Below, piece after piece: positions 1 to 64,000 of a stretch of DNA of 64,000 nucleotides (the first letter of the stretch is position 1; each line of letters starts with the position of its first letter). The notes beneath the pieces were generated by a model that made no database searches, had not been told where the DNA came from, and saw only the letters and a program-made list of their open reading frames with translations. Both the position numbers and the translations under genes were made by a program. The stretch lies in the NCBI GenBank assembly GCA_963797055.1, contig CAWCOD010000016.1:27736-91735 (forward strand). The letters run 5' to 3'. This DNA is from an uncultured Holophagae bacterium (GTDB taxonomy: Bacteria > Acidobacteriota > Thermoanaerobaculia > Thermoanaerobaculales > Sulfomarinibacteraceae).

Positions 1-2
1 CC

Positions 3-92
3 AACACCCCCATCGGCCCCGCCTACCTTGGCTACGGCTGGACCGAGGGGGGCCGGAGCCGGGTCTACTTTGCCATCGGCGATCGGTTCTAG
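3..92 (+). CDS. 3' fragment of a gene truncated by the window edge; probable outer-membrane beta-barrel C-terminus
   Basis: Open frame from the edge to TAG at 90-92. Translation ...LGYGWTEGGRSRVYFAIGDRF* ends in Phe like OMP C-termini. Too short for a family call. Confidence 0.35.
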   Translation, partial: NTPIGPAYLGYGWTEGGRSRVYFAIGDRF

Positions 93-120
93 CCCACCAC
101 AACCCTCCCGGTGCTCTCGG

Positions 121-345
121 GGTCCTGAGGTCCGAGCCCCAAAACCCCATGTCGTTCCCACCGGTGCCAGGGCCGACACTTTCTACACCTTCTCCAGGAA
201 GAACTGTGTTGCCGCTCATTACTGGTTGTCAGAAGTGTCGGTCCTGGCACCACGATGGCACCGCGACGAAGCTGGGAGTCCAAAGTGTCGGCCCTGGCAC
301 CGCGGCGGCAAAGTGTCGGCCCTGGCACCGCGGCGGCACCGCGGC
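121..345. repeat. PH element, left copy (palindromic-hairpin repeat built on GTGCCAGGGCCGACACT)
   Basis: GTGCCAGGGCCGACACT at 164-180 pairs with AAGTGTCGGTCCTGGCAC at 233-250 (about 52-nt loop). Further AAGTGTCGGCCCTGGCAC copies at 283-300 and 311-328. The whole block is the reverse complement of 8688-8935. Confidence 0.85.
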
Positions 346-391
346 GGTCCGGTAGAATGTCCCGCACGGTCAACGCTAAGGAGTATGCCCC

Positions 392-2077
392 ATGAAAGCC
401 ACGGTTCTGGCCAATCGTACGCTCGGTCTGACAATCACGGCTGCGGTCGTCCTGGGAGCCCTCGTCTGGAACGTGCTCCCCGCCGGCGCGCAGACGGCAA
501 GGCGGACCTACACCGACACCCTCGAGGTTCGAGTGCTCAACATCGAAGTCGTGGTCTCTGACCGCGACGGACAACGCGTGCCCGGTTTGACCAACGAGGA
601 CTTCACCCTCTATGTGGACGACCAACCGGTTCCCATCGAGTATTTCACCGAGGTTCGGAAAGGCGCCTACGTGGAAACAGTGGACCGCTACGCCGATTCC
701 GGCGTGGTGGCCGGCAAACCGTCGGGCACCAGCTTCCTGGTCTTCATCGATGAGTTCTTTCCCATCGGGCGGGACAAAAAACAGGTTCTGACAGCGCTCA
801 AGGAACGGGTCCAGTCAGTCTCCGATTGGGCGCCGCAGGACCGGGTTGCCATCGTGTCGTGGGACGGAAAGGGCATCAATGTGCTCACCGACTGGACCAA
901 CGACCGCAACACGGTGCTCGCCGCCCTCGACCGGGCCATCGCCCGCCCCGGTCAGGGGCTGAACCGGCAGCAGGAGCGCAGTCAATACGGGGTGACCCTC
1001 GACCCCTCCAACCTCGCCGCATCGGCCGTCGGCGGTGGCGACCGCTACCGCCTGGGAACCCAGGAGCGGATCTACGCCGACATGCTGGTTGGTCAGCTCG
1101 AAGGAACAGTTGGCGCAGCGGCCGCAGCCATGCGAGGGCTGGACGTGATCCCTGGCCGCAAGACCGTGCTGTTACTCTCCGGAGGCTGGCCCATGGACGT
1201 GGGCGACTGGGTTGGGCGAAGCGCCACGCGATCGATCCAAGAGGGACAGATACCCTCAGGCGCCGATCTTTACGGCCCGCTGGCCGAGACGGCCAATCTA
1301 CTGGGTTACAGCATCTACGGCGTGGACATGCCGGGATTCATGCAGTCGGGTGGATCGGATGCCGCACTGGCGACCGGCCGCGGAGCCGCCTACGGCAGTA
1401 CCGAGTTCTTTCTCGAGGACGATCTGCACAGCTCCCTGCGTTTCCTGTCTGCCGAAACCGGCGGATTACCACTCATCAACGACCACCGGATCAGTGCTCT
1501 GGGAGAGGTCCGGAAGGACGTGGAGTCCTTCTACTGGCTCGGCTTCACCCCGAGCTGGATCCGGGATGACGTGCGCCACACCCTTCGCGTCGAGGTGAAC
1601 CGTCCGGACATCTTTGTCCGCACCCGTTCGGGCTACCTCGATTTGGCGCCCCAGACTCAGGTGGCCATGGCGGTGGAGAGTTCACTGCTTTTCGGGATGG
1701 GACGGCCGTCATCCGAACTTCAGATGAAGGTGGGGACGGTGGAGCCGGTCGGGAGGGGGCTCGTCCACGTCGACATCGAGATGTCCTTGCCAATCAGCGC
1801 CTTGACCGTCCAGCAGTCCAAATCCGGCTACGACGCCGAGGCCACGCTCTTCGTCGCCGCCCTGGACGCGGCCGGCGGGCGGAGCGAGGTTCCCGCGATC
1901 CCCCTGCTGCTGTCCAGCCCCACACCGTTCCCGCCCAAAGGCCTCGTCGCCCACACCGTGACGCTCAAACTGCGCAAGAACACCGAGCGCGTGTCAATGG
2001 CGTTGTATGACGTGTACGGCGGGAAGACCTACACCAACACCATCACAAAGGACGAGGAGCAGACGAAGGCAAAGTAA
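392..2077 (+). CDS. VWA domain-containing protein (Acidobacteria-type, TIGR03436-like)
   Basis: 561-aa ORF with AAGGAG RBS at 378-383 and an N-terminal signal/TM. The motif LEVRVLNIEVVVSDRDGQRVPGLTNEDFTLYVDDQPVPIEYF is typical of this family, followed by a VWA-like core (FLVFIDEF...). Confidence 0.75.
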   Translation: MKATVLANRTLGLTITAAVVLGALVWNVLPAGAQTARRTYTDTLEVRVLNIEVVVSDRDGQRVPGLTNEDFTLYVDDQPVPIEYFTEVRKGAYVETVDRYADSGVVAGKPSGTSFLVFIDEFFPIGRDKKQVLTALKERVQSVSDWAPQDRVAIVSWDGKGINVLTDWTNDRNTVLAALDRAIARPGQGLNRQQERSQYGVTLDPSNLAASAVGGGDRYRLGTQERIYADMLVGQLEGTVGAAAAAMRGLDVIPGRKTVLLLSGGWPMDVGDWVGRSATRSIQEGQIPSGADLYGPLAETANLLGYSIYGVDMPGFMQSGGSDAALATGRGAAYGSTEFFLEDDLHSSLRFLSAETGGLPLINDHRISALGEVRKDVESFYWLGFTPSWIRDDVRHTLRVEVNRPDIFVRTRSGYLDLAPQTQVAMAVESSLLFGMGRPSSELQMKVGTVEPVGRGLVHVDIEMSLPISALTVQQSKSGYDAEATLFVAALDAAGGRSEVPAIPLLLSSPTPFPPKGLVAHTVTLKLRKNTERVSMALYDVYGGKTYTNTITKDEEQTKAK

Positions 2078-2090
2078 GGCAGCTAGTATC

Positions 2091-2548
2091 TTGAATTCTC
2101 AGTTTTGAATTTTGAATTCTGAATTCCCCGCCCGCCATTCGAATTTCGAAATTGCAAGCAATCCGGGTGGGCGCGATGAATCAGTGAATCGAGGAACGCC
2201 CGGGGATCCCTCGAGCGGTTCGTCGACCGTCAGGGCCGCACAACGTCTTATACCGGGCAACTGCCGGGAAGCGCCATGGGGAGAATCGGCGCTTTGAACC
2301 CACGAAACCGCGCCGGACATCGTGAGAAGCCACTCGCTGCGCTCGCTCAGGATGACAGCGGCTGCGATTCGGGCGGGCGGGGGAGAATTTAAAATTGAGA
2401 CCTCCACCGGCCCACCCGTTCTCTCGGGGGGAGGGGGTGGCAATCTGCAATCTGTAATCTGCAATCTGCAATCTGTAATCTGTAATCTGCAATTCGTAAT
2501 AGAGGGTTGGGTGGGAATTCAAAATTGAGAATTCAGAATGAAGAATTC
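2091..2548. repeat. Intergenic mosaic of GB-STR modules plus a half GTCATCCTGAGC-family element
   Basis: AT-rich GAATTC-type array 2091-2127 and C-box 2126-2136. G-boxes at 2165-2172, 2371-2383, 2425-2440 and 2504-2515. Nine heptamers (TGCAATC/TGTAATC) at 2438-2500 and a GAATTC-type array at 2516-2548. CGCTCGCTCAGGATGACA lies at about 2338-2357. Confidence 0.85.
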
Positions 2549-2559
2549 ACCCGGCATCT

Positions 2560-3123
2560 TCAGTCAACAGGAACCGGCCGCATCTCCTGCCACTTCGCCA
2601 CCATGAGCTCGAGGGCGGCCTGGATCTCCTGCTCCGCGTCGTCCGGGTCCTCGGGTACGAGGCCGACCACCGTGCCGCGCCACACCACCATCCCGGTGGC
2701 CATGTCCCAGATGTCGATGATCAAGGTGCCTCGGGGATAGGTCCTGACCTTCTGGCTGTAATCTCCGGCGTCGGCTCCCCAGGCCGGGTCCCACTGCCAT
2801 TCAGGCCCATAGTCATAACCGTAGCTCGCCGCGTCGAGCCGGACCAGTCCCGTGACTCTGGTGTGGTAGGTGACCAACAATTCTGGATTCATGTCGTCCT
2901 GAACAAGACCGCTTTTCACGAGGTGGTACTCGATGGCGTTCTTGACCTGCGAGTGGAGCAGGGGGTGGTCCTCCTCGAGCGAGGTCTCCGGCGTCGGCAC
3001 CCAATCAAAGGTCGAGTAGCTGCCCGGGGCCACCGCGCGGTCGTAGTCGATGTAGACGATCTGAGCACCGACCACCGGCGTCAGCGACACCATAACGAAC
3101 AGCAATGTCAGTACCTTCACCAT
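2560..3123 (-). CDS. DUF4136-like secreted/lipoprotein (paralog 1 of 3)
   Basis: ATG at 3123 preceded by GGGAGG. Signal peptide MVKVLTLLFVMVSLTPVVGAQ. Shares YDRxxxFxxYxTFxW, HxxxKNAIEYxL and GTLxIDIWD motifs with 11637-12209 and 35705-36256. Confidence 0.75.
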   Translation of the reverse strand: MVKVLTLLFVMVSLTPVVGAQIVYIDYDRAVAPGSYSTFDWVPTPETSLEEDHPLLHSQVKNAIEYHLVKSGLVQDDMNPELLVTYHTRVTGLVRLDAASYGYDYGPEWQWDPAWGADAGDYSQKVRTYPRGTLIIDIWDMATGMVVWRGTVVGLVPEDPDDAEQEIQAALELMVAKWQEMRPVPVD

Positions 3124-3192
3124 GCAACACCTCCCTGCGGCCTGCCCTTTCGCGATCTTCCTGCAAGGGTAGCACCCCTGCGGATTGAACCT

Positions 3193-3262
3193 CTGTGGTG
3201 CGGCCGTCTCGGCTGCACTCATGGCCTTTATTTAGAGCACGGATGCAGGCCAGAGGCCCGCT
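3193..3262. repeat. TJ element (double-hairpin repeat), slightly degenerate copy
   Basis: CTGTGGTGCGGCCGTCTCGGCTGCA, about 26 nt of spacer, then TGCAGGCCAGAGGCCCGCT. Confidence 0.7.
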
Positions 3263-3356
3263 CGATAAATCCTGTTCATCCCAAGCGAGCGAAATGGCCG
3301 CGAGTCGAGGGATCCCCCGGGCTCTCCGGAGGGACGCTCAGCCCACTCACGGCTCT

Positions 3357-3415
3357 CCGGATGGGTGGGGGTCTTTGTTCTTTGTTCTTTGTTTTTCGTT
3401 CTTTGGTCTTTGATC
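3357..3415. repeat. GB-STR module (G-box + CTTTGTT/TTCTTYG array)
   Basis: GGATGGGTGGGGG followed by tctttgttctttgttctttgtttttcgttctttggtctttgatcg. Confidence 0.8.
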
Positions 3416-3418
3416 GAG

Positions 3419-4599
3419 CTACGCTCCCAACGCCCTCAACAACACACCGCCGAAACGGCTGACCACCGCGGTGAGCACAGCGGCAATGGCCACGCTGGTC
3501 ACCACCACGATCAGCACTTCGCTGGCCAAAACCGCCCGCACCCTACGGCGCGGCGCACCGATCTTGCGCATGGTCTCGATCTCGCGACGACGCAGCCGCA
3601 CCGAGAGCGCGAAGACCAGCGCCGCGGTGGCGATGGTCGCCAACCCAAGGCCCAAGCTCACAGCGAACATGGCGTTTCGGACCGAGAACATGGTTTCCAC
3701 CAGATCGTCCACAACCACCCGAGGCACCACCATCTGCACTGACTGATCGGGCTCCTGGTAACGGCCGCGCAGCACCACGCCCGACTTGCGATCCACGGGA
3801 ACGGCGAGCACCGCATCCACCGGGAAACCCTCGGGGTCGCCGTGGAAGTGGAAGGAATCGATGTTGTCGGGCGTGATCTCGGTGTAGGACAGCACCGAGG
3901 CATTAGCCACCACGTTGTCCTCGGTGCGGGACAGCACCCCGCTGGCCGCCTCCGGAGCCCTCACGTCCTGGTGGCCATGGGCCAGACCGGCGATCACCCA
4001 CGCGGTCTTGAGGTCGACAAAGACGGCTTCGTCGTCGGGGGTGCCCGTGGGAGCCAGCACCCCAACCACCGGCATCTTGAGCGGGAAGCTGCCGGCCACG
4101 TCGAAGGCGCTGGTGGGCGTCGACAACACGTGATCGCCCGCTCCCACCCGCAGGGCCCGAGCCGCGTTGTGACCCACAATGCACTCGCCGAGCATGGCGA
4201 AACGGCGTCCGGAGGCCACCTCGAGCCCTCGAAAATCGAGGTAGTCGAGGGTGGTGCCGACGATGCGGTGACCCCGGACTTCGTACCTCAAATGGAGCGG
4301 TATCGCTCCGGCGAGACCCGAATCCGCAACCATCTCGGACTCGGCGAACGTCGTTGGATCCAGCGACGGCTCACGGAAGTACAGCGCGCCTAGGGTCAGG
4401 TCCACCGCGCTGCCACGGGCTCCCGAGAAGCAGCGGTGTCTGCGTCGGCGCGGGCCGTGAGTGCCTGCGCCGCCTCCCGCACCACCACCTGCAGGGCGGC
4501 GGGAAGGAAGAGAATCAGACTGATGGAACCGATCAACACCGCGGTCTTGCCCCGGTTGAACCGCAGATACCGCCACGCCAAATACAGCACATCACTCAT
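3419..4599 (-). pseudogene. ABC transporter permease, FtsX/MacB-like, reading frame disrupted near the 5' end
   Basis: The N-terminus (4396-4599, MSDVLYLAWRYLRFNRGKTAVLIGSISLILFLP...) is in one frame. The remainder (3419 to about 4420, GARGSAVDLTLGALYF ... C-terminal FtsX TM bundle) is in another. The intermediate frame reads TPLLLG. Span is 1181 nt (mod 3 = 2). Start overlaps the ATPase stop (ATGA). Confidence 0.7.
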
Positions 4600-5382
4600 G
4601 GAGCGCTCTCGTTGTCACTCGATTCTCGAGGCTCGTTTCTGGTTTGCGAATGCGTGCCGGTTTCAGACCGCTCACGATTCAGAAGCGAGCCTCGAGAATC
4701 GAGAAGAGAGGACGGCTGACCGAAGCCTCCCACGTCAACGACCCGGTCGAAGCGGGGGAGAATCTCGTGGTCGTGGGTGACCACCACCACCGGCGCGCCT
4801 TTTTCGCGGCCGTACCGCAGTAACGCATCGATGACGTGGTCCCTGTTGTCGGGGTCCAGGTTTCCGGTGGGTTCGTCGCCGAGCACCACCGCCGGTTGCG
4901 TAACCAACGCCCGGCACAACCCCACCCGTTGCCGTTCGCCCTGGGACAGATGACCCGGAAAACGGGCCACCTTGTCACCGAGACCCATATCCGTCGCCAG
5001 AGAGATGGCCCGCTCGCGCGTCGCATCGTCCATTTCGAGCACCGGCGTGAGCCGATACGGCAGGAGGATGTTGTCGAGCACGTCGAGGTACTCGAGCAGC
5101 TCGAACTCCTGGAAGACCAGTCCGACCTTCAGGGCCCGCAGATCCTGGCGGTCCTCGGCCCCCAGCGACGCCACGTCGAGACCGGCCACCTCGATGCGAC
5201 CGGTGCGGGGTTCCAGGATCCCGGCCAGCAGGTGGATCAGGGTGGTCTTGCCGCAGCCGCTCGGGCCGGTCAGCGCCAGGCTCTCACCCGGCTCGACCCT
5301 GAGCTCGGGGACCGACCAGTTCGAAACCACCTGATGGGTAGCCGAACTCGAGCCCTTCGACCCGGATCAGATCGGCTTCCAC
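4596..5382 (-). pseudogene. ABC transporter ATP-binding protein with an apparent +1 frameshift near the 5' end
   Basis: Walker A GPSGCGKT, signature LSQGERQR and Walker B VVLGDEP lie in 4596-5330. The expected N-terminal strand VEADLIRVEGLEFGYPSGGFELVG is encoded at 5311-5382 in another frame. The junction is a CCCC run (plus-strand GGGG 5307-5310). Span is 787 nt (mod 3 = 1). Confidence 0.75.
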
Positions 5383-7529
5383 GGCACCACCACCCGATCC
5401 TCGCTCTCGAGCTCGACTCCGGAGATCTTCCAGCGATCACCTTCAGGCCGCAAAGTGAGCATCCCGTTGTATGTGTTCTGCCGATGGTGGACGTGCTGCA
5501 GGTGGCGCACCCTGGCGACGACCATCCACCGGACGTCGTAGGCGAAGTCCTGCCCGGCCACAGCCACATCGAGCGGCTCGCCGATCTCGAGCACTCGGAC
5601 ATCACGCACGGTCACCTCAGCTCCCTCCCGCGTGCCCGCCGTCAGCCTTCGTCGACTGTCGAGATAGAGATCGTCCACGAGCTCTCCGGTGACGTTCCGC
5701 TCCAGAGTGTCGTAGAGCTCGTCCTCATCGGACAGATTGAAGGCGTGGTAGGTCTCGGACAGCACATTGGTCACCACCCGGCGGGCGCTCTCGCCCTCAG
5801 GGGCCCGAGGTTCGAAGAACGGATTGCTGACGACCACCGTGCCGAAGGGTAACAGGAGGAAGGCTGCGCCGAGCAGCAGCCAGTGCGTGACCAGTCGCCT
5901 CTGCTCCACCCCCAGCTGCTTCAGGACGCGCCCCCGCCGTGGCCAGAGAAGCACCGCAGCCACGACCAGCAGCATCGACAGCACCGGGATTCGGAGCAAC
6001 CCGAGCGCCGCCTCGGTGACCACCCGGTTGTCGAACCAAAGGCGGTAGTCGGCCAACCGCCACAGCACCGCCACCCCGCCGACCGCAACGCCCAACACAC
6101 GAATCCACCCGGTCATGGGCGTGATCGGGGAAATCCGTGACACCGACAGGCTCGCGTAGAGGAGGGACGTCGCCGTCAGCACCGCGCCGACCGCAACGCC
6201 AGTGGATTTGGACACATTCTCCACGAGCTCGAGCCCGGTGGACCACCCGTGGGCCACGACCGCGACCGGTACCACGACGAGCACCCACCGGGACGGGAGA
6301 GGCCGGCCAACGGCCAACGCCGCACCGAGCAGAAGCAATGTGCCGATCACGATCACTCCACCCAGGGGGATCGGGTTTCCAAAAAGACCCGGCACCAGTC
6401 CCGACAATGCCAGCATGCCGAATCCGGCCACGACCCATCGCCCGGCCTTGCCGGCCAAAAACAGGGTCGGCCCCAACACCAACGCCAAGAGCGCCAGCTC
6501 CACCGGCGACCTCTGCAGTCCGCCCATCAGCTGGCCAAGAGAAACAAACCGGGCCAGCACCATCCCGGTTGCCAGTCCACCGATCACGTATCCCATCGCC
6601 GTATCGGCCCGCGGCAGCCACCTGCCACCGGCCGCGAGGGTCAACACCGTCCGCAACTCCATCGCCACCAGCGAAATGACGACCAGACCGACGCCCACTC
6701 CCACACCGAAGGACACCAGCGCCACAAGCTGCTCGGCACTGGAGAGGCCGTCCGGCGGCAGAGCTTCGGGCCTTGCCCCTCCGTAGAGCAGGCCCAGGAG
6801 CAACGTGGCGGGCCACAGTGGCTGGAGCCAGCCACGCCAGCGCTCACCTCCCCCGGCCAGGGCCACCGCCGGGACCGCGGCGGAGATCAGAGTGAAGCTG
6901 TCGCGTACCAATGGATGCACCAGCAACCATCCGTTGCCGCCAAGCCACTGTGCCACCCCATGGGCCACGGCGAAGACAGCGGCACCGGTGAAAATATTCC
7001 GCCAACGGGCGCCACCGGCTACGACGACGAGGAGAAGCAACCAAAGCGGGAACTGGCGCAGGGTTCGGCGCATGGCCTCGACCGCTGCGTGTCCTCCCAA
7101 GGACGGCAGCGACGGCGGCAGCGGCACCAGAAAGCCGGGCCGCGATGGGCGCAAAATTCCCGTATATTCGCGCCCATCGAGGGTGGTGAGGGTGAAGGCC
7201 AGGTCAGTCTGAGTTCCCAGAAGACCCTCGATCAACACCGCCTCACCGGCCAACGACGGCGGGTCGCAAACGACCGTCCAGGCGGTGGTGTGGCCTACCG
7301 ACGAAACGCTGATGTCACGCTCGGTGATGTCGCTGCAAGTGGGTGGCAGCAGCGGCTCGGCGCGCAACTTGCGCCCCTCGACGATAGGAAGGGTGAAGAT
7401 CACCTCGTAGGTTCCCGGCTCGGTCTCCTCGAGGGTGAGTCGGGCCGGGAACGCAACGTCCGCGTTCACGGTTCCCGCGGCGGCCCAAAGCACCACCAAC
7501 GCCAGGATGACAGGCTTGAGCCTGGTCAT
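5367..7529 (-). CDS. Large polytopic membrane protein; N-terminal region HupE/UreJ-like (family-2 type), C-terminal soluble domain
   Basis: 720-aa ORF with a signal peptide. ARLTLEETEPGTYEVIFTLP...PPTC resembles the HupE_UreJ_2 N-terminal signature (from memory only). More than 10 predicted TM helices and a hydrophilic ~150-aa C-terminus. Overlaps the PPIase stop by 4 nt. Confidence 0.45.
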   Translation of the reverse strand: MTRLKPVILALVVLWAAAGTVNADVAFPARLTLEETEPGTYEVIFTLPIVEGRKLRAEPLLPPTCSDITERDISVSSVGHTTAWTVVCDPPSLAGEAVLIEGLLGTQTDLAFTLTTLDGREYTGILRPSRPGFLVPLPPSLPSLGGHAAVEAMRRTLRQFPLWLLLLVVVAGGARWRNIFTGAAVFAVAHGVAQWLGGNGWLLVHPLVRDSFTLISAAVPAVALAGGGERWRGWLQPLWPATLLLGLLYGGARPEALPPDGLSSAEQLVALVSFGVGVGVGLVVISLVAMELRTVLTLAAGGRWLPRADTAMGYVIGGLATGMVLARFVSLGQLMGGLQRSPVELALLALVLGPTLFLAGKAGRWVVAGFGMLALSGLVPGLFGNPIPLGGVIVIGTLLLLGAALAVGRPLPSRWVLVVVPVAVVAHGWSTGLELVENVSKSTGVAVGAVLTATSLLYASLSVSRISPITPMTGWIRVLGVAVGGVAVLWRLADYRLWFDNRVVTEAALGLLRIPVLSMLLVVAAVLLWPRRGRVLKQLGVEQRRLVTHWLLLGAAFLLLPFGTVVVSNPFFEPRAPEGESARRVVTNVLSETYHAFNLSDEDELYDTLERNVTGELVDDLYLDSRRRLTAGTREGAEVTVRDVRVLEIGEPLDVAVAGQDFAYDVRWMVVARVRHLQHVHHRQNTYNGMLTLRPEGDRWKISGVELESEDRVVVPWKPI

Positions 7530-8398
7530 TCGGCGGCCGCCTCCAGCACCTCTCTCACCGGCCGATCGAGCATGATCTGGTAGGTCTGTGCGATTTCCTG
7601 ATAAAGCTGTTCCTTGGACGCAGATCGGGCCTCATATTCCATGTCCCCGATGACCCGGGCGCCAACCTCCCGCGGGTCGGGGATCCGGGAGTCCTGCCGT
7701 TTGATCACCTTGACCAGGTGCAGACCAAAGCCGGAGACCACGGGCCCTTCCCACTCGCCAAGCTCCTGGGCCACCACGGAGACCGCGAAGTCCTCACCAA
7801 AGGTCGAGCGGATTTCCGGCTCGGTCTGTCCCGAGACCACCATCGGCAACATGATGGAATCACCCCACGAGCCGAGATCCTCCAAATCCGGATCCTCGAG
7901 ACGGAGCCGCGTCAACATCTCCACGGCATCCTGCGATGCGGATGTTCCCCGCTTATCGGGGCTGACATAGACCTGAGCAAAACTGACCACTGCGGGCAGC
8001 CGATACCGCTCCTGCCGCAGCGCGAAGTAGGCCTCCACCTCCTCATCGGTGGGTGGTTCTCTCATGGCCTGGGACGACGCCAGAAACTCCATCTTCTGCT
8101 GCATGGCCCGTCGCACCACCAGATCGTCGCGATCGTAGCCGCGGGCCAGGGCCTCCCGGTAGAGCACCTCCTGGCGGATGAACTTCTCCAGCTCGCCGCG
8201 GAGCTCCACCGCCGTCGGCTCACGCTGCCATGTTCGATAGAACCCGGCCTGCAGCTGCATCAGATCGGCACCGGTCACCACCACGCGCTGCGCCTCGTTG
8301 CCGGTGGGCGGACCCTTGGCGATGAGGATCGCCGCCGCCACGATGAAGCCGAGGATCACGATGTGGGTCGCCGGATGGCGCAAAATGGGTGAATTCAC
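7526..8398 (-). CDS. Peptidyl-prolyl cis-trans isomerase, parvulin/PpiC-type, N-terminally membrane-anchored
   Basis: GTG at 8398 lies 9 nt after GGAGGG. TM segment HIVILGFIVAAAILIA. SurA-N-like helical region, then GEWEGPVVSGFGLHLVKV typical of the parvulin fold. Confidence 0.7.
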   Translation of the reverse strand: MNSPILRHPATHIVILGFIVAAAILIAKGPPTGNEAQRVVVTGADLMQLQAGFYRTWQREPTAVELRGELEKFIRQEVLYREALARGYDRDDLVVRRAMQQKMEFLASSQAMREPPTDEEVEAYFALRQERYRLPAVVSFAQVYVSPDKRGTSASQDAVEMLTRLRLEDPDLEDLGSWGDSIMLPMVVSGQTEPEIRSTFGEDFAVSVVAQELGEWEGPVVSGFGLHLVKVIKRQDSRIPDPREVGARVIGDMEYEARSASKEQLYQEIAQTYQIMLDRPVREVLEAAAE

Positions 8399-8687
8399 GG
8401 TCCACAACCCTCCTGAAAAAAAGATGATAGCCGGGCTTCGCCGTTGCGACACCCTAATGAGACTGCCCATGCTCCTTGGGTGATCGGTTACAACCCACAA
8501 ACACACGACCTACAACCCAGGTCCGGTTGAATGAGAAATGCGAAATGTGCGGCCGCGGTCGGATGCTGCCTGCTGCCTGATGCCTGGCAGGCCAGGTGGG
8601 TAGGCAACGCGGAAATTCGACTTCTGAACCCCCCTTCATTGGGTACAGACGCGGAAGGTGGCGTCCACACTCTCCACTCGTCCCATC

Positions 8688-8935
8688 GCGGTGCCAGGGC
8701 CATCGCGGTGCCAGGGCCGACACTATTGACTCCCAGCTTCGTCGCGGTGCCATCGTGGTGCCAGGGCCGACACTTCTGACAAGCAGTATTGAGCGACAAC
8801 ACAATTATCCCTGGAGAAGGCGAAGAAAGTGTCGGCCCTGGCACCGGGGGTCATATCTCCCCTTAGAAGGTGTCAGAGGTGTCGGTCCTGGCACCGATGG
8901 GAACGATGGAGTTTTAGGGCTCGGACCTCAGGACC
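8688..8935. repeat. PH element, right copy (inverted relative to 121-345)
   Basis: GTGCCAGGGCCGACACT at 8708-8724 and 8758-8775. Reverse copies at 8827-8844 and 8877-8894. The reverse complement aligns with 121-345 at roughly 85-90% by eye, with one extra hairpin unit. Confidence 0.85.
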
Positions 8936-8976
8936 ACCAAGCGGGTGGCGGATCTAGAATCTCGTATCTCGACGGA

Positions 8977-9840
8977 TCAGAACCGCGCCCGCACGAACAG
9001 GCTGAAATCGTTGATGTCGTAGCTGATGGCAGCGTTCAGCAACGTCCCGTTCTCCTCGGTTTCGATTCCGTCCCAATCGACATCGATGGTCGACAGATTA
9101 AAGGCACCACCAACCGAGAAATGATCCCCGATGAGGTACTCGATGCCCAGACGGCCGACCCACTGACCGCCCGAGATGTCCTCGATACTGACGTACAACC
9201 AGCCGAGCCCGGCTTGGAACCGCCAGTGTTCGGAAAACATCCGCCGGTACTCGAAGTAGAGGTAGGGCAGCGGACCGGTGCCCTTCACGTCGCTGGTGCC
9301 CTCGCCCTGCTCTTCGCCGCCCTCCAAACTCCAGTCCAGCGTTGCCGAAAGTTCCAAGACGCGCAGACCGAGCCCGAAGCCGGCCGCCCACCGCTCCTTG
9401 ACCCATGGGAAGTAGGTGTAATCGATGTAGAACTGGGTCACGTCGAAACCGAGATTGACCTCGGCGTCGATGGGGATCACCTCATCGCCCCACTTGATCT
9501 CCTCAAGGCTCTGCGAGGTGGAGTCACGGCTGATGTCCTGCCAGCGCACGCCCAACCTGTGCTTGCGGGCGATCTGCCACTCGAAGGCCAACGACGGAAC
9601 GGTCTTCGACGCATCGAGGTCCAGGTCGTCCTCGAAATTGAGGGTCGTTCCCCTGCCGAGCACCTCGGAGTCGAGTCGGATCTCGGTCGACATACCAACC
9701 CAGCTGGCCTCAACCCTGAAGTTGAACTTGTCGAGCAGCGGTTCATAATCGCGCTGCGCTTCGGCGGGCGTTGCACAGACGATCGTCACAATGATGAGCA
9801 ACGCCAAACCCAAGAATCGAGATGGCACACTGTTTGTCAT
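8977..9840 (-). CDS. Outer-membrane beta-barrel protein (family unassigned)
   Basis: ATG at 9840 after GGAAGGGG. Signal peptide ...IVCATPAEAQ, alternating beta pattern, C-terminal ...SLFVRARF. Confidence 0.6.
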   Translation of the reverse strand: MTNSVPSRFLGLALLIIVTIVCATPAEAQRDYEPLLDKFNFRVEASWVGMSTEIRLDSEVLGRGTTLNFEDDLDLDASKTVPSLAFEWQIARKHRLGVRWQDISRDSTSQSLEEIKWGDEVIPIDAEVNLGFDVTQFYIDYTYFPWVKERWAAGFGLGLRVLELSATLDWSLEGGEEQGEGTSDVKGTGPLPYLYFEYRRMFSEHWRFQAGLGWLYVSIEDISGGQWVGRLGIEYLIGDHFSVGGAFNLSTIDVDWDGIETEENGTLLNAAISYDINDFSLFVRARF

Positions 9841-10192
9841 CGTTGACCCCTTCCAGTCACTGTGATCTCGTGCACGATCATACCGCGTTCGTCGGCCCAT
9901 GTGGGACTCTCGTCGGTTGCGGAAGGAAACGGCTTTGAAGATGATGGGAGAGCGGGCGCCTTCGCCGATCTCGAAGGCCCCACGCCGCCGGAAAGGGACT
10001 GGCGGTGCGGGTCCCCCCGAAGCTCAGCCTGTACTCTCCACCGAGTTTCGTCGCGAGGGAGGTAAAGCACAAGTATCCGTTGGGTTTATCGTAAATTGGG
10101 CGACACAGGCCATGGACAATGGGTCCATTGATTCCACGCTCCCAATTTCACCACGCCACTCTAGCCCAACCGGTCCACCGATCTTCGACTGA

Positions 10193-11014
10193 TCAGAACG
10201 GGAAGTTGAAACTGAGCCGATATCCGCTTTGGCGATCGCCGAACCGGTAGCCGAGGGCAATCCACGGCATCTTGATTTTCCACAGCTTGACGATTGGGTC
10301 GGTGGCGAAACTCAACCCGACCTCGTAGTTCCATTCGATATTTATGGGCCCCTCGGTGATCAACTCGAACTCCAGGTTCGAGTAGTGACGGGCGACGGCG
10401 TACATGCCGCCGTGAGCCTCCTTCGATCCCACTGAAAAGCCAAGCGGCAGCTGCGCGTCGGCGCCGATCTCCACTGTTGAGTACCAGTTCTTGACCGCCA
10501 CCGACGTGGTGTTGTTGCGGTACCTAAGGGCGCCGCCGACCATGATGTTGAAGGGTCCGGGCTGGTACTCGGCCCTGGCGCGAATCCCCGCCGCGTACAG
10601 TAACTCAACCCCGCCTGTGGCAGTGTCGTCGGCGACACCCAATTCGACGAACGGTTTGAGGACCCACCGGTCTCCCACCGGTACCAGAAACTCCGCGCCC
10701 GGGATGAATGCAATGGACTGAAAGCTGTCGAAGAAATCGCCCACATTGGTGGCGGTCTCCAACTGAAAGGTGCCGAGCGAGATCGGAAAATACAGACGGA
10801 GACCCCACGGCTTGTCCTTGAGCTTGCGCGGCCGATACGAGATCGAAATGCGGTAGATTTGGAAGGACTTGGCCTCGGCGTCTTCTATGGTGCCGGATTG
10901 CCTCGGCAGCATCGCAAGTGGGATGTCTTCGTCGAAAGCCCTTGCCGGTGCCACAGCTCCCAGCACGAGTGCCAGGACACCAAATATCAGGACTGCTCTT
11001 CGAACCGAATCCAT
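10193..11014 (-). CDS. Outer-membrane beta-barrel protein (family unassigned)
   Basis: ATG at 11014. Signal peptide MDSVRRAVLIFGVLALVLGAVAPARA. C-terminal ...YRLSFNFPF. Confidence 0.6.
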   Translation of the reverse strand: MDSVRRAVLIFGVLALVLGAVAPARAFDEDIPLAMLPRQSGTIEDAEAKSFQIYRISISYRPRKLKDKPWGLRLYFPISLGTFQLETATNVGDFFDSFQSIAFIPGAEFLVPVGDRWVLKPFVELGVADDTATGGVELLYAAGIRARAEYQPGPFNIMVGGALRYRNNTTSVAVKNWYSTVEIGADAQLPLGFSVGSKEAHGGMYAVARHYSNLEFELITEGPINIEWNYEVGLSFATDPIVKLWKIKMPWIALGYRFGDRQSGYRLSFNFPF

Positions 11015-11091
11015 GGCCACCAGACTACAGGACCTGTTCTTGTTCTCGCTCGAGTGGTTTCGAGCGGTTGGTACCGAACACCTGACCGTAA

Positions 11092-11145
11092 GTGCCAGGG
11101 CCGACACTGGTGACAATCTTCGCGCCAAAGTGTCGGCCCTGGCAC
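11092..11145. repeat. PH element, minimal single hairpin
   Basis: GTGCCAGGGCCGACACT (11092-11108), about 19-20 nt loop, AAGTGTCGGCCCTGGCAC (11128-11145). Perfect 17-bp stem. Confidence 0.85.
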
Positions 11146-11150
11146 CCTGA

Positions 11151-11302
11151 GAACGTTAAACGTTAAACGTTGAACGTTCCCTCCCCCCAACCGGGGCGAG
11201 GTGGGCGCGTATGGCGGGCGTACCGTCCAACGGAGTCGATAGTCCAAAGTCGATAGTCAAAGTGAAAGTCGATAGTTGAAAGTTGAAAGTTCCCACCCTA
11301 CC
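11151..11302. repeat. GB-STR modules (AACGTTR array; GTCGATAGT/GAAAGTT array)
   Basis: gaacgttaaacgttaaacgttgaacgtt followed by C-box CCCTCCCCCC. gtcgatagtccaaagtcgatagtcaaagtgaaagtcgatagttgaaagttgaaagtt followed by C-box CCCACCCTACC. Confidence 0.8.
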
Positions 11303-11580
11303 TCCTGGAGTGCAAGGGCGCGATGATTGGGCGTGCCGGGCAACCTGCCGGCGGCAGCGGTAGTGGCCGTGGCCGGGTGCGGCGGCCGTTTCCGATCCTG
11401 CGAGTGGGATCAGCGGCCATACGGCCACCCGCTGGTGACGGCTGGTCACCGCGGCCACCGGCCGCGAGTAACCGCGGGGAGCGCGATGGGGAGAGGGGAG
11501 GGGAGAGCGTTAACGAGGCTCGGGATCGGGCTCGAGGCTCGAGGCGGCGATCGCGGTCTCCGGCGATCTCGATGCTCGTC

Positions 11581-11636
11581 ATCTTGCATCTTGGATCTTG
11601 GATCTTGGATCTCGTATCCGGGCGTGTGGGCGGGCG
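11581..11636. repeat. GB-STR module (CTTGSAT array + G-box) abutting a stop codon
   Basis: atcttgcatcttggatcttggatcttggatctcgtatc followed by CGGGCGTGTGGGCGGGCG. Ends at the TAG of 11637-12209. Confidence 0.8.
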
Positions 11637-12209
11637 CTACTTTCCCTTGGCCTGCTGAGCCCTCTGCTTCTGGAACTGTTTGACCATCTTCTTGAGCGCC
11701 TTGTCGATCTGTTTGTCCGCCTTCTGCGGATCCTCGGGTACCGTCGCGCTGGTCGATCCACGCCAGACGATCTCGTTGGTCTCGGCGTCCCAAATATCGA
11801 TCACCAGGGTGCCGCGTTCATAGGTCGTGGCAGTGGTCACCGAATTTCCCATGGTGCCGCCCCAATAGGGATCCCAGCCCCAGCCGGGACCGTAGCTGTA
11901 TCCGTAGGTGGTGGTGCTGAACCTGACATCCTCGTAGGTGCCGACGTGATAGGTCACGTAGAGATCCGGATCCGTCGGATCCTCGACACCACCTCCCTTG
12001 GCCAGGTAGTACTCGATGGCGTTCTTGATGCGCGAGTGCATGAACGGCGACGCACCCTCGATTGAGGTCTCCGGGGTCGGTCCCCAGGCAAAGGTCTTGT
12101 ACGAGTCGAAGTCGGCGTTGCGGTCATAGTCCACGTGGACCGACTGTGCCGCCGCCGGCAGGGCGGTCAGGGCCAGGATGATTGCCATTCCAAAAAATCT
12201 CTTCACCAT
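11637..12209 (-). CDS. DUF4136-like secreted/lipoprotein (paralog 2 of 3)
   Basis: 190 aa with GGAGG RBS. Signal peptide MVKRFFGMAIILALTALPAAAQ. Same motif set as paralogs 1 and 3. Confidence 0.75.
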   Translation of the reverse strand: MVKRFFGMAIILALTALPAAAQSVHVDYDRNADFDSYKTFAWGPTPETSIEGASPFMHSRIKNAIEYYLAKGGGVEDPTDPDLYVTYHVGTYEDVRFSTTTYGYSYGPGWGWDPYWGGTMGNSVTTATTYERGTLVIDIWDAETNEIVWRGSTSATVPEDPQKADKQIDKALKKMVKQFQKQRAQQAKGK

Positions 12210-12226
12210 GCCTCCAAGATGTCCAA

Positions 12227-13711
12227 TCAGTCCGGGTCGGTTCGACGAATTCTCTCGATCAGTTTGCTGGTGGAGTGTTCCGGCAGCAGCCGCACGAGCT
12301 CCACCGAGCCCCCGTAAGACTCCACGAGCTCTCGACCCACCACCTCATCCAGCTGGTAGTCTTCGCCCTTCACCAGGATGTCGGGACGGATCAGTTCGAG
12401 GGTCTCGAGTGGCGTGTCTTCGCCGAAAATCGTCACGGCATCGACGCAGTCCAGCGCGGCCAGCAGTGCCGCCCGCTCTCCCTGCGGCATCAGCGGCCGG
12501 TCGTCGCCCTTGAGCCGCCGCACCGAGTCGTCGCTGTTGATGGCCAGCACCAGCACATCGCCGAGCTCGGCCGCCTCGCGCAGCAGCGAGAGGTGGCCGA
12601 TGTGCAGCAGATCGAAACAGCCGTTGGTGAACACGACCCGTTTGCCCTGGAGACGCCACGACTCCACCTGGGCCGCCAGTCCGGTCCGGCTCATGACCTT
12701 GCCGGCCGGCCGCTCGCCCAGCGCGGCCAGAAGATCCGACGGTGGCACGGCCGCGGTGCCCACCTCGCTCACCGCGATCCCTGCCGCAACGTTGGCGAGC
12801 CGGCTGGCATCCTCCAGCCCGGCTTTCGCACCGAGACCGAGCGCCATGACCGCCACCGCGGTATCGCCGGCGCCGGTGACGTCGAAGACGGCACGGCGCT
12901 GAGCCCGAATCACGGTGAAATCGCCTTCCCGGGGCACCACCAGCATGCCCCGCTCGCCGAGGGTCACCACCAGCGCTTCGAGACTGGTGCCGGCCAGAAC
13001 GCCACGCGCGGCGTCGGCGACGGCGTCGTCGTCGGCCGAACTCAGGTCACGCCCGGTCGCCATTTCCAGCTCACGGAGATTCGGCGTGACGACGGTGGCG
13101 GCGCCGTAGGCCTCCAGATCCGGTCGTTTGGGATCCACCAAAACCGGCACATCCACCCGCCGCGCGGCCGAGATCAACAACGCCGTGGAATGATCGGTGA
13201 GAAATCCCTTGGCGTAGTCGCTGAGGATCAGCACATCGGGCGGATCTCCCGCCTCCAACTGCGCCACCAGTCCGGCGACAACGTCGTCCGGACACGGACG
13301 TCCGTCCTCCCAATCAAGACGGAGCAGCTGTTGGCGCTGGCCGAGAACTCGGACCTTGTGAGTCGTCGGCACGTGCTCCATACGCCCCACGGCACGGGTA
13401 TCGATTTCGTTGTCGGCGCAGGCTGAGAGCACCCTGTCGCCCGCGCCATCGGTTCCGATCACGCCGCATAGACTGGCCCTGGCCCCGAGAGCTGCGATCT
13501 GACGCGCCACGTTTGTCGCACCGCCGAGGCGCCACATGCGTTCACGGACATGCACCACCGGCACCGGCGCCTCGGGCGACACTCGCCCCACATTACCCAC
13601 GATGTACTCGTCCAGCATGATGTCCCCGGCCACCCAGACGTGGAGCTCGGGGAAACGGGAAACGATTTCCGCCAGCCGGTCCTCGGCGTGATTCTCCCGG
13701 CTCATGTCCAT
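12227..13711 (-). CDS. hldE: Bifunctional D-beta-D-heptose 7-phosphate kinase / D-beta-D-heptose 1-phosphate adenylyltransferase
   Basis: 494 aa. N-terminal ribokinase-like domain (GGATNVA, TGAGDT) and C-terminal cytidylyltransferase domain (VFTNGCFDLLHIGH). Confidence 0.85.
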   Translation of the reverse strand: MDMSRENHAEDRLAEIVSRFPELHVWVAGDIMLDEYIVGNVGRVSPEAPVPVVHVRERMWRLGGATNVARQIAALGARASLCGVIGTDGAGDRVLSACADNEIDTRAVGRMEHVPTTHKVRVLGQRQQLLRLDWEDGRPCPDDVVAGLVAQLEAGDPPDVLILSDYAKGFLTDHSTALLISAARRVDVPVLVDPKRPDLEAYGAATVVTPNLRELEMATGRDLSSADDDAVADAARGVLAGTSLEALVVTLGERGMLVVPREGDFTVIRAQRRAVFDVTGAGDTAVAVMALGLGAKAGLEDASRLANVAAGIAVSEVGTAAVPPSDLLAALGERPAGKVMSRTGLAAQVESWRLQGKRVVFTNGCFDLLHIGHLSLLREAAELGDVLVLAINSDDSVRRLKGDDRPLMPQGERAALLAALDCVDAVTIFGEDTPLETLELIRPDILVKGEDYQLDEVVGRELVESYGGSVELVRLLPEHSTSKLIERIRRTDPD

Positions 13712-14308
13712 CCGTCCCCTCCGGCGGCCCGCTCGACGGCCTCCGCCAGCACGTGCAGGACCACCTCGTGGACCTCCTGGATACGAGCCACCGTGCGAGA
13801 GGGCGCGGCAACCACGAGATCACAGTATTCGGCCAGTCGGCCGCCGTCACCGCCGGTGAGCCCGACCACCGTGCAGCCCAGGTCCTTCGCCTGACGGGCG
13901 GCCTCGATGACGTTTGGCGAGTTGCCACTGGTACTGATGGCCATCAGCATGTCGCCAGGTCGAGCCAGCGCCTCCACCTGACGGGCGAAGACGCGGTCGA
14001 AGCCGTAGTCGTTGGCGATGGCGGTCAGGGCCGAGCTGTCGGTGGTCAGCGCCACGGCCGCCACTGCGGGTCGGTCGGATCTGGTAGCGACACACCAGCT
14101 CGGTGGCCAGATGCTGGGCATCGGCGGCGCTGCCGCCGTTGCCGCAGACCAGCAGTTTGCCCCCACTGCCGAGACAGGCGATGGCCGCAGCCACCAGCTC
14201 TTCCAGGATGACCGGCAGCGTCTGGGCGGCTTCCGCCATGACCCGGCCATGCTCCTCAAAATTCCCGAGGACCAGCGCCCGGATTCCATTGTCTTCGGAC
14301 GACGTCAT
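13702..14308 (-). pseudogene. gmhA: D-sedoheptulose 7-phosphate isomerase (SIS domain) with an apparent +1 frameshift
   Basis: The N-terminal half (...[24 protein letters not shown]) is in one frame. The C-terminal half ([17 protein letters not shown]...[10 protein letters not shown]...IQEVH) is in another. Junction at plus-strand 14083-14084. Span is 607 nt (mod 3 = 1). Confidence 0.75.
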
Positions 14309-14318
14309 CACTCCTCCA

Positions 14319-14859
14319 TCAGGATTGCCTCGAGCGACGCTGCTCGAGGTCATCGTACACCGCGACAGCGTCAGGGCCGATGATCTCCTCGGTCTCGCGG
14401 CCCTTACCGGTGCGCACCAGGATGGCCTTCACACCGGCGGCCTCGGCGGCCTCGATGTCCCTCGCCGCATCCCCCACAACTACGGTTTCCTCCCGAGGGA
14501 TCCCAGACCACGCCACGGCCTGCTCGATCAAACCCGGCAGGGGTTTTCGGCAATCACAGAGATCCTCGGGGGCGTGCGGACAGACAAAGACGGCGTCGAT
14601 GGGTGCGCCGGCGTCTTCGGCATCCCGCAGCATCAGATCGGTCACGGCATCCACCGCCTCCATGGGGAAGACACCCCGGCCCACGCCCGACTGGTTGGTC
14701 GCCACCGACAGCACCATCGCCGGCAGCGGCCAGCCGCCGCAGGGCCTCCAGCGCACCCGGCTCCCACACCCAGTCCTCGGGTCGGGCAACCCAGCTGCCG
14801 TCGGGCGGCTCCCGGTTGAGCACGCCGTCGCGATCGAGAATGACGTGACGTACGACCAC
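14319..14859 (-). pseudogene. gmhB: D,D-heptose 1,7-bisphosphate phosphatase (HAD family) with an apparent +1 frameshift
   Basis: N-terminus MVVRHVILDRDGVLN (HAD motif I) runs to ...LRRLAAAG. It then continues in another frame as MVLSVATNQSGVGRG...CDCRKP...VGD. Junction about 14713-14725. Span is 541 nt (mod 3 = 1). Confidence 0.75.
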
Positions 14860-14862
14860 GGC

Positions 14863-15859
14863 CTACCGGTAGGGATCGGGCTGCATCAGGTAATCCTGAA
14901 CGTAGCGCCGAACCCCATCCTCAATACTGGCGAACGGTCGATCGTAGCCGGCCTGCCGCAGTTTGCTCATCTCGGCCTGGGTAAAGTACTGGTAGCGGTC
15001 ACGGATGGCGTCCGGCATGGGAATGATTTCGATCTCGGGCTCCGCCCCCACAGCCTCACACAGGGAGCGAGCGAGGTCCGAGAAACTCCGTGCCTCACCC
15101 GTGCCGAGGTTGAAAAGCCCGCTGACCTCCGGGTGGTCGAGCAGCCACAGCACGACGTCGACGCAGTCCTCGACAAACACGAAATCCCGCAGCTGGCCGC
15201 CGTCGGGGTAGTCCGGATTGTGGGACGCGAACAGCGTGATGGGCTCACCGGCCGCCGCCAGCAGGTACTTCTGGGCGATCACACTCTTCATCGACCCCTT
15301 GTGGTACTCGTTGGGACCGTAGACGTTGAAGAACTTCAACCCGACCCACTGCGGCGGCGCCTCCTCCCCCTGTTCCACAGCCGCCACCACCCATCGATCA
15401 AAGAGGTGTTTGCTCCAGCCGTACGGGTTGAGAGGTCGCAGCGCGGCGAGCGCATGCGGCGGACTGATCGTCGTCGAATCCCTGGCTGCCGTCGCCGTAG
15501 GTCGCGGCCGAGGAGGCGTAGATCAACGGAATGTCCTGCCCGGCGCAGAATCGCCACAGGTCGCGGGAGAGCCTGAAGTTGACGTCGACGATGAGATCGG
15601 CGTCGGTCTCGGTGGTCGACGAGATCGCGCCCATGTGGACCACCGCAGCCAGAGAGGCTCCGTTGGCTTCGAGCCACGGCAGCAGAGATTCCGGCGCCAC
15701 CACGTCATCCAGCTGACGTTTGGCGATGTTGCGCCACTTGTCTCCGGTGCGCAGCCGGTCACAAACGACCACGGTATCGCCCCGCTCACCGAGAGCGGCC
15801 ACGATGTTGGAGCCGATGAAACCGGCGCCTCCCGTCACAAGGATTTTCTTTGCCGTCAC
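14863..15859 (-). pseudogene. hldD: ADP-L-glycero-D-manno-heptose 6-epimerase with an apparent +1 frameshift
   Basis: The N-terminus ILVTGGAGFIGSN...ASSAATYG lies in 15398-15859. Continuation LAALRPLNPYGWSKHLFDRW...FFNVYGPNE lies in the 14863-15390 frame. Junction 15451-15463. Span is 997 nt (mod 3 = 1). Confidence 0.75.
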
Positions 15860-15999
15860 CGTTTGGATTCCCCTTTCGTCGGGTCACCGGCATTCTAGTC
15901 GATCGAGCCGGGTTGCGGGCAGTAGGCAGCCCCCCGCCGGCCCGGAGGAGCAGGTCTGGAAAGCGTAGAAAGGGCAGAAGGTGAAAAGAGGACCCACGA

Positions 16000-16038
16000 C
16001 CCAGCCCGAGCCCGAGCCCGTTATCGTTACCGTTACCG
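16000..16038. repeat. STR composite (CCGAGC)n-CCGTTAYCGTTACCG
   Basis: cccagcccgagcccgagcccgttatcgttaccgttaccg. Same composite at 36391-36430 and 39137-39166, and reverse-complemented at 20555-20604 and 46674-46712. Confidence 0.8.
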
Positions 16039-16087
16039 AAAGCCCGGACTCTGAACGAGGGGCTCGATTCCCCTGCCGCTTTTCGTT

Positions 16088-16197
16088 GTCATCCTGAGCA
16101 GCCGTAGGCGACGAAGGATCAGGGTGGGGTCAAGAACGCATCGGCGACCCACCCAGATCCTCCGACTCGGTCACATCGTTCCCTCGCTCAGGATGAC
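16088..16197. repeat. GTCATCCTGAGC-family inverted-repeat element (full copy)
   Basis: GTCATCCTGAGCAGCCGTAGGCGACGAAGGATCAGGGTGGGG on the left. CCCACCCAGATCCTCCGACTCGG...CCCTCGCTCAGGATGAC on the right. The termini are inverted. Confidence 0.75.
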
Positions 16198-16203
16198 AGG
16201 AAA

Positions 16204-16280
16204 TTGTGGAGCAGGCCTCTGGCCTGCATTTGTCCATTCTATCGAGGCAAGAAATGCAGGCGGGACGGCTGCTCCACAAT
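16204..16280. repeat. TJ element (reverse orientation)
   Basis: TTGTGGAGCAGGCCTCTGGCCTGCA, 26 nt of spacer, TGCAGGCGGGACGGCTGCTCCACAAT. Outer arms are perfectly complementary. Confidence 0.85.
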
Positions 16281-16291
16281 GGCGACCAGGT

Positions 16292-16375
16292 CCCCCCGCC
16301 CGCCCAATTCGAAATTCCTAACCCCGACCATCCGACACGGCCCGCTATTCACCACTCGCTATTCACTATTCACTT
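16292..16375. repeat. GB-STR modules (C-box + AATTCGAAATT; CTATTCA array)
   Basis: CCCCCCGCCCGCCC followed by aattcgaaattcc. Then gctattcaccactcgctattcactattcactt. Confidence 0.7.
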
Positions 16376-16445
16376 CAAATCGAGTCGGCGGGGCGCCCCG
16401 CGTGCTAACCTTTCCGCCGCCGAGGAGACTGTGGACGTCAGAACC

Positions 16446-17672
16446 ATGCGCTTCGTGGACCGCTGGATCGGCGCACCCATGTGCGCCGTTCTGACCGTGG
16501 TCCGCCGGCTCGACGACCTGGTACTGCGTCGCGACCCCGATCGGCCGCCCGAGAAAATCGCCGTCATGAAGCTCGCCGAGCAGGGCGCCACCGTGCTGGC
16601 CTACTCGGCACTGGTCCGCGCACGGGAGATGGTGGGCGCCGAGAACCTCTACTTCGTGGTGTTCTCAGAGAACCGCTTCATCCTCGACCTGCTCGACGTG
16701 GTGCCGGACGCAAATGTGATCTCGATCCGCACCGACGGACTCTTCCGGGTCGCGAGCGACACTCTGAAGGCCATCTTCCGCATGCGTCGCGAGGGCATCA
16801 ACGCAACCGTGGATTTCGAATTCTTTGCCCGTTCATCCGCCATCCTTTCCTACCTGTCGGGAGCCAGGGCGCGGTCGGGCTTCCACGGCTATTTCGGTGA
16901 GGCCTCCTATCGTGGCGACCTCATGACCCACCGACTGTCGTTCAACCCGTTTCTCCACGCCGCCGAGATCTTTCAGATTTTGGTCGAGGCGTTCCGCCAT
17001 CCGGCGAAGGGTTTCCCGGCCTTCGACCTGACCCCACCACCCGACCTCCCACTGCCGCGGCTCGAGCCCGAGGAGGCCGAGAACCGCGAGGTGGGACAGA
17101 TGCTCTCAGACGCCCTCGGCACCGCCACGCTGCCTCCCATCGTGCTGCTCAACGCCAACTGCGGTGACCTCCTGCCGTTGCGCCGCTGGCACGACGATGG
17201 ATATGTGGAGCTTGCCCGGCGAATCCTCAATCACAATCCGGAGATCTGCATCGTTCTCACCGGCTCGCCGTCGGAGGCGCCCGAGGCGGAAGCCTTGGCC
17301 GCCCGAATCGACTCTGCGCGCTGCATCAGCTTTGCCGGCAGGACCACACTGCGTCAGCTGATGGTGCTCTACGGCCTCTCCGAGCTGATGGTGACCAACG
17401 ACAGCGGCCCCGCCCACTACGCCACGTTGACCTCTATCGACGTCATCACCCTCTTCGGTCCCGAGACACCGGCGGTTTTCGGCGCCCGCACCCCGCAGAG
17501 CCACATCCTGTGGTCCAACCTGGTGTGCAGTCCGTGCGTCAACGCCTTCAACGACCGGCAGTCCGCCTGCCGGCGCAACCGTTGCATGGAGTTGATCACG
17601 GTTGATCAAGTCTTCGATACCGTCTGCGGCGTCCTCGAAAAACGCCGGCAGAGTCGAATTTTGAATTCTTAA
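16446..17672 (+). CDS. Glycosyltransferase family 9 (heptosyltransferase-like)
   Basis: ATG at 16446; upstream in-frame sequence is repeat DNA. C-terminal half ...LTGSPSE...FAGRTTLRQLMVLYGLSELMVTNDSGPAHYA is typical of GT9. The last codons (RILNS*) and the TAA stop lie inside an AT-rich STR array. Confidence 0.7.
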   Translation: MRFVDRWIGAPMCAVLTVVRRLDDLVLRRDPDRPPEKIAVMKLAEQGATVLAYSALVRAREMVGAENLYFVVFSENRFILDLLDVVPDANVISIRTDGLFRVASDTLKAIFRMRREGINATVDFEFFARSSAILSYLSGARARSGFHGYFGEASYRGDLMTHRLSFNPFLHAAEIFQILVEAFRHPAKGFPAFDLTPPPDLPLPRLEPEEAENREVGQMLSDALGTATLPPIVLLNANCGDLLPLRRWHDDGYVELARRILNHNPEICIVLTGSPSEAPEAEALAARIDSARCISFAGRTTLRQLMVLYGLSELMVTNDSGPAHYATLTSIDVITLFGPETPAVFGARTPQSHILWSNLVCSPCVNAFNDRQSACRRNRCMELITVDQVFDTVCGVLEKRRQSRILNS

Positions 17673-17709
17673 TTTTGAATTCTTAATTTTTGAAGACCCC
17701 CATCCGCCC
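17656..17709. repeat. GB-STR module (GAATTC-type AT-rich array + C-box) overlapping the GT9 stop
   Basis: gaattttgaattcttaattttgaattcttaatttttgaag followed by CCCCCATCCGCCC. Confidence 0.8.
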
Positions 17710-17717
17710 GATGTGTC

Positions 17718-17834
17718 TTTGTAGCGCAGCCGTCTCGGCTGCATCTCCGGTGCTAAATGAACGTACGATTGCAGGCCAGAGGCCTGCGCTACAACCGTCG
17801 AATGTGTAGCGCAGCCGGGACGGCCGCACCACAA
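17718..17834. repeat. TJ element plus an extra half-arm
   Basis: TTTGTAGCGCAGCCGTCTCGGCTGCA, spacer, TTGCAGGCCAGAGGCCTGCGCTACAA (17769-17794). Then TGTGTAGCGCAGCCGGGACGGCCGCACCACAA. Confidence 0.85.
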
Positions 17835-17903
17835 GAGGCCTGTCCTCTCCCGTCGGGCGGTCGATGTTCAATCCTCGTCTGATCGTCTCCGGAACGCCGG
17901 TGC

Positions 17904-17937
17904 GAATTGAAAATTTAAAATTCAAATTTGAGAATTC
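17904..17937. repeat. AT-rich GAATTC-type STR array
   Basis: gaattgaaaatttaaaattcaaatttgagaattc. Confidence 0.65.
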
Positions 17938-17949
17938 GTCGTCGTGTCG

Positions 17950-19104
17950 TCACGGCGACGCGAGGGGGCCGTCATTCCCGAGGGCGGCGAGGGCCGCGAG
18001 GTCCTCTTCGCTGAACTGCGAGGAAAAGCGCAGGTAGCTCGTGGGCCGGACCTCCCACGGCACGACCGCCACGTTGTGGTTCTTGAGCAGCACCACTGCC
18101 GCCTCACCGGCATCGGCCACCGGGCGGCCGCCGATGGCCGACGGTGTCCGGCACACGATGTACATGCCCGAGGCGGGCGGGAACGGCTCAAATCCCAGCT
18201 CCGACAACACCATCCGAAGCCGGTCGAGACGGTCGGCATAGATCGCTCGCATCTGGTCAAAACGGCTGCCGTCCTCCAGGCACGTCAACGCCACCTTCAT
18301 CTCCAGCGAACTCTGATCTGACCACGCGTACTCGGAGTACTCGCCCAACTCCGCGATGATCCCGCGCTCGCCCACAAGGAAAGAAACCGATAGCGGGCCC
18401 AGAGCAAAGAGCTTCGCCAGGGAGTGGAGCTCGACAAAACGAAAACGGTCCTTCAAGGAACGCGCGCCGGCCAACACCGACCACGGGGGTTGGTCAAACA
18501 CAAGGGGCCCGTAGGTCGCGTCGTTGAACACGATGGTTCCCGGGGCAAAACTGTCCACGAACTCGCTCAACACCTTGTCCGAGATGACCGCGCCCGTCGG
18601 GTTGTTGGGGTAGTTCAAGGCCACGAACGAAATCTCAGCCGCATCTTCCGCCGTGAGGCAATCGGCGGCGGGCTCGAACCCGCGTTTGGGATCGAGCGGT
18701 ACGGGATGCACCCGTGCGTGGATCTGATGGGCAACCCGGGCGAAGGCCGGGTAGGCCGGCTCGGCGATCGCCACGTCATCACCAGGGCGAATCAGCGTCG
18801 AGGCGAGAAAACTCATGGCGGTCCTGCCGCCCGGCACCGGAATGATGGCCGATGGCGGTGCCTCGACACCATAGACTCTGCGGAGCATCGTGGCTGCCGC
18901 ATCGCCAAATGCGTCCAGTTCGTCCCGGCTGCACGGTGTTCGAAGCCACCGGTCGTCGACATTCCGGAGCATATCCAGAAGCGCGGTCGGCGGCATTTCG
19001 CGGTGGGGACCCACCGCGAAGTCCAGGACAGGGCGACCGTGCCGCCGGACCCGCTCGCGGACCGCGGCGATAGGATAACGGGTGCTTTCGTTCCGCTCTG
19101 TCAC
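17950..19104 (-). CDS. Class I/II PLP-dependent aminotransferase
   Basis: 384 aa. NYPNNPTGAV motif and a HSLAKLF lysine motif. Start overlaps the upstream gene's stop by 4 nt. Confidence 0.7.
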   Translation of the reverse strand: MTERNESTRYPIAAVRERVRRHGRPVLDFAVGPHREMPPTALLDMLRNVDDRWLRTPCSRDELDAFGDAAATMLRRVYGVEAPPSAIIPVPGGRTAMSFLASTLIRPGDDVAIAEPAYPAFARVAHQIHARVHPVPLDPKRGFEPAADCLTAEDAAEISFVALNYPNNPTGAVISDKVLSEFVDSFAPGTIVFNDATYGPLVFDQPPWSVLAGARSLKDRFRFVELHSLAKLFALGPLSVSFLVGERGIIAELGEYSEYAWSDQSSLEMKVALTCLEDGSRFDQMRAIYADRLDRLRMVLSELGFEPFPPASGMYIVCRTPSAIGGRPVADAGEAAVVLLKNHNVAVVPWEVRPTSYLRFSSQFSEEDLAALAALGNDGPLASP

Positions 19105-20186
19105 GGCGTCGATCCTCCCACGCCAGGCGAGTCAGCGACCGATCCCGCTGATTGACCCGTGGGCTCACCACCGTGGTCGGCCCTGCCGTCCGCCGCCGCG
19201 CGTTGTTTCCGTGCCTGTCGTCCCACATAGGCCAGGGCGAGCCAACCCATGGGGAGGAGAATCCAGAAGGTGACGATGCGAAACGCCGCAACCCCCACCG
19301 CCAGATGTTCCTGCGGGACGCCCCGGAGACCCATGGACGCGCCGAGAAGGGCCTCGGTGGCCCCGATCCCACCGGGCACCCCGCTGCCCAGGCCGAGCAC
19401 GGCCGACCCCGGCGCCAGGAACAGCGAGTCCCACAGGCCCACGTCGCCCGGTAAATTGGAGGCGAGCATGAAGAAGGCGAGGCCGTGGGCGATCCATCCC
19501 GTGGACTGGAGCACGACGATGGCAAAGGTCGTCCAGCTCAGCCAAAAGCCCCGGGGTAGCTCCAACTTCGTGTCGGAAAGGAGCTTGAGGATGAGGTTGC
19601 CGAGAAACAGGCAGACAGCGACCACCGCGGCGCCGGCCGCGAGAGACAGGACGCCGTGGACCCGGTAGGCCACCAGCGCCGCGAACAACGCCAGGACCGA
19701 GATGGAGTCGAGGACGAAGACCACCGCTTCGGCTTTGAGACATTCCCCGAGAACCCCACGACCAAGACGAACCATCTCGTCCGGACGGATCAATCGGCCG
19801 AGCTGGGCCGGCAGCAGCAACCCCGCCTTGCCCGAGAGCCCGACGGCGGCGCCGGTTCGATCGAAGGCCTGGATCCCGAACCGCTGGTAGACCCACATCC
19901 AGGCGATGATCTCCACCGTCACGTCCATCAGCGCGAATACCAGCACCATGGGCAGAATACGGTAGTGCTCGCTCCAGTAGGCCTTCACCGCGGCGGCGTC
20001 ACCGTTGACGAACTCGCGGACGCCGTGGATGGACACCACAATCAGGATGCCGAAACCGACCCACCTGGCCCAACGTTGCCACTTCGAAACTGGTGCCGGC
20101 TTTCCGACGTTCGCAACACCCTCGGTCTGATCGTCGAGGGCTGGCGTGTCACTGGGGTCGACGGCGGGGGGCTTTGGTTCCGTCAC
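19101..20186 (-). CDS. Lysylphosphatidylglycerol-synthase-TM-like (flippase-like, UPF0104) membrane protein
   Basis: 361 aa, polytopic. GSGVPGGIGATEALL motif is typical of the LPG_synthase_TM family (from memory). Confidence 0.55.
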   Translation of the reverse strand: MTEPKPPAVDPSDTPALDDQTEGVANVGKPAPVSKWQRWARWVGFGILIVVSIHGVREFVNGDAAAVKAYWSEHYRILPMVLVFALMDVTVEIIAWMWVYQRFGIQAFDRTGAAVGLSGKAGLLLPAQLGRLIRPDEMVRLGRGVLGECLKAEAVVFVLDSISVLALFAALVAYRVHGVLSLAAGAAVVAVCLFLGNLILKLLSDTKLELPRGFWLSWTTFAIVVLQSTGWIAHGLAFFMLASNLPGDVGLWDSLFLAPGSAVLGLGSGVPGGIGATEALLGASMGLRGVPQEHLAVGVAAFRIVTFWILLPMGWLALAYVGRQARKQRAAADGRADHGGEPTGQSAGSVADSPGVGGSTP

Positions 20187-20247
20187 AGCTCACGGATCTT
20201 ACGGGTCGAGGCCGTCGAGAGTCAAACCGTCAGCCAGCCACACGGCC

Positions 20248-20346
20248 GATGCTGGATGCTGGATGCTGGATCTTGCTGGATGCTGGATGCTGGATGCTGG
20301 ATGCTGGATGCTGGATGCTGGATGCTGGATGCTGGATGCTGGATGC
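20248..20346. repeat. Heptanucleotide microsatellite (GATGCTG) x13 with one 10-nt variant unit
   Basis: Perfect GATGCTG units at 20248-20268 and 20279-20341, interrupted by gatcttgctg at 20269-20278. Confidence 0.9.
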
Positions 20347-20384
20347 ACCGAGATGGTGATGTGACCGACAAATGTCAACCCCTG

Positions 20385-20722
20385 CGGGTGGGGGACCTTA
20401 AATCTGGTACCCGGCTGGGTTGGGGCTGCTCCCTGTCCCCTGCTCCCTGCTCCCTGCTCCCTGTTCCTTGTTCCTTGTTCCTTGCTCCCTGCTCCCTGCT
20501 CCGTGCTCCTGGTAGGGCGGGCGGCGGTTCTTCGATCTTCGTTCTTTTTTTTCGACCGGCAACGGCAACGGTAACGGGCTCGGGCTCGGGCTCGGGCTCG
20601 GGGGAAGGCAGCGGATCTGGTATCCGGCATCCGGGTGGGCGGGGGATCCGGCTCCGCCTGCGGCTACGCCGTGACACGTCTCGCATCTTGCATCTTGAAT
20701 CTTGAATCGGGCGGGCGGGGGG
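20385..20722. repeat. Contiguous mosaic of GB-STR modules
   Basis: G-boxes at 20385-20395, 20413-20425, 20511-20527, 20631-20645 and 20709-20722. CTGCTCC/TTGTTCC array 20426-20509. TTCTTCGATCTTCG array 20528-20554. (GGCAAC)(GGGCTC)n 20555-20604. GCATCTTG/GAATCTTG array 20683-20708. Confidence 0.9.
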
Positions 20723-20745
20723 CCCGGCTGTGCGAAAATGTCCGA

Positions 20746-22731
<1,986 letters not shown>

Positions 22732-22842
22732 CGAAATATCGTCCCGCCAACACCTCTCGGAACCCGCTCACCACACGGATCGAATACCGACATCTCCCTT
22801 GATCGGCGGGAGATACGGATCAACGAGTCCTGGACGCGAAGG

Positions 22843-22858
22843 TGGTACGAGTTGTGCA
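22843..22858 (+). promoter_or_regulatory. Candidate sigma-54 (-24/-12) promoter
   Basis: TGGTACGAGTTGTGCA versus consensus TGGCACG-N4-TTGCW. Invariant GG-N10-GC spacing is kept with two mismatches. About 100 nt upstream of the DUF2092 ATG and directly downstream of the sigma-54 activator gene. Confidence 0.45.
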
Positions 22859-22956
22859 GTTTGTTCGCCGGGTTGAACTGTTCTCTGAACGAGGCCGAAC
22901 ACTGATCCCGACCGTGGCCGGGAGGCCCGGGCCGACACGACACACATAAGGAGGAA

Positions 22957-23763
22957 ATGATGATCAGGTCACATTCGCGATGTGCGCGAGGAATACCGTG
23001 GGTCAAGATCGCCATGGGCTTGGGGGCCCTCGCGGCAGTGACCGCCATCCTGCCGGCCCCAGCGTTCGGGCAGTTGGGGGGAGCGATCGACCACGACGCG
23101 CTGCAGATTCTCAAACGGATGACCGATTACCTCGGTGAGCAGCAGCGATTCGCCATGCATACCGAGAACAGCTACGAGGACGTGTTCGAGAACGGGCAGA
23201 AGCTCCAGTTTCATTTCTCATCCGACGTCGTGGTCCAACGACCGAACAAGCTCCGCGCGGAGCAGTCCGATGGGATACACCGTCAAATCTTCCTCTACGA
23301 CGGCGAGACGCTCTCCGTTCACGACGGCCAGCAGGATTTCTATGCCGCCGTTGCCGCTCCGGACGACATAGACGGCCTTTTACACTTCGCTCGTGATGCG
23401 CTCGATCTGGTGCCTCCCACGGGCGACATGGTCTTTTCCAACGCCTTCGAGTTGCTGACGGCCGGCATCACGTCGGGTGTCGTGGTCGGCAAGACGGTCA
23501 TCGATGGCGTCAGCTGCGATCACCTCGCCTTCACCACTCCGGTGGTGGACTGGCAGGTCTGGGTCGCGGACGGAGACCAGCCGCTCCCCTACAAGTACGT
23601 CTTGACCACACGGGACGACCCCGCACAACCCCAGTTCATCACGATGATCACCAATTGGAATACCGCACCGGAGATCGAGGACGGGTTGTTCACATTTGAA
23701 CCACCGGCCACCGCGATGGAGATTGACTTCGTCCGCCTTGATGCCGGCACGACGGCTCCCTGA
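22957..23763 (+). CDS. DUF2092-like periplasmic (LolA-fold-like) protein
   Basis: AAGGAGG RBS and a signal peptide. ALQILKRMTDYLGEQQRF...GQKLQFHFSSDVVVQRPNKLRAE...LYDGETLSV matches my recollection of DUF2092. Confidence 0.65.
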   Translation: MMIRSHSRCARGIPWVKIAMGLGALAAVTAILPAPAFGQLGGAIDHDALQILKRMTDYLGEQQRFAMHTENSYEDVFENGQKLQFHFSSDVVVQRPNKLRAEQSDGIHRQIFLYDGETLSVHDGQQDFYAAVAAPDDIDGLLHFARDALDLVPPTGDMVFSNAFELLTAGITSGVVVGKTVIDGVSCDHLAFTTPVVDWQVWVADGDQPLPYKYVLTTRDDPAQPQFITMITNWNTAPEIEDGLFTFEPPATAMEIDFVRLDAGTTAP

Positions 23764-23782
23764 CCGGGAACGGAGGCACATC

Positions 23783-24175
23783 ATGAAACATCTCATCGGG
23801 ATTCTCGGGGCCGCAACAGTGTTCGCCCTGCTCGTTTTCTTCGACGTACTCTCGCTCGGTCTGGTGCCTGAGGCTGAGGCCATCGCAGGCGTCCGACGCC
23901 GGACAGCGCGCCGGACCGCCGTCGTGGTTGGCAGCACCTCTGCGGCGGCCGCCGCCTCCGCATCCGCCGCCTCTCAACAGCAGGCTGCTCCGGCGCCAGC
24001 ACCAGCACCAGCGCCAGCGCCCGCCGCCGCCCCGGCGCCCGCACCGACCGCGATGGTTGCCTCACTGCCGGAGGGTTGCGTCTCCGACGGCGCGGTCTTC
24101 CAGTGCGGCAACGTCTACTACAAGCCCTACATGTCCGGCAATCAGATCGTGTATGGCGTGGTGCCTGGGCCGTAG
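23783..24175 (+). CDS. Small secreted protein with Ala/Pro-rich linker and Cys-containing C-terminal domain (hypothetical)
   Basis: GGAGG RBS and ATG at 23783. Signal/TM, (AP)n linker, C-terminal CVSDGAVFQCGNVYYKPYMSGNQIVYGVV. Confidence 0.55.
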   Translation: MKHLIGILGAATVFALLVFFDVLSLGLVPEAEAIAGVRRRTARRTAVVVGSTSAAAAASASAASQQQAAPAPAPAPAPAPAAAPAPAPTAMVASLPEGCVSDGAVFQCGNVYYKPYMSGNQIVYGVVPGP

Positions 24176-24204
24176 CGACCGGTGTCAGGGATTCTGGGGC
24201 GACC

Positions 24205-24762
24205 ATGAGCGTTCGCGACAAGGTGGTCGCAGAGGTCAAGGAGCTGGCGCTGGCCGGCCTCTACTTCTTCGTATGGATCGGCATGCTGGTGGCGATCAAG
24301 AAGCTCATCCTCGCCGAGTACCAGATCGAGTTCGCGGGGCTGTCGGCCGCACTCATCGGCGCGCTCGTGCTCGCCAAGGTGGTTCTGATCCTCGAGAATG
24401 TCCCGCTCTCGGCCCTGACCCGGGACCGGCCGGCCTGGGTGGAGGTCGTCACGCGTACGGCGCTGTACGGCGCCGGCGTTGTGGTTGTGCTGCTCTTGGA
24501 GAAGGGCTTCGAGGGCCGCCACGAGTACGGGGGCTTCTGGCAGTCGCTGAAGTCACTGTTCCACCACGCGGACATCGAACACGTGTGGGCCAACGCGATC
24601 TGCATCTCCGGAGCCCTGCTCGGTTACAACGCGCTGTCGGTCATCCGCAGACATCTCGGAGAGGGCGGTTTGATCGCGATGTTTCGCGAGCCGCTTCCGG
24701 AGGAATCGAATCCGGAGCAGAACAATGAAAACGTCGAGCAGTCGACCAACGGCACGGTATAA
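24205..24762 (+). CDS. Integral membrane protein (hypothetical)
   Basis: 185 aa with about 4 hydrophobic helices. 29 nt after the upstream stop, on the same strand. Confidence 0.5.
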   Translation: MSVRDKVVAEVKELALAGLYFFVWIGMLVAIKKLILAEYQIEFAGLSAALIGALVLAKVVLILENVPLSALTRDRPAWVEVVTRTALYGAGVVVVLLLEKGFEGRHEYGGFWQSLKSLFHHADIEHVWANAICISGALLGYNALSVIRRHLGEGGLIAMFREPLPEESNPEQNNENVEQSTNGTV

Positions 24763-24863
24763 CGCATTCTGCGATCGAGATCTCGGCCACTCGAATGGAC
24801 TGTTTCGAGGTCTCCCGAGCAGCTGCTTCGACACCCGGACCTGACGGAAAGGAGATCTGCGAC

Positions 24864-25220
24864 ATGCTGACCCTCAGGCTCCACATGGAGTTTGCACAAA
24901 AAGCGTGTGGTGAAGCGGCCGCGGTGTTGCGATCGCTGGTCGGGCCGGTTCGTGCCGAGCCCGGCTGCCGGTCGACGCGCTTCTCGGTTGGACCGGCCGA
25001 CCGGTGCGAGCTCACGTGGGTGGAGGAGTGGAGCAACACCGAGGATTTCGAGCGCCACCTTCGGACGCAGGCTTTCCGACAGATTCTGGCGGTCATCGAC
25101 CTCGCCGCCGCGCCGCCGGTGGTCGAGATCGACGATGTCTCTTCTCGACGCGGCTTCGACCTCGTCGAGGAGATCCTCGGAATCAACGCGGTGGAGCAGA
25201 CGGAACTTGGGACCAGATGA
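24864..25220 (+). CDS. Antibiotic-biosynthesis-monooxygenase (ABM)-like small protein
   Basis: AAAGGAG RBS. ...GCRSTRFSVGPADRCELTWVEEWSNTEDFERHLRTQAFRQIL resembles the ABM ferredoxin-like fold signature. Confidence 0.5.
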   Translation: MLTLRLHMEFAQKACGEAAAVLRSLVGPVRAEPGCRSTRFSVGPADRCELTWVEEWSNTEDFERHLRTQAFRQILAVIDLAAAPPVVEIDDVSSRRGFDLVEEILGINAVEQTELGTR

Positions 25221-25260
25221 GGAGACCACGATCATGGTGACGGAAAGAGGGAGATCAGAC

Positions 25261-25683
25261 ATGAGAGCATCGGGGCCTTTGGGCCATCCGGTATTGGCCG
25301 GAATTTTGACGGTGGCGTTTGCCCTTTCGGCCCAACTGGTGGATGCCGACGACCTCGCCGGATCCGATCGATTCCTTTGCGCTGCGGTCCAGGCGGCGGT
25401 GTGCTCCATCGAAGGCGATTGTGCCACCGACATTCCGTGGAATCTCAACATCCCGAAGTTCGTCGAGGTCGACCTCGATGCCAGGCGTCTCAACACCACG
25501 GCCGCGAGCGGGGAAAACCGGACGACGCCCATCGAGCACCTGAGCCGCGCCGACGGGACCATCGCGTTTCACGGCTTCGAGATGGGCCGGGCCTTCAGCT
25601 GGGTCATCGCGGAGCAGATCGAGAATTTCAAGAAGGCCTTCAGCGTCTGCCTCGAGGCCAAGAAATACATGGTCAAGTATTAA
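25261..25683 (+). CDS. Secreted hypothetical protein
   Basis: AGAGGGAG RBS. Signal peptide ...ILTVAFALSAQ. 140 aa with no recognised motif. Confidence 0.45.
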   Translation: MRASGPLGHPVLAGILTVAFALSAQLVDADDLAGSDRFLCAAVQAAVCSIEGDCATDIPWNLNIPKFVEVDLDARRLNTTAASGENRTTPIEHLSRADGTIAFHGFEMGRAFSWVIAEQIENFKKAFSVCLEAKKYMVKY

Positions 25684-25751
25684 AGATAACGAGTCGAGAC
25701 TTTGGGAATCACAGACTTCATCGAAATACCGTTTGTCCAAGGAGGAGATAC

Positions 25752-28259
25752 ATGAAGATCATCATAACCCTCACGGCGGTTGCGCTCGTGCTCGGGCTTG
25801 CCTTCGTCCCATCGATCTCGGCCCAAGAGATTACGGGCACGCCCGGTTCTCCCAGCGCCACCACCAACATCGACGGCAAACAGCTACCGCCGCCGCCCGA
25901 CACGACGTTTGGCGGCACGATCGAACGCAATGCCATCGATTCAGCACCCTACTGGCCACCCCGGGTCGCGCCACCGAAGGGCGCGCCGAACGTTCTTCTG
26001 ATCATGACCGATGACGCGGGCTACGGCGTGTCGGGCACCTTCGGGGGCGTCATCCCTACGCCGGCCATGGACCGCATCGCTGACATGGGTCTTCGCTATA
26101 CCCACTTCCACTCGACGGCCGTGTGTTCGCCGACCCGGGCGGCGCTCATCACCGGGCGAAACCACCACCAGATGGGAACGGGTTCGATACCGGAACTGTC
26201 GACCGGCTACCCCGGCTACAACGCCCTCATGACCAAGGACAAAGCCACCGTTGCCAGAATCCTCAAGGGCCACGGCTACGTGACGTCCTGGTTCGGCAAG
26301 AATCACAACACGCCGGATCTCCAGGTCAGCAAGATCGGGCCGTACGATCAGTGGCCACTCGGACTCGGTTTCGACTACTTTTACGGGTTCATGGGAGGGG
26401 ATACCAGTCAGTGGCAGCCGGGCAACCTGGTCCGCAACACCACCTATATCTACCCATTTGATGACGAACCCGGATGGAACCTGGTCACGGCAATGGCGGA
26501 TGATGCGATTCAATACATGAATACCGTTGACGCTCTGAATCCGGATCAGCCCTTCTTCATCTACTATGCGCCCGGCGCCACCCATGCGCCCCATCACCCG
26601 ACCCCGGAGTGGATCGAAAAGATCAGCGACATGCACCTTTTCGACGAGGGCTGGCACACGCTGCGTGAAACCATCTTCGCCAACCAGAAGAAGCTCGGGG
26701 TCATACCACCGGATGCCAAGCTGACGCCCTGGCCCGAGGAACACATCAAGAGATGGGAGCAGCTCACCGACACCGAAAAGAAGCTGTTCATCAAACAGGT
26801 GGATGTCTTCGCCGCCTACGTGGCCTACACCGACTATGAGATCGGTCGCGTGATCCAGGCGGTGGAAGACCTGGGCAGGCTCGACAACACCCTGATCATC
26901 TACATCACCGGCGACAACGGCACCAGCGCGGAAGGCGGGCCGACCGGCACGCCGAACGAGGTCGCAGCGGTCCAGGGCGCGCATCTGCCGGTGGAGGCGC
27001 AGATGCAGTACTACGATGTGTGGGGCTCGGACAGAACCTACCCCCACATGTCGATCGGCTGGACCTGGGCCTTCGACACGCCCTTCAAGTGGACCAAGAT
27101 GGTGAGCTCGCACTTCGGCGGCACCAAACAGGGCATGGCGATTGCCTGGCCCAAGGTGATCAAGGACAAGGGTGGCATCCGCAACCAGTTCCATCATGTC
27201 ATCGACATCGCGCCGACGATTCTCGAGGCGACCGGGATTCCACTGCCCGAGGTGGTGGATGGCATCAAACAGATCCCAATGGATGGCGTCAGCATGGTCT
27301 ACACCTTCGACGAGAAGAACGCGGATGCGCCCTCGACGCACACGACCCAGTACTTCGAGATGATCGGCGACCACGCGATCTACCACGATGGATGGATGCT
27401 CAGCACCAAGGTCGTGCGTCTGCCCTGGGACAACAGCGGGACGGCCGACAAGCATCCTGACACCTGGCCGTGGGAGCTCTACGACCTCAGCAAGGACTGG
27501 ACGCAGTACGACGACGTGTCGGCTCAGTATCCCGACAAGGTCAAGGAGCTGGAGGAGCTGTTCTGGCAGGAAGCGGAGCGGAACCAGGTGCTGCCGATGG
27601 ATTCCACAACCTTCACCCGTTCGATCATGCCGCGGCCCAACCTCTCTGCCGGCCGCACCGTGTTCACCTATTCCGGGGAAGTGACGGGAACGCCCAACGG
27701 CAATGCGCCGAACGTCCTCGCCTCGTCGTACAACATCAAGGCCGAGGTCGAGATCCCCAAGGGCGGTGCGGAGGGCATGCTTGTGACCCATGGAGGCCGC
27801 TTCACCGGCTACGGGTTCTATGTGCTCGAGGGCAAGCCGGTCTACACCTGGAACCTCATGGGCCTCACGTCGATCAAGTGGGAAGGCCCGGATGTGCTGG
27901 CACCCGGCAAGCACACGCTCGAGTTCGACTTCAAGTACGACGGTCTTGGCGCCGAAACGCTGATGTACGGGAGCCCCAGCGGCCTGGGCCAGAGCGGAAC
28001 CGGAACCCTCAAGGTGGACGGTAATATCGTCGCAACGAACAAGATGGAGAAAACCGTCCCGATGCTCATGCAGTGGTGCGAAAGCTTCGACGTGGGGGCT
28101 GACACCGGCTCGCCGGTGGCCGACGAGGATTATCAGCCACCCTTCCGGTTTACCGGCAAACTCGACAAGCTGACCCTGACCATCGATCGGCCGGAGCTTT
28201 CGGAAGAGGACATCAAGACGCTCCAGGCCGCCATGCACAACAACCCGGCGAGCGACTAG
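25752..28259 (+). CDS. Arylsulfatase (Cys-type sulfatase family)
   Basis: AAGGAGG RBS and a signal peptide. NVLLIMTDDAGYG and the CSPTRAALITGRNHH formylglycine motif (C-x-P-x-R). 835 aa. Confidence 0.85.
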   Translation: MKIIITLTAVALVLGLAFVPSISAQEITGTPGSPSATTNIDGKQLPPPPDTTFGGTIERNAIDSAPYWPPRVAPPKGAPNVLLIMTDDAGYGVSGTFGGVIPTPAMDRIADMGLRYTHFHSTAVCSPTRAALITGRNHHQMGTGSIPELSTGYPGYNALMTKDKATVARILKGHGYVTSWFGKNHNTPDLQVSKIGPYDQWPLGLGFDYFYGFMGGDTSQWQPGNLVRNTTYIYPFDDEPGWNLVTAMADDAIQYMNTVDALNPDQPFFIYYAPGATHAPHHPTPEWIEKISDMHLFDEGWHTLRETIFANQKKLGVIPPDAKLTPWPEEHIKRWEQLTDTEKKLFIKQVDVFAAYVAYTDYEIGRVIQAVEDLGRLDNTLIIYITGDNGTSAEGGPTGTPNEVAAVQGAHLPVEAQMQYYDVWGSDRTYPHMSIGWTWAFDTPFKWTKMVSSHFGGTKQGMAIAWPKVIKDKGGIRNQFHHVIDIAPTILEATGIPLPEVVDGIKQIPMDGVSMVYTFDEKNADAPSTHTTQYFEMIGDHAIYHDGWMLSTKVVRLPWDNSGTADKHPDTWPWELYDLSKDWTQYDDVSAQYPDKVKELEELFWQEAERNQVLPMDSTTFTRSIMPRPNLSAGRTVFTYSGEVTGTPNGNAPNVLASSYNIKAEVEIPKGGAEGMLVTHGGRFTGYGFYVLEGKPVYTWNLMGLTSIKWEGPDVLAPGKHTLEFDFKYDGLGAETLMYGSPSGLGQSGTGTLKVDGNIVATNKMEKTVPMLMQWCESFDVGADTGSPVADEDYQPPFRFTGKLDKLTLTIDRPELSEEDIKTLQAAMHNNPASD

Positions 28260-28360
28260 CTCGATGAAACACTCGTGGCGATGTGCGCCGGGGGGTTTAT
28301 GAATTGGAGACTGGAACGACTGGCTGAACGACCAACCGAGTTGGCAACGGGAGGTGGGAG

Positions 28361-29620
28361 GTGACAAGCGGGAGTTGGTGGGATGTGTCGTTCGTGGCGG
28401 CCAGGGTGAAACCGGCACGACCAATCCGCCGAGCTGCCGCGATTGCCCTTGCGTTGATTCTGACGATGGGGGTCGCGGCTCCAGGCCTCCATGCTCAGGA
28501 GGATGAGGAGCCGGCGGCCGGCGATCCTCCGGCTGCCGAGGCCACCGAGCCCGAGACCGGCGGTCAAGAGGAGGTCAAGACGAAGAAGGGCCCGCCCTTC
28601 ATCGCCATCCCCATCTTCATCACCGAGCCGGCGGTGGGCTACGGTCTCGGCGGCGCCGTCGGCTACTTCCACAAGAAGAAGCAGCACGCCGACTCCGGTG
28701 GAGGATCAACCGCCCCGGTCCTTACTGCCGACACCGCGTCGAAGGTCGGTAAACAGAAAAAGGTCCCGCCGACCATCACCGGGTTCGCCGCGGCATACAC
28801 CCAAGACGGAACATGGGGCGCCGGTTTCGCCCACACCGCCTCGTGGAAGAAGGACAGGATCCGTTACAAGGGCGCCATCGGGTACGCCCACATCGTCTCC
28901 ACCTTCTACTTCAGCGACCAGCCCTTCGACTTCAAGCTCGACACCGGTCTTTTCTACCAGGACATCAAGTTCCGGATCAAATCCAGCGATATTTTTGTCG
29001 GTGGCAAGCTCGTCTACCTCGCTCCCGATCTGCTGTTCGACGAGGACGCCGGCAGTATCCCGGTGGAGAACGAGACCAAGCTCAACGACTTCGGACTGGC
29101 GTTTCAGGGCGAGTACGACGGTCGGGACAACACGATGACCCCGAATCGGGGCCAGTACGTCGAGTTCGTGGCGTGGAAACACCTCGAGGCGCTGGGTGGG
29201 GACACCGACTACTGGAAGATCAGTCTCATGGTGGATTCGTTCAGTGAAATGCTGAACAAGAAGCTCGTGCTCGGTCTCCATCTCGATCTCAACACCGCGG
29301 GTGGCGACCCTCCCCTGTGGGGCTACCCCTGGGTCACCATGCGCGGGGTTCCCGCCCTCCGGTATCAGAACGAGAGCACAGCGGTGGCCGAGACCGAGCT
29401 CCGATGGAATCTCGCCGCTCGCTGGGCCGCGCTCGGATTTATTGGTGTCGCCGGGACCCGCGGTGACGTTCCGATCTTCGAGGACGAGAGCGGGATTGTC
29501 GCCGGTGGTGTCGGCGGGCGCTTCCTCTTCCGGCCCCAGGACAGCCTGTGGGTTGGGATCGACGTCGCCACGGGACCCGAAGACTACGTCCTGTACGTCG
29601 TGGCCGGCCACAAGTGGTGA
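28361..29620 (+). CDS. Omp85/surface-antigen-like outer-membrane beta-barrel without obvious POTRA repeats
   Basis: Signal peptide ...GVAAPGLHAQ. C-terminal GGVGGRFLFRP...VGIDVATGPEDYVLYVVAGHKW resembles the Omp85 barrel terminus. The start could instead be GTG 28406. Confidence 0.5.
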   Translation: MTSGSWWDVSFVAARVKPARPIRRAAAIALALILTMGVAAPGLHAQEDEEPAAGDPPAAEATEPETGGQEEVKTKKGPPFIAIPIFITEPAVGYGLGGAVGYFHKKKQHADSGGGSTAPVLTADTASKVGKQKKVPPTITGFAAAYTQDGTWGAGFAHTASWKKDRIRYKGAIGYAHIVSTFYFSDQPFDFKLDTGLFYQDIKFRIKSSDIFVGGKLVYLAPDLLFDEDAGSIPVENETKLNDFGLAFQGEYDGRDNTMTPNRGQYVEFVAWKHLEALGGDTDYWKISLMVDSFSEMLNKKLVLGLHLDLNTAGGDPPLWGYPWVTMRGVPALRYQNESTAVAETELRWNLAARWAALGFIGVAGTRGDVPIFEDESGIVAGGVGGRFLFRPQDSLWVGIDVATGPEDYVLYVVAGHKW

Positions 29621-29689
29621 TCTTCTTCTGACGGTCTCCACAGCGTCTGGCCCTCTCATGGGTGTCAGGTTGGTACTAAAAATTAACGA

Positions 29690-29718
29690 TTGCACGGTTA
29701 CCGTGAAAGCATTATAGT
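29690..29718 (+). promoter_or_regulatory. Candidate sigma-70 promoter of higBA
   Basis: TTGCAC (29690-29695), 17-nt spacer, TATAGT (29713-29718). 20 nt upstream of the AAGAGG RBS and GTG 29739. Confidence 0.5.
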
Positions 29719-29738
29719 CAAATAAGAGGTCATCTGCC

Positions 29739-30032
29739 GTGATCGTCTCATTCGGTGATAAGGCAACTGAAGCCGTGTTTCACGGGGCACCAGCCCAACT
29801 ACTGAAACGGTTTCCTGCCGACGTCCTGAAGAGAGCGAATCAGAAACTCGACTACCTCAACGGCGCTTCCGACCTGACTGATCTTGAAGCCCCGCCAGGC
29901 AACCGTCTCGAATTTTTGAAAGGCGATCTGAAGGGACTACACAGCATTCGGGTCAACGATCAGTGGAGAATCGTGTTTCGGTGGCATGGTTCTGATGCCC
30001 ATGAGGTCAGACTGGCGGACTACCACCGGTAA
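29739..30032 (+). CDS. higB: Type II toxin, HigB-like (RelE/ParE superfamily, plasmid-maintenance killer type)
   Basis: 97 aa with a GTG start. ...LEFLKGDLKGLHSIRVNDQWRIVFRWHGSDAHEVRLADYH is a typical HigB C-terminus. Followed at 11 nt by the antitoxin. Confidence 0.8.
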   Translation: MIVSFGDKATEAVFHGAPAQLLKRFPADVLKRANQKLDYLNGASDLTDLEAPPGNRLEFLKGDLKGLHSIRVNDQWRIVFRWHGSDAHEVRLADYHR

Positions 30033-30043
30033 AGGAGAATTCC

Positions 30044-30331
30044 ATGATTCCTAAGAACCGTATTCCGACCCACCCTGGAGAGATTCTCCTTGAGGAATTC
30101 CTGGCTCCAATGGAACTCTCGCAGGTCGAGTTCGCCGCTCACCTTGGAGTCCCAGTGCAGCGAATTAACGAGATCGTCCGCGGGAAACGCGGCATCACGC
30201 CTGAAACCGCTTGGTTGTTCTCCCAGGCATTCGGCACGACTCCACAGCTCTGGATCAACCTCCAGACGAACTATGACCTCGCGCGGAATAAGCCCGACCG
30301 AACGGTGCGCCAGCTCAGGAAAGCGGGGTAG
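30044..30331 (+). CDS. higA: Type II antitoxin HigA (XRE-type HTH)
   Basis: 95 aa. HPGEILLEEFLAPMELSQVEFAAHLGVPVQRINEIVRGKRGITPETA is the canonical HigA HTH. Confidence 0.85.
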   Translation: MIPKNRIPTHPGEILLEEFLAPMELSQVEFAAHLGVPVQRINEIVRGKRGITPETAWLFSQAFGTTPQLWINLQTNYDLARNKPDRTVRQLRKAG

Positions 30332-30403
30332 GACGTGAGCCCTAACCCCCGCGGGTTCGGGACGTGCGTGCCAGGGCAGCGAGGCGTGGTGAGCCTCTGT
30401 TCG

Positions 30404-30546
30404 GATTGAAAATCAAAGATCAAAGAACAAAAATCTCCCGCCACCCGATGGGCAGTGGGTAGACCCGCTCGCCCCACCGGGAACAAGGAGCAAGGAACAA
30501 GGGACAATCCCCACCCACCCGTAACGGAGGGGTGCGATGGGCGGGC
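30404..30546. repeat. GB-STR mosaic (reverse orientation)
   Basis: gattgaaaatcaaagatcaaagaacaaaaatc followed by C-box CTCCCGCCACCCG. ggaacaaggagcaaggaacaagggacaa followed by C-box CCCCACCCACCCG, then a G-box. Confidence 0.8.
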
Positions 30547-30562
30547 ATAGCCCACCACACCT

Positions 30563-30696
30563 GTCATCTCGAGCGAGCGCAGCGAGTCGAGAGATCCCCG
30601 AGGGTCCCTGGTGGATCGCTGAGGTCCCCTGCACGCCTCCCACTTCAGGGGATTCCTCCACTCGTCGCCGCCCGGCGGCTCCTCGGTCGGAATGAC
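30563..30696. repeat. GTCATCCTGAGC-family element (variant)
   Basis: GTCATCTCGAGCGAGCGCAGCGAGTCGAGAGATCC on the left and CTCGGTCGGAATGAC on the right. Confidence 0.6.
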
Positions 30697-30699
30697 AGA

Positions 30700-30777
30700 G
30701 CGGGGTGGGCTGGAAATCTCGAATCTTGAATCGGACGGCCGGGAATTTGCAATTTTTAATTCTCAATTCGCAATCTC
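30700..30777. repeat. GB-STR modules upstream of the DegT-family gene
   Basis: GCGGGGTGGGCTGG followed by aaatctcgaatcttgaatcgg. Then gaatttgcaatttttaattctcaattcgcaatctc. A perfect TATAAT follows at 30780-30785. Confidence 0.75.
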
Positions 30778-30839
30778 TATATAATGCGCCTCCCGGTCCC
30801 ACCGGACCAACCAAAGGAACGACCCGAAGAGGAACGAAC

Positions 30840-32084
30840 ATGGCCATTGCAAGACAACGCATCCACCTCCCCCCGTCAGCGTGGAAGCGCGCCATGGGCG
30901 CCGGCTTCAACGACGCGAAAGACGGACCCGAGACCATCGAGCGCTTCGAGAGGGCCTTTGCCGAAGTCATGGGCAGTCCGGACGCCGTCGCCGTGCCCTC
31001 GGGACGGGCCGGGCTGAAGTTCACCATCGACGCCCTCGAGCTCGATCCGGGGGCGGAGATCATCTGCTCGGCCTTCGCCTATCCGGTGGTGCCCTTCATC
31101 GCCCACACTCTGGGGTACTCGGTCCGTTTTGCCGACTGCGAGCTCCAAACCCTGGGCATGGATCCAGAGTCCCTCGAGGAGGTCATTTCCGACCGCACCG
31201 CGGTGGTGATCACAACCCATCTTTACGGCGTGCCCTGCCGGATTCGCGAGATCCGCGACATCGCCCGGCGCCACGGCGCCATCCTCATCGAGGACTGCGC
31301 CCACTGCTACGGAGCGTCGGTGGACGGTCAGCCCGCCGGGTCCTTCGGCACTTTCGGCTATTTCAGCTTCGAGACCTCCAAACCCATCAACACCATGGGC
31401 GGCGGCATGGTCACCGTCAGTGACCCCGAACTCGCCCAACGGGTCCGTGACGTGGCCAGGGCCCAGGAACCCAAGGACGGCTCCTGGCTCAGAAAGCGCC
31501 TCCAAAAGACCACCTTCGAGGCGACGGTCACCAACCCCGTGGTCTTCAATCTCGGCGTCTACCCCGCCCTGCGTGTGCTGGCGAAACGCGACGACTCGGA
31601 GCGGTTCGCCTCCGGCTACCAGCCCGACGAGACCACGATGGAGGGTCGCATGGGCCGTTACACGCCCTACCAGGCCGCCCTCGGTCTCGACCAGATGGCC
31701 ACGGTGACCCCCCAGCTCGAGCACCGGATCGCCAACGCCGAACGGCTCATCCGCCACCTCGAGGGCGCCCTTCTCTTCCAACGCAACACCGACCCGGACG
31801 TGCGCTCCAACTACATGCTGGTCACCGCCCTCATGCCCAAGCTGGAACAGGTGGCCAATCGTCTGCTCGAGCTCGGGGTGGACTCGAAGCACCACTACAT
31901 GCGCGACTGCACCGGCATCGGTGACGGTGGCGGGAACTTCCCCAACGCTGCCCGTGCCGAATCGGAGGTGCTCCACCTGCCGGCCTACCCCGAGCTGAGC
32001 TCGTCGCAGATCGACTGGATCGCGGATCGGGTGCGAACCGCGGTCACCGAGCTGGGCGCAATCCCGTCCGAGCTGGCCCGGTAA
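30840..32084 (+). CDS. DegT/DnrJ/EryC1/StrS-family PLP-dependent aminotransferase
   Basis: 414 aa. ...ITTHLYG...IEDCAHCYGA...GYFSFETSKPINTMGGGMV (Schiff-base Lys motif). Confidence 0.8.
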   Translation: MAIARQRIHLPPSAWKRAMGAGFNDAKDGPETIERFERAFAEVMGSPDAVAVPSGRAGLKFTIDALELDPGAEIICSAFAYPVVPFIAHTLGYSVRFADCELQTLGMDPESLEEVISDRTAVVITTHLYGVPCRIREIRDIARRHGAILIEDCAHCYGASVDGQPAGSFGTFGYFSFETSKPINTMGGGMVTVSDPELAQRVRDVARAQEPKDGSWLRKRLQKTTFEATVTNPVVFNLGVYPALRVLAKRDDSERFASGYQPDETTMEGRMGRYTPYQAALGLDQMATVTPQLEHRIANAERLIRHLEGALLFQRNTDPDVRSNYMLVTALMPKLEQVANRLLELGVDSKHHYMRDCTGIGDGGGNFPNAARAESEVLHLPAYPELSSSQIDWIADRVRTAVTELGAIPSELAR

Positions 32085-32107
32085 CCGGCGGGACGCCAGA
32101 GCGACCG

Positions 32108-33832
32108 ATGACGACCTTCGCCCCCACCGCCGAGTCACTCCCCGTTCGCCATCGGTACCTGCTGCTCGCCCTGATCGGGCTCATGCTGTACGTGCCGTTC
32201 AACGGGTTGCGGGACATGTGGTACGCGGATGAGCCCGACATCGCGGAGGTCACCCAGACCATGTACACCACCGGCGACTGGGTTTCCCCACGCCGGGTCG
32301 GCACCATCTGGGTGGACTACCCGCCCATGATCTACTGGACGGGTCTGGCCTCGGCCCACGCGTTGGGCGGGCTGTCCGAGTTTGCCCTCCGATTGCCCAA
32401 CGCCCTGACGGCCGTGGCCCTGGTTCTTCTCACCTGCTGGGCGGGGTCCCGCTGGTTCGACCCCGAAACCGGTCTGTGGGCCGGATTCACGCTGCTCACC
32501 TTCCAGCAATTCGCCCAGCAGGCGGTGGGCTACCGGCCGGACATGCAGTTCAGCCTCGCCATCACAGGTGGTTTTCTCCTGTGGGCGGCAGGCTCAGGCG
32601 AGCGACCGCGCTGGTATCTCCGGGTGGGCGCCTTCGTCCTCTTCGGTCTCGCCATGCTCGCAAAGGGCCCGCTGGGTCTGCTGCTTCCCGGGCTTGTTCT
32701 CACCCTGTGGCACGGCAGCCGGCGCGAGTGGCGTCGGCTCCTCGAGCTGGCTCCCATGGCGCTGGTGTCGTTGGCGGTCTATCTTCCGTGGTTCTACGCC
32801 TGTTCCCGGGCTATGGGCTCGGAGAACATCCTGTACGAGCTCTACGCCCAGAACTTCGCCCGCTTTGTCGGCGCCAACCGCGGCCACGGCAAACCGATCT
32901 ACTACTACCTGGCCAATATCTGGGGCGACCTCATTCCGTGGTCACTGTTGTTGCCCTTCGCCTTGTGGTGGATCCACCGCGCCCGGTTGTGGCGGGACCG
33001 AAACGTCCAGCTCCTCCTGTGGTGGTTCGGCGCGTTCTTTGTCTTTCTCTCCATGGCCGCAACCAAGAGACAGCTCTATCTGCTGCCGGCCTACCCCGCC
33101 ATCGCCCTGTTCCTTGGAATCTGGATTGCTGCGGTCCTGGCCACGAAGGCATCGCCTTCCGGCGCCCCATCGCCAAAGCCGATCCGGATCTACGGTCTGT
33201 TCATGGCAGGGTTTCTCGCCGTCGTCGGAGGAGCCCTGTTAGCGGCCGGCACGGGAATTCTGGGCGTGGTGGACCCATCCGATATGACACCGACCATCGC
33301 CTCGACCATCCCGGCCCTGCGCCCACCGGTCACGGCGTTGGGAGTCCTGTTGATAGCCAGCGGGCTGTGGATCGGTTTCGCCGGCCTCCGCCGCGACACC
33401 CGCGGCGTCCTCCTGCGAACCGGCGCCGCCCACGTGGCCGTCTACGTTGTACTGCTCGCCTGGCTGTTGCCCGCCGCCAACCCGCTCAAGACCACAAGAC
33501 CCCAGGCAGAATGGATCAGACAGCAGATGGGCGACTCAACCCACATGGGTCTGGTGTACAACGATCAAGACTACGGCTTTCGGAAGATGGGGTCCTTCGG
33601 ACTGTACGCGCACACGGGCGTGGAACTCCTCGAGAGTCCTTCCCAGGTCAAGCGGTTCTTCGAGGTGTATCCGGACTCCGTTGTGCTCATCCAATCAGAC
33701 GAGGTGGACTGGATCTTCGGCGCCGACCGAGCGGGGTGGGAATCGCGTGTCGTACGTGACCTGTGGATCGGCAAGGATCAGTATGTCGTTGTGCGGGGAC
33801 CCGAGGCCACCGCCCTGAATTCTCAATTCTGA
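32108..33832 (+). CDS. Glycosyltransferase family 39 (ArnT/PMT-like, polytopic)
   Basis: 574 aa. N-terminal loop motif MWYADEPDIAEVTQTM...GDWVSPR, more than 10 TM helices. The last codons (ALNSQF*) and the TGA stop lie in an AT-rich STR array. Confidence 0.75.
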   Translation: MTTFAPTAESLPVRHRYLLLALIGLMLYVPFNGLRDMWYADEPDIAEVTQTMYTTGDWVSPRRVGTIWVDYPPMIYWTGLASAHALGGLSEFALRLPNALTAVALVLLTCWAGSRWFDPETGLWAGFTLLTFQQFAQQAVGYRPDMQFSLAITGGFLLWAAGSGERPRWYLRVGAFVLFGLAMLAKGPLGLLLPGLVLTLWHGSRREWRRLLELAPMALVSLAVYLPWFYACSRAMGSENILYELYAQNFARFVGANRGHGKPIYYYLANIWGDLIPWSLLLPFALWWIHRARLWRDRNVQLLLWWFGAFFVFLSMAATKRQLYLLPAYPAIALFLGIWIAAVLATKASPSGAPSPKPIRIYGLFMAGFLAVVGGALLAAGTGILGVVDPSDMTPTIASTIPALRPPVTALGVLLIASGLWIGFAGLRRDTRGVLLRTGAAHVAVYVVLLAWLLPAANPLKTTRPQAEWIRQQMGDSTHMGLVYNDQDYGFRKMGSFGLYAHTGVELLESPSQVKRFFEVYPDSVVLIQSDEVDWIFGADRAGWESRVVRDLWIGKDQYVVVRGPEATALNSQF

Positions 33833-33954
33833 ATTTTGAATTCTCAGGTTCCTCCCGCCACCCGCACGGTGTGGAGTGTGAAAAGGGCGGTAACCTCAAA
33901 TGTCCGACGTTCAACATTCAATCTTCAACATTTAACGTTTAACGTTCAACGTTC
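33815..33954. repeat. GB-STR mosaic between convergent GT39 genes, overlapping both 3' ends
   Basis: ctgaattctcaattctgaattttgaattctcagg followed by C-box CCTCCCGCCACCCGC. ggtgtggagtgtgaaaag. Then cgttcaacattcaatcttcaacatttaacgtttaacgttcaacgttc. Confidence 0.8.
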
Positions 33955-35593
33955 TCGCCCACTCCTCCGGCGGCCGATTCGACAACACCACCTTGCCGCC
34001 GTCACCGTCCACCACGTAGGCGTTTTCGATGAGCGTCTGATCGAGCTTCTGGAGGTGCTCCCGTTTGATCACGCAGTGAGCCGGCTCGTCCTGCCTCATG
34101 TGTTCGACGAACTCCTCCTTGTCGCGGAGGACGCGGCCGAGCCGATCGGTGTAGAACAGCGCGGAATCCCGGAGGTCCTTGTAGAACACGATGGGCTCTC
34201 CCTCGGGAAGGGCAATGTCGAGCCTCTGAGCGAGTTCCTTTGTGGAACGATGGGTGTTCAACGGAGGCACCACCATCACGTTCACCGTGAGGATAAACAC
34301 CACGACCATCCCTGCCAGGGTTGCGAAACAGCTGCGATAGCGCCCGCGCCAGCAGAGCACCGTGGCGAGCACCAGACCAATGGCCGGCACCGCGATCGGT
34401 GTCATGAAGACCTCAGCCCCCACGTTGTACATGGCCATGGCCGTCTCGAGCTCACTGGTCCAGTAGTAGGCCAGAGCGATCACGACTATGCCGGCGAGAA
34501 ACGCGAGCGAGCCGAGGGCGAGCCTCCGCAGCCGCCGGGTCGGGTCGAGCAGGAGATCCCGCCACGACAACCCCACCAGCAATGCCAACGCCGGGAACAT
34601 CGGCAGAATGTAGGACGGCAGCTTTGAGCTGGCCACCGTAAAGAACAACAGCATCATCCCGCACCACAGCCCGAGATAGAGCAATCGGCCGCGATCGTCG
34701 GAGTGCCGGATCTCAAGGCCGTGTCCCACGGCCATGGGCAAGAAGGCGGTCCAGGGGGAGAAGCCACCGATGAGGATGGGGAGATAAAAATACCACGCCT
34801 CCGGATGGCGCGACTCAGCAGAAACGAAGTTCATAAAGTTCTGCTGGATGAAGAAGTAGGCACCGAAATCCGCGTTCGCCCGCATGACCAGCAGGTACCA
34901 CGGTGCCGCCACCGCCAGAAACACGACGGCCCCCCACCACAGCCCCATCTTCTTGAGAAAGGGCAGCGGACGGCGCAGCACAAGCCAAGGTCCGACCACC
35001 AGCCCCACCAGGACGAGCCCCAGCGGCCCCTTGGCGAGCACCGCGAATCCACACGACACGTAGAACCAGAAGAGGAAAAGCCGACGCCGGTCCTGGTCCT
35101 CGAACGCGAGCCAGAAGAAGAGTAGAGCGGCTGTGACAGTGAACGCCAACGAGATGTCGTGCACCACCACTCGCGACATCACCAGAAACTCCAGGCTGGT
35201 GGCGAGAATTACACCGCTGAGAAGGGCCGTCGTCCGGTCGAAGAGCTTTCGGCCGAGAACATAGGTGGCGATGACTGTCGCCGTTCCAAGCAACGCGGCT
35301 GGCAATCGTGCGGCGAACTCGGTGAAGCCGAAGACCATAAAGGCGATGGCCCCCAACCAATTGAAGAGTGGTGTCTTGTCGTAGAACGACTCGCCGTTCA
35401 CCGTCGGCGTGACCCAGTCGCCGGTCTGCACCATCACCTTGGTGGTGTGGGCGTGCATCCCCTCGTCGATGTCCCACAACGGCCGGTCACCGAGCAGCGA
35501 GAAGAACAGTGCCCAACAGAGCACCAGCAGGATCGCCACGTCGATCCACAGCTTCCGGTTGCCCGGGTCGGCAATATCGAGATGCTCTGTCAT
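33932..35593 (-). CDS. Glycosyltransferase family 39 (ArnT/PMT-like, polytopic), second copy
   Basis: 553 aa. LWDIDEGMHAHTTKVM...GDWVTPT motif, polytopic. The C-terminal codons TLNVKR* are encoded by the AACGTT-type array. Confidence 0.75.
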   Translation of the reverse strand: MTEHLDIADPGNRKLWIDVAILLVLCWALFFSLLGDRPLWDIDEGMHAHTTKVMVQTGDWVTPTVNGESFYDKTPLFNWLGAIAFMVFGFTEFAARLPAALLGTATVIATYVLGRKLFDRTTALLSGVILATSLEFLVMSRVVVHDISLAFTVTAALLFFWLAFEDQDRRRLFLFWFYVSCGFAVLAKGPLGLVLVGLVVGPWLVLRRPLPFLKKMGLWWGAVVFLAVAAPWYLLVMRANADFGAYFFIQQNFMNFVSAESRHPEAWYFYLPILIGGFSPWTAFLPMAVGHGLEIRHSDDRGRLLYLGLWCGMMLLFFTVASSKLPSYILPMFPALALLVGLSWRDLLLDPTRRLRRLALGSLAFLAGIVVIALAYYWTSELETAMAMYNVGAEVFMTPIAVPAIGLVLATVLCWRGRYRSCFATLAGMVVVFILTVNVMVVPPLNTHRSTKELAQRLDIALPEGEPIVFYKDLRDSALFYTDRLGRVLRDKEEFVEHMRQDEPAHCVIKREHLQKLDQTLIENAYVVDGDGGKVVLSNRPPEEWARTLNVKR

Positions 35594-35704
35594 CTATATT
35601 TCTACTCAGGTTTTCGGTTTTGAATTCCCGACATCGACGGATTTTCATGCCCTGATCCTCCTGCGGAGGATTCAAAACTCAGAAATCTGAGCATTACCAA
35701 GATT

Positions 35705-36256
35705 CTATTTATCTTCCTTTGCCCTCATTTTACGGAATTTCAGAGCAATCTTCTCGATCATCGCGTCAATCTGTTCCAAGACTTTGCTGGGATCCTCCGG
35801 CAGGGTCTTGGATGCCACGCCCCGAAACACGGCTTTCGATGTTTTGGCGTTCCAGATATCGATCACCAGAGTGCCCTTGTCGTAGGTTGTGGACATTGTT
35901 GATCCGGTGTAGGTCCCGCCCATATAGCCCCAACCCACCGGATAGCTGTAGCCGTACGCCGTTGTCATGAACTGCTGACTCGACTTGCTTCCCGTGTGAT
36001 AGGTGACGTTGAGGTCGGGATTCTCGGTGTCCTCCACCATACCCCCCGTCGTCATCCAATACTCGATGGAGTTCTTGATCAACGAGTGCACCATGGGGTA
36101 GTTCCCCTCCAGCGGGGTGGGCGGACCGTCCACCCAGGCGAAGGTCTTGAATTTCTCGAAATCCGCATCCCGGTCCCAGTCCACCGAGACCTTCTGCGCC
36201 GCCGCCGGGAGGGCCACCAACACGACGACGACGAGTATTCCAATCACTCTCTTCAT
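35705..36256 (-). CDS. DUF4136-like secreted/lipoprotein (paralog 3 of 3)
   Basis: ATG at 36256. Signal peptide MKRVIGILVVVVLVALPAAAQ. Same motif set as the other two. Noticeably lower GC. Confidence 0.75.
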   Translation of the reverse strand: MKRVIGILVVVVLVALPAAAQKVSVDWDRDADFEKFKTFAWVDGPPTPLEGNYPMVHSLIKNSIEYWMTTGGMVEDTENPDLNVTYHTGSKSSQQFMTTAYGYSYPVGWGYMGGTYTGSTMSTTYDKGTLVIDIWNAKTSKAVFRGVASKTLPEDPSKVLEQIDAMIEKIALKFRKMRAKEDK

Positions 36257-36323
36257 GGTCTTTGTCCTTTCGACCAGACGGTTCAGTTCTCTGAATCTGG
36301 TGTCGGTGGGCATGGTAACTGAT

Positions 36324-36430
36324 CCGCCGCCCTCCCACCCATCCGGTGTGGAAGGTGTGGAAAGTGTGGAAAGTGTGGAGAGAACTCCATCCCGAGCCCG
36401 AGCCCGAGCCCGAGCCCGTTATCGTTACCG
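36324..36430. repeat. GB-STR composite: C-box + (GGTGTGGAA)n + (CCGAGC)n-CCGTTATCGTTACCG
   Basis: CCGCCGCCCTCCCACCCATCCGG, ggtgtggaaggtgtggaaagtgtggaaagtgtggagag, cccgagcccgagcccgagcccgagcccgttatcgttaccg. Same module order as 39099-39166. Confidence 0.85.
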
Positions 36431-36622
36431 AAAGCGCACCCCAGGGGATGAACCCCTGGGCTACATCTCTCTCCGTAGGCCAGGGGTTTACCACCTGGCG
36501 CCTCCGCGTCTTGATTGGTCGCGGGAAACTTGTCCCGCGCTGTGTGATTTTCACTGCGCCCCGGCGCGATGTTCTAATAGGGCTCACGGGACGGGCTGTA
36601 GCCCGACACCAGGAGGTCCACT

Positions 36623-38080
36623 GTGAAACTCCAAGACCCGTCTTTGTTAAAGACCCAGGCCTACGTCGACGGCGAATGGACCGACGCGGACGGTGGCGAG
36701 ACCTTTGACGTCACCAATCCAGCCACCGGAGAAATCGTCGCCACAGTCGCCAAGTGCGGAGCGGCGGAAACGCGGCGCGCCATCGAGGCCGCGGAGCAGG
36801 CGCAGTTCGAGTGGCGTCAGAGGGCGGCAACCGAGCGCTCCAACCTCCTCCGCCGCTGGTTCGATCTGATGATGGAGGCCCAAGAGGATCTGGCACGGAT
36901 CCTGACGGCCGAGCAGGGCAAGCCACTGGTCGAGGCGCGCGGCGAGATCGCCTACGGTGCCAGCTTCATCGAGTGGTTCGCCGAGGAAGCCAAGCGTATC
37001 TACGGCGATGTCATCCCTCCGCCAGCCAACGACCGCCGCATTGTCGTCATCAAACAACCGGTGGGTGTCGTTGCCTGCATCACGCCCTGGAACTTCCCCA
37101 ATGCCATGCTCACGCGGAAGGTCGGTGCGGCATTGGCCGCGGGTTGCACGACGGTGTGCAAGCCGGCAAGCTCGACGCCGCTGTCGGCCTTCGCCATGGT
37201 GGAGCTGGCCGAGCGCGCCGGCATCCCCCCAGGGGTCATCAACGTGCTGGCCGGCTACACTGGCGCCATCGGCGACGAGCTGACCTCGAATCCCATTGTC
37301 CGCAAGCTCACCTTCACCGGATCCACCGAGGTCGGCAAGAAGCTGGTTGCCGACTGTGCCGGGACCATGAAGCGCACCTCCATGGAGCTCGGCGGCAACG
37401 CACCCTTTATCGTCTTCGACGACGCTGACCTTGATCAGGCGGTGCAGGCAACCCTCGCCACAAAGTACCGCAACGCCGGTCAGACCTGCGTCTGCGCCAA
37501 CCGAATCCTGGTCCAGGACAGCGTCATGGAGGAGTACTCAAAGAAGCTCGTGGGAGAGGTCGAGAAATTCAAGCTCGGCAACGGCGCTGACGAGGACGTG
37601 ACCATGGGCCCGCTGATCGACGACACGGCGGTCGAAACCGTGTGCAGCCTCATCGATGAAGCGGTATCCAAGGGTGCCAAGGTCATGCTCGGTGGCGGCC
37701 GCTCCGACTTGGGCGGGAACTTCGTGGAACCCACCATCCTCTCCGACGTGACGTCGGACATGCGTGTATTTCGCGAGGAGATCTTCGGGCCGGTCTCACC
37801 GTTGTTTTCGTTTCGTACCGAAGGCGAGGCCATCGCCATGGCCAACGACACCGAATTCGGCCTCGCGGCCTATTTCTGTGCCCGCGACGTGGGCCGGATC
37901 TGGCGGGTGGCGGAGGGCCTGGAGTACGGCATCGTCGGCATCAACGAGGGCATCATCTCCAACCCAGCAGCGCCCTTCGGCGGCATGAAGGAGTCGGGCA
38001 ACGGACGCGAGGGTTCCAAGTACGGTCTCGACGACTACCTGGAAGTCAAGTACCTCTGTATCGGCGGCATCGACCGCTGA
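36623..38080 (+). CDS. gabD: NAD(P)-dependent succinate-semialdehyde dehydrogenase
   Basis: 485 aa with a GTG start after AGGAGG. ALDH motifs ITPWNFP, FTGSTEVGK, ELGGNAP, GQTCVCANR and EEIFGPV. N-terminus ...AYVDGEWTDADGGETFDVTNPATGE is typical of GabD. Confidence 0.8.
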   Translation: MKLQDPSLLKTQAYVDGEWTDADGGETFDVTNPATGEIVATVAKCGAAETRRAIEAAEQAQFEWRQRAATERSNLLRRWFDLMMEAQEDLARILTAEQGKPLVEARGEIAYGASFIEWFAEEAKRIYGDVIPPPANDRRIVVIKQPVGVVACITPWNFPNAMLTRKVGAALAAGCTTVCKPASSTPLSAFAMVELAERAGIPPGVINVLAGYTGAIGDELTSNPIVRKLTFTGSTEVGKKLVADCAGTMKRTSMELGGNAPFIVFDDADLDQAVQATLATKYRNAGQTCVCANRILVQDSVMEEYSKKLVGEVEKFKLGNGADEDVTMGPLIDDTAVETVCSLIDEAVSKGAKVMLGGGRSDLGGNFVEPTILSDVTSDMRVFREEIFGPVSPLFSFRTEGEAIAMANDTEFGLAAYFCARDVGRIWRVAEGLEYGIVGINEGIISNPAAPFGGMKESGNGREGSKYGLDDYLEVKYLCIGGIDR

Positions 38081-38151
38081 TCTCGTCATCAAATTTCAGC
38101 CTGGCGGCGGAGAAGGCGGTGCTCGGATAACCACCGCGAATTCGACAACCC

Positions 38152-38187
38152 CCTGTTCCTGTTTTCGAATTTCGAATTTCGAATTCC
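38152..38187. repeat. STR arrays (CCTGTT; TTCGAAT)
   Basis: cctgttcctgtt followed by ttcgaatttcgaatttcgaattcc. Confidence 0.65.
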
Positions 38188-38219
38188 ATCGAACTCCGTC
38201 TATCCTTTCCTGACCGACC

Positions 38220-39068
38220 ATGATCTACCTCGTCATCGTTTCCGTGATCTGGGCTTTCTCGTTTCCGCTCATCAAGCTCCACCTGACGAGCCTGGATCCG
38301 AGTTTTGTGGCGTTTGCACGGATGGCGCTGGCCCTGCTGGTGCTGCTGCCCTTCCTGCGCACCCGGAATGTCCCTGCCGGCCTCGCCCTGCGCCTGTCGG
38401 CCATCGGCGGACTCCAGATGGGCGTCATGTACGTCACCTACATCCGCTCGTACCAGTACCTCCAGTCCTATGAAGTCGCGCTGCTGACCATCCTGACGCC
38501 GTTGTGGATCACCCTCCTGTCCAGCTTGCTGTCCAAGAAGCTGAACCCCAGATTCCACCTCGCCGCCCTGTTTGCCGTGGCCGGCGCAGCGGTCATCGTC
38601 TACCGACCGGATGCCCTCGGCCCGGCCCTCGTGGGGGCACTGTTGGTCCAGATCGCCAACCTCTCCTTCGGCGCCGGTCAGATCCTGTTCAAGCGCACCA
38701 TGGCGGCCCACCCGGAGCTCGAGAGTCGGCAGATCATGGCCCTGTTGTACGCCGGGGCGGTGGTGGTCACAGCGGCGGCGACAGCGCTCACCTTCGATCC
38801 TGCGGGTTTCGAAATCAGCGCAACCCAGACTTTCGTCCTGGTCTACCTGGGCGCGGTGGCTGCAGGACTCGGATTCCTGCTCTGGAACCACGGCGCCACA
38901 AAAGTCAGCGACGGCACCCTGGCCGTCATGAACAACGGCTACATGCCGATCGCGGTCCTCGCCGGCCTGTTCTGGTTGGGTGAGGATGCCGATCCGGTGC
39001 GTCTGGTGATTGGCACTTCCTTGATGATCATCGCGCTGTTCGTGGCCGGTCGCCCGGCCCAGCAGTAG
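38220..39068 (+). CDS. EamA/DMT-family transporter
   Basis: 282 aa with 10 predicted TM helices in two 5-TM halves. Confidence 0.65.
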   Translation: MIYLVIVSVIWAFSFPLIKLHLTSLDPSFVAFARMALALLVLLPFLRTRNVPAGLALRLSAIGGLQMGVMYVTYIRSYQYLQSYEVALLTILTPLWITLLSSLLSKKLNPRFHLAALFAVAGAAVIVYRPDALGPALVGALLVQIANLSFGAGQILFKRTMAAHPELESRQIMALLYAGAVVVTAAATALTFDPAGFEISATQTFVLVYLGAVAAGLGFLLWNHGATKVSDGTLAVMNNGYMPIAVLAGLFWLGEDADPVRLVIGTSLMIIALFVAGRPAQQ

Positions 39069-39079
39069 CCCCGCCAGCC

Positions 39080-39280
39080 CATTGCGAATTGCGGATTTCC
39101 CGTCCCACCCGGTGTAGAAGGTGTAGAGGATGTGGATCCGAGCCCGAGCCCGTTGCCGTTGCCGTTTTCGGCTTTCTCATCCCTGGATTCGAGGTGGACG
39201 CAATCGTCCGTGAGACCCAACAACGTTCAACATTCTCCCCCACCCAGATCCTTCGACTCGCTTCGCTCGCTCAGGATGAC
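39080..39280. repeat. GB-STR composite plus a GTCATCCTGAGC-family half element
   Basis: C-box CCCGTCCCACCCGG, ggtgtagaaggtgtagaggatgtgga, tccgagcccgagcccgttgccgttgccgtt, caacaacgttcaacattc. Then CCCACCCAGATCCTTCGACTCGCTTCGCTCGCTCAGGATGAC (39238-39280). Confidence 0.8.
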
Positions 39281-39388
39281 ACGAGGGGAGCGCCGTGTGA
39301 GCAGTGCTGCCCCTGTGCCTGTCCCCTGCAACCTGCCCCCGGTTCCCGGGTCGACCGGACTCTGGTATCTTCGACTCTAGAGAGTCCT

Positions 39389-40681
39389 GTGTTGCAACGT
39401 TCTTGTTCATCGTGGCAGTCATTGGCTTTGGTGGTCCTCCTGGCCGCCACCGTCGGGTGCACGTCAACCTTCAATCCAACCCCCATGGACCAGGTGCCGT
39501 TCATGGAGCGGGCAGAAACCCAATCCACGGAAGAAGTCACGGTGACAGTATCGGTCCTGTCCGCCGACGAGGCCAAGGCGGCCTTCGACCGGAAGCTCTA
39601 CAAAAAGGGCATCCAACCCATCTGGCTCGAGATTACCAACCACACCGACGGCCCCATGCTCTTTCTGCCGTCAAGCCTGGACCCGCTGTACTTCTCACCT
39701 TTGGAGGCCGCCCAGAAGGCCGGCTTGACCTGGAAGAAAGAGTCCACCCACGACGCCGCGAATTTCTTCCTCGACAACCAGATCAAGCTCGAATTTTCTG
39801 CCGGCGAGACCGCCTCGGGCTTTGTCTATGCCAATCGGAACAAGGGAATTCGGCTGGTCATGGCAGAGATGGTGGGGCCGAATTGGCGGCGCCACCTCGA
39901 GTTTCTCGTCGAGGTGCCGGGATTCAAGGCCGACTTCCACGGGACCAATGCGAAGGAGCTGTACCCGGATAGAGAGATGACAGACCTCGATCTCGATGGC
40001 CTGCGCGCCTGGATCAAAGAGGTCCCCTGCTGCGTCACAAATGCCGATGGCTCCAAGAATGGAGACCCCCTCAATCTCGTCGTCATCGGCACCGAGCATC
40101 AGGTCTGGCCCGCCTTCTCCCGCGCCGGCTGGGATCCCACCGAGGCGATGCGTACCCAATCGGCTCTCAAGACGGCCCTCTACGGTGTCTTTGGCGGTGC
40201 CTACCGTTATGCCCCGATCAGCCCGCTCTACCTCTTCGGGCGGTCACAAGACATCGCGCTGCAGAAGGTGCGCTCCAGCATCCACTACCGCAACCATCTC
40301 CGGTTGTGGCTGGCGCCCGTCACGTTCGAGGGTCGTCCGGTTCTGGTGGGTCAGATCAGCCGCGACATCGGCAGCAGAATGACCTCGAAGAGCCCCACCC
40401 TGACCACCCACCGGATCGATCCGGACGTTGACGAGACCAGGGCCAGCCTTGTCCAGGATATGATCTACTCCCAGTCCCTCGCGGCTTTCGGCTATGGCGC
40501 CGGGGTCGGCGAGGCACCACGCGACGCCCCGCGCGCAAACCTCACCGGTGACGTCTACTTCACCGACGGCCGTCGACTCGTCATGTGGCTCACCGACGAA
40601 CCCACCACGATCCTCGACATAGATTATGTCCCGTGGGAGCGCCTGCCCGCCGAGGCCGAGGGCTGGGAACCGAAACAGTAG
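39389..40681 (+). CDS. LssY-C-terminal-domain-like protein, probable lipoprotein
   Basis: Start assigned to GTG 39389 (uncertain). Signal ...LALVVLLAATVGC. GDPLNLVVIGTEHQVWPAFSRAGWDPTE and HYRNHLRLW resemble the LssY_C signature (from memory). Confidence 0.55.
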   Translation: MLQRSCSSWQSLALVVLLAATVGCTSTFNPTPMDQVPFMERAETQSTEEVTVTVSVLSADEAKAAFDRKLYKKGIQPIWLEITNHTDGPMLFLPSSLDPLYFSPLEAAQKAGLTWKKESTHDAANFFLDNQIKLEFSAGETASGFVYANRNKGIRLVMAEMVGPNWRRHLEFLVEVPGFKADFHGTNAKELYPDREMTDLDLDGLRAWIKEVPCCVTNADGSKNGDPLNLVVIGTEHQVWPAFSRAGWDPTEAMRTQSALKTALYGVFGGAYRYAPISPLYLFGRSQDIALQKVRSSIHYRNHLRLWLAPVTFEGRPVLVGQISRDIGSRMTSKSPTLTTHRIDPDVDETRASLVQDMIYSQSLAAFGYGAGVGEAPRDAPRANLTGDVYFTDGRRLVMWLTDEPTTILDIDYVPWERLPAEAEGWEPKQ

Positions 40682-40706
40682 GCAATTGGCAGTGACCCCC
40701 GCCCAC

Positions 40707-40742
40707 CCGAGGAGCGCGTTGGAAGAAAATCGCGTTCCTCGG
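40707..40742 (+). terminator. Stem-loop just downstream of the LssY-like gene (possible terminator, no U-tract)
   Basis: CCGAGGAGCGCG, 12-nt loop, CGCGTTCCTCGG (11 of 12 bp pair). Begins 26 nt after the stop. Confidence 0.25.
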
Positions 40743-40786
40743 AGGTGCCTGGCATCCTCACGTCACATCGAGCCAAACGAGAGGAA

Positions 40787-40896
40787 TTTGTGGAGCGGCC
40801 GTCTCGGCTGCATCGTCGCCATTGTGGAGCAGCCGTCTCGGCTGCATTTCCGGCCTCGATTGAAGGCACGATGCAGGCCGGAGGCCTGCGCTACAA
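40787..40896. repeat. TJ element with duplicated left arm
   Basis: TTTGTGGAGCGGCCGTCTCGGCTGCA, ATTGTGGAGCAGCCGTCTCGGCTGCA, spacer TTTCCGGCCTCGATTGAAGGCACGA, TGCAGGCCGGAGGCCTGCGCTACAA. Confidence 0.85.
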
Positions 40897-40974
40897 CCCA
40901 CAACCTGCCACCTGACGGGCGACGGATCTCTGTGATGAGCTTTCTCTGCGTGAGCCGTGTGATCTGTGGATCTT

Positions 40975-41144
40975 CCGGGCGGGCGGGGGATCCGGCTCCG
41001 CCTGCGGCTCCGCCGTGACAAGTCTTGGATCTTGGATCTTGCATCTTGAATCGGGGTGGGCGAAGGTTCGTTCCTGCTCCCTGCTCCCTGCTCCTTGCTC
41101 CCTGCTCCTTGCTCCTTGTTCCTTGTTCCTGGGCGGGTGGGCGG
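40975..41144. repeat. GB-STR mosaic; its left part duplicates 20631-20722
   Basis: CCGGGCGGGCGGGGG-ATCCGGCTCCGCCTGCGGCTCCGCCGTGACAAGTCT-(CTTGGAT/CTTGCAT/CTTGAAT)-GGGGTGGGCG. Then a CTGCTCC/TTGTTCC array 41066-41129 and G-box 41130-41144. Confidence 0.9.
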
Positions 41145-41209
41145 CAGGCCCGAAGATCGACTATCATGGTCCGCGGTGCCGATCCGAACGACGCACCTGG
41201 AGGAATGAC

Positions 41210-41671
41210 ATGAAGCACGCCATCACTCTTCTCTGCCTCGTCACCGTGCTTGCCGCGAGCCCGCTGGCGGCGCAGGTCCGCGACGAGACCATCCTGACCT
41301 TCGATGTCATCCAGACCGAGCGCAAGGCGCTGGTCATGGAAGCGCTCGACCTGACGCCGACCCAGCTCAAGGCGGTGTCTCCGGTCTACGACGCCTATCT
41401 GGCCGAACTCGACGCGCTCGAGGCGCAAGAGGTGGAGCTGATCAAGCGGTTCCTCGCCAGCTACAAGGGAATGAGCGATGTCGAGGCGGCGGAAATGCTC
41501 GTCGTGTGGGGCGCCCACAACCAGGTCCGGCTGGATCTTCGCAAATACTACACCCGGGAGTTCGCCGAGGTGTTGCCCGCGCGAAAGGTCCTTCGTCTGT
41601 GGCAGATCGAGAACAAGCTCGACACCATCATCGACGCCCAGCTCACCAGGGACATTCCGCTGGCTCAGTAG
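41210..41671 (+). CDS. Small periplasmic helical protein, paralog A (hypothetical)
   Basis: GGAGGA RBS. 153 aa. Signal peptide MKHAITLLCLVTVLAASPLAAQ. Shares VIQTERxALV and QIENKLDxxIxxxL...PL with 46739-47200, which has identical length. Confidence 0.6.
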   Translation: MKHAITLLCLVTVLAASPLAAQVRDETILTFDVIQTERKALVMEALDLTPTQLKAVSPVYDAYLAELDALEAQEVELIKRFLASYKGMSDVEAAEMLVVWGAHNQVRLDLRKYYTREFAEVLPARKVLRLWQIENKLDTIIDAQLTRDIPLAQ

Positions 41672-41704
41672 CCCCTGCGTTCGGGACTCGGGGCTCGGCT
41701 GTGA

Positions 41705-42025
41705 TCAGTTGACTGGTGGGATGATCAACCGAATTTCGTAGGGCGACACGGTGACGCAGTCCCCCGGCGAAAACGGTCTCGGGGACGTGCCAAGGAGATC
41801 GTCGTTGAGCATAGTGCCGTTTGCCGAACCGAGGTCCTGAACCACGTATCCATCACCCTCACGGCGAATCACAAGGTGACGCCGCGAAACGCTTTTGGGG
41901 TTGAGGACGACATCACACGACGGGTCGCGTCCGACCAGAGTTTCACCCTCTCGAACCCGTATCGTTTCCTCCAGGCCATCCGGTCCCCGGACCTGCAGCT
42001 GCGGCGCGCCTCCGATCGAACCCAT
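41705..42025 (-). CDS. Stand-alone FHA-domain protein
   Basis: 106 aa. ...LVGRDPSCDVVLNPKSVSRRHLVIRREGDGYVVQDLGSANGTMLND... is a canonical FHA core (G-R...S-R-x-H...N-G). Confidence 0.8.
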   Translation of the reverse strand: MGSIGGAPQLQVRGPDGLEETIRVREGETLVGRDPSCDVVLNPKSVSRRHLVIRREGDGYVVQDLGSANGTMLNDDLLGTSPRPFSPGDCVTVSPYEIRLIIPPVN

Positions 42026-42108
42026 CCCTTCCAGCCTACACGCCTCTGCTCCGGATGAGATCCCGCTGGATGCTCCCTGTTCCTTTTCCCTTGTTCCTGG
42101 CCACTGAC

Positions 42109-44346
42109 CTAACGCCTCCCGCCTCCGCGAGCTGCCCCGCCACCGCTCCGCGTGTACCCCCCCGATGGACGGGTGGCCGTGTAGCTCTGCGTCCGCGCAC
42201 TGCCGCGCTGGCGGTTGGCATAGTCGCGATTGAGCGAGCTGGAGGGCGGCCGCGAAGTGGACGGCCTGGTCTGGGGTGTCTTGGGTCGGGTGGAGGGGCG
42301 GGTGGATGGCATCGTCGACGGCGTCGACGGCCGCGTTGATGGCGTCGAAGGAAGCGTTGATGGCGTCGACGGCCGGGTCGATGGACGCGTTGACGGCCGG
42401 GTCGCGGACGGCACGTCGGCCTTGTTCCATCCTCCCTTGTCCCTCTGGTCCCACGTACCGTTGTCGTTGCGCCGGTAGACGTTGCCATTCTTGTCGGTGT
42501 AAATGTTGTTCTTCACACCTTCAGCGGCCCTGGGCCGGGTGCGCGCCATCTTGTTGCTGGTTTCGGCCACCCTGTCGCGGTTGGTGGGTCGATTGTAGAT
42601 GTTGTTGTTGCTGCCGATGTTGATGTCGCCGGTATTGATGTTGATGGGACGGCCGTTCTGTGAACCGTGGTAGTAGCCGTGCCGATAACCGGCCCGATAA
42701 CCCGCCCGGTAGCCGTACCCCGGATAGGGTCTGTAGTAGCGTGGCCCCCACCACCCGCCGTAGCCTCCCGCACCGATGGTCAGGTGGAAGGGCCCGTTGG
42801 AGTAGCTCAGACCAAAGCCCCAGCCATACCACGGGTTCCAGCGCACATGGAAACCCCAGGTCGCGGGTCGAGGGTAATAGTAGTGGTGGTACCAGGGACG
42901 GTAGTACCAGCCCGTGCCGTAGACCATGCAGCCGCCGTAGTAGTAGCTGTTCATATATCCCGGCGTGTAACCCACATACACCACCTGGGGCGTCACGTCG
43001 TAGACGTTGACATAGGTCACGTTGTGATTCGGATTGGACGCCGGAATTCCGTAGATCTCCTTGGGCACGTTGGTGCAGACCGTCCACGGCCCGGTGGCCG
43101 AGTTCGACTCGTACCACACCGCCTCGTCGCAGCAGTAGTAGCGGTTCTTGTACTTGAAGACCTGCTTTGAGGTGTTGACCGCGTACTGCAGATCGGTGGT
43201 CTCCACATCTTCGAACAGAGGCGTGCCGTCGTATTCCACGGTCGTCGTGGCATCCAACTTCACCTCGGCGGTCTGGGGAATCTCGGCGTCAAGCACCGCA
43301 TCCCGCGCCTCCTGGGTCCCTGCCACGCTGGCCCTCATGTGGGCATTTTCCGACTCCTGCGGAATGTCTCGAAAGGCCGCCGGGAGATCGTCGTTGGGAA
43401 CGTGGGTCCACGGGCCGTCAAGCGATCCGCTCTTGTACCAACGACCGGACAGCAGCACGTAGACCTGCTGCTGAGCGATGTCGTAGACCACATCGGAGTC
43501 GGTGTTGGTGACGTACAGGAGATCCGCATCCGACATGGGTGTGTACTGGGGCTCGCCGTCAACAAAGATGAGCTCAGCCGGCTCCTTGGAGACCACGATC
43601 TCGGGGATCCTGGGATCGATCTCAATGCCCTCGGCATCGGGCTGGTCATCTTGGGGGATTTCGATGGCGGCGATCTCCTTGGGCGGTGACGGCTCCTGCC
43701 GCCACGGACCCCCGATCTGGCGCGCCGAGAACCAGGCCTCGTCCGACGCCAGGTAGTACGCCTGCGAGCCCTTGTCGAAGAGGATGAGGAAGGGCGTATT
43801 CACCACCCGTTGCAGCTTGGAGTTCTCCACGTCCTCCAGGATGGGCTCGCCGTCGATGAGGACGAGGACCGCGGGTTCCGTCTTGAAGATGACCTTTGGC
43901 GGAGCGTTGTTCAGATCGTGCTGGCGGGGTGGTCCCTCAACGCCGTCCAGGCTCGCCATGAGCCGGTCCATGGAGATGTCGAGATCCCACGTGGGAATGT
44001 CCCTCTCGAGCACATCCGCCAGCTGTTGTTGTTGTTCCTCGCTGGCCTCGGGGAAGCGGACGGTGGGCACATCGACTGTCAAGATGTCCACGTTCCGGGT
44101 GTCGCGATCGGTGGCAATGGTCGCGTCGATCCACACCGCTCCGAAGATCGGCGCACCGCCGCCCTTCTTCACCGAGACCGCCGCCCGTGCCTGAATCGAA
44201 TTTTCCACAATGTCGTCGATCTGGGGCTGGTAGACCTGAATGATGTAGCCCTCGGACTCGATCTCCTTGGGCCACCCGTCGTCCTGCGCCACAAGGGGCA
44301 GACAGATGAGCAGGGCCGCGACACACACCAGTAACTTCAACCGCAT
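42109..44346 (-). CDS. Large secreted protein with a Tyr/Trp/Gly-rich core and a Ser/Thr/Arg/Pro tandem-repeat tail (hypothetical)
   Basis: ATG at 44346 after GAGGAG. Signal peptide MRLKLLVCVAALLICLPLVAQ. Core ...YYYGGCMVYGTGWYYRPWYHHYYYPRPATWGFHVRWNPWYGWGF...GYRAGYRAGYRHGYYHG. Tail (STRP/STPS) x about 12, then an R/G-rich end. Confidence 0.6.
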   Translation of the reverse strand: MRLKLLVCVAALLICLPLVAQDDGWPKEIESEGYIIQVYQPQIDDIVENSIQARAAVSVKKGGGAPIFGAVWIDATIATDRDTRNVDILTVDVPTVRFPEASEEQQQQLADVLERDIPTWDLDISMDRLMASLDGVEGPPRQHDLNNAPPKVIFKTEPAVLVLIDGEPILEDVENSKLQRVVNTPFLILFDKGSQAYYLASDEAWFSARQIGGPWRQEPSPPKEIAAIEIPQDDQPDAEGIEIDPRIPEIVVSKEPAELIFVDGEPQYTPMSDADLLYVTNTDSDVVYDIAQQQVYVLLSGRWYKSGSLDGPWTHVPNDDLPAAFRDIPQESENAHMRASVAGTQEARDAVLDAEIPQTAEVKLDATTTVEYDGTPLFEDVETTDLQYAVNTSKQVFKYKNRYYCCDEAVWYESNSATGPWTVCTNVPKEIYGIPASNPNHNVTYVNVYDVTPQVVYVGYTPGYMNSYYYGGCMVYGTGWYYRPWYHHYYYPRPATWGFHVRWNPWYGWGFGLSYSNGPFHLTIGAGGYGGWWGPRYYRPYPGYGYRAGYRAGYRHGYYHGSQNGRPININTGDINIGSNNNIYNRPTNRDRVAETSNKMARTRPRAAEGVKNNIYTDKNGNVYRRNDNGTWDQRDKGGWNKADVPSATRPSTRPSTRPSTPSTLPSTPSTRPSTPSTMPSTRPSTRPKTPQTRPSTSRPPSSSLNRDYANRQRGSARTQSYTATRPSGGYTRSGGGAARGGGRR

Positions 44347-44400
44347 GAGATCTCCTCTTGGTCTGATCGGGTGATTGTATGCCATGACCGGACCGGCAGC

Positions 44401-45042
44401 CTACAGGTCACCAATGCCGAGAATCAGGCCCACGCTGAACTCCGCCTGCCACATAAAATTGCCGTTGAAGCCGAAGGCACAGCCGGCCGGGCCGCACAGC
44501 GCGCCTGCGCTGCCGCTGCCGTAGGTGCCGTAGAGTTTGCCCTGAAACCGAACTCCCACATGGCGACCCGGGAGAATCTTGACCCCCCCGCCGAGCGCGA
44601 ATGCGAATCTGGTGACCGAGCTCAGCTCGCTCCCCTCCGGAGAGAAATGGGTCGCTCCCAGAGACCCGAGTAAGAACGGTCGAACCGTCTCGTCCTCGTG
44701 CCATTGCTTCAATCCACCGGCCTGCCATTGATCGATGGTCATATCGAACTCGTCGTACGAACCCAGGTTGAAGACATCCATGCTGGTGTCCTGCCGGCTC
44801 CACGAGAAGTCCAACTGGGTGTCGCCCATGAGCCCGAGGGTGTAGTTGACGGTGAGACCGTAGCTCTCAGAGTCATTGAAGTCGTACGTCTGGCCGGTCC
44901 AGTAGTCATTCATGCTGCCACCGAACCGGTAACCGAACTGGGGCGTGATCTCCACCTTCTGCGCGTGGACGAGTTGAGCTGCACAGAGGACTATCAACAA
45001 TGCAAGCGAAACAAGAAACTGACGTGGCACACACCCCTCCAA
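44401..45042 (-). CDS. Small outer-membrane beta-barrel protein (OmpA-barrel/OmpW-like porin family)
   Basis: 213 aa. Signal ...LCAAQLVHAQ, alternating beta pattern, terminal ...FSVGLILGIGDL. Confidence 0.5.
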   Translation of the reverse strand: MEGCVPRQFLVSLALLIVLCAAQLVHAQKVEITPQFGYRFGGSMNDYWTGQTYDFNDSESYGLTVNYTLGLMGDTQLDFSWSRQDTSMDVFNLGSYDEFDMTIDQWQAGGLKQWHEDETVRPFLLGSLGATHFSPEGSELSSVTRFAFALGGGVKILPGRHVGVRFQGKLYGTYGSGSAGALCGPAGCAFGFNGNFMWQAEFSVGLILGIGDL

Positions 45043-45125
45043 CGAATCCTCGAAACTGTTGGCATTTCACGCGTTCAGAACGATCTTGACCGACAAACGA
45101 TTCCAACCGACACAGCGGGGCTCGT

Positions 45126-45228
45126 CACCACCCCCTATTCACTATTCACTTGGCCCCGCTCACCCGTCCTACATCACCCGGGGTGGGTGGGCGGAACTGA
45201 GAATTCAAAATTCAGAATTCAAAATTCC
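45126..45228. repeat. GB-STR modules (CTATTCA array; G-box + GAATTC-type array)
   Basis: ctattcactattcactt. Then CCCGGGGTGGGTGGGCGG followed by aactgagaattcaaaattcagaattcaaaattcc. Confidence 0.8.
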
Positions 45229-45236
45229 CCTCGGGT

Positions 45237-46382
45237 TCACACAAGCTCCGTCACATACTTCTCCCGCGCCAGCCGCCAGAAGACCACCAAAAACGCCGTC
45301 AGCGGAATGGCCAGGATCATGCCCATGATCCCGTTCAGGGCCGAACCCCAGAAGAAGACCGCGAAGATGATCACGATGGGGTGAAGCCCGGTTCGGTCCC
45401 CCATGATCTTCGGTGTCAATAGGTAGCCCTCGATGAGCTGCACCACGGTGAAAACCACAAGCACCAGCGCCACGGTCACGATCCCGCCTCCCGGCTGGAA
45501 GAAGGCCAGCGGCAGCGCCGTACCCAGCCCAACGATGCTGCCGAGGTACGGGATGATGTTCAAGAAGCCCAGAATCAGACCGATGACCGCCCCGTATTTC
45601 AGACCGACCACGCTGAACCCGATGGCGTACAGCACTCCCTGCAGGAAGGCGATGATGAGCTGCCCCCTGAAAAAGGCCACGATGATCTCGACGAACTGGT
45701 TGAAGAGGTAGGCCACGTCCTTGCGAGTGTCGGGCTTGAGAAAGGGCAGGTGGCTCTCGATGTCGAACTTCCCGGGCGCGTCCGCCAGCAGGATGAAGAC
45801 GAAGTAGATCGGCGTCACCACCCAGGACAGCAGCGCACCCACCCACGAGATCACTCCCGCACCGGCGGACAGTGCGCCGCGGCCAAAGGCCTCCAAACCC
45901 TGCATGATGGTGCCTTGTTGACCCTCCATGGAGTCTCGTATTTGGCTCAAGTAAGGGTTTGTCTCGACAAAGGCAACCGCCTTGGGCGCCCGTTCCTGGA
46001 ACCACTCCCGGGTCGCGGCCCACCACTCCGGCACGTTGCTCACCAGCTCGCCGAGCTGATCCACAAGCAGCGCGCCAAAGAACCAGAGGAACGCTGCGAG
46101 CGGAATGATGGCTGACAGCAGCAGCACCACCAGCGCCATCCCGCGGCTCAGCTTGAGCTTCTTCTGCAGCCAGTCGTAGTAGGGCTGGAATACCAGCGCC
46201 GCCACCACGGCCACCACGATCGGCAGAAAGACGTTGGAAAATCGATTGAAGAAGGCGCCGATGAGCCAGAACAGCGCGCCGATCGCAACAACGATGATCA
46301 CCGCCGACAGGATCGTAACAGCCGCAGCTGCGGTGGTCTGCTGGCGCTCAGAAAGCTCGAGATTCATCTCAGTCTCCTTCAA
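45237..46382 (-). CDS. AI-2E family transporter (PerM/UPF0118)
   Basis: 381 aa with about 8 TM helices. Sequence organisation is typical of the family (from memory). C-terminal ...WGSALNGIMGMILAIPLTA. Confidence 0.65.
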   Translation of the reverse strand: MKETEMNLELSERQQTTAAAAVTILSAVIIVVAIGALFWLIGAFFNRFSNVFLPIVVAVVAALVFQPYYDWLQKKLKLSRGMALVVLLLSAIIPLAAFLWFFGALLVDQLGELVSNVPEWWAATREWFQERAPKAVAFVETNPYLSQIRDSMEGQQGTIMQGLEAFGRGALSAGAGVISWVGALLSWVVTPIYFVFILLADAPGKFDIESHLPFLKPDTRKDVAYLFNQFVEIIVAFFRGQLIIAFLQGVLYAIGFSVVGLKYGAVIGLILGFLNIIPYLGSIVGLGTALPLAFFQPGGGIVTVALVLVVFTVVQLIEGYLLTPKIMGDRTGLHPIVIIFAVFFWGSALNGIMGMILAIPLTAFLVVFWRLAREKYVTELV

Positions 46383-46434
46383 GATTTCTGGCTGCGATCT
46401 TAGCCGCCTACCGGACTCGAATCAATGCGGAGCA

Positions 46435-46626
46435 CTTTGTAGCGCAGCCGTCCCGGCTGCACATCTCGCTCCTTAAATCTGGGTGGGCGGGGGAACTTTC
46501 AACCTTCAACCGACCCATTCAGGCCAGAGGCCCGGGCTACAACCCACCGTTGTGGCGCAGCCGTCCCGGCTGCATTTCCCACCTCGATTGAATGCACGAA
46601 TGCAGGCGTCCCGCCTGCTCCACAAT
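46435..46626. repeat. Two adjacent TJ elements; the first carries a GB-STR module inserted in its loop
   Basis: Left arm 46435-46461. Insert 46462-46519 contains G-box CTGGGTGGGCGGGGG and aactttcaaccttcaacc. Right arm CAGGCCAGAGGCCCGGGCTACAA at 46520-46542. Second element at 46550-46626. Confidence 0.8.
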
Positions 46627-46632
46627 CAGTCT

Positions 46633-46712
46633 CCGGGTGGGTGGTTTCTTCGATCTTCGATCTTTGTTTTTCGACCGGCAACGACAATGGTAACGGGCTC
46701 GGGCTCGGGTCC
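46633..46712. repeat. GB-STR composite duplicating 20511-20604
   Basis: CCGGGTGGGTGG, tttcttcgatcttcgatctttgtttttcg, accggcaacgacaatggtaacgggctcgggctcgggtcc. Confidence 0.85.
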
Positions 46713-46738
46713 ACAGCTCCATGCCAGACGGGCGGGGC

Positions 46739-47200
46739 TCACTCCACCAGAGGGACCTCCGCGGCAAGCTCGTTGTTGATCACCGCATCCAGCTTGTTCT
46801 CGATCTGGAAGAAACGCGTCACCTTGAGTTCGGGCAGGATCTTGCGGAACTTCTTGGCGTATTTCTTCTTCAGCTTCAGGTCCTTGTCCTCGATGTCGAG
46901 CCATTCATCGAGCATCGTCTTTGCCATGTCGTCGGTCATCACGCCGTAGTTGTCGGAGTAGTCCATGATCAGCTTGACCTCGCGGTCGCCGAGAGACGCC
47001 TGTTCGCTCTGATACTCCCGATAAAGAGGCCAGAAGACATCGGCCTCGGCCGACGTGAGGCCCATCCCCGACGCGACCAGTGCCTGGCGCTCGGTCTGGA
47101 TCACCGACCTGGTGAGCTCGATCTCGTTTTGAATCTCCTGCGCACTCGCCATTGAAGCGAAGACCACGACCGCCACCAAAATCCGAAGAACGTTTTTCAT
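46739..47200 (-). CDS. Small periplasmic helical protein, paralog B (hypothetical)
   Basis: 153 aa. Signal MKNVLRILVAVVVFASMASAQ. VIQTERQALV and FFQIENKLDAVINNELAAEVPLVE. Confidence 0.6.
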   Translation of the reverse strand: MKNVLRILVAVVVFASMASAQEIQNEIELTRSVIQTERQALVASGMGLTSAEADVFWPLYREYQSEQASLGDREVKLIMDYSDNYGVMTDDMAKTMLDEWLDIEDKDLKLKKKYAKKFRKILPELKVTRFFQIENKLDAVINNELAAEVPLVE

Positions 47201-47317
47201 CTCAATTCCTCCGCCTATTTCTCCTTACCTCAACTGAGGGTCTCGACTCTCGATTCCCATGCCATGACGTATTTCCACTATGATGGCCGCCAATGCCAAA
47301 CAAAGGATAATCAAAAC

Positions 47318-49252
47318 ATGGCAAACAACGACACCCGGCATGGACTTCGCCGATGGATCAAAATCGCCATCGCTGTGATGATCGCGGTGGAACTGGTCTA
47401 CGTCATCGCCGCCAACGTCCTGCTCCGGACCGATGTCCTCGTCAACCTCATCAACAAGAAGCCCGAGAAGATGCTCATCCAGTGGGAGTCGGCCTCGACC
47501 TGGTTGCCTGGCGTCGTCCACGTCGAGGGCTTCAGCCTGCGCAACCAGAGCAAGAAGGTCCAAATCTATCTCACGCTCGAGCGGGTGACCGGGGTGATCA
47601 GTCTCTCGAAGCTGCCCTTCAAGACCTTCCATCTTCGCAGCGCGAACGCGTCCAACGTCGATTTCAGATTGCGGACCCGACTCGACGCTCCACGCAAGAA
47701 CGACACGGCCGAGGACCGGCAGCCACAACTGCTTCCGGGCGCCGAGTTCTTTCCCGACATCCCCGGCTATGAAAACCCACCCGACCCCAAACCCGAGGAC
47801 CTCTATCCGCGCAAGAAAAAGAAAACCGCCAGCCCATGGACATTGAGCTTCAACGGCATCGACGTGGACGGGAAATTTCAGATCGCCATCAACCGGGTAC
47901 GACTCAACGCCGACGGCTCTGTCAAGGGCGGTATGAACTACAGACTGCGAGACGCGATCCACATCCGGCGGGCGAAGCTCGATTTGAAAAACGCCCGGTT
48001 CCTGTTCGATTCCGAGCCCGCCAGCGACAACCTGGAACTCCGGGTCGACTCCAAATGGCGGCCGTTCCCGGCGAAGGGTTCCAAGCTCCCGCAGATTATC
48101 CAGGGTATTTCGGGTGATTTCACGATTCGCGGAGATTTCTTGCCCAAAGTGTCCAAGAAGACCCGGATCGTTCCAGGGCTGACCACATTTGGCGCGGGCT
48201 CCCTCGACACGACCTTCCGCCTCGACGACGGCGTCCTCCGATCAGAGGGCTCCTACGCGTTCAGCTCAGACGACTTCACCCTGCAGATCATGGAACTCGA
48301 CATCAAGGGCTCGGCCAAGGTCTCAGGCTCGACCACCAAGGGCGATGGAGCCGACGTCACCGACATGCACCTCGAGTTCGACGGGTACTCGGTGGTCGAT
48401 CGGTCCAATTCCAAGGTGGGAATCGACGGGACCGGTCTGACCCTCGACGCGTCGTGGAACGATCTCGCTCTGGTCGGCGGCATCCCCCCGTCGTCGGTGG
48501 ACATCGTGCTCCCCAAGACCATGATCGAGGACGTCAGCGTCCTCGGGGTTCTGATTCCATCCACCGACGACGTGGCTCTCAGATCGGGAACCGGAGAGGT
48601 TGAGAGCACACTCTCGGTGGACGCGGACGGGATGGCGTCCGGCACGGTCAATCTGGATGCCGAAGACATCACCATCGAGGTCATGGGGGCTCCGATGCGC
48701 GCCGACCTCGCGGTGAACGCCAGCCTCCTCGAAGGTGACCTGGACGCCAAGCGGTTCAAGCTCGAAGACACCTCTGTCAAGTTGACCGACGTCGTCGGTC
48801 TGGCTCCGACCAAGAAATCGAAGCCCGTCGAGCCGTGGTGGACCACCGTGGATCTGGCTCATGGAACCGTGACCTTCGGCGCCCCGTTGACCGCCAGCGG
48901 ATCGGTTCGTCTGCGGATGCTCGACACGCGGGCGATCGTGGCCATGCTCTCAGGCATCGTCAAGACCCCAAAGTGGATGTCGCTGATGCCGAACGTCAAG
49001 AATGTGGACGGGAAGGCGATGGTTGACATCGGAGGCGGCTACCAGAACTTCGACGACGCTCAGATCACCGGGGACAAGCTGAATATCCAAGGCTGGATGC
49101 ACCTCGTGCCAAAGGCTTCCAACGGCCGGATCTACGCCAAGTACAAGGGCCTCGACACGGGTATATCGATCACCGACGGCAAGGGCAAGCTCCACGTTTC
49201 CAAACCGCGCAAGTGGTTCGAAGGCGAAACTGGAGTGAAGCTCGCTGACTGA
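47318..49252 (+). CDS. N-terminally anchored beta-rich envelope protein, AsmA/TamB-like by architecture (hypothetical)
   Basis: ATG at 47318. One N-terminal TM (WIKIAIAVMIAVELVYVIAANVLL), then about 600 aa of repetitive beta-strand-like sequence. No catalytic motif. Confidence 0.4.
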   Translation: MANNDTRHGLRRWIKIAIAVMIAVELVYVIAANVLLRTDVLVNLINKKPEKMLIQWESASTWLPGVVHVEGFSLRNQSKKVQIYLTLERVTGVISLSKLPFKTFHLRSANASNVDFRLRTRLDAPRKNDTAEDRQPQLLPGAEFFPDIPGYENPPDPKPEDLYPRKKKKTASPWTLSFNGIDVDGKFQIAINRVRLNADGSVKGGMNYRLRDAIHIRRAKLDLKNARFLFDSEPASDNLELRVDSKWRPFPAKGSKLPQIIQGISGDFTIRGDFLPKVSKKTRIVPGLTTFGAGSLDTTFRLDDGVLRSEGSYAFSSDDFTLQIMELDIKGSAKVSGSTTKGDGADVTDMHLEFDGYSVVDRSNSKVGIDGTGLTLDASWNDLALVGGIPPSSVDIVLPKTMIEDVSVLGVLIPSTDDVALRSGTGEVESTLSVDADGMASGTVNLDAEDITIEVMGAPMRADLAVNASLLEGDLDAKRFKLEDTSVKLTDVVGLAPTKKSKPVEPWWTTVDLAHGTVTFGAPLTASGSVRLRMLDTRAIVAMLSGIVKTPKWMSLMPNVKNVDGKAMVDIGGGYQNFDDAQITGDKLNIQGWMHLVPKASNGRIYAKYKGLDTGISITDGKGKLHVSKPRKWFEGETGVKLAD

Positions 49253-49301
49253 CCGTCAGCTCCTTTTTCTGCCCTGAGTCCTTCTCGACAATACCGCCGG
49301 C

Positions 49302-49411
49302 CTTTGTAGCGCAGCCGTCCCGGCTGCCCTGGCCATTGTGGAGCAGCCGTCCCGGCTGCAGCTCTCGCCTCGGTTCAACCCTCGACTGCAGGCCAGAGGC
49401 CTGCGCTACAA
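49302..49411. repeat. TJ element with duplicated left arm
   Basis: CTTTGTAGCGCAGCCGTCCCGGCTGC, ATTGTGGAGCAGCCGTCCCGGCTGCA, spacer, CTGCAGGCCAGAGGCCTGCGCTACAA. Confidence 0.85.
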
Positions 49412-49440
49412 ACCATCCCCAACCTCCCGGCCACCCACCC

Positions 49441-49557
49441 GGGTGAGAAGGAGTGAAGGGGAGAAGGGGAATGTGGCGATCCGGGCGGGAGGGCCCTCTC
49501 ACCCTCTCACCCTCTCACCTTCTCACCTTCTCACCCTCTCACCTTCTCACCCTCTCC
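49441..49557. repeat. Inverted STR pair (GGTGAGAAG-type versus CTCACCYT x8)
   Basis: gggtgagaaggagtgaaggggagaagggga (49441-49470) faces eight CTCACCCT/CTCACCTT units (49494-49557). The right array encodes the last residues (GRGEGEKVRG*) of the MFS gene. Confidence 0.8.
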
Positions 49558-50817
49558 ACGCCCCCCATCCACAAAGTAGAGAAGCGTCGCGCCGCCGAGG
49601 AACAAGACCAGCAGCGACAGGATGCCCGCCCGTGGGTTGCCGGTGACCACGCCCACCCAGCCTACGAGCACCGGGCCCACCACTGCAGCCGCCTTGCCGA
49701 GCATGTTGTAGAAGCCGAAGAATTCGGCCGATTTGTCCTGGGGAATGATGCCGGCGAAGAACGAACGCGACAGCGCCTGGACGCCCCCCTGGACGAGCCC
49801 GATGGTCACCGCCATGGCGTAGAACTCCCACTGCTCGCTCATGAAGAAGGCCCAGAATGTGACCCCCACATACACCGCGATGGCGATCAGAATCCCGGTC
49901 TTCGCACCCAAACGCGCCCCCAGCCGGCCAAAGACGATGGCTGCCGGGAAGCCCACAAACTGGGTAATGAGCAGGGCCACGATCAGCCCATTGGGGCCGA
50001 AGCCCAGCGCCATGCCGTAGTCCACCGCCATCCGAATGATCGTGTCCACGCCGTCGATGTAGAGCCAGTAGGCCACGAGGAAGAGAAAGACCGTCTTGAG
50101 TTGTCGGATCTCTCGGAAGGTCTGGACCAACTGTTCAAGACCTCCGCGAACGGCGGCCGCGAGATCTGGACCTTTGTCGACCTTCCGCTCCTTGACGAAG
50201 AGAAACAGGGGGATAGAGAAGACGGCCCACCAGACGGCGGTCAGCAGAAACGACAGACGAACCGCGTCGGCCGCATTCTCCAGACCAAACCTGGCAGGCC
50301 ACATGGTCATGGCCGTACATCCGGCCAACAGCAGCCCGCCACCGAGGTATCCCAGAGAGAAACCCAGGGCCGACACCACGTGGTAGCGGTCCTTGCTGGT
50401 GACCAGGACGATCAGGGCGTCATAGAAGACGTTTCCGCCCATGAAGCCGATGTTGGCCAAAACAAAGAGCACGATCGCCGCCGCCCAGTGACCCTTCGCG
50501 ACCCAGAACAATGCGCCCGTGGTGGACACCCCCAGAATGAGGAAGGCGCATAGGAACCGCTTCTTCATCCCTCCGCGGTCGGCGATGGCGCCGAGGACCG
50601 GGCCCAGGACGACGATGGCGAGGCCGGCGATGGAGTTGGCAAAGCCGAGCCGGAAGGTGATGTTTGCGCTTTCTGAACCTACGCTCCAGAAATCGCGGAA
50701 GAAAATCGGATAGAAGCTCGCCAGGATGATCGTGGCGAAGGCCGAGTTGGCCCAGTCGTAGGCGGCCCAGGACAGGACCTGCCGTCTGTCCCTGTCTCCA
50801 GTTTTCATCTCCAACAC
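49531..50817 (-). CDS. MFS transporter, UMF1/Atg22-like family
   Basis: 428 aa. N-terminal LSWAAYDWANSAF motif and 12 TM helices. Confidence 0.7.
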   Translation of the reverse strand: MLEMKTGDRDRRQVLSWAAYDWANSAFATIILASFYPIFFRDFWSVGSESANITFRLGFANSIAGLAIVVLGPVLGAIADRGGMKKRFLCAFLILGVSTTGALFWVAKGHWAAAIVLFVLANIGFMGGNVFYDALIVLVTSKDRYHVVSALGFSLGYLGGGLLLAGCTAMTMWPARFGLENAADAVRLSFLLTAVWWAVFSIPLFLFVKERKVDKGPDLAAAVRGGLEQLVQTFREIRQLKTVFLFLVAYWLYIDGVDTIIRMAVDYGMALGFGPNGLIVALLITQFVGFPAAIVFGRLGARLGAKTGILIAIAVYVGVTFWAFFMSEQWEFYAMAVTIGLVQGGVQALSRSFFAGIIPQDKSAEFFGFYNMLGKAAAVVGPVLVGWVGVVTGNPRAGILSLLVLFLGGATLLYFVDGGRGEGEKVRG

Positions 50818-50890
50818 CCTATCACCGGTAGATACAAAACGCGCCGCCCATCGGCGGCGCGTTTGAATAACTCAGGCAAAAATAGAATGC

Positions 50891-51466
50891 CTAATTGAGT
50901 TTGTCGTTCTGCCAGTACTTGGTGCCGGCGACGTCGGCGTTCGCCATCAAACCCTTGTCTGAGATCTGGTAGATTGCGATGCCGTTGACAAAGCCGGTCT
51001 GGGCGCCGGCGCCGGTCCCACCGGCCTGCGCGCTGGCGGAGGCATCGGCCTGCCAACCTTTCTCGACGAAGTTGTTAAAGGTCTTCTCGTCCTGGAACAG
51101 GAACAACACCTGGTATTTCTTGCCGCCGATACCAAAGCCAACTCCGACAGTCCCCATCTTCATGTAGGTCCGGGCACCGGACTTCTTGTTCACCGCAACA
51201 CCGTGGCCGCCCCCACCGGAGAATCCGAAGGCGATCTTGAGGTTGTCGAAGGCTGCCCATCCATACGCGTCCTTGTAGAGCGCGCTGGCCTTTTCGTGGT
51301 CCGAGACCACGTCCTTCAAGGTCTTATCGGCCGTCTCGTCGATCTTGGCCCGCTTGGCGGCTTGATCGAGGTCCTCCCAGCTGTCCTCGGCGAGGGCCGA
51401 ACCGGTCGGAGCTAAAAAGCCCACCACGGTCATGACAACTACCAACGAACGCAACACCAATTTCAT
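50891..51466 (-). CDS. SYLF (Ysc84/DUF500)-like secreted protein, copy 1
   Basis: ATG at 51466 after GAGGAG, with a signal peptide. Gly-rich beta motifs GFSGGGGHGVAV...VGVGFGIGGKKYQVLFLFQ...ASASAQAGG...GLMANADVAGTKYW. Confidence 0.5.
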   Translation of the reverse strand: MKLVLRSLVVVMTVVGFLAPTGSALAEDSWEDLDQAAKRAKIDETADKTLKDVVSDHEKASALYKDAYGWAAFDNLKIAFGFSGGGGHGVAVNKKSGARTYMKMGTVGVGFGIGGKKYQVLFLFQDEKTFNNFVEKGWQADASASAQAGGTGAGAQTGFVNGIAIYQISDKGLMANADVAGTKYWQNDKLN

Positions 51467-51528
51467 CGTCCAACTCCTCATTCTGGTCGTGCCGCACGCC
51501 GCAAACCGCGGACAAAGCGGCTGGGTTC

Positions 51529-52134
51529 TTAATCCACCGTCTTATTCAGCTTCTTGTTCTTCCAATATTTGGTTCCGGCGATATCCGCACTGGCCATCAG
51601 GCCGCCCTTGGTGAGCTGGTAGATCGCGATGCCGTTGGTGAATGTCGTCTGGGCGTTGGCACCCTCAACGCCGGCGACGGCCTGCGCCCCGGCGTCGGCC
51701 TGCCAGCCGTTCTCCACGAAGTTGTAGAACGAGCCCTTGTCCTGAAAGAAGAAGATCAGGTCGTAGGACTGGCCGCCGATGCCGAACCCGACGCCCGCTG
51801 TCGCCATCTTCATGTAGAAGCGCTCGCCGGTCTCCTTGTCCACCGCGACACCGTTGCCTCCGCCTCCGGAGAAGACAAATGCGGCCTTCATGCTCCGGAA
51901 CGCCGCCCAACCGTAGGCCTTGTCGAAAAGCGTATCTGACTTGATGCTGGTGGCAAGGAGCCTCTCCAGACCCTGGTCCGCGATTTCATCGCGCCTCAGC
52001 CTTTTGGCCTCCCGCTCCACCTCTCTCCAATCGTCGCTGTCGGCGCCCTGCGCCCACGCCGTCGAACCCGACAGGAGCAGCAACAGCCCCACGACCATCG
52101 CACCGAGTTTCAGCCCGCAGTTTTTCTCAGCCAT
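51529..52134 (-). CDS. SYLF (Ysc84/DUF500)-like secreted protein, copy 2 (tandem paralog)
   Basis: ATG at 52134 after GGAGGAG. Same motif order as copy 1 (FSGGGGNGVAV...AGVGFGIGGQSYDLIFFFQ...GLMASADIAGTKYW). Confidence 0.5.
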   Translation of the reverse strand: MAEKNCGLKLGAMVVGLLLLLSGSTAWAQGADSDDWREVEREAKRLRRDEIADQGLERLLATSIKSDTLFDKAYGWAAFRSMKAAFVFSGGGGNGVAVDKETGERFYMKMATAGVGFGIGGQSYDLIFFFQDKGSFYNFVENGWQADAGAQAVAGVEGANAQTTFTNGIAIYQLTKGGLMASADIAGTKYWKNKKLNKTVD

Positions 52135-52322
52135 CAGCTCTCTCCTCCACCGATTGGATGTGACCGACAGATGATACCTGCAGCCCATCGATACCGCAAC
52201 GAAACTCTCTGGCTCCCGCTTTCGTTCCCGTCCCGGAAACGACCGTCAAGGTGACCGGAAACACCGCATCCCCTCCTCGACAGATCGATACCAGGAGCCC
52301 CGCAGCGCACACCGCCTGTCCG

Positions 52323-52613
52323 TCACTCGCAGGCCACCTGCGACCATCCCCCACGAACCGCTGTACCGCCACAGTAGGCCTTGCCGGAACTGTTCGGATT
52401 GTTGAGGTAGCCGAGAATACTGGAGCAGGTTTCGCCTTCCCCGGGCGCGACCTCGCACACACCGGAGTATCGCGGATTGGTGAAACAACACCTGTCCGCC
52501 GCCACCGCATCCGAACTCGACGCATCTTCGCTGGTCGCCACGGCAAATGTCGCGACGACCGCCACCGCCAGAACACAACACGCCAACAGACTCAGCCGGA
52601 CCTTCGCATTCAT
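52323..52613 (-). CDS. Small secreted cysteine-rich protein (hypothetical)
   Basis: 96 aa with a signal/TM. Mature part has 6 Cys (RCCFTNPRYSGVCEV...ETCSS...AYCGG...VACE*). Coding status not proven. Confidence 0.4.
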   Translation of the reverse strand: MNAKVRLSLLACCVLAVAVVATFAVATSEDASSSDAVAADRCCFTNPRYSGVCEVAPGEGETCSSILGYLNNPNSSGKAYCGGTAVRGGWSQVACE

Positions 52614-52671
52614 TTTTCACCTCCCGTGGTTGGTACCACAGAGGATACCCTACTCCGCCCATCGTGTGTGG

Positions 52672-52749
52672 TTTGTAGCGCAGGCGTCTCGGCTGCATCG
52701 CTCGCTTCGATTCAAAGCAAGACTGCAGGCCGGAGGCCTGCTCCACAAT
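52672..52749. repeat. TJ element
   Basis: TTTGTAGCGCAGGCGTCTCGGCTGCA, spacer TCGCTCGCTTCGATTCAAAGCAAGA, CTGCAGGCCGGAGGCCTGCTCCACAAT. Confidence 0.85.
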
Positions 52750-52757
52750 GTCGATCC

Positions 52758-52841
52758 GGGTGGGTGGGGGCCAATTCGCAATATCGCAATTCGCAATTTT
52801 CAAAGGGCGGGCGGGGAGTCTTCGTTCTTCGATATTTGATC
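52758..52841. repeat. GB-STR modules abutting the kinase stop codon
   Basis: GGGTGGGTGGGGG followed by ccaattcgcaatatcgcaattcgcaatttt. GGGCGGGCGGGG followed by agtcttcgttcttcgatatttgatc. Confidence 0.8.
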
Positions 52842-55561
52842 TAGATCGGTCGGTCGGCATAGCGCTCCACGGCGCGGCCGAGGACTGCGACCAGCGCCCC
52901 CACCAGACCGAGCACGAGCACCAGTCCGATGGCCAGGTAGCCACCCTGGGCGAACCACGCACCGCGCACCGTGGTCATGGGGAATGCGGTCAGTAGACCG
53001 CACGCGAGCAACGCTGCCACCAGGGTCAGAAGACCGAACCGGTAGAGCAGGACGAGCACCATCGCGCCACCGACCACCCCGAGGGTGGCGATGGACAACG
53101 GCATATGGGTGCCGCGTTCGATGCCGAAGTTCAACGCGATCAGACCGGCGAAGGCGCCCCACGCCAGCCACCGCGGCTTCAGCCACCGGCTCAGCAGGGC
53201 GAAGAGCACCGCCGACAGCAGTCCACCAACAATGGCACCTTCAACCTGCCCCAGCGCGGCGGCCAGCATGGAACCGAGGCCCACGGTCGCGTTGAGCTGA
53301 TCCGCGCCCAAAAAGCCCCAGGTCGGGTCCATACCAAAAGCCGCGACGACGATCCGATCCACCTCCACCGCCATCGCCAGGACCGTCCCCGCCAGCGCGC
53401 CGACCAGCAGGCCGTATCCCACCGACCTGTCGATGACATCGCCCGCGAGCAATCGGTTCCAGGCGATCAGGGCCTGCGGTCGGTAGCGACGAACCAGGGG
53501 TTCGAGCCCGACGTAACACAGGCCCACCGCCAACGCTCCCAGACAGATATCCACCACAAAACCGAGCAGAGTCATGCCGGACGAAACCAGCGGGTGCTCC
53601 GGCCGGCCGGCAGACAGGGCCGCCGCCAGCAGTCCCACCACGAGCACCACCGCCGCCAGCACGCCGGCTCTCCTCAGATCGCTTCGGTCGTGCACGATGG
53701 AGTAAGCGCCAAGGGCGAAGGCCACCAGAACGATCAGCAGATACAACGGGGCTCGAACCCATCGCTCCAACCTCGCCCGGCGCCGCAGCTGCTCGTGTCG
53801 TGCCGGCGACTCCTGATCCACCGCCTCCGCCGCAAAGTAGACCGGCAGGCCCTCGAACGAGGCGGCCTGGACGTGGATCGTCGCCCCCGGCCGCCTCGGA
53901 TCGTCTGCCGTCCACGCCGCCCGCTCGTCGGAGGCAACCGGCAGGACGGCCTGGAGATCCGGCACCAGCTCGACCCCCTGGAGGCCCGCCGGCTCGAGGA
54001 GCAGTGACCAGTCAAAATCCTCCGAGTTGCCCACCACTCCACCGACCCTCGAGCCGAAGGACGTCCCGACATTTAAAAAGACCAGTTCACCGGTGGGGTC
54101 GAGCATCACGAAGAGCGGCTCCCTTGTGATCGCCTCGGCACGATCAAACTGTCCGAACAATCCTCCGGTATCGAAGGCCCGCGCCACGAAATCCGGTAGC
54201 GGCCGGGTTCCCTCTTGGCGATACCAGAACAGAACCCGGTCCACTGGATCCGCGGCAGCCACGTTGTCCAGAAAACCCCAATCGGCCGCACTCGAACCGT
54301 CCCCGAGAGTGAGATCATCCAGCAACCGTTCCGATTGGTCTGCAAGCACCTCCGGCGCCTTGAAACGACCCACGCCTTCTAAGACCGCCGACGGCTCGGC
54401 GAGCACCAGAACACCGGCGAGCAGGGCGGCAAGCACCACGACCAACAGCCAGGGGCTGGATCGTTTGAATGGCCGATCGATTGTGGCAGCGGCCACGATC
54501 TCCGGATTGACGAGTGCGCCCACCTCCACCGCCATGGCCAGCGGGTCCCCACCCGGCAGCTCGGCGGCCATGGCCAGAGCCGATGGCGGCCGATCTTCGG
54601 GCGCGCGGGAGATGGCCTTCATGATGACGCGCTCGAGCTGCGGGTCCACGCCGTCCACCAACTCGGAAGGCGGGGACGGTCTGTTTCGCATCTTGGCTCG
54701 GAAGATCTCGGTGAACCCCGACTCTTTAAAGAGCTTCTCTCCGGTGAGGAGCTCGTAAAGCACAAGTCCTGTGGCGTAGAGATCGGCGGTCGGACCCACT
54801 TCGCCGTCCGGGTTGAGCTGCTCCGGCGCCATGTAGGCGGGAGTGCCCGCGATCCCGTCGCGGTCGTCATCCTCCTTGGTCACAGCGATTCCAAAATCGG
54901 TGATTCGAACCCGACCCTCGCCGTCGATCATGATGTTGGCGGGTTTGAGGTCGCGATGAATGACACCCTTCGCGTGGGCCGCGGCGAGGCCGCCGCAGGT
55001 CTGATTGGCAATGTCCACCACCTTGTCCGACGGCAGCCGTCCGATGCGGGACAACAACGACGCCAGGTCCTCTCCATCGACGTACTCCATGGTGAAGTAC
55101 AGCCGATCGCCCTCGCTACCGACGTCGAAGACCCGGCATACCGCCGGATGGGTGACCTCCCGCGACAGCCGCACTTCCTTGAGCAGCCGCTCCCGCAGAT
55201 CGGGCCGGTAGCCGAGCACGAACTTGATGGCCACCGGGACGTCGAGCACGGTGTCGTGAGCTCGGTAGACCTCCCCCATGGCGCCTCGTCCCAGAAGCGA
55301 GATGATCTGGTAGCGGTCGGCGAAGACATCTCCCGCCGAGAACTCCTTTGTCTCGGCTGTGGGAGGCGGCGGCGGGGGTACAGGCTTCGCCATGACCCTC
55401 GACACATCGATGGTCGAATCCTCTCCCTCGAGCAGGGCCTCCACGATCCGGCGGAGCTCACCGTCGTCGGCGCATTCCCGGTCGAGGAAGAGTTCGCGCT
55501 CGGGCCCGTGCAGTTCCACGGCCCGTTCGAACAGTTCCATCGCCCGTTGTTCTCGATCCAT
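52841..55561 (-). CDS. Ser/Thr protein kinase with a large C-terminal ecto-domain and polytopic membrane region
   Basis: ATG at 55561. Kinase motifs VAIK, HRDLKPANIMI, DFG and GTPAYMAPEQ. A TM at about aa 390, a ~200-aa hydrophilic segment, then at least 8 further TM helices. Confidence 0.8.
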   Translation of the reverse strand: MDREQRAMELFERAVELHGPERELFLDRECADDGELRRIVEALLEGEDSTIDVSRVMAKPVPPPPPPTAETKEFSAGDVFADRYQIISLLGRGAMGEVYRAHDTVLDVPVAIKFVLGYRPDLRERLLKEVRLSREVTHPAVCRVFDVGSEGDRLYFTMEYVDGEDLASLLSRIGRLPSDKVVDIANQTCGGLAAAHAKGVIHRDLKPANIMIDGEGRVRITDFGIAVTKEDDDRDGIAGTPAYMAPEQLNPDGEVGPTADLYATGLVLYELLTGEKLFKESGFTEIFRAKMRNRPSPPSELVDGVDPQLERVIMKAISRAPEDRPPSALAMAAELPGGDPLAMAVEVGALVNPEIVAAATIDRPFKRSSPWLLVVVLAALLAGVLVLAEPSAVLEGVGRFKAPEVLADQSERLLDDLTLGDGSSAADWGFLDNVAAADPVDRVLFWYRQEGTRPLPDFVARAFDTGGLFGQFDRAEAITREPLFVMLDPTGELVFLNVGTSFGSRVGGVVGNSEDFDWSLLLEPAGLQGVELVPDLQAVLPVASDERAAWTADDPRRPGATIHVQAASFEGLPVYFAAEAVDQESPARHEQLRRRARLERWVRAPLYLLIVLVAFALGAYSIVHDRSDLRRAGVLAAVVLVVGLLAAALSAGRPEHPLVSSGMTLLGFVVDICLGALAVGLCYVGLEPLVRRYRPQALIAWNRLLAGDVIDRSVGYGLLVGALAGTVLAMAVEVDRIVVAAFGMDPTWGFLGADQLNATVGLGSMLAAALGQVEGAIVGGLLSAVLFALLSRWLKPRWLAWGAFAGLIALNFGIERGTHMPLSIATLGVVGGAMVLVLLYRFGLLTLVAALLACGLLTAFPMTTVRGAWFAQGGYLAIGLVLVLGLVGALVAVLGRAVERYADRPI

Positions 55562-55604
55562 GACGATTACGATACCAGTACACGGTCTTCCCCGTGCTCG
55601 GTCA

Positions 55605-55646
55605 CAGATCGAAGAACGAAGGACGAAGACCCCACCACCCTCCCGG
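55605..55646. repeat. GB-STR module (reverse orientation)
   Basis: cagatcgaagaacgaaggacgaagac followed by C-box CCCACCACCCTCCCGG. Confidence 0.7.
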
Positions 55647-55650
55647 AACG

Positions 55651-55715
55651 TCTTGGTAGCGCAGTCGTCCCGGCTGCGATTCTGGCCCTGATTCAGCGCA
55701 CGAATGCAGGCGAGG
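55651..55715. repeat. TJ element, truncated right arm
   Basis: CTTGGTAGCGCAGTCGTCCCGGCTGCGA, spacer TTCTGGCCCTGATTCAGCGCACGAA, TGCAGGCGAGG. Confidence 0.65.
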
Positions 55716-55837
55716 AAGTCGGTGCCAGGCACCGCCGCAGATGTGTCGACCTCGTACTACGACTCGATTTCGACGGTGCCTGGCACCGGGTGAGCGCGTT
55801 CGCGGCGCGCGTGAGGACGGCACGCCCGCTCACGGCG

Positions 55838-55990
55838 CCCCCCACCCTCCCAATGGGCGGGGGAATCTGCAATCTGCAATTCGCAATTCGCAATGGGTGG
55901 GCGGGCGGTGTTCCTTGCTCCCTGCCTATTGCTCCTGGCTGGGTGGGCGGCACCCACTTCAGAATTGAGAATTCAACACTGAGAATTGAC
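55838..55990. repeat. GB-STR mosaic overlapping the 3' end of the hydrolase gene
   Basis: C-box. GGGCGGGGG followed by aatctgcaatctgcaattcgcaattcgcaat. GGGTGGGCGGGCGG followed by tgttccttgctccctgcctattgctcc. CTGGGTGGGCGG followed by cttcagaattgagaattcaacactgagaattgac. Confidence 0.85.
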
Positions 55991-56776
55991 GCCTGCGAGG
56001 AACTCCCGGCACAACTCGACCAAGCGTTCCGGCTGCTCGTTGACCACCGCGTGACCGGCGCCCTCGATGATCTCGAAGCGCGCTCCGGGAATGGCCTCGG
56101 CCAGAGCCCGCGTGCGTTCCAGCGGGATGAATCCGTCCAGCTCCGACGCGACGATCAGGGCCGGGCAGCTCACGTGGCCCAGTTCGTTGGCGAGAACCAC
56201 GCTCGGTGTGGAGTCCAACAGGCCGATGAGACCGTGAAACCAGCTCTCCGGGAGACCGGCGATCTGACTCCTCCGAAGCGCCCGCTCCTCTGAGTGGGAC
56301 GCGATGTGGGCCGGGGAGTACACCACGGGCTCGAGTACGTCGAAGATGAGTCCACGGTCGCCGCTCGTCAAAGAGTCGACACAACCCTGCCGCCACCGGG
56401 CCACTTCTTTCGCCATGACATCGTCGAAGGCGTCGGCAGACGCGATGGAGATCAGCGACCGCGTGCGATCCGGCCAACCCGCCGCCACCAGTGTCGCCAC
56501 CGCACTTCCAAAGGAGGTGGACACCAGGTGGGCCCGGTCGATTTCCAGATGGTCGAACAGGGCCAACACATCGGCGGCGTGCTCGGCCACATTGGCCGGC
56601 GCCGCCCCACCGGACATGAGCTGGCCCCTGAAGTCGAATCGAATGACCCGGTAGTCGCGCGCCAACGGCACCGCCAACGACTCCCAGCTGGGGGCGCTCA
56701 TGGCGATGCCGTTGAACAGAACCAGCGGCTCGCCCTTGCCGTCCACCTGGAAATAAAGAACTTCCCGATCAGCCAT
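55973..56776 (-). CDS. Alpha/beta-fold hydrolase
   Basis: 267 aa. N-terminal PLVLFNGIAMS, nucleophile elbow VSTSFGS, C-terminal GAGHAV. Last codons GVNSQC* come from the STR array. Confidence 0.7.
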   Translation of the reverse strand: MADREVLYFQVDGKGEPLVLFNGIAMSAPSWESLAVPLARDYRVIRFDFRGQLMSGGAAPANVAEHAADVLALFDHLEIDRAHLVSTSFGSAVATLVAAGWPDRTRSLISIASADAFDDVMAKEVARWRQGCVDSLTSGDRGLIFDVLEPVVYSPAHIASHSEERALRRSQIAGLPESWFHGLIGLLDSTPSVVLANELGHVSCPALIVASELDGFIPLERTRALAEAIPGARFEIIEGAGHAVVNEQPERLVELCREFLAGVNSQC

Positions 56777-56796
56777 TTCCGAGCCCTTTCACCAGC

Positions 56797-56874
56797 CTTT
56801 GTAGCGCAGGCCTCTGGCCTGCATTTGCTCGATCAGTCGAGGCCAGAATTGCAGCCGGGACGGCTGCGCTACAA
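56797..56874. repeat. TJ element (reverse orientation)
   Basis: CTTTGTAGCGCAGGCCTCTGGCCTGCA, spacer, TTGCAGCCGGGACGGCTGCGCTACAA. Confidence 0.85.
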
Positions 56875-56950
56875 CACCAGACCTGGTTTGCGGCCGGGGC
56901 GGCCGCTCCACAATTGTCCTCCGGAGGGGGGCGAGTCTATTCCTCATCGA

Positions 56951-56970
56951 ACAATTCGTAATTCGCAATC
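56951..56970. repeat. Short CGYAATT-type STR abutting a stop codon
   Basis: acaattcgtaattcgcaatc. Its last base is the first base of the TAG (reverse strand) of 56970-57854. Confidence 0.55.
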
Positions 56971-57854
56971 TACTCCGCAGGCTCGTCCACATCGAAATCA
57001 AGTGACTTCGCCGCCATGAAGTCCCGAATCATCCCGAAGAACTCCTTCGGTTTTTCGAGATATACCACGTGACCGCAGCCCGGTACCTCCTCCCATCGGG
57101 TGTTGGGCAAAAGCTCGTAGATCTTGCGCTGCTGCCACAGCGGGATCGCACGGTCCTGCTCGCCGACGATCATCAACGTGGGTGTCTCGATCGCACGGTA
57201 CTGGGGCAGGTTGTCGTCGAGCTCTCCAAAGAAGGGATTCTGGGCCTCGGTCAACCGGATCAGACAGTGCCGGTTGTCGATGTAGCGATCGTAGAAACGC
57301 TGCCGCATGGCAGCCAGGTTTTCCGGCGGTATGGTCGCCGCGAAGTCCTCACCGAAGATCTTCTCGTACATGTAGTGGGTGTAGAGCTCGAAGGCCTCCT
57401 CGGACCCGGTGTAGAAGCGGAGCGAGATGTCCTGGTACATCTGGAAGAGGGTCTCGTGGCTCAGCAGGATGCCCGACAGGGTCATGGTGTAGAGCCGCTC
57501 CTGGTACATCCTGGCGAAATCGAGGGCGATGAACCCACCGTAGGAGATGCCCATCAGGTGGACCTTCTCCACCCCCACCTCGTCCATGATCAGCGTCAAG
57601 TAGCGAGCGAACTCCGGGATGAAGTAGGGCACGTCCTCCTGCGACGACTGGCCCTGACCCAGAAAGTCGAACAGAATCACGTCATAGCTGTCGGTGAGCA
57701 TGGGCAGGAAGCCGTACCAGGCCTTGGTGTGCATGGCCAGGCCGTTGAGCAGACAGACCGCCTCCCGGCTTCCGTCGCCGTGGTACTCCCACCACACCTT
57801 CTGGCCGTCCACGTCCAGATGACCACTACGATCCGGAACGATGTCACTCATCAC
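56970..57854 (-). CDS. Alpha/beta-fold hydrolase
   Basis: 294 aa. CLLNGLAMHT, nucleophile elbow MGISYGG, C-terminal GCGHVV. Confidence 0.7.
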   Translation of the reverse strand: MMSDIVPDRSGHLDVDGQKVWWEYHGDGSREAVCLLNGLAMHTKAWYGFLPMLTDSYDVILFDFLGQGQSSQEDVPYFIPEFARYLTLIMDEVGVEKVHLMGISYGGFIALDFARMYQERLYTMTLSGILLSHETLFQMYQDISLRFYTGSEEAFELYTHYMYEKIFGEDFAATIPPENLAAMRQRFYDRYIDNRHCLIRLTEAQNPFFGELDDNLPQYRAIETPTLMIVGEQDRAIPLWQQRKIYELLPNTRWEEVPGCGHVVYLEKPKEFFGMIRDFMAAKSLDFDVDEPAE

Positions 57855-57855
57855 G

Positions 57856-58075
57856 ACCCTCCCTCCCCAGGAATTCTAAATTCTCAATTTTTAGTTTTGA
57901 ATTGGCCCCCGCCCACCCCCAGCCAATCCGGGGGGTTGGGGCGATTCAGATTTCAAGATTCTCAGGTCTCAGTTTTTAATTCTCAGTTCTTAGTTTTGAG
58001 TTCCCCCCACCCGACCCGGACCGACCCGGGCGGGCGGGGGCAATTCAAAATTGAGAATTCAAAACCCAAAATTCG
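57856..58075. repeat. GB-STR mosaic filling the whole hydrolase-thiolase gap
   Basis: C-boxes at 57856-57868, 57904-57920 and 58003-58020. G-boxes at 57930-57941 and 58028-58040. Three AT-rich GAATTC/TCTCAG-type arrays. C-box/G-box pairs can fold as GC hairpins. Confidence 0.85.
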
Positions 58076-58085
58076 CCGTCCGATG

Positions 58086-59294
58086 TCAGTCGGCGCGGCG
58101 AAGGACCGTACAGACCGATGCGCAGATCGGTCCGCCGATGTTGAAGGTCGCAGCCATCCTGGGGTTGGCCACCTGGAGCTCCGTGGGCACCTTGCCGAGC
58201 AGCTGCCAGGCCGACCAGCCGATCATGGCGATTCCGGTGGCTCCCACCGGGTGCCCCTTGGCGATCAGGCCGCCAGACGTGTTGATGCCGCACTCGCCAT
58301 CCGGTGCGGCCTTGCCCTCGACCCAGTAGCGTGCGCCCTCTCCGTATCCGGCTTTTCCGATGACCTCGGTGCCGATGGCGCCCATCACCGTGAAGCAGTC
58401 GTGGATCTCCGCCACGTTGACGTCATCCGGACCGGCGCCGGCCATCTCGTAGGCGGTGTTCATGGCCCTGAAAGCACCCTCAGGTTTGAGAACGTCGCGA
58501 TCTGCCTTCATGAGTGGATCGGTCGCCTGGCCGAAGCCAGCAAGCTCGACGCAATCGGCCTTTGACACGCCGAGCCGCGCCAGGCCCTCTTCGGTTGCCA
58601 AAATCAGGGCCCCGTAGCCGTCGGTGATCTGGGAGCAGTCATAGGTCTTGAGCGGGAGGCCCTCGACGATATAACGGTTACGTCCCTCGGGTGTCGCCGC
58701 TTCGTCGAGCGTGACCTGGATCTTGCGCATCTGGGCGTAGGGGTTGTGGTTGCCGTTGGCGTACTCCTGGGTCGAAATGACCGCCAGATCACGCTCGCTC
58801 ACGCCGTGGGCATCCATGTAGTCGCGCATCACTTCGGCGAAGAGATGGGGGAAGACATAGACCTTGCCCTCACGCTCCTTCGGATGCGAGAAGTAGCCCA
58901 ACACTTTGCCGATCAGCGCGCCGTCCATCTTGCCCTCGTCGTTGCGCATCTTCTCGAAGCCCACCGCGAGACCAACCTCACCCATCCCGAGGAGGAGCTT
59001 CTGGGCCACCGAAACGATCGCCTGGCCGCCCGACGCGCACGCGTTCTCCACCGCTTCGATGGGTTTGGCGCCGAGGCCCGGGGTCATGGCAACCAGGCCT
59101 GCGAGCAGCCCTTGCTCGTTGAGCGAGAAGTTGCAGGTGGCTCCAATCGAGGCAACGTCGATGGCTGCGGGATCGGCGTCGATCTCGGCGCAGACCTCGC
59201 TGATCGAATTGTCCACGATCTGCGGCACGGTCATATCGAAGAGCTTGCCGAAGACGGATTGGTGGTACGCAGCAATGTACAGTTTCTTGTTCAC
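58086..59294 (-). CDS. Thiolase-fold protein (SCP-x / thiolase-domain type)
   Basis: 402 aa. Active-site region VENACASGGQAI. C-terminal GGLIAKGHPVGATG and NIGGPICASVCTVL. Confidence 0.7.
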   Translation of the reverse strand: MNKKLYIAAYHQSVFGKLFDMTVPQIVDNSISEVCAEIDADPAAIDVASIGATCNFSLNEQGLLAGLVAMTPGLGAKPIEAVENACASGGQAIVSVAQKLLLGMGEVGLAVGFEKMRNDEGKMDGALIGKVLGYFSHPKEREGKVYVFPHLFAEVMRDYMDAHGVSERDLAVISTQEYANGNHNPYAQMRKIQVTLDEAATPEGRNRYIVEGLPLKTYDCSQITDGYGALILATEEGLARLGVSKADCVELAGFGQATDPLMKADRDVLKPEGAFRAMNTAYEMAGAGPDDVNVAEIHDCFTVMGAIGTEVIGKAGYGEGARYWVEGKAAPDGECGINTSGGLIAKGHPVGATGIAMIGWSAWQLLGKVPTELQVANPRMAATFNIGGPICASVCTVLRRAD

Positions 59295-59370
59295 TCGAGA
59301 CCCTCCATTACGGTTAAATGATGATTGTTAAATAAATTGGTGATCAATTCTCTCCCCTCAGCCCGTACCG

Positions 59371-59455
59371 GTCGGGCGGGGGAATATGCAATCTGCAATC
59401 TGCAATCTGCAATCTGTAATCTGTAATCTGTAATTCGTAATTCAATCGCAATTCG
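59371..59455. repeat. GB-STR module: G-box + (TGCAATC/TGTAATC) heptamer array
   Basis: GTCGGGCGGGGG followed by aatatgcaatctgcaatctgcaatctgcaatctgtaatctgtaatctgtaattcgtaattcaatcgcaattcg. Same unit as 2438-2500. Confidence 0.9.
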
Positions 59456-59467
59456 AGGTCCTCACAG

Positions 59468-61009
59468 TCATTCGTCACGTTTCCCAACCCTCAGCGACTC
59501 CACCAGGTCCGCTTTAACGACCTTGCCGTAGGCGGTCCGCGGCAGCTCGTCGAGCTCGACAAACCTCTTGGGAATCTTGTACCGCGCCAGCCGGCTTCCC
59601 AAAAAGGTGGTCAGGGCATCAGGGTCGAACGCAGCGCCAGCACCCATCACGACGAAGGCGACGCCCATCTCGCCCCAGGTCTCGTCCGGCGCGCCCACCA
59701 CCGCGGCGTCCTGGAGATCCGGATGCTGCAGCAACTGGTTTTCGATCTCCGCCGGATAGACGTTGACGCCGCCGGAGATGAACATGTCCTTGGACCGGCC
59801 CGCGATATAGAAAAATCCGTCCTCATCCTGCTTCGCCATGTCGCCGGTGTGGAACCACCCCTTGCGATCGAGGGCCTCCGCCGTGGCCTGGGGATTGTTC
59901 CAGTACCCCGCGCTGACGTGGGGACCACGGAACCAGAGTTCGCCCACATCTCCGGCAGGGGCCTCCTGCCCTGCCTCGTCGGAGATCCGCGCCTCGGTGA
60001 ACATGAGCGGCCGACCGATGGATCCGGCCTTCGCGTACGCCTCTTCATCGGTCATGGTGAAGCAGTTGACCCCGACCTCGGTCAGACCGTAGCCCTGCCG
60101 GAGCACCACCCCGCGCTCCCGGTAGACCTCGATCAGGTGTTTTGGCAGCGGCGCTCCGCCGGAAATAAACCAGCGCACGTGGTCGAGCGAGGCCGTTTCG
60201 AACTCGGGCGCCTCGGCAAGCATCTTCCAGATCGTCGGCACCCCGAGCACCACCGTGCACTTCTCCTCAGCGATGGTCCGCCACACCTCGGCCGCGTCGA
60301 AGGCCGCGTGGATCACCACGGTTCCGCCCACCAGCATGATGGGGGTCAGGAAGGCCCCGAGCCCCCCGGCGTGGTAGAGCGGGGTGAAGATCGGGCTGCA
60401 GTCGGAATCGGTCAACTGCCAACAGACCGCGGTGTTGTAGGCGTTCCACGCCACCTGTCGGTGCGGTGTCACCACCCCCTTGGGACGACCGGTTGTACCG
60501 GAGGTGTAGAGCAGGCAGAAGGGGTCCTCCGGCCGGCACTTCCGGCGCACCGAACTGCCGGCGCCGCGGGTCATCACCAGGTCGGAATAGTCCTGATCTC
60601 CGGGCTCGGCGGGTTCGTCGAGCGCAATCCAGTGGGCCACGTCCACCCGGCTTCGCAGACGGCGGACGCTTTCCCGGTGTTCCTCGGCATAAAGCACAGC
60701 CCGCAGCGAGCAGTCGCGGATGATGAACTCCAATTCGGGGACGGTCAGGCGGGTGTTGAGCGGTACCAGCACCACCCCACTCTTGCCGGCGGCGAAGAAG
60801 GCGTCGAGAAACTCGAGCCGGTTGCCCGCCAGGATTCCCACCCGTTCACCGGGCCGCAGCCCGAGCCCGTAGAGCCACATTCGCGCGCAGCCGATGGCGC
60901 GTGTGTCGAGCTCGGCATAGCTGTAGCGGCTGCCGTCGGACGCCATCACGACCGCGGTCCTCTCCGGCGACAGCCCGGCGCGTTCGCCGAGGATGTCCGC
61001 GTGGATCAC
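59468..61009 (-). CDS. Acyl-CoA synthetase / AMP-dependent ligase (ANL superfamily)
   Basis: GTG at 61009 overlaps the upstream TGA (GTGA). Motifs LLYTSGTTGRPKGV, GYGLTE, FHTGDMA and GRSKDMFISGGVNVYPAEIE. Confidence 0.8.
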   Translation of the reverse strand: MIHADILGERAGLSPERTAVVMASDGSRYSYAELDTRAIGCARMWLYGLGLRPGERVGILAGNRLEFLDAFFAAGKSGVVLVPLNTRLTVPELEFIIRDCSLRAVLYAEEHRESVRRLRSRVDVAHWIALDEPAEPGDQDYSDLVMTRGAGSSVRRKCRPEDPFCLLYTSGTTGRPKGVVTPHRQVAWNAYNTAVCWQLTDSDCSPIFTPLYHAGGLGAFLTPIMLVGGTVVIHAAFDAAEVWRTIAEEKCTVVLGVPTIWKMLAEAPEFETASLDHVRWFISGGAPLPKHLIEVYRERGVVLRQGYGLTEVGVNCFTMTDEEAYAKAGSIGRPLMFTEARISDEAGQEAPAGDVGELWFRGPHVSAGYWNNPQATAEALDRKGWFHTGDMAKQDEDGFFYIAGRSKDMFISGGVNVYPAEIENQLLQHPDLQDAAVVGAPDETWGEMGVAFVVMGAGAAFDPDALTTFLGSRLARYKIPKRFVELDELPRTAYGKVVKADLVESLRVGKRDE

Positions 61010-62004
61010 GTCTCCCCTCCTGTATCCTCGGCCGGCTCGGAGACTTCGGCCGGCGCCTTCGGTTCCGGCGGCGGCTGAGCGAGAGCCGCCGTGAGCGCCT
61101 TCAGGAACCGATCCGGACACTCCCGGTGGGGCACGTGGCCGCAGTCCTTGATCGGGGTCATGCGCACCGCCGGCACCCCTTCCAGCAGCCGCTGCGCATA
61201 GTCCAGATCAAACAACTCGTCGGCATCGCCCCACACCAGATCCACCGGCACCGCGACCTCGTCAAGCCGGCCATCGAGGACAAAAGCCTCAGCCGCCGGC
61301 CCCACCTCGGCAAACCACTCGGCCAGCCGAGCCGCCGGTCCGCGCGCGGCGTGACGAACCACATCATCGAGCACGAAGTTGGGCGGCAACAGGGTGTTCG
61401 GGCCCATGAGGCCCTTCATGGTCTCGCGGGCCTCGTCGCGGTTCTTTGGGAACAGATTGACCCTGGGATCATCCTCGCGCACCGGGCCGCCGTTGACCGC
61501 CACCAGGCGCTCGATTTGTTCGGGGTGCTCCACCGCGTAAAGAAAAGCGACCCACGCCCCCATGGAGTTGCCCACCACGATGGCCGGCTCCGAGGAACAA
61601 CACTCGTCCATCACCGCCGCCACACCGTCCAGCACCTGGTCGATCCCCAGCGGACCCTGGTCGGGATCTGAATTCCAGTGGCCCGGCAGATCGGGAATGA
61701 TGACCCGATAGGACGCCACCAGCGGCGCGACGGCCCGGGCCCAGGCCCCGGCCTGGTCGCCAGCCCCGTGGAGCAGCACCATGGGCTGCCCGCTGCCGCC
61801 CTGCCACACCGTCATCTCGCCGGCGGTGGTTTCAATCGAGATGGTCTCGAATCCGTTGCGGCCGAGGGCCAGCCGACTCATCCAGGCGTCCACCTTCAGC
61901 GGCTTTTTCAGCATCAGCCACGCGCCCACGACGATGGGCACAACGATGACCAGGATGCCGAAGATCACGGCCAGTTTCAGCATTGTCTTGGTGCGCGTGT
62001 CCAT
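61006..62004 (-). CDS. Alpha/beta-fold hydrolase with an N-terminal membrane anchor
   Basis: 332 aa. TM LKLAVIFGILVIVVPIVVGAWL. MVLLHGAGD, nucleophile elbow VGNSMGA, C-terminal DCGHVPH. Confidence 0.7.
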   Translation of the reverse strand: MDTRTKTMLKLAVIFGILVIVVPIVVGAWLMLKKPLKVDAWMSRLALGRNGFETISIETTAGEMTVWQGGSGQPMVLLHGAGDQAGAWARAVAPLVASYRVIIPDLPGHWNSDPDQGPLGIDQVLDGVAAVMDECCSSEPAIVVGNSMGAWVAFLYAVEHPEQIERLVAVNGGPVREDDPRVNLFPKNRDEARETMKGLMGPNTLLPPNFVLDDVVRHAARGPAARLAEWFAEVGPAAEAFVLDGRLDEVAVPVDLVWGDADELFDLDYAQRLLEGVPAVRMTPIKDCGHVPHRECPDRFLKALTAALAQPPPEPKAPAEVSEPAEDTGGET

Positions 62005-62142
62005 GCTTCAGCTCCGTATCGTTGGTGAATTAGGTCGGGTCGATGGCGAGCACGGCTCCACGACCCGACGATCGTAGGCCGTCACCCTCCTCCCCGCAAC
62101 CTGCGTGTCGTTCGCCATCTCCGTGACCTGTCCCCAAAATAG

Positions 62143-62173
62143 CTCAAATTCTGAATTCTCAATTCTGCAATCC
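62143..62173. repeat. AT-rich GAATTC-type STR array
   Basis: ctcaaattctgaattctcaattctgcaatcc. Confidence 0.7.
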
Positions 62174-62203
62174 TCCCCGGTCCCTTGCACAATCGATCGT
62201 CGC

Positions 62204-62281
62204 CTTTGTGGTGCGGCCGTCTCGGCTGCACTTTTAGGCTTCGTTCAACGCAAGAATGCAGGCCGGAGGCCTGCGCTCCAA
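62204..62281. repeat. TJ element
   Basis: CTTTGTGGTGCGGCCGTCTCGGCTGCA, spacer CTTTTAGGCTTCGTTCAACGCAAGAA, TGCAGGCCGGAGGCCTGCGCTCCAA. Confidence 0.85.
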
Positions 62282-62290
62282 CGATGCTCC

Positions 62291-62434
62291 GGGCGGGCGG
62301 CGGGCAATTCAAAATTGAGAATTCAAAACTCAAAATTCACGACCTTGCTCCTTGCTCCCTGTTCCTTCCCTCCGTCCGGCGGGTCGGGCATCTTGCATCT
62401 TGCATCTTGCATCTCGCATCTGGCCGGGCGGCGG
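62291..62434. repeat. GB-STR mosaic abutting the KASIII-like stop codon
   Basis: GGGCGGGCGGCGGG followed by caattcaaaattgagaattcaaaactcaaaattcac. ccttgctccttgctccctgttccttccctcc. GGCGGGTCGGG followed by catcttgcatcttgcatcttgcatctcgcatctgg, then CCGGGCGGCGG. Confidence 0.85.
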
Positions 62435-62435
62435 C

Positions 62436-63428
62436 TCACGGCATCCTGAACGCCGCGCCCGCCTGGTTGTAACCCACCCCGGATCCCACGAAGGCCACCA
62501 GATCGCCCGATGAGATCTTGCCCAACTCCAGGGCGTCATCCAGTGCGATGGGCACACAGGCCGATCCTGTGTAGCCCCATTTCTCCATCACCGTGTGGGT
62601 CCGGCTCATGGGTAGGCCGAGGTCGGCCATCACCAGCTCGATGGACGGCTTGCGCACCTGGGTGAAGATGGTGAAGTCGATCTCCTCCACCCGGAAGCCG
62701 CCGTTTTTGGCCAGCTCGCGCACCACCTTGGGCCAGCCCTCGTGGTTGACCTCGGGGGGATAGCGTTCGATCATCCGGACCGTGGTCCGCCCATCGGTCA
62801 CCGACTCAACGGTGGCCGGCTCGAAGGTGGCCCCCGAATAGATGCCCCAGTGCCCCTGGTAAGCGCCATCCGCCCGGTAGGCCGACGACACGAAGCCCGG
62901 GCTGTCGGCCGGCTCGAGCACCGCCGCCCCGGCGCCATCGCCGTAGAAGAAGATCATCGGGTCGTCCGGCGCCGCCAGCTTGTGCATCAGATACACGCCC
63001 ACCACCAGCACGGTCTTCAGATTCGGGTTGGTCGCGATCAACCCGGACCCGATGGCCAATCCGGTGGGAAACGAGGCGCAGGCGCAGCCCACGTCGAAGG
63101 TGCCCGCGTTGACCGCGCCGAGCTTGTGTTGCAGCACCACCGAGGTGGCCGGCGTGATGTAGTCGGGCGAGTCCGTGCCGACGATGACGAGGTCCACGTC
63201 CTCTGGTCTGCGGCCGGCTTTCTCCAGCGCTTTTTGCGCCGCCGGCAGCGCCACATCCGATGTCGCCCAATCGTCCGGCGCCCACCAACGGGTCAGGATC
63301 GAGGACGACTCCTCCATCTTGTCCACAAAGTCCGGGATGTGAGCGAACCGCTCGCGCAGCACGTCGTTATGGACCTCGATCTCGGGGATGTACCGCCCCG
63401 TCGAAACAATCGTTGCGTATCGGTTCAT
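62436..63428 (-). CDS. KASIII (FabH)-like protein retaining the active-site Cys but lacking the canonical His/Asn
   Basis: 330 aa. FDVGCACASF aligns with FabH FDVAAACAGF (Cys117). The positions aligned to FabH PHQAN and GNTSAAS read FTQVR and GYTGSAC. Confidence 0.7.
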   Translation of the reverse strand: MNRYATIVSTGRYIPEIEVHNDVLRERFAHIPDFVDKMEESSSILTRWWAPDDWATSDVALPAAQKALEKAGRRPEDVDLVIVGTDSPDYITPATSVVLQHKLGAVNAGTFDVGCACASFPTGLAIGSGLIATNPNLKTVLVVGVYLMHKLAAPDDPMIFFYGDGAGAAVLEPADSPGFVSSAYRADGAYQGHWGIYSGATFEPATVESVTDGRTTVRMIERYPPEVNHEGWPKVVRELAKNGGFRVEEIDFTIFTQVRKPSIELVMADLGLPMSRTHTVMEKWGYTGSACVPIALDDALELGKISSGDLVAFVGSGVGYNQAGAAFRMP

Positions 63429-63450
63429 ACCGCCTCCCGCGCCGGCGTCA

Positions 63451-63559
63451 GAAGGTGAGGGTCGGTGAGAAGTGTGAGAAGTTCCTCAGCCCAATCGAGT
63501 CTTCGAGTCGGTCGGGTGAATAATCCAGACTTCCTCCTTCTCTCCTTCTCACATTCTCC
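63451..63559. repeat. Inverted STR pair (GGTGAGAAG-type) between the KASIII-like and SDR genes
   Basis: gaaggtgagggtcggtgagaagtgtgagaag faces cttcctccttctctccttctcacattctcc across a ~48-nt spacer. Same unit family as 49441-49557. Confidence 0.7.
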
Positions 63560-63566
63560 GCCATGC

Positions 63567-64000
63567 CTACGTCCCGACCACCAATCCACCATCGACCCGC
63601 AAGGTCTGGCCGGTGATCCAATTCGCCCCGTCCGATGCCAGCCAGACGTAGGCGTTGGCGATGTCCCGCGGCTCGCCCATCCGACCAAGGGGGGTCCGGG
63701 CCTTCATGGCATCGAGGATCTTGTCCGGCATGGACTGCAGGATCTCGGTGGCGACAAATCCGGGGGCCACCGCGTTGGCGCGGATGTTGAACTTGGCCAG
63801 CTCCCGCGACCAGGTCTTGGTCATCCCGATGACGCCCGCCTTGGTGGCCACATAGTTTGTCTGTCCGAAATTGCCGTCAAGCCCCACCACCGAACTGGTG
63901 CTGAGGATCGATCCACCGCCACCAGCGATCAGGTGGGGCACCACCGCCCGTGTGCAGTTGAAGACGCCGCGCAGGTTGACCCCGATGACGGCATCCCACT
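63567..64000 (-). CDS. SDR-family oxidoreductase (FabG-like 3-oxoacyl reductase), 5'-truncated by the window edge
   Basis: The frame stays open to the window end (...NLRGVFNCTRAVVPHL). SSVVG...YVATKAGVIGMTK (Y-x-x-x-K). NAVAPGF. C-terminal ITGQTLRVDGGLVVGT*. Confidence 0.8.
   Translation of the reverse strand, partial: WDAVIGVNLRGVFNCTRAVVPHLIAGGGGSILSTSSVVGLDGNFGQTNYVATKAGVIGMTKTWSRELAKFNIRANAVAPGFVATEILQSMPDKILDAMKARTPLGRMGEPRDIANAYVWLASDGANWITGQTLRVDGGLVVGT

Follow-up and report, generated by a model that had tools for sequence, protein, structure and literature searches.

Inverted hairpin repeats around an 8.3-kb gene block in an uncultured Holophagae bacterium as probable REPIN-like, TIRtron-derived clusters

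Introduction

In a 64-kb window (the whole stretch of DNA analyzed) from an uncultured Holophagae bacterium, two elements of about 240 bp lie in inverted orientation on either side of an 8.3-kb gene block, which raises the question of whether they form a switch that turns the block over or belong to a more familiar class of repeat. The original prediction, made from the window alone, saw the pair as a substrate for homologous inversion and its hairpins as possible terminators or insulators. The repeats, called PH elements here, are of an ordinary bacterial kind, present as two old local copies. They are very probably non-autonomous, REPIN-like and TIRtron-derived clusters of a ~29-nt unit, which serves as the terminal inverted repeat of a gene for an IS200-like, REP-associated tyrosine transposase (RAYT) in related Acidobacteriota. 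The eye-catching structure of the window would then be a RAYT-associated repeat, and a special inversion-switch hypothesis would be unneeded.

Results and Discussion

Structure and Gene Context of the Elements

A repeat search of the window bore out the inverted pair (121-345 and 8688-8935) as reverse complements, recovering 152-nt arms at 158-309 and 8699-8850 (91% complementary) and 30-nt termini at 121-150 and 8906-8935 (93%), both in agreement with a gapped alignment of the left against the reverse-complemented right copy. Together with the positions of the 17-mer GTGCCAGGGCCGACACT, it also reproduced the described anatomy of hairpin arms and direct repeats. The 17-mer occurs 10 times in 64 kb with ≤2 mismatches, against 0.02 expected from shuffles, and its sites are confined to 164-328, 8708-8894, and 11092-11145. 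A profile search of the whole window returned the same 10 units and one 13-nt remnant (8689-8701), with no further units.

The left composite element (121-345, plus strand) reads + - - -, that is, a 5' flank, F1, a 53-nt loop, R1, R2, and R3. Its flank (121-163, plus strand) lies outside the outermost repeat unit, is common to the right copy at 93%, and consists of a GGTCCTGA-type 8-mer repeat followed by CGTTCCCAYCG. F1 (164-180, plus strand) matches the 17-mer core without mismatch, has its inner side towards the right, and pairs over the loop with R1 (234-250, minus strand; one mismatch). R2 (284-300) and R3 (312-328), both on the minus strand and without mismatches, fall within an exact 28-nt tandem duplication (281-338). 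The right composite element (8688-8935, minus strand) has on that strand the canonical order + + - - with 50/70/50 spacing and, after it, a truncated R3. Its units are F0 (8878-8894, minus strand; two mismatches) and the 17-mer matches F1 (8828-8844, minus strand), R1 (8758-8774, plus strand), and R2 (8708-8724, plus strand), with a 53-nt loop between F1 (8844-8828) and R1 (8774-8758). The extra hairpin unit ascribed to the right copy exists as the 50-nt F0 unit, which the left-right alignment shows as lost from the left copy, but the left copy for its part has a complete extra R, of which the right keeps only the 13-nt remnant GGTGCCAGGGCCA (8689-8701, plus strand), found by both alignment and profile search. 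The minimal hairpin reported at 11092-11145 is a third site, a REPIN-like F/R doublet with a 20-nt loop.

The enclosed block (346-8687), outside the element proper, holds six genes: a VWA-like gene on the plus strand (392-2077) and, on the minus strand, a DUF4136 gene (2560-3222), an FtsX/MacB gene (3419-4576), an ABC ATPase gene (4596-5330), a HupE-like gene (5367-7529), and a PPIase gene (7526-8506). The VWA, DUF4136, and PPIase/HupE-like/ABC genes are thus all located between the copies, as described. Also as described, each copy has an OMP-type gene upstream, encoding a 746-aa Patatin+Omp85 protein on the left (identified via its orthologue) and a 307-aa putative beta-barrel protein with a weak OMP_b-brl match on the right. 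A larger inverted duplication via paralogous upstream OMP genes was considered and rejected, since the two proteins are unrelated. The genes on either side of each of the three window sites are co-directional, and both composites are oriented F to R along the transcription of the upstream OMP-type gene. A tRNA/tmRNA scan found none.

A Dispersed Repeat Family

A longer unit of ~29 nt, cGGTGCCAGGGCCGACACTTTtGACaCTTT (consensus of 171 units), has the 17-mer as its core. A census of the 17-mer, one of the checks originally proposed, was run over the window and GTDB species genomes and revealed a dispersed family, mostly of isolated clusters. Among the matches listed, more than 109 stretches contained the exact 17-mer; about 70 of these came from Holophagae/Thermoanaerobaculia-type MAGs and had conserved flanks, and 37 in other phyla were singletons with random flanks, at roughly chance expectation. 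The unit is present in at least 11 such MAGs and was absent from the viral contigs searched.

Within the family the unit occurs as singlets, hairpin doublets, and nested "++--" clusters with spacing of ~50/70/50. The 108 clusters from the collected loci and the window comprised 67 singles, 15 "+-" doublets (spacing 51-70), and a remainder of "++", "--", or larger nested arrangements. In a gene-context count of 107 clusters, 79 of the 81 that were classifiable were extragenic, vs. a coding share of at least 71% in the surveyed DNA; they fell in 26 convergent, 35 co-directional, and 18 divergent intergenic regions. Loops and spacers vary freely from copy to copy, and the 50/70/50 spacing stays constant while the spacer sequences are unrelated between subfamilies.

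Rfam searches at gathering thresholds (whole window) and at E ≤ 1 (1-12000) placed no family at the elements; the sole match, mir-1788 at 4620-4701, was dismissed as chance. A CRISPR-like reading of the 50-nt periodicity was also rejected, given at most 2-3 units per orientation, their nested and inverted arrangement, and their position flanking a transposase gene.

The Transposase Gene Carrying the Same Repeat

That the locus has no transposase was correct for the block, which encodes none, and for the 64-kb window, which holds none of the cognate RAYT/TIRYT family, but it does not extend to related genomes, where a RAYT/TIRYT gene has the unit as its terminal inverted repeat. Genes of ~325 aa with these units on either side, in the same topology, occur at seven places in at least six genomes or metagenomes (F...R-flanked ORFs at L043, L063, L104, and L018 and metagenome loci L190 and L191/L192), with F upstream, R downstream, and the inner sides towards the gene. 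At L190 the order is F F-gene-R R, the PH architecture with the gene replacing the loop. The flanked genes match Pfam Y1_Tnp (PF01797) and NCBIfam NF047646, "REP-associated tyrosine transposase," at 68-93 bits (cut-off 80). The HUH and catalytic-Tyr motifs NHYH, WQ, and AY[IV]H[LV]NP are intact and invariant in five transposase sequences, and all transposases carry ~180 aa C-terminal to the core, with a weak Bac_DnaA_C match in one paralogue. The initial RAYT probe was an E. coli YafM sequence, used as a lead only, and all of its matches were confirmed by Pfam, NCBIfam, and PDB searches. E. coli TnpA-REP (4ER8; E 0.002) was the only PDB, and only structural, relative found, at very low sequence identity. 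There were 743 homologues, many of them named RayT by their sources. By its motif signature, compared with Table 1 of PMC6006769, the transposase is of RAYT group 1 / subclass 2.1, the "TIRYT" type.

Repeat and enzyme clade co-vary, and the nested F F-loop-R R order has its counterpart at the transposase gene. A homologue with 57% identity carries the repeat GGTGCCAGGCCCAACGATTTAACGATTTT, and a paralogue with 42% identity carries a third variant. The outer GGTGCCAGG (9 nt) is common to all three variants; the 8-nt sub-repeat on the inner side differs among them, with both copies altered. Together, these features yield predictions of which part of the repeat is recognized by which domain of the enzyme.

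These associations suggest that the repeats are mobilized by the transposase. Doublets (F-loop-R) and nested F F-loop-R R clusters would be transposase-less derivatives of the transposase-flanking unit, in which inverted units would pair into a long hairpin on single-stranded DNA. The transposase, supplied in trans, would recognize and cleave this hairpin, and single units or entire composites would thereby be copied or moved, in many cases to nearby sites. The model does not account for the 50/70/50 spacing, which is constant across unrelated spacers.

Two other origins were weighed against this evidence. The 17-mer might be a non-mobile site for a host regulator or nucleoid protein, its copies marking a regulon or chromosome-structuring sites; its core is indeed a partial dyad (GTGyCrG..CyGrCAC, 5/8 symmetric pairs), units are conserved in situ, and the 50-nt spacing is regular. 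However, the units systematically flank RAYT genes as transposon ends and co-vary with the transposase clade, neighboring genes are functionally unrelated, and close relatives show presence/absence polymorphism, so that we regard a host binding site as very improbable. Even less credible are MITEs from a DDE-type insertion sequence: the elements are short, lack a transposase, and are built from inverted repeats, but a Y1 HUH transposase is the sole gene seen between the repeats, aligned copies show no flanking direct duplication, and the additional presence of singlet and tandem units is atypical of MITEs.

Comparison With Known Systems

TIRYT/TIRtron repeat families have been described, an acidobacterial group included (Di Nocera et al., 2013, PMC3733652). 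The TIRYT type corresponds to TnpA-REP subclass 2.1, for which a motif signature and a Bac_DnaA_C-like C-terminus are reported (Quentin et al., 2018, PMC6006769), and to RAYT group 1 (Bertels et al., 2017, PMC5581495). Like TIRtrons, the present system combines a ~325-aa Y1 transposase with NH[YF]H, W[EQ], and Y[IV]HLNP motifs and a C-terminal HTH-like extension with inverted repeats that are not self-complementary, flank the gene, and are also dispersed as singles, dimers, and groups. It differs from known TIRtrons in its new repeat sequence, the consensus unit of which lacks GGGGWSAS, in its host clade (Holophagae/Thermoanaerobaculia-type MAGs), and in its regular nested F F-loop-R R copies with 50/70/50 spacing. 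Because PMC3733652 ascribes GGGGWSAS to no more than "some" TIRs, the motif is not strictly defining.

The REPIN-RAYT systems of Pseudomonas and Enterobacteria (Bertels and Rainey, 2011, PMC3116915) share with the PH family non-autonomous, extragenic inverted hairpin doublets, represented here by 11092-11145 and the 15 "+-" doublets, as well as identity of the doublet sequence with the RAYT gene flanks and persistence of copies at orthologous sites in related species. REPINs, however, use group 2/3 RAYTs of ~150-190 aa rather than group 1 / subclass 2.1, and each REP is an imperfect palindrome with a GTAG tag, whereas the unit here is not self-palindromic, has no fold, and has none of the classical REP tags GTAG/CGTC at either end of its consensus. 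As in E. coli REP/BIME loci, oppositely oriented units form mosaic clusters that are intergenic and downstream of genes, but BIMEs alternate head-to-head and tail-to-tail with defined linker motifs instead of nesting (+ + - -). IS200/IS605 elements share the HUH/Y1 chemistry, the expected lack of target duplication, and recognition of secondary structure at the ends; those elements are autonomous and multicopy with subterminal hairpins within each end, whereas the ends here are plain inverted repeats with abundant copies that lack the gene.

Subclass 2.1 has been reported generally without REP-like populations, in contrast to the conspicuous population here. The window and its relatives thus offer a clean example of a repeat population for a group-1 / subclass-2.1 ("TIRYT") transposase in uncultured Acidobacteriota. 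We know of no biochemistry on subclass 2.1 enzymes, and this is a candidate system for the first on group-1 / subclass-2.1 RAYTs. A further suggestion, which we put forward as unlikely, is that a conspicuous and still-turning-over doublet/cluster population tied to such a RAYT goes beyond the routine case. Three features could lift it to that level: the constraint on units in situ, the 50/70/50 spacing, fixed regardless of spacer sequence, and repeat pairs in transposase-type topology that can enclose non-transposase genes, as at L094 (2913-4302). If so, the system could mobilize or rearrange host genes, and the 8.7-kb segment might itself be moved or inverted now and then through its outermost pair, F(164)/R(8894).

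Synteny, Turnover, and the Question of Inversion

Searching 109 genome loci with the window proteins (tblastn) located the orthologous block in one relative only, CAVQBD, at 86% DNA identity. This single syntenic relative, the outcome of the proposed synteny check, has both copies and the block in identical orientation. Turnover of units since the split from this relative is seen at three places. The left copy in the window has lost F0, the relative's site corresponding to 11092-11145 has the F unit only (singlet vs. doublet), and a 1.76-kb deletion in the relative, with the VWA gene lost, has its breakpoint inside the unit corresponding to the left R3. Such repeats mark hot spots of deletion and rearrangement, as in this gene loss. 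They also disrupt short-read assembly; contigs with homologous transposases are in many cases just 1-2 kb. Units evolve more slowly than spacers (e.g., 1/51 vs. 13/86 differences, p = 0.017).

Synteny in relatives was also sought by a metagenome scan with the FtsX-like permease (80 loci), which placed close relatives on contigs <3.5 kb; long contigs (≤67% aa identity) kept the PPIase-HupE-ABC-FtsX operon and had neither repeat units nor shared flanks, and are thus uninformative on inversion. An exact look-up of three window proteins, seeking assemblies with the other orientation, returned no records.

Could the pair nonetheless be a working substrate for RecA-type homologous or programmed inversion, so that the VWA gene and the PPIase/HupE/ABC operon exchange one promoter or terminator context for another? 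In its favor, the inverted repeat is genuine, with 152 nt at 91% and 30 nt at 93%. RecA recombination in E. coli has a minimum identity of roughly 25 bp, which the longest identical left-right run, 38 bp in 92%-identical DNA, exceeds. The within-genome left-right identity (92.0%) is slightly above that of the orthologues (89.8% and 90.5%), and the left copy has the right-type 5' flank that its orthologue is missing; some past exchange is therefore possible. However, diagnostic sites group the copies by orthology over within-genome homogenization by 4:1, which argues that the pair has not recombined since before the split from the relative, and ~8% divergence would be strongly anti-recombinogenic. 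No recombinase or invertase domain is encoded in the block or neighboring genes, which, together with the single, identical orientation in the one relative, speaks against a phase-variation switch. Elsewhere in the relative, same-subfamily composites lie 1.4 and 5.9 kb from each other in direct orientation, similar distances to that seen here, so that a gene block between inverted copies is no hallmark of the family. That most of the family is found in isolated clusters likewise counts against inversion. Homologous inversion by the PH pair is formally possible, but we consider the original proposal of an invertible 8.3-kb block very unlikely.

Under the TIRtron-derived reading, the left and right copies would be local paralogues that arose by duplication of a piece of ~250 nt, including ~43 nt beyond the outermost unit, before the split from the 86%-identical relative, and that have since been altered only by unit-level deletion and duplication. 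The inverted orientation of the pair would follow local gene orientation, and as such is no evidence of function for the 8.3-kb block. Duplication of the ~43 nt outside the outermost unit goes beyond simple end-defined transposition and may point to recombination-based copying.

Folding and a Possible RNA-Level Role

Single units do not fold (-1.6 or -2.2 kcal/mol, z +0.5 or +0.3), whereas doublets form strong folds (z -5.5 and -6.9 as DNA; -4.8 as RNA for the minimal doublet), and the intergenic fold with nested hairpins reaches -203.7 kcal/mol (z -4.6). At no element are the hairpins followed by a U-tract, the following sequence being CACGAT.., CGCGG.., or TTACGG, and a promoter/terminator consensus scan found nothing at the elements, with counts equal to those of shuffles. 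No element thus has the form of an intrinsic terminator, defined by a short-loop GC-rich hairpin with a U-tract.

The elements might still be kept mainly for a host role in RNA, as a 3' stabilizer, attenuator, or insulator, even with a mobile origin. The stability of the nested hairpins and the minimal doublet would suit such a role, as would the position of the three window sites between co-directional genes with composites running F to R along transcription, the better conservation of units than spacers at orthologous sites, and the enrichment of copies near gene 3' ends (26 convergent plus 35 co-directional vs. 18 divergent). E. coli REPs have RNA-level roles of the stabilizer or attenuator sort (cited in PMC5581495). 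Against this, U-tracts and terminator-like sites are lacking at the elements, 18 clusters sit in divergent promoter regions, and loops and spacers differ freely among copies. Retention mainly for a host RNA function is thus possible but less than likely. By analogy with E. coli REPs, the GC-rich hairpins probably act, when transcribed, as 3' RNA-stability or attenuation structures.

Architecture of the Repeat Elements

The elements at 121–345 (left copy) and 8688–8935 (right copy) are reverse complements of each other, and the sequence agrees with the original prediction in this respect. A repeat search of the window returned two sets of inverted matches, the arms 158–309/8699–8850 (152 nt, 91% complementary) and the termini 121–150/8906–8935 (30 nt, 93%), and gapped alignment of 100–380 with the reverse complement of 8660–8960 gave the same picture, with one 50-nt and one 11-nt indel. 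With up to 2 mismatches allowed, the window contains 10 copies of the 17-mer GTGCCAGGGCCGACACT in its 64 kb (0.02 expected), and scanning the whole window confined these sites to 164–328, 8708–8894, and 11092–11145. A profile built on 171 units of the family recovered the same ten units plus a 13-nt remnant at 8689–8701, and no further units in the 64 kb.

With F and R denoting units in forward ("+") and reverse ("−") orientation, the left copy reads F1 (164), a 53-nt loop, R1 (234), R2 (284), and R3 (312). On the minus strand, the right copy comprises F0, F1, a 53-nt loop, R1, R2, and an incomplete R3, giving the architecture "+ + − −" with spacing 50/70/50. It does contain the additional unit predicted for it (an F unit), but the left copy is likewise extended, by one complete R unit that lies within an exact 28-nt tandem duplication. 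What had been described as a minimal single hairpin at 11092–11145 is indeed a doublet (F-loop-R), with a 20-nt loop.

The segment duplicated between left and right copies reaches ∼43 nt past the outermost unit. It includes a second motif, built of 8-mers (GGTCCTGA/GGTCCGAG), that is found directly outside the outermost unit at several clusters (window 121–150 and 8906–8935; L001 ∼5478, L031 ∼2939, L039 ∼3033, and L098 134–217 among loci from other genomes or metagenomes) and is palindromic by itself in L039 and L098. Elsewhere in the window, two perfect 15-nt palindromes, CGGTGCCWGGCACCG, lie 56 nt apart (55719–55733 and 55775–55789) in an intergenic region that also holds heptamer repeats; they resemble a head-to-head junction between the outer ends of two units.

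A Dispersed Repeat Family in Acidobacteriota

An exact-match scan of GTDB, with each species represented by a single genome, found the 17-mer in more than 109 stretches. Around 70 of those listed came from uncultured Holophagae, Thermoanaerobaculia, Sulfomarinibacteraceae, and other Acidobacteriota MAGs, and the acidobacterial copies have conserved flanks that extend the 17-mer to a consensus unit of ∼29 nt, cGGTGCCAGGGCCGACACTTTtGACaCTTT, with GGTGCC at its outer end and an 8-nt sub-repeat (GACACTTT, twice) at its inner end. The 37 listed matches in other phyla were single, with random flanks, and are about as many as we estimate would arise by chance in 596 Gb. At the acidobacterial loci, units occur as singlets, as "+ −" doublets (spacing 51–70), and as nested clusters (composites), with the canonical "+ + − −" arrangement (50/70/50) at no fewer than six sites in the closest genome among the loci listed. 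Spacer and loop sequences often show no relationship between sites, with their lengths maintained, and spacers common to some sites define subfamilies. Using a simple GC3-based gene caller, we found 79 of 81 classifiable clusters to be extragenic (35 between co-directional, 26 between convergent, and 18 between divergent genes) in surroundings that are at least 71% coding. The unit was absent from viral contigs and matched no Rfam family.

In CAVQBD, a relative with 86% DNA identity, three direct-orientation composites of one subfamily lie 5.9 and 1.4 kb apart (CAVQBD010000002.1, 576–592 kb; L044 and L034). They are 85–95% identical over 140–190 nt, with a fourth partial copy in between, which looks like local proliferation. 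Given these direct-orientation composites, local paralogous pairs exist in both orientations.

Hairpin potential is confined to doublets: units on their own do not fold (z +0.3 to +0.5), and doublets fold very strongly (z −5.5 and −6.9 as DNA, −4.8 as RNA), the right intergenic region reaching −203.7 kcal/mol (RNA, z −4.6). By analogy with E. coli REPs, an additional, non-exclusive role in RNA stability or attenuation is plausible, although we regard it as rather doubtful. Against a function as terminators or insulators, the hairpins, strong as they are, lack the U-tracts that define intrinsic terminators, and copies occur in all intergenic contexts.

A Probable Cognate Tyrosine Transposase

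A phmmer search with an E. coli RAYT (REP-associated tyrosine transposase) sequence, serving only as a probe, picked out five ORFs of ∼330 aa in the loci examined. All five match Pfam Y1_Tnp and NCBIfam NF047646, "REP-associated tyrosine transposase" (68–93 bits, against a cut-off of 80), and four (L043, L063, L104, and L018) are bordered by the repeat unit, with F ∼20–60 nt upstream and R ∼10–25 nt downstream, inner sides toward the gene. The motifs NHYH (HUH), WQ, and AY[IV]H[LV]NP (with the catalytic Tyr) are invariant in the transposase sequences, and E. coli TnpA-REP (4ER8) is the sole relative in the PDB. A database search returned 743 homologues at E ≤ 1e-20, often named "REP element-mobilizing transposase RayT"; many lie on contigs of 1–2 kb, as expected if flanking repeats break assemblies.

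Among the homologues, L190 (72% identity) has the arrangement F F-gene-R R, that is, the architecture of the window's composites with a gene replacing the loop, and L191 and L192 show F F-gene-R. A 57% identical homologue (L193/L194) is bordered at both ends by a co-varied repeat, GGTGCCAGGCCCAACGATTTAACGATTTT. In L094 (6266–7261), a second RAYT paralogue, 42% identical and with a weak Bac_DnaA_C match, is flanked by inverted repeats of GGTGCCAGGTACGGGGGTATTGATGTT, which share only the outer GGTGCCAGG with the family unit; its upstream and downstream repeats are each tandemly duplicated. The outer GGTGCCAGG is kept in all three repeat variants, and the inner sub-repeat is altered in both its copies. 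Association and co-variation of the unit with an intact RAYT/TIRYT gene extend over at least six genomes or metagenomes. In the same MAG, also in L094 (CAWDGW010000017.1, 2913–4302), an inverted pair of full units with transposase-type topology surrounds 1.37 kb of DNA that codes for a secreted beta-propeller-like protein (DUF6923 match) and no transposase; this gene may be cargo or may have replaced the transposase.

The motif signature places the enzyme in TnpA-REP subclass 2.1, equivalent to Bertels' RAYT group 1. Proteins of this subclass often carry a Bac_DnaA_C/HTH-like extension at the C-terminus (PMC6006769), a feature represented here by the weak match in one paralogue. In the terminology of Di Nocera et al., enzymes of this type are TIRYTs and their units TIRtrons, names chosen because plain inverted repeats, and not self-palindromic REPs, border the genes; the authors describe TIRYT repeats as moderately abundant families in a few species and the acidobacterial TIRYT group as sharply defined (PMC3733652). 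Quentin et al. reported no REP-like sequences beside subclass 2.1 genes (PMC6006769). By structural definition, the present family is a TIRtron-type repeat family with REPIN-like doublets. Its units have no self-palindrome and neither GTAG nor CGTC, unlike classical REPs, and the family fits the definition of neither a DDE-type MITE nor an invertible switch. A full-text literature search found no description of it in Holophagae or Thermoanaerobaculia. We infer that the enzyme would mobilize units and doublets via ssDNA hairpins, and composites would spread locally.

History of the Paired Copies

Contig CAVQBD010000004.1 of the relative (MFD09964.bin.1.27; L049 and L001) is collinear with window 2266–11227 at 86% identity. 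The two composites occupy the same positions there, in identical orientation, and a Patatin+Omp85 gene lies upstream of the left composite. Over a 137-nt core, the window's left and right copies are 92.0% identical, the left copy matches its orthologue at 89.8% and the right copy at 90.5%, and the relative's two copies are 83.9% identical. Diagnostic sites favor orthology over within-genome grouping by 4:1, so the duplication is older than the species split and the copies have not been homogenized since. Units are more conserved than spacers (e.g., 1/51 vs. 13/86 differences, p = 0.017).

Changes since the split have occurred at the level of units: F0 was lost from the window's left copy, and the ∼43-nt 5′ flank from that copy's orthologue. 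Window 320–2082 (1.76 kb, including the VWA-like gene) is missing in the relative (L049 ∼6560–6580), and one breakpoint falls inside unit R3, between AGTGTCGG and TAGTATC, so that the difference would most simply be a deletion at the element. At site 11092, a doublet in the window corresponds to an F unit only in the relative (11119–11149 vs. L001 7668–7708); the mutually unrelated sequences there, of ∼31 and ∼40 nt, respectively, are enclosed by flanks with almost 100% identity, which greatly exceeds the average of 86%.

An inverted pair is formally a substrate for inversion, and the original prediction proposed homologous inversion of the enclosed block (346–8687). That the pair drives functional or recurrent inversion is, however, very improbable: the longest identical run is 38 bp within ∼92% identical DNA, there is no recombinase gene nearby, the copies diverged independently, and the synteny comparison found both copies and the same block orientation in the only informative relative. 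The units closest to the block point away from it. The outermost pair, F(164)/R(8894), has transposon-end topology with a span of 8.7 kb, compared with just 1.0–1.4 kb for the gene-containing units seen.

Gene Context

Gene calls and Pfam searches identified, within the block, a weak VWA gene (392–2077, plus strand) and, on the minus strand, genes for a DUF4136 protein (2560–3222), an FtsX/MacB permease (3419–4576), an ABC ATPase (4596–5330), a double HupE/UreJ-like protein (5367–7529), and a PPIase (7526–8506). The block encodes neither a transposase nor a recombinase, in keeping with the predicted lack of a transposase. The gene ending at 92 encodes the C-terminus of a Patatin+Omp85 protein, as established via a full-length orthologue, and 8977–9900 (minus strand) encodes a 307-aa signal-peptide protein with a C-terminal Phe and only a weak OMP_b-brl match; these two "OMP" genes, each upstream of a composite, are not paralogues. 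Co-directional genes flank all three repeat sites, and both composites run F to R along local transcription.

The order PPIase, HupE-like, ABC ATPase, FtsX permease is kept in many distant relatives that lack the repeat family (sediment metagenome loci L118, L123, L125, L127, L128, L130, L144, L145, and others), with 28–67% aa identity among the proteins of this operon. At the 3′ end of the ABC ATPase gene, a 24-nt inverted repeat (4618–4641/4680–4703; 96% complementary, 38-nt gap) gave a sub-threshold Rfam match to mir-1788 (E 0.07), presumably by chance.

More than 35 period-7 tandem arrays with many different units (GCAATCT, GAATTCA, AACGTTA, GATGCTG × 13.7, CTGCTCC × 12, and others) are spread over the whole window, for example at 2092–2126, 2440–2500, 2515–2549, 3372–3412, 11152–11178, 11259–11291, 20248–20346, 20426–20509, 41075–41130, 59383–59452, and 62388–62421. 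Those checked against gene calls or read directly are intergenic, often beside repeat elements, and arrays of this kind also recur in the relative (L001, L025, L031, and L039).

Follow-up and report, generated by a model that had tools for sequence, protein, structure and literature searches.

Heptamer arrays and GC-rich boxes as a dense, lineage-specific intergenic repeat family in an uncultured sediment acidobacterium

The window, that is, the whole 64-kb stretch of DNA analysed here from an uncultured sediment acidobacterium, comprises 54.7 kb of coding and about 9.3 kb of non-coding sequence. By our own reading of the printed gaps, modules made of tandem arrays and GC-rich boxes occurred in approximately 23 of the 29 gaps with a length of 100 bp or more; a preliminary description had placed them in nearly every gap over 100 bp outside the tight operons. 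Short-period arrays covered 16.0% of non-coding bases vs. 1.0% of coding bases, and those found inside coding DNA were GC-rich 6- or 9-mers.

TRF returned 104 rows for the window. When arrays of three or more copies were counted, period 7 was the most frequent (n = 33), followed by periods 6 (n = 10), 14 (n = 4), 8 (n = 3), 21 (n = 2), and 9 (n = 1); arrays were often 4–8 units long. Base autocorrelation in non-coding DNA peaked at lag 7 (0.353 vs. a baseline of ~0.27) with harmonics at 14, 21, and 28, and coding DNA displayed a lag-3 signal only. The tandem arrays of 6–9-nt units reported earlier were real, with 7 as their dominant period, and the supposed GAATTC-rich octamers were actually heptamers of period 7 or 14; genuine 8-mer arrays were confined to 49445–49556 and 63530–63558, and a 9-mer array lay at 36346–36379. 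All the unit families named earlier were recovered in place. Polarity relative to the adjoining box was fixed for each family and the same modules recurred at several loci, which bears out the proposed modular vocabulary. Several further repeat families of these gaps had been partly merged into it, namely a REPIN-like element, AAAGTGTCGGCCCTGGCACC, and an element of the GTCATCCTGAGCG type. In a control set of 79 unrelated loci totalling 1.37 Mb and with comparable G+C, 20 period-7 arrays were found, that is, 0.15 per 10 kb vs. 5.2 per 10 kb in the window (arrays ~30-fold rarer), and none of the arrays in these loci was adjacent to a box.

The G-box and the C-box are a single 15-mer, CCGGGTGGGCGGGGG, in opposite orientations (complement CCCCCGCCCACCCGG), the C-box consensus being the reverse complement of the G-box consensus. 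The motif GGGYGGGYGG was present 25 times in contrast with 2.2 ± 1.7 in shuffles, and a wider box pattern was ~19-fold enriched outside genes. A stricter pattern gave 39 sites (30 in non-coding and 9 in coding DNA) and a looser one 85, of which 45 were non-coding; the earlier count of at least 40 boxes thus depends on how the box is defined. Arrays adjoined boxes at a distance of 0–3 nt, and 34% of the 12-nt array flanks had at least 8 of 12 positions occupied by one base (G or C) vs. 5.4% for non-coding 12-mers elsewhere. Roughly half of the boxes stood alone; the other half were paired with a complementary C-box as inverted doublets able to form hairpins.

Many modules were foldbacks, with the order array, C-box, loop, G-box, and complementary array. 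At 2092–2136, the left half of a split foldback (five units of the GAATTYT arm abutting the C-box CCCGCCCGCC) had its right half at 2504–2549. Positions 2371–2417 held a G-first doublet (G-box GGGCGGGCGGGGG, AT-rich loop, and C-box CCCACCC), and 2426–2549 (+ strand) a direct composite of a G-box, (GCAATCT/GTAATCT)x8.7, the G-box GGGTTGGGTGGG, and (GAATTCA)x5. Also on the + strand, the G-box GGGTGGGGG followed by (TCTTTGT)x5.9 at 3359–3412 ended at the stop of the minus-strand gene 3419–4576, and (ATCTTGG)x4.6 followed by the G-box CCGGGCGTGTGGGCGGGCG at 11581–11635 adjoined the stop of the minus-strand gene 11637–12209. The segment 11152–11306 combined (AACGTTA)x3.9, the C-box/G-box hairpin CCCTCCCCCC..GGGGCGAGGTGGG, AGTCGATAGT/GAAAGTT arrays, and the C-box CCCACCCTACC. 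A further split foldback (17656–17937) consisted of a left GAATTYT arm with C-box (17656–17710), the arm containing the stop codon of gene 16206–17672, nested copies of REP/REPIN elements (17719–17840), and a right arm (17904–17937). The longest and purest array, (GATGCTG)x13.7 with 93% matches, was located at 20248–20346 (+ strand). The direct composite at 20375–20722 (+ strand), in a divergent gap, was formed by boxes, (CTGCTCC/TTGTTCC)x12, a G-box, a TTCTTCG array, (CGGCAA)3.5(CGGGCT)4.7, the G-box CCGGGTGGGCGGGGG, a 31-nt unique segment, (ATCTTGA)x3.4, and a G-box; its boxes were all G-rich on the + strand, and the region as a whole did not form hairpins (z about 0).

Farther along, 30412–30520 (+ strand) carried (ATCAAAG)x3.4, two C-boxes, (GGAACAA)x4, and the C-box CCCCACCCACCC, and 33815–33954 carried (AATTCTC)x4 with the C-box CCTCCCGCCACCCG, (ACGTTCA)x6.9 coming next; gene 32108–33832 has its stop codon inside the first of these arrays. 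A C-box, the 9-mer (GTGTGGAAA)x3.8, and (CCCGAG)x4.7 with a GTTATC hexamer tail made up 36324–36418 (+ strand). The region 40696–41144 began with a C-box adjoining a stop codon, REP and REPIN copies (40785–40900), and a G-box, and continued with the 31-nt segment, (TCTTGGA)x4.3, a G-box, (TGCTCCT)x8, and a G-box. At 45135–45227, (CTATTCA)x2.3 preceded the C-box/G-box hairpin CCCCGCTCACCCG..GGGGTGGGTGGGCGG and (AATTCAA)x3.7. REP copies with a G-box (46481) between them, a REPIN (46550–46625), the G-box CCGGGTGGGTGG, a TCTTCGA array, and a (GGCAAC)(GGGCTC) hexamer composite occupied 46436–46709. The 8-mer foldback at 49431–49556 (C-box, (GAGAAGGG)x3.2, G-box CCGGGCGGGAGGG, and (CCCTCTCA)x7.9) had arms 83% complementary, and 52650–52841 comprised a C-box-like motif, a REPIN (52673–52750), a G-box, (CAATTCG)x3.7, a G-box, and a TCTTCGT array reaching the stop of gene 52841–55580. 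A C-box/G-box mini-hairpin, (AATCTGC/GCAATTC), a G-box, (CTTGCTCC), a G-box, and (AGAATTG)x4 followed one another at 55838–55989 (+ strand). Modules also lay between genes of an apparent operon, as had been claimed; a double foldback (arm, C-box, loop, G-box, shared arm, C-box, loop, G-box, and arm) separated thiolase and hydrolase genes at 57857–58075. The C/G hairpin CCCCTCAGCCCG..CGGGCGGGGG was followed by (AATCTGC)x4 (AATCTGT)x3 AATTCGTAAT at 59345–59455 (+ strand). The region 62139–62435 started with a split foldback (left arm 62147–62185, nested REPIN 62206–62282, and G-box plus right arm 62289–62339) and went on with (CCTTGCT)x3.6 and (GCATCTT)x4.9, separated by a small hairpin, up to a G-box that met the stop of gene 62436–63428; an inverted pair, GTGAGAAGT x2 and CTTCTCTC x3.8, lay between SDR and KASIII genes (63465–63558). 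CRISPR-like spacer structure was absent, as previously stated.

The C-box/loop/G-box doublets gave stable stems, so that the GC-hairpin punctuation suggested earlier fits about half of the boxes and leaves out the solitary ones. For the double foldback at 57857–58075, the sense-strand minimum free energy was -107.7 kcal/mol (z about -6 to -8). At the two best-conserved gap positions in six related genomes, 11 of 12 gaps folded well below shuffled sequences (z from -2.0 to -8.8; z ≤ -3 in 9 of 12), hairpin potential being retained although the sequences were unrelated or turned over. The array-rich divergent gap 20187–20749 presented no excess structure (z +0.3 and +2.1); this indicated that hairpin formation cannot account for all modules. 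Across the window there was no folding advantage of the sense strand (sense better in 12 gaps, antisense in 10), and the bias within the operon (16/18 in favour of sense) may be compositional or reflect shared ancestry; an RNA-level role is therefore putative. Neither U-tract intrinsic terminators at the stems, which were followed by A-rich and not T-rich sequence, nor sigma-70 promoter enrichment at the modules was found in the window, so that promoter supply is not supported, and neither are canonical intrinsic terminators or the UP-element supply proposed previously.

The GAATTYT arm kept the order of its five heptamers across loci and genomes: GAATTTT GAGTTTT GAATTCT CAATTTT GAATTG and then the C-box appeared in the window and in contigs L081, L084, L162, and L170. 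This indicated that the modules are dispersed copies and more than the result of local slippage. Modules 2433–2500 and 59374–59441 shared 91% identity over 68 nt together with the order of variant units, the G-box plus CAATTCAAAATTGAGAATTC was present at 6 sites, and the 31-nt unique linker was common to 20646 and 40990. REPINs were nested between C-box and G-box at 17.7, 40.8, 52.7, and 62.2 kb, and L081 lacked the last one in its orthologous loop. The preliminary description had noted neither the organisation into inverted (hairpin) pairs, nor that G- and C-box are one motif, nor these nested REPINs. The window contained no transposase or RAYT gene, and target-site duplications were not identified at the modules; their mobility is thus a hypothesis.

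The array/box system was shared by Acidobacteriota near Ca. Sulfomarinibacter. The same elements were located at orthologous positions in L084, an independent JGI metagenome assembly, and the same architecture appeared in L081–L083 and L001, the contigs carrying these modules including five from two ENA samples and the unrelated short contigs L162 and L170. Coding nucleotide identity between the window and its relatives was 0.73–0.95 (mostly 0.82–0.91), and at this divergence the gaps differed by swapped units, altered copy numbers, modules duplicated or lost, and families replaced by others, in line with the variation in unit type, copy number, and presence described earlier. Inverted arrays without a box occurred in L085 and L086, in the more distant L015 and L055, and in Geobacter, indicating that box and array are separable.

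We consider that these elements are best explained, with a probability of about 0.5, as a non-coding repeat family specific to the clade near Ca. Sulfomarinibacter, a hybrid of REP/BIME elements and STRR-type arrays marked by dispersal, turnover, and stem-loop punctuation. Its basic unit is a tandem array, usually of 7-nt units, abutting one 15-nt GC box, arranged either head to tail with boxes separating the units or as inverted doublets predicted to form 60–120-nt foldback hairpins, GC-rich at the tip and AT-rich lower in the stem. Units were probably copied into new intergenic sites, mostly just after stop codons and inside each other's loops. Since these loops also harbour nested REPIN-like elements, a RAYT/IS200-type transposase recognising single-strand hairpins is the obvious candidate mobiliser. 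Fast change then followed, by module loss or duplication, by replacement, and probably by replication slippage in 7-nt steps. In E. coli operons, REP/BIME elements stabilise mRNA 3' ends or partially insulate transcripts; gene-boundary stem-loops probably serve the cell likewise in this lineage, and would additionally provide variable spacing.

Other explanations fit part of the data. Heptad arrays could be cooperative binding platforms, with one dimer of a nucleoid-associated or global regulator per 7 bp and the GC boxes as boundaries or second recognition elements; on this view, the modules would have a regulatory or architectural role instead of being selfish repeats. Many unrelated unit sequences keep the 7-nt register, super-periods of 14 and 21 nt exist (21 bp being two helical turns), 4–8 units per array are common, the ribbon-helix-helix protein ParB (omega) of pSM19035 binds at least four contiguous direct or inverted heptads (PMC9499535), and closely similar paired heptamer arrays of G. 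metallireducens have been proposed as IHF/HU sites, a role that is a proposal only (PMC2700814). Nevertheless, a set of about a dozen unit families would call for either a sequence-blind reader or many cognate proteins, arrays are mostly 3' of stop codons and not at promoters, and the replacement of units or whole families at orthologous positions in close relatives is unexpected for operators, so that we regard this possibility as rather unlikely. It is also doubtful, and indeed improbable, that the arrays are a mutational by-product, grown in place by 7-nt slippage where GC hairpins or boxes stall replication, with neither transposition nor function. The closeness of arrays to boxes, the fast-changing copy number and unit variants, the recent look of very pure arrays such as (GATGCTG)x13.7, and the heptanucleotide slippage bias proposed for bacterial polymerases (Mrazek et al., 2007, as cited in PMC4679880) would suit such an origin. 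It leaves unexplained why distant loci and different genomes share unique linkers and identical orders of variants over several units, why the same few unit families recur, and why inverted arrays exist without boxes.

G-quadruplex punctuation in DNA or RNA, raised in the preliminary description, is very improbable. Boxes are G-rich with GGG tracts, 20 of the 25 strict GGGYGGGYGG sites are G-rich on the + strand, which gives solitary boxes some strand bias, and G-rich heptamer repeats of Xanthomonas and Nostoc form G4 in vitro (PMC4692102). Yet each box has three GGG tracts and fails the canonical four-tract motif, whereas the (GGGCTC)n and (GGGAGCA)n arrays do contain such motifs; the C-box paired with about half of the boxes offers a competing duplex stem, and solitary boxes tend to be C-rich in the transcripts of flanking genes (18 vs. 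11). As for an assembly or sequencing artefact, or confinement to one contig, names such as contig_1903 suggest that long-read MAG contigs are the origin of the window and of several relatives, but long-read platforms do not typically err by producing tandem heptamers, and the same modules at orthologous positions in independent assemblies refute this reading.

The earlier remark that the repeats were not recognised as a described REP/BIME/MITE family was overstated. Their architecture is REP/BIME-like, as in E. coli, as well as foldback-like, and the arrays resemble the STRR-type heptanucleotide arrays of cyanobacteria; intergenic arrays of heptamers already form a known class (PMC4679880, PMC4692102). 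The closest description corresponds to the paired inverted arrays of five heptamers of Geobacter metallireducens, whose unit, MTYCTGA, is nearly the same as that of the window (PMC2700814). We regard the repeats of the window as a variant, restricted to one lineage and unusually dense, of repeat types already described in cyanobacteria, Geobacter, and E. coli.

The modular organization of the intergenic DNA in the window was found to be real and considerably richer than the preliminary description had proposed. Tandem arrays with at least three copies, as detected by TRF, most often had a period of 7 nt (33 arrays, vs. 10, 3, and 1 for periods of 6, 8, and 9, respectively), and the reported GAATTC-rich octamers turned out to be heptamers. 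By autocorrelation, the probability of a base match at lag 7 in non-coding DNA was 0.353 vs. a baseline of around 0.27, with harmonics at 14, 21, and 28; coding DNA displayed the codon period alone. Arrays covered 16% of non-coding bases vs. 1% of coding bases, those in coding DNA being GC-rich 6- or 9-mers, and each unit family recurred at 3-14 sites. The window has a G+C content of 62.7%, and most intergenic arrays were AT-rich (12-47% G+C), as initially noted, the GATGCTG (57%) and CTGCTCC (64%) families being among the exceptions. Modules, that is, arrays abutting a 15-nt GC box, were present in about 23 of the 29 gaps of at least 100 bp read by eye. In 79 unrelated control loci of similar G+C (1.37 Mb), heptamer arrays occurred at 0.15 per 10 kb vs. 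5.2 in the window, and none of them adjoined a box. These loci were obtained by a sulfatase-based contig search; sulfatase is horizontally spread. Only one locus (L001) was usable as a relative, the rest serving as controls.

The surrounding genes are ordinary chromosomal ones according to protein-family assignment (sulfatase, sigma-54 activator, Ser/Thr kinase), together with an operon-like run of SDR, KASIII, hydrolase, acyl-CoA ligase, thiolase, and two hydrolases. No tRNA genes or Rfam families were detected in the window by the corresponding scans, nor any transposase by a Pfam scan of its 28 larger proteins (51 genes modelled). Homologues of the thiolase at 96-97% identity were found in ENA and JGI metagenomes, the one named Candidatus Sulfomarinibacter kjeldsenii being 82% identical, and the best sulfatase-bearing locus was a "Holophagae" MAG. 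These matches place the window in an uncultured Acidobacteriota lineage near the Sulfomarinibacteraceae. Two window proteins looked up as exact sequences had no entry. The best orthologue of the sigma-54 activator was just 77% identical, and therefore too distant for comparing the gap at 20.2-20.75 kb. At 29739-30331, within an otherwise module-poor stretch of 1.1 kb that a GC3 filter with a 70-codon minimum ORF left unannotated, an HTH_3 antitoxin is paired with a HigB-like toxin (PF05015, E 5e-16). Two tandem paralogous Ysc84-domain genes (50891-51481 and 51529-52188; repeat families D12 and D19) share 71% DNA identity, and the pair is kept in the related loci L081, L084, and L085.

Arrays also reach into gene ends. 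Two genes, 16206-17672 (glycosyltransferase family 9 protein) and 32108-33832, have their last five codons and their stop within GAATTYT arrays (17656-17672 and 33815-33832, respectively), and the arrays have therefore taken the place of the original 3' ends. For the Ser/Thr kinase (52841-55732), the longest ORF has 963 aa vs. 901-912 aa in its orthologues. Its first ~50 codons hold a REP copy (55654-55720), a heptamer array (55606-55629), and a C-box, and its start is probably placed too far upstream.

The motif GGGYGGGYGG occurred 25 times in the window vs. 2.2 expected, and sites fitting the box pattern numbered 30 in 9.3 kb of non-coding DNA vs. 9 in 54.7 kb of coding DNA. Flanks of 12 nt in which at least 8 positions were one base (G or C) made up 34% of array flanks vs. 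5.4% of other non-coding 12-mers, and 58% of the arrays had at least one such flank. The C-box consensus CCCCCGCCCACCCGG is the exact reverse complement of the G-box consensus CCGGGTGGGCGGGGG; both are one 15-mer in two orientations, an identity that had been overlooked. This 15-mer occurs singly or as an inverted doublet, with the C-box first and 3-13 nt between copies; the box is not self-complementary, and the GC hairpin is formed by the doublets only. A-rich arrays follow G-boxes and T-rich arrays precede C-boxes. Solitary boxes, read in the sense of the flanking genes, showed a weak trend toward the C-rich orientation (18 vs. 11). The cumulative GC skew drops steadily over all 64 kb, with C exceeding G on the + strand, and the - strand holds around two thirds of the genes. 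Despite this skew, the + strand is the G-rich one at 20 of 25 strict boxes; because the window has a single replication direction, effects of the replication and the transcription strand on box orientation are inseparable in it.

Many modules, read along the transcript, constitute a foldback (array, C-box, loop, G-box, complementary array), an arrangement that also escaped the preliminary description. The gap between thiolase and hydrolase (57855-58085) contains two tandem foldbacks with a folding energy of -107.7 kcal/mol (z about -6 to -8), and further inverted array pairs are located at 49441-49556 and 63465-63558. GAATTYT arms, with five heptamers next to a C-box, pair with a complementary arm 10-130 nt away. 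Foldback loops are often split by other elements, and the gap 2092-2549 is one large split foldback carrying several inserts. The second arrangement is a direct string of box, array, box, array in the same orientation (20375-20722, 52758-52841, and 55852-55989); no excess of secondary structure was found in direct strings (z of +0.3 and +2.1 for 20187-20749). In general, the modules are extragenic, clustered in mosaics with alternating orientation, and present between operon genes.

Several modules resemble each other beyond the repeated unit. The segments 2433-2500 and 59374-59441 were 91% identical over 68 nt, with a common order of G-box, AATCTGC units, AATCTGT units, and AATTCGTAAT; a G-box joined to CAATTCAAAATTGAGAATTCAAAAC is present six times in the window. 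The CTGCTCC family always ends in ...TCCTGG and the ATCTTGN family in ...GAATC, in both cases followed by the G-box, and the modules at 20646 and 40990 have a 31-nt non-repetitive linker in common. An arm composed of GAATTTT, GAGTTTT, GAATTCT, CAATTTT, and GAATTG followed by a C-box recurred at several loci within the window and, outside it, in L081, L084, and the unrelated metagenome contigs L162 and L170. Judging from these sequences, the modules are homologous copies, and not only products of local slippage. In a scan of metagenomes with the 16-mer TGAATTGCCCCCRCCC, a pattern too short for the database, about 117 of 120 matches were due to chance and occurred in unrelated contexts; true elements were retrieved only in L162 and L170 (perhaps also L185), and no flanking arrays were present at the chance matches, which serve as a negative control.

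Other repeats reside with the modules. A REPIN-like element of about 75-95 nt consists of a TGTAGCGCAGCCGTCYCGGCTGCA pair in inverted orientation around a short spacer, together forming one hairpin. Its 24-nt REP can be written as TGTAGCGCAG(CCGTCYCGG/GCCTCTGGC)CTGCA; both halves carry a small hairpin of their own and contain GTAG at the 5' end, and TCCGGGYGGGYGG follows 7-8 nt after the copy in three of eight cases. Matches to the REP unit numbered 13 in the window vs. 0 expected. Elements were located at 3190-3265, 16203-16280, 17719-17840, 40785-40900, 46436-46625, 49303-49412, 52673-52750, 55654-55720, 56799-56874, and 62206-62282, with inverted REP pairs at 16203/16252, 17719/17770, 40788/40868, 49303/49388, and 56799/56847. 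At 17.7, 40.8, 52.7, and 62.2 kb the element is nested between the left and right halves of a foldback, which had likewise gone unnoticed; the orthologous loop of the 62.2-kb foldback in L081 is devoid of it.

A third repeat type, TGTCATCCTGAGCG...GAAGGATCTGGGTGGGG, was observed in the window at 2330-2360, 16090-16200, 30555-30600, and 39240-39285 and in L081 at 12297-12360 and 13262-14330. It ends in a G-box-like motif, and the box may thus derive from this repeat or be its target. In L081 thirteen tandem 36-nt copies flank a gene for a 97-aa GIY-YIG protein (13690-13983), which suggests a link between the repeat and this nuclease. A fourth repeat, AAAGTGTCGGCCCTGGCACC, has eight copies (162-330, 8706-8895, 11127-11146, and 55720-55788), mostly as inverted pairs 50-130 nt apart with complementarity of up to 100%; inspection of the related loci revealed none. 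A composite hexamer array, (GGCAAC)n(GGGCTC)n, is present at five sites in both orientations (16000-16038, 20557-20602, 36391-36430, 39138-39166, and 46676-46709).

Operon-syntenic loci were taken from five further assemblies and ordered by thiolase amino acid identity to the window. L084, from an independent JGI assembly, and L081, with boxes, arrays, and REPIN-like elements, were closest (96% each), followed by L082 and L083 (86%; boxes and arrays), L086 (82%; inverted heptamer arrays and almost no boxes), and L085 (81%; inverted GC-rich hexamer arrays). The window and L081-L084 contained 3.8-7.0 arrays and 3.8-7.6 boxes per 10 kb; in L001 the density of arrays was lower (2.1) and that of boxes similar (6.4). 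Coding nucleotide identity of the window with L084 and L081 was mostly 0.82-0.91 (full range 0.73-0.95), and the position and general architecture of the gaps were retained despite changes in their content. Units were swapped between relatives (GCAGATT/ACAGATT vs. GAATTAC/GAATTGC), an [array+C-box] block was duplicated and a second hairpin lost in L084, and the SDR|KASIII gap carried GAGAAGG-type inverted arrays in the window, L082, and L085 vs. a GAATTYT/box foldback in L081 and L084. Array copy number also differed among relatives, in a comparison made at ~82-91% coding nucleotide identity. The AMP-ligase|thiolase and thiolase|hydrolase gaps are those best conserved in position; of the 12 such gaps from six genomes, 11 folded below shuffles (z -2.0 to -8.8) and nine had z <= -3, though their sequences were often unrelated. 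Since other assemblies carry modules and the gaps differ among relatives, the repeats are neither confined to one contig nor present as identical arrays, and the proposal of a dispersed and variable intergenic vocabulary stands in this respect.

The most likely explanation, to which we assign a probability of roughly 0.5, is a non-autonomous family of repeats that is copied and slips, and that would act as stem-loop punctuation at gene ends. Of the marks of a MITE (terminal inverted repeats, a target-site duplication, and related autonomous elements), inverted arms were seen in the modules, and no target-site duplication was recognized at them in the window. Intrinsic termination by a GC stem-loop and a U-tract, one of the roles initially suggested, was rejected: in a scan of 44-64 kb, terminator-like sites numbered 21 vs. 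14.2 ± 4.0 expected, with none at box hairpins, and A-rich arrays follow the G-boxes. A CRISPR array was also rejected; the 6-9-nt units are contiguous, lack spacers, and have no Rfam match, in contrast with CRISPR repeats of 23-47 nt alternating with unique spacers of similar length. The supply of UP-elements or promoters fared no better, as no excess of sigma-70-like promoters at modules was detected by a consensus scan of 44-64 kb. The sense strand folded better than the antisense in 16 of 18 orthologous operon gaps, and among all co-directional gaps of the window the sense was better in 12 and the antisense in 10; because of this last count, selection at the RNA level is not claimed, an RNA-level role for the modules being possible.

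Among the other readings, heptad arrays as protein-binding platforms seem rather unlikely. In parS of pSM19035, contiguous 7-bp heptads, direct or inverted, are bound by the RHH protein omega, and function requires at least four of them (PMC9499535), and this precedent keeps the model alive; the plasmid system, however, has a single unit family at a few promoters and a known cognate protein, and it is not a genome-wide intergenic filler. Pure slippage at stalled hairpins, which would generate the arrays in place, we regard as improbable. Polymerase slippage was offered for 7-nt units in the survey of bacterial long SSRs (5-11-nt units) by Mrazek (2007), as presented in PMC4679880; the shared linkers and fixed array ends point to copying in addition to local slippage. 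The formation of G-quadruplexes by the boxes, which the preliminary description had raised, is very improbable. With three GGG tracts, the boxes fall short of the canonical motif, which calls for four G3+ tracts and loops of 1-7 nt; (GGGCTC)n is one of the few canonical four-tract motifs in the window, and such motifs fall in (GGGCTC)n and (GGGAGCA)n arrays or in genes, only one overlapping a box pair (58003-58027).

At ~5 arrays per 10 kb and about a dozen families, the lineage is a natural data set of unusual density. As the arrays go together with a defined GC box and a hairpin geometry, and their turnover can be followed in several relatives, models of slippage, mobility, and protein binding can be compared in it. 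The arrays also bear on how Acidobacteriota MAGs are annotated: at least two genes owe their stop codon to an array, spurious ORFs and gene starts become more numerous, and short-read assemblies are broken. A high turnover would make the modules sensitive strain markers.

The literature searched held no account of such repeats for Acidobacteriota or Sulfomarinibacter. The closest published description is that of the [quoted passage not shown] of Geobacter metallireducens (Aklujkar et al., 2009; PMC2700814, Additional file 9), where class 3 comprises eight pairs on opposite strands, each with five tandem heptamers of consensus MTYCTGA (ATTCTGA). The paired arrays are intergenic, about 80-110 bp apart, and amount to eight pairs in a 4-Mb genome; IHF/HU binding was put forward as a proposal only (PMC2700814). 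Class 3 sites and GAATTYT arms share the unit, the arm length of five units, and the paired-inverted, foldback-like layout. In another register the arm reads ATTCTGA/ATTCTCA/ATTTTGA, a match to MTYCTGA made by eye against the published alignment and to be taken as likeness without established homology. In contrast with the modules, the Geobacter sites have no GC box at the inner end, possess one main unit family instead of about a dozen, are about two orders of magnitude sparser than the ~5 arrays per 10 kb of the window, and come from another phylum; the window has no CTCCTGA, a variant common in Geobacter. Boxless paired inverted heptamer arrays also occurred in the more distant acidobacterial L086 (5731-5886, 11207-11310, and 13293-13410), where every central spacer starts with ATCGCA, and, as chance finds among the control loci, in a deltaproteobacterial MAG (L015, 4787-4950) and a Gemmataceae genome (L055, 2301-2399). 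Pairing of inverted arrays thus extends across phyla, at low density. As a quite improbable reading, paired inverted heptad arrays around a core might form a general bacterial foldback class, with the window lineage, Geobacter, the deltaproteobacterial MAG, and the Gemmataceae genome as members, and with dedicated generating or mobilizing machinery or a register-reading protein; this Acidobacteriota lineage would have gained the GC-box anchor and undergone expansion to much of its intergenic DNA. If this were true, a combinatorial "heptad code" would mark the gene boundaries of this genome.

Intergenic heptanucleotide arrays are an established class in bacteria, with a record going back to 1990; cyanobacterial STRR were reportedly described by Mazel in that year. 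Repeats of TAACTGA have been found in Beggiatoaceae, cyanobacteria, and Bacteroidetes (PMC4679880), and of GGGNATC in Xanthomonas and Nostoc (PMC4692102). The window arrays share with STRR and long SSRs the tandem, strongly intergenic heptanucleotides (at least three head-to-tail 7-nt copies, over-represented in non-coding DNA), units at many dispersed loci, and a few unit families per genome; copy number, variable in STRR and long SSRs, differs between relatives in the case of the window. They differ in being tied to a specific 15-nt GC box, in the frequent inverted pairs that give long hairpins, in the mostly AT-rich units within a genome of 63% G+C, and in their very high density. The REP/BIME/REPIN sequences of Proteobacteria are short extragenic repeats occurring as singlets and as hairpin-forming inverted doublets (PMC3116915). 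They coincide with the window modules in mosaic clusters, nested insertions, and sites between operon genes, and the REPIN-like TGTAGCGCAGCCGTCYCGGCTGCA element with its inverted copy co-resides in the window, nested in box loops. In contrast, the 15-nt box is not an imperfect palindrome, as the 20-40-nt REP/BIME unit is, and stems in the window are lengthened by tandem heptamers, a feature absent from classical REPs. Foldback (FB) transposable elements of Drosophila have long inverted arms of short tandem repeats and a variable loop that can carry other sequences; these are eukaryotic, kilobase-sized elements with 10-31-bp units, and the likeness is architectural only, with no homology implied. 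The window thus combines kinds already known, STRR-like heptamer arrays and REP/BIME-like hairpin repeats, and the novelty lies in a defined 15-nt box to which the arrays are coupled, in a foldback geometry whose stems consist of tandem repeats, in how many unit families there are, and in the density reached in an Acidobacteriota lineage.

Follow-up and report, generated by a model that had tools for sequence, protein, structure and literature searches.

Eight extra bases in ADP-heptose and ABC transporter genes are probably consensus errors of one assembly

Five neighbouring genes of the window (the whole 64 000-nucleotide stretch of DNA that was analysed) are interrupted by a total of eight extra single bases, every one of them a +1 change. 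Three of these genes belong to the ADP-heptose pathway and two encode an ABC transporter (Table 1). Comparison with related sequences makes it very probable that the eight bases are local consensus errors of one assembly, and the organism's permease, ABC ATPase, gmhA, gmhB and hldD are almost certainly intact. As anticipated for an artefact, the extra bases occur in one assembly only, the error is of one type and removal of the bases restores full-length genes that are under purifying selection. The affected genes are simply those that lie beneath two short stretches.

Location of the extra bases

Pfam recognized both halves of each broken gene in different frames, confirming the first-pass annotation, which had described five disrupted genes with family motifs kept on either side. 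In tblastn searches with homologous ORFs, gmhA, gmhB and hldD each came back as adjoining segments in successive frames, and a codon-usage Viterbi scan placed frame switches at 4429/30, 14063/4, 14725/6 and 15452/3 with no stop nearby. When relatives whose genes are intact were aligned at the DNA level, a gap of 1 nt opened in their sequence at every site. The six insertions counted in the first-pass annotation are all real +1 frame changes, but the count rises to eight with two further bases, missed before, at the 3′ end of gmhB (extra bases 6 and 7). The true C-terminus of GmhB, ending in EAILMEE and the stop codon, is read in a third frame, past extra base 7. The earlier statement that each gene spans 1 or 2 nt over a multiple of three thus holds for the permease, the ATPase, gmhA and hldD; gmhB carries three.

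Table 1. Genes and extra bases in the window. Extra bases are bracketed in the sequence; L numbers denote relatives.
Feature	Position	Strand	Length or sequence	Remarks
FtsX/MacB-type ABC permease	3419..4599	-	1181 nt = 392 codons + stop + 2	Pfam FtsX, MacB_PCD
Extra base 1, permease	4441..4443	-	GACGC[A]GACA or GCA[G]ACA	1-nt gap in L161, L171, L162; no homopolymer
Extra base 2, permease	4421..4425	-	CT[C]GGGAGCC or GGG[A]GCC	1-nt gap in L161, L171, L162
ABC ATPase	4596..5382	-	787 nt = 261 codons + stop + 1	Pfam ABC_tran
Extra base 3, ABC ATPase	5312..5314	-	CTGGT[C]GGTC or GTC[G]GTC	Probable position; absent in L161, L171, L162, L172
hldE (bifunctional heptose kinase + adenylyltransferase)	12227..13711	-	494 aa	Intact; just beyond second cluster
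gmhA (sedoheptulose-7-phosphate isomerase)	13702..14308	-	607 nt = 201 codons + stop + 1	Pfam SIS_2 split over two frames
Extra base 4, gmhA	14078..14079	-	CAGA[T]CCGAC or AT[C]CGAC	1-nt gap in L166, L167, L170
gmhB (heptose 1,7-bisphosphate phosphatase)	14308..14859	-	552 nt = 182 codons + stop + 3	Pfam HAD families
Extra base 5, gmhB	14718	-	GCCGGC[G]ATGGTG	Flanks identical in relatives; G duplicates no neighbour
Extra base 6, gmhB 3′ end	14341	-	GAGC[A]GCG	
Extra base 7, gmhB 3′ end	14333	-	TCGC[T]CGAGG	
hldD (ADP-glyceromanno-heptose 6-epimerase)	14863..15859	-	997 nt = 331 codons + stop + 1	Pfam Epimerase split over two ORFs
Extra base 8, hldD	15454..15456	-	GCCGCA[T]GCGCTC	L170: same flanks, no T

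In the permease, translation of the short frame between extra bases 1 and 2 gives the conserved TPLLLG, as had been noticed previously; at the second site the relatives read ADATPLLLGARGS. The GTG start of the ABC ATPase at 5382 overlaps the 3′ end of an upstream gene of 720 aa, and the sequence of its N-terminal strand and A-loop (IRVEGLEFGY) sits in a different frame. The insertion in this gene had been assigned to a CCCC run at 5307–5310. Dropping a C from the run gives three mismatches to L171, compared with one for removal at 5312–5314, and yields Gly where the relatives have Val or Ile. The base placed at 5312–5314 is the sole gap across 2135 nt of alignment with L172 (94% identical). 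From these alignments the extra base probably sits at 5312–5314, a few bases upstream of the run. The claim of one insertion in a clear homopolymer therefore probably does not hold, and a homopolymer is required at none of the eight sites. Insertions that duplicate neither neighbour are certain at GGC[G]ATG, GCA[T]GCG and AGC[A]GCG.

The eight bases do lie within the 4.4–15.5 kb region reported initially; they form two tight clusters, at 4421–5314 (0.9 kb) and 14078–15456 (1.4 kb), rather than occupying one 11-kb stretch. The coding DNA that separates the clusters (7 kb) showed no frame-disrupting indel when aligned to relatives. When eight uniformly distributed events were simulated, they fell within two intervals of ≤ 1.4 kb in 1 of 2 000 000 runs (∼ 5 × 10⁻⁷). 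The suggestion that similar indels might be found uniformly elsewhere was not borne out: alignment of ∼ 35 kb of other DNA, the codon-model scan and Pfam coverage gave no further coding frameshift, in agreement with the original view that hldE and the rest of the window are intact. hldE aligns without a gap to L166 and L167. The second cluster covers the start of gmhA, the whole of gmhB and two thirds of hldD, with hldE just outside. Three of the four ADP-heptose genes are thus broken because they are physically adjacent under one 1.4-kb stretch. The permease was hit twice and gmhB three times, with no other damage to either, and two pairs of insertions are spaced only 8 nt and 16–22 nt apart. 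The direction is uniform (8/8 insertions, p = 0.008).

Several other switches called by the codon model proved not to be frameshifts. At 38216 an intact aldehyde dehydrogenase gene ends and an EamA-like gene follows; at 42410 a low-complexity C-terminal tail is followed by an FHA gene; and four ordinary operon junctions, each with a stop 1–12 nt away, account for the switches at 23.7–25.2 kb. Rfam and tRNA scans found no RNA genes in the window.

Repaired genes and their relatives

Close relatives were obtained from protein searches with the repaired products and compared by gene-level alignments at 82–94% DNA identity. They comprise L161/L166 (on one 241-kb contig), L167, L170, L171, L162 and L172; the k141_ names of L167, L170 and L172 are typical of contigs built by MEGAHIT from short reads. 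The first-pass annotation had proposed such a comparison with orthologues, and the outcome was clear: the genes of the relatives are intact, and none of the relatives examined has any of the eight extra bases. Removing the eight bases from the window gives ORFs of 392, 261, 201, 182 and 331 aa (permease, ATPase, GmhA, GmhB and HldD) with no internal stops, the same lengths as in the relatives, where HldD ranges from 328 to 332 aa. The repaired permease is 93% identical to a homologue (P0001) that likewise has 392 aa.

Repaired GmhA, GmhB and HldD, together with HldE, match their family models end to end, which places them in the ADP-heptose pathway. HldD scored 401.6 bits against TIGR02197 (cut-off 274.6). 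GmhB matched NF006506 over positions 3–179 of 182, with a score of 176.2 against a cut-off of 178, and GmhA was full-length to the NCBIfam gmhA models, with a TIGR00441 score (195 versus 209) slightly below the equivalog cut-off. HldE matches the NCBIfam rfaE domains I and II, the latter above its cut-off. In species-level genome and metagenome scans the best matches to HldE were only 57–60% identical and therefore unusable for base-level comparison. The sources of the more distant homologues assign them to Acidobacteriota, Holophagae or Thermoanaerobaculales.

An exact look-up among ∼ 15 billion proteins placed the truncated products (153-aa HldD, 244-aa ATPase and 67-aa permease fragments) on just one contig, of 103 909 nt. 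The 90% clusters to which these fragments belong include intact versions from other assemblies.

Selection and the case for real insertions

If the insertions were real, one reading would be a very recent inactivation in which gmhA, gmhB, hldD and the ABC exporter were knocked out, possibly because selection favoured a truncated LPS core (phage escape would be an example), with later hits following once the pathway was dead. The extra bases are present in the deposited sequence, they fall in two functional units with several hits per pathway, a classic pattern of gene decay, and recombination and variation among relatives are strong at this locus, which is common for surface-polysaccharide loci. 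Nevertheless, we regard such an inactivation as unlikely. Pairwise dN/dS was 0.078–0.184 for the repaired genes compared with 0.065–0.177 for intact neighbours. The 32 substitutions private to the window in gmhA, gmhB and hldD fall mostly at codon position 3 (23, versus 9 at positions 1 + 2), and their (1 + 2)/3 ratio of 0.39 lies below the 0.53–0.70 of relatives with intact genes. Relaxed selection is thus absent on the window's own branch, and neither dN/dS, private substitutions nor the repaired frames gave any trace of neutral decay in the five genes. Five private indels set against 32 selected substitutions do not fit a pattern of neutral decay. For a gene to be hit a second or third time, neutral time is needed, of which the substitutions show none; nonsense codons and deletions are also missing from the repaired frames.

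Further observations speak against genuine loss. hldE and the adjoining heptosyltransferase-family gene are intact. The fragments are confined to one contig, no independent genome or assembly with the same lesion was found and five relatives are intact, while the assembly of a relative shows the same type of lesion in unrelated genes. The spectrum consists solely of insertions and does not look like slippage, which sets it apart from the bacterial mutation spectra known from mutation-accumulation studies. Ordinary bacterial pseudogenes are also recognizable genes with a disrupted frame, but their lesions are a mixture of deletions, insertions and stops with a bias towards slippage, and their dN/dS is raised; the window shows none of this. 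Measured as recent pseudogenes, the five genes show the frame disruption; relaxed selection, an independent sighting and a natural indel spectrum are all missing. Heptose-less 'deep rough' LPS mutants of E. coli and Salmonella have lesions in gmhA, gmhB, hldD/rfaD or hldE/rfaE. The same pathway genes are hit in the window, which, if the lesions were real, would leave the cell without ADP-L-glycero-D-manno-heptose. Deep rough mutants are, however, single defined lesions with a phenotype, whereas the window, from an uncultured bacterium, has five lesions in three genes and no sign of decay.

A local process that makes only insertions could account for the one-sided spectrum and still have recently inactivated the heptose genes and the exporter. 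Ku/LigD end joining in mycobacteria adds single non-templated nucleotides, and the repair of repeated double-strand breaks by such a system would be an example. The eight sites share no cleavage motif and so lend this reading no positive support; we judge it very unlikely. No shared motif or palindrome indicative of an endonuclease, methylation or recoding was seen across the sites.

Programmed +1 ribosomal frameshifting, or slippage during transcription, might instead allow the genes to be expressed in spite of the shifts. The shifts agree in sign, and the direction is that of programmed frameshifting of the prfB type. Here the resemblance ends: the window has no conserved site, stimulatory context or conservation among orthologues, which are single-frame in all relatives. 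The eight sites have no slippery motif, in-frame stop, rare codon or A/T run in common, and three separate events within a 182-codon gene would be unprecedented. Recoding is, in our estimate, hardly credible. We attach equally little weight to phase variation, the reversible slipped-strand switching of LPS genes at simple-sequence contingency tracts. LPS-core genes are typical targets of such switching in some pathogens, but a homopolymer or short tandem repeat tract is found at none of the eight sites, the sole nearby run (CCCC) is probably not an insertion site and a tandem-repeat search of the window found repeats in intergenic DNA only.

Consensus error as the probable source

Consensus error is the reading we favour. 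The first-pass annotation had listed, without choosing, a low-quality stretch, strain heterogeneity collapsed in assembly and genuine inactivation of heptose synthesis. Our results favour an artefact of either of the first two kinds and disfavour the third because selection is not relaxed, only insertions occur, multiply hit genes have not decayed, the bases are absent from relatives and a related contig has defects of its own. Gene-fragmenting indels are a recognized fault of long-read genome and metagenome assemblies (PMC9262707; bioRxiv 10.1101/2021.08.23.457338). A poorly supported consensus in the regions ∼ 4.42–5.31 kb and 14.08–15.46 kb would have led to the inserted bases. Low local coverage by error-prone reads is one candidate cause; another is a polishing step applied to a mixture of diverged strains that occurred together, and this would fit the strongly mosaic identity of the window to its nearest relative (64–100%). 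Intermediate divergence alone fails to predict the sites, because hldE and the 720-aa gene are similarly diverged and carry no insertion. Apart from their absence from blocks of 96–100% identity, the insertions showed no clear relation to recombination breakpoints or identity class, and no excess of substitution errors was found beside them.

The likeness to indels of long-read or mixed-strain assemblies (PMC9262707; PMC12007338; bioRxiv 10.1101/2021.08.23.457338) is that private indels split conserved genes, that reference-guided removal restores full-length proteins and that a related long contig is similarly affected elsewhere. The best-known long-read error is the homopolymer indel (PMC9262707). 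Textbook assembly indels lie in homopolymers, are often deletions and are scattered along low-coverage contigs, whereas the window has insertions only, none clearly in a homopolymer, confined to one stretch of 0.9 kb and another of 1.4 kb. Several observations count against an artefact: the insertions are non-homopolymeric, unlike that best-known error, substitution errors are not in excess beside them, similarly diverged genes escaped insertion, and the affected genes form functionally coherent sets, as pathway decay would also give.

Taken at face value, the sequence predicts no ADP-heptose for the LPS core and loss of the ABC exporter, which would misdirect conclusions about metabolism and the cell envelope. 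Annotation should list the five genes as intact or mark them 'frameshifted; possible sequencing error', and frameshift-aware gene calling is needed for both the assembly of the window and the related 241-kb contig. The finding is an ordinary one and holds no new biology unless read data prove the insertions real.

The same defect is present in the long contig of the nearest relative (contig_1903 of ERZ25039603). Its PMT, aldehyde dehydrogenase and MFS genes carry three +1 insertions that are the contig's own; all three genes are intact in the window. Pooling the window with contig_1903 gives 11 insertions among 11 events (p = 0.001).

Frame breaks and extra bases

Pfam places the halves of five genes in differing frames in the window (63% G+C): those for an FtsX/MacB-type ABC permease and an ABC ATPase, and gmhA, gmhB and hldD of ADP-heptose synthesis. 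When translated ORFs of 80 genomes with hldE were compared with the window by tblastn, gmhA, gmhB and hldD each gave segment pairs contiguous in both query and window and in successive frames (-1 to -2, -2 to -3). A seven-state Viterbi scan, with a codon-usage model trained on the long ORFs of the window, placed same-strand frame changes without a nearby stop at 4429/30, 14063/4, 14725/6 and 15452/3. The ATPase break is close to the start of the gene, where a GTG start at 5382 opens the frame encoding the N-terminal strand and A-loop (MEADLIRVEGLEFGY...); the Walker-A part is read in another.

Genome scans at species level gave HldE only 57-60% identical. Much nearer relatives were obtained by searching with repaired proteins (from the window sequence with the extra bases deleted), with a permease of exactly 392 aa (93% identity) and HldD of 328-332 aa (86-92%). 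The relatives' contigs have the gene order of the window and unbroken genes, encoding an ATPase of 261, a permease of 392, HldD of 328-332, GmhB of 182, GmhA of 201 and HldE of 494 aa. Three of the homologous loci (L161, L166 and L168) lie on a single 241-kb contig of the nearest relative, ERZ25039603:contig_1903; the names of L167, L170 and L172 contain k141_, as is usual for MEGAHIT assemblies of short reads, and L171 and L162 are JGI metagenome contigs. Some relatives have a small gene between the ATPase and permease (PDDEXK_3 or 23S_rRNA_IVP four-helix-bundle family), and a further 23S_rRNA_IVP gene of L161 is absent from the window (gap near 11290); such genes seem to come and go among relatives.

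DNA alignments with the relatives (82-94% identity) show a single extra base in the window at each of eight positions. They bear out the frameshifts of the first-pass annotation and raise its count from six by adding 14341 and 14333, which shift the last gmhB codons twice, so that the real C-terminus, EAILMEE*, lies in a third frame with its stop at 14310-14308. Between the two permease insertions the frame encodes TPLLLG, as had been noted, and as in the relatives (ADATPLLLGARGS). The ATPase insertion had been assigned to a CCCC run, which is probably uninvolved: placement as GTC[G]GTC or GT[C]GGT leaves one mismatch rather than three and reads ELVVPEL, as in L171 and L172. Deletion of the eight bases gives ORFs of 392, 261, 201, 182 and 331 codons whose sole stop is terminal; repaired GmhA, GmhB and HldD match NCBIfam models end to end, HldD scoring above the equivalog cut-off.

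Coordinates of extra bases, relatives' small genes, identity blocks and intergenic repeats
Feature	Position	Gene or content	Split Pfam domain	Strand
Extra base	window 4421-5	permease	FtsX + MacB_PCD	minus
Extra base	window 4441-3	permease	FtsX + MacB_PCD	minus
Extra base	window 5312-4	ATPase	ABC_tran	minus
Extra base	window 14078/9	gmhA	SIS_2	minus
Extra base	window 14333	gmhB	HAD	minus
Extra base	window 14341	gmhB	HAD	minus
Extra base	window 14718	gmhB	HAD	minus
Extra base	window 15454-6	hldD	NAD-epimerase	minus
contig_1903 insertion	L166 ~745 (window 35231)	PMT-family gene, truncated		
contig_1903 insertion	L168 ~1271 (window 37126)	aldehyde dehydrogenase, 294 aa vs 485 aa		
contig_1903 insertion	L168 ~12269 (window 49583)	MFS transporter, C-terminus truncated		
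Small gene	L162 9573-10004	PDDEXK_3 / 23S_rRNA_IVP		
Small gene	L171 5278-5814	PDDEXK_3 / 23S_rRNA_IVP		
Small gene	L161 2701-3075	PDDEXK_3 / 23S_rRNA_IVP		
Identity to contig_1903	window 5850-6750	64%		
Identity to contig_1903	window 9300-11100, 13650-13800	96-100%		
7-nt array	window 2440-2500			
7-nt array	window 3372-3412			
7-nt array	window 11581-11612			
7-nt array	window 20248-20346			
7-nt array	window 20426-20509			
7-nt array	window 33907-33954			
7-nt array	window 41075-41130			
7-nt array	window 49494-49556			
7-nt array	window 59383-59452			
7-nt array	window 62388-62421			
~80-nt element	window 3190-3270			
~80-nt element	window 16204-16298			
~80-nt element	window 17719-17813			
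~80-nt element	window 40812-40871			
~80-nt element	window 46550-46644			
~80-nt element	window 49336-49430			
~80-nt element	window 52673-52767			
~80-nt element	window 55654-55748			
~80-nt element	window 56799-56893			
~80-nt element	window 62206-62300			

Distribution along the window

The concentration within 4.4-15.5 kb originally claimed holds and is tighter than stated, the DNA alignments resolving two clusters, one with three bases at 4421-5314 and one with five at 14078-15456. Eight uniformly placed events fell within two intervals of ≤1.4 kb in one of 2,000,000 trials. Neither the 7 kb of coding sequence separating the clusters nor hldE has a frame-disrupting gap when aligned with the relatives. 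Where 16-20, 30.8-36 and 35.8-58.7 kb were aligned to relatives, coding indels were all multiples of three, and 1-nt indels were all either intergenic or extra in the relative. At 20.6-32 kb, a block that the nearest relative's contig lacks at this position, the Pfam domains are complete, and no other switch flagged by the codon model in the window survived inspection. One at 42410 was false, caused by the tail of a 758-aa protein (42109-44385, minus strand); this C-terminal tail is long, of low complexity and G/R/Y-rich (PSTRPSTRPSTP...), and an FHA-domain gene comes after it. A further extra base relative to L161 (CCC[T]TGCAGG) is intergenic, at 3166, ∼250 nt downstream of the permease in a block of 94-99% identity; either the first cluster has a ninth insertion here or the indel is a natural intergenic one.

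The second cluster takes in all of gmhB, with the first third of gmhA and the final two thirds of hldD on either side. Three of the four heptose genes are indeed hit, but their functional coherence adds nothing beyond adjacency, since the cluster physically covers gmhA-gmhB-hldD. hldE begins 370 nt past it. The heptosyltransferase-family gene at 16206-17672, which is transcribed divergently, is unbroken.

Origin of the extra bases

Pairwise dN/dS is the same in repaired genes (0.078-0.184) and intact neighbours (0.065-0.177). In a four-way alignment gmhA, gmhB and hldD have 32 substitutions private to the window, nine of them in the first two codon positions and 23 in the third. The ratio of 0.39, compared with 0.53-0.70 in relatives with intact genes, shows that these genes are more constrained in the window; the neutral expectation is ∼2:1, in the opposite direction. 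With indels and substitutions in the proportions usual for bacteria, five indels arising neutrally should be accompanied by several tens of unconstrained substitutions. By dN/dS and private-substitution codon positions, no relaxed selection was seen in the repaired genes. Genuine recent inactivation is improbable; it would need an insertion-specific local mutator so recent that the substitution signal is nil.

The insertion spectrum is unnatural. All eight indels are +1 (p = 0.008), none of the eight sites requires a homopolymer, the neighbouring base was certainly not copied in several (GGC[G]ATG, GCA[T]GCG, AGC[A]GCG), and two pairs are spaced 8 and roughly 16-22 nt. gmhB, with 182 codons, took three hits and the permease two, with no other damage. 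Clustered breaks mended by LigD-type non-templated +1 addition are very unlikely to be the source; no cleavage motif common to the eight sites was found to back this reading. We give almost no credence to recoding, since the shifts are not conserved in orthologs and the sites share no motif, or to phase variation, for which the sites have no repeat tracts.

Among ∼15 billion proteins the truncated products are confined to one contig, and other assemblies contribute intact versions (261 aa and 494 aa) to their 90% clusters. In contig_1903, three genes that are unbroken in the window each carry a +1 insertion; pooled, 11 of 11 are insertions (p = 0.001). Long-read (meta)genome assemblies are known to suffer from indel errors that break genes up, as described in a preprint (bioRxiv 10.1101/2021.08.23.457338) and in PMC9262707. 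Together with the selection data, the odd spectrum, the multiply hit genes, the sighting on one contig and the same defect in a relative, this makes local consensus error very probably the source of the eight extra bases. The clustered bases are most likely a technical feature, and the biological reading is probably wrong. Polishing over a strain mixture, or a local drop in coverage, could have confined the errors.

Mosaic identity and intergenic repeats

Over 2266-15905 and 35768-58652, identity to contig_1903 varies between 64% and 100% within a few hundred bases, and a 662-aa protein (47264-49252) is 99% identical to its counterpart there. In a three-way alignment with L166 and L167, sites at which the window agrees with one or the other of the two form long runs (runs test z = -8). 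The pattern is suggestive of heavy recombination or of diverged strains that co-occur, and chimeric assemblies could also produce it. A 10.7-kb block, 20081-30841, has no counterpart at the same position in contig_1903, where the flanking genes are ∼300 nt apart. It holds a sigma-54 activator, DUF2092, an ABM monooxygenase, a sulfatase and an Omp85-like gene, and its sigma-54 activator side is present in L167.

In many intergenic regions of the window, units of 7 nt or sometimes 8 nt, such as GCAATCT, GATGCTG (×14) and CTGCTCC (×12), form tandem arrays reminiscent of the cyanobacterial heptamer STRR repeats. Between the window and its relatives the arrays change by entire units, their lengths differing by 7 nt at 3393 and 16359, 21 nt at 2482 and 41 nt at 49494. 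At least 10 intergenic elements of ∼80 nt form one family on both strands and resemble REP or MITE elements; each has the termini TTGTGGAGC...GCTCCACAA and a pair of hairpins rich in G+C, GCAGCCGTCCCGGCTGC and GCAGGCCAGAGGCCTGC. An intergenic 152-nt inverted repeat pair (158-309 and 8699-8850, 91% complementary) includes 28-nt and 17-nt tandem units seen at 281-338 and 8683-8718, and copies are also present in the relative's contig.
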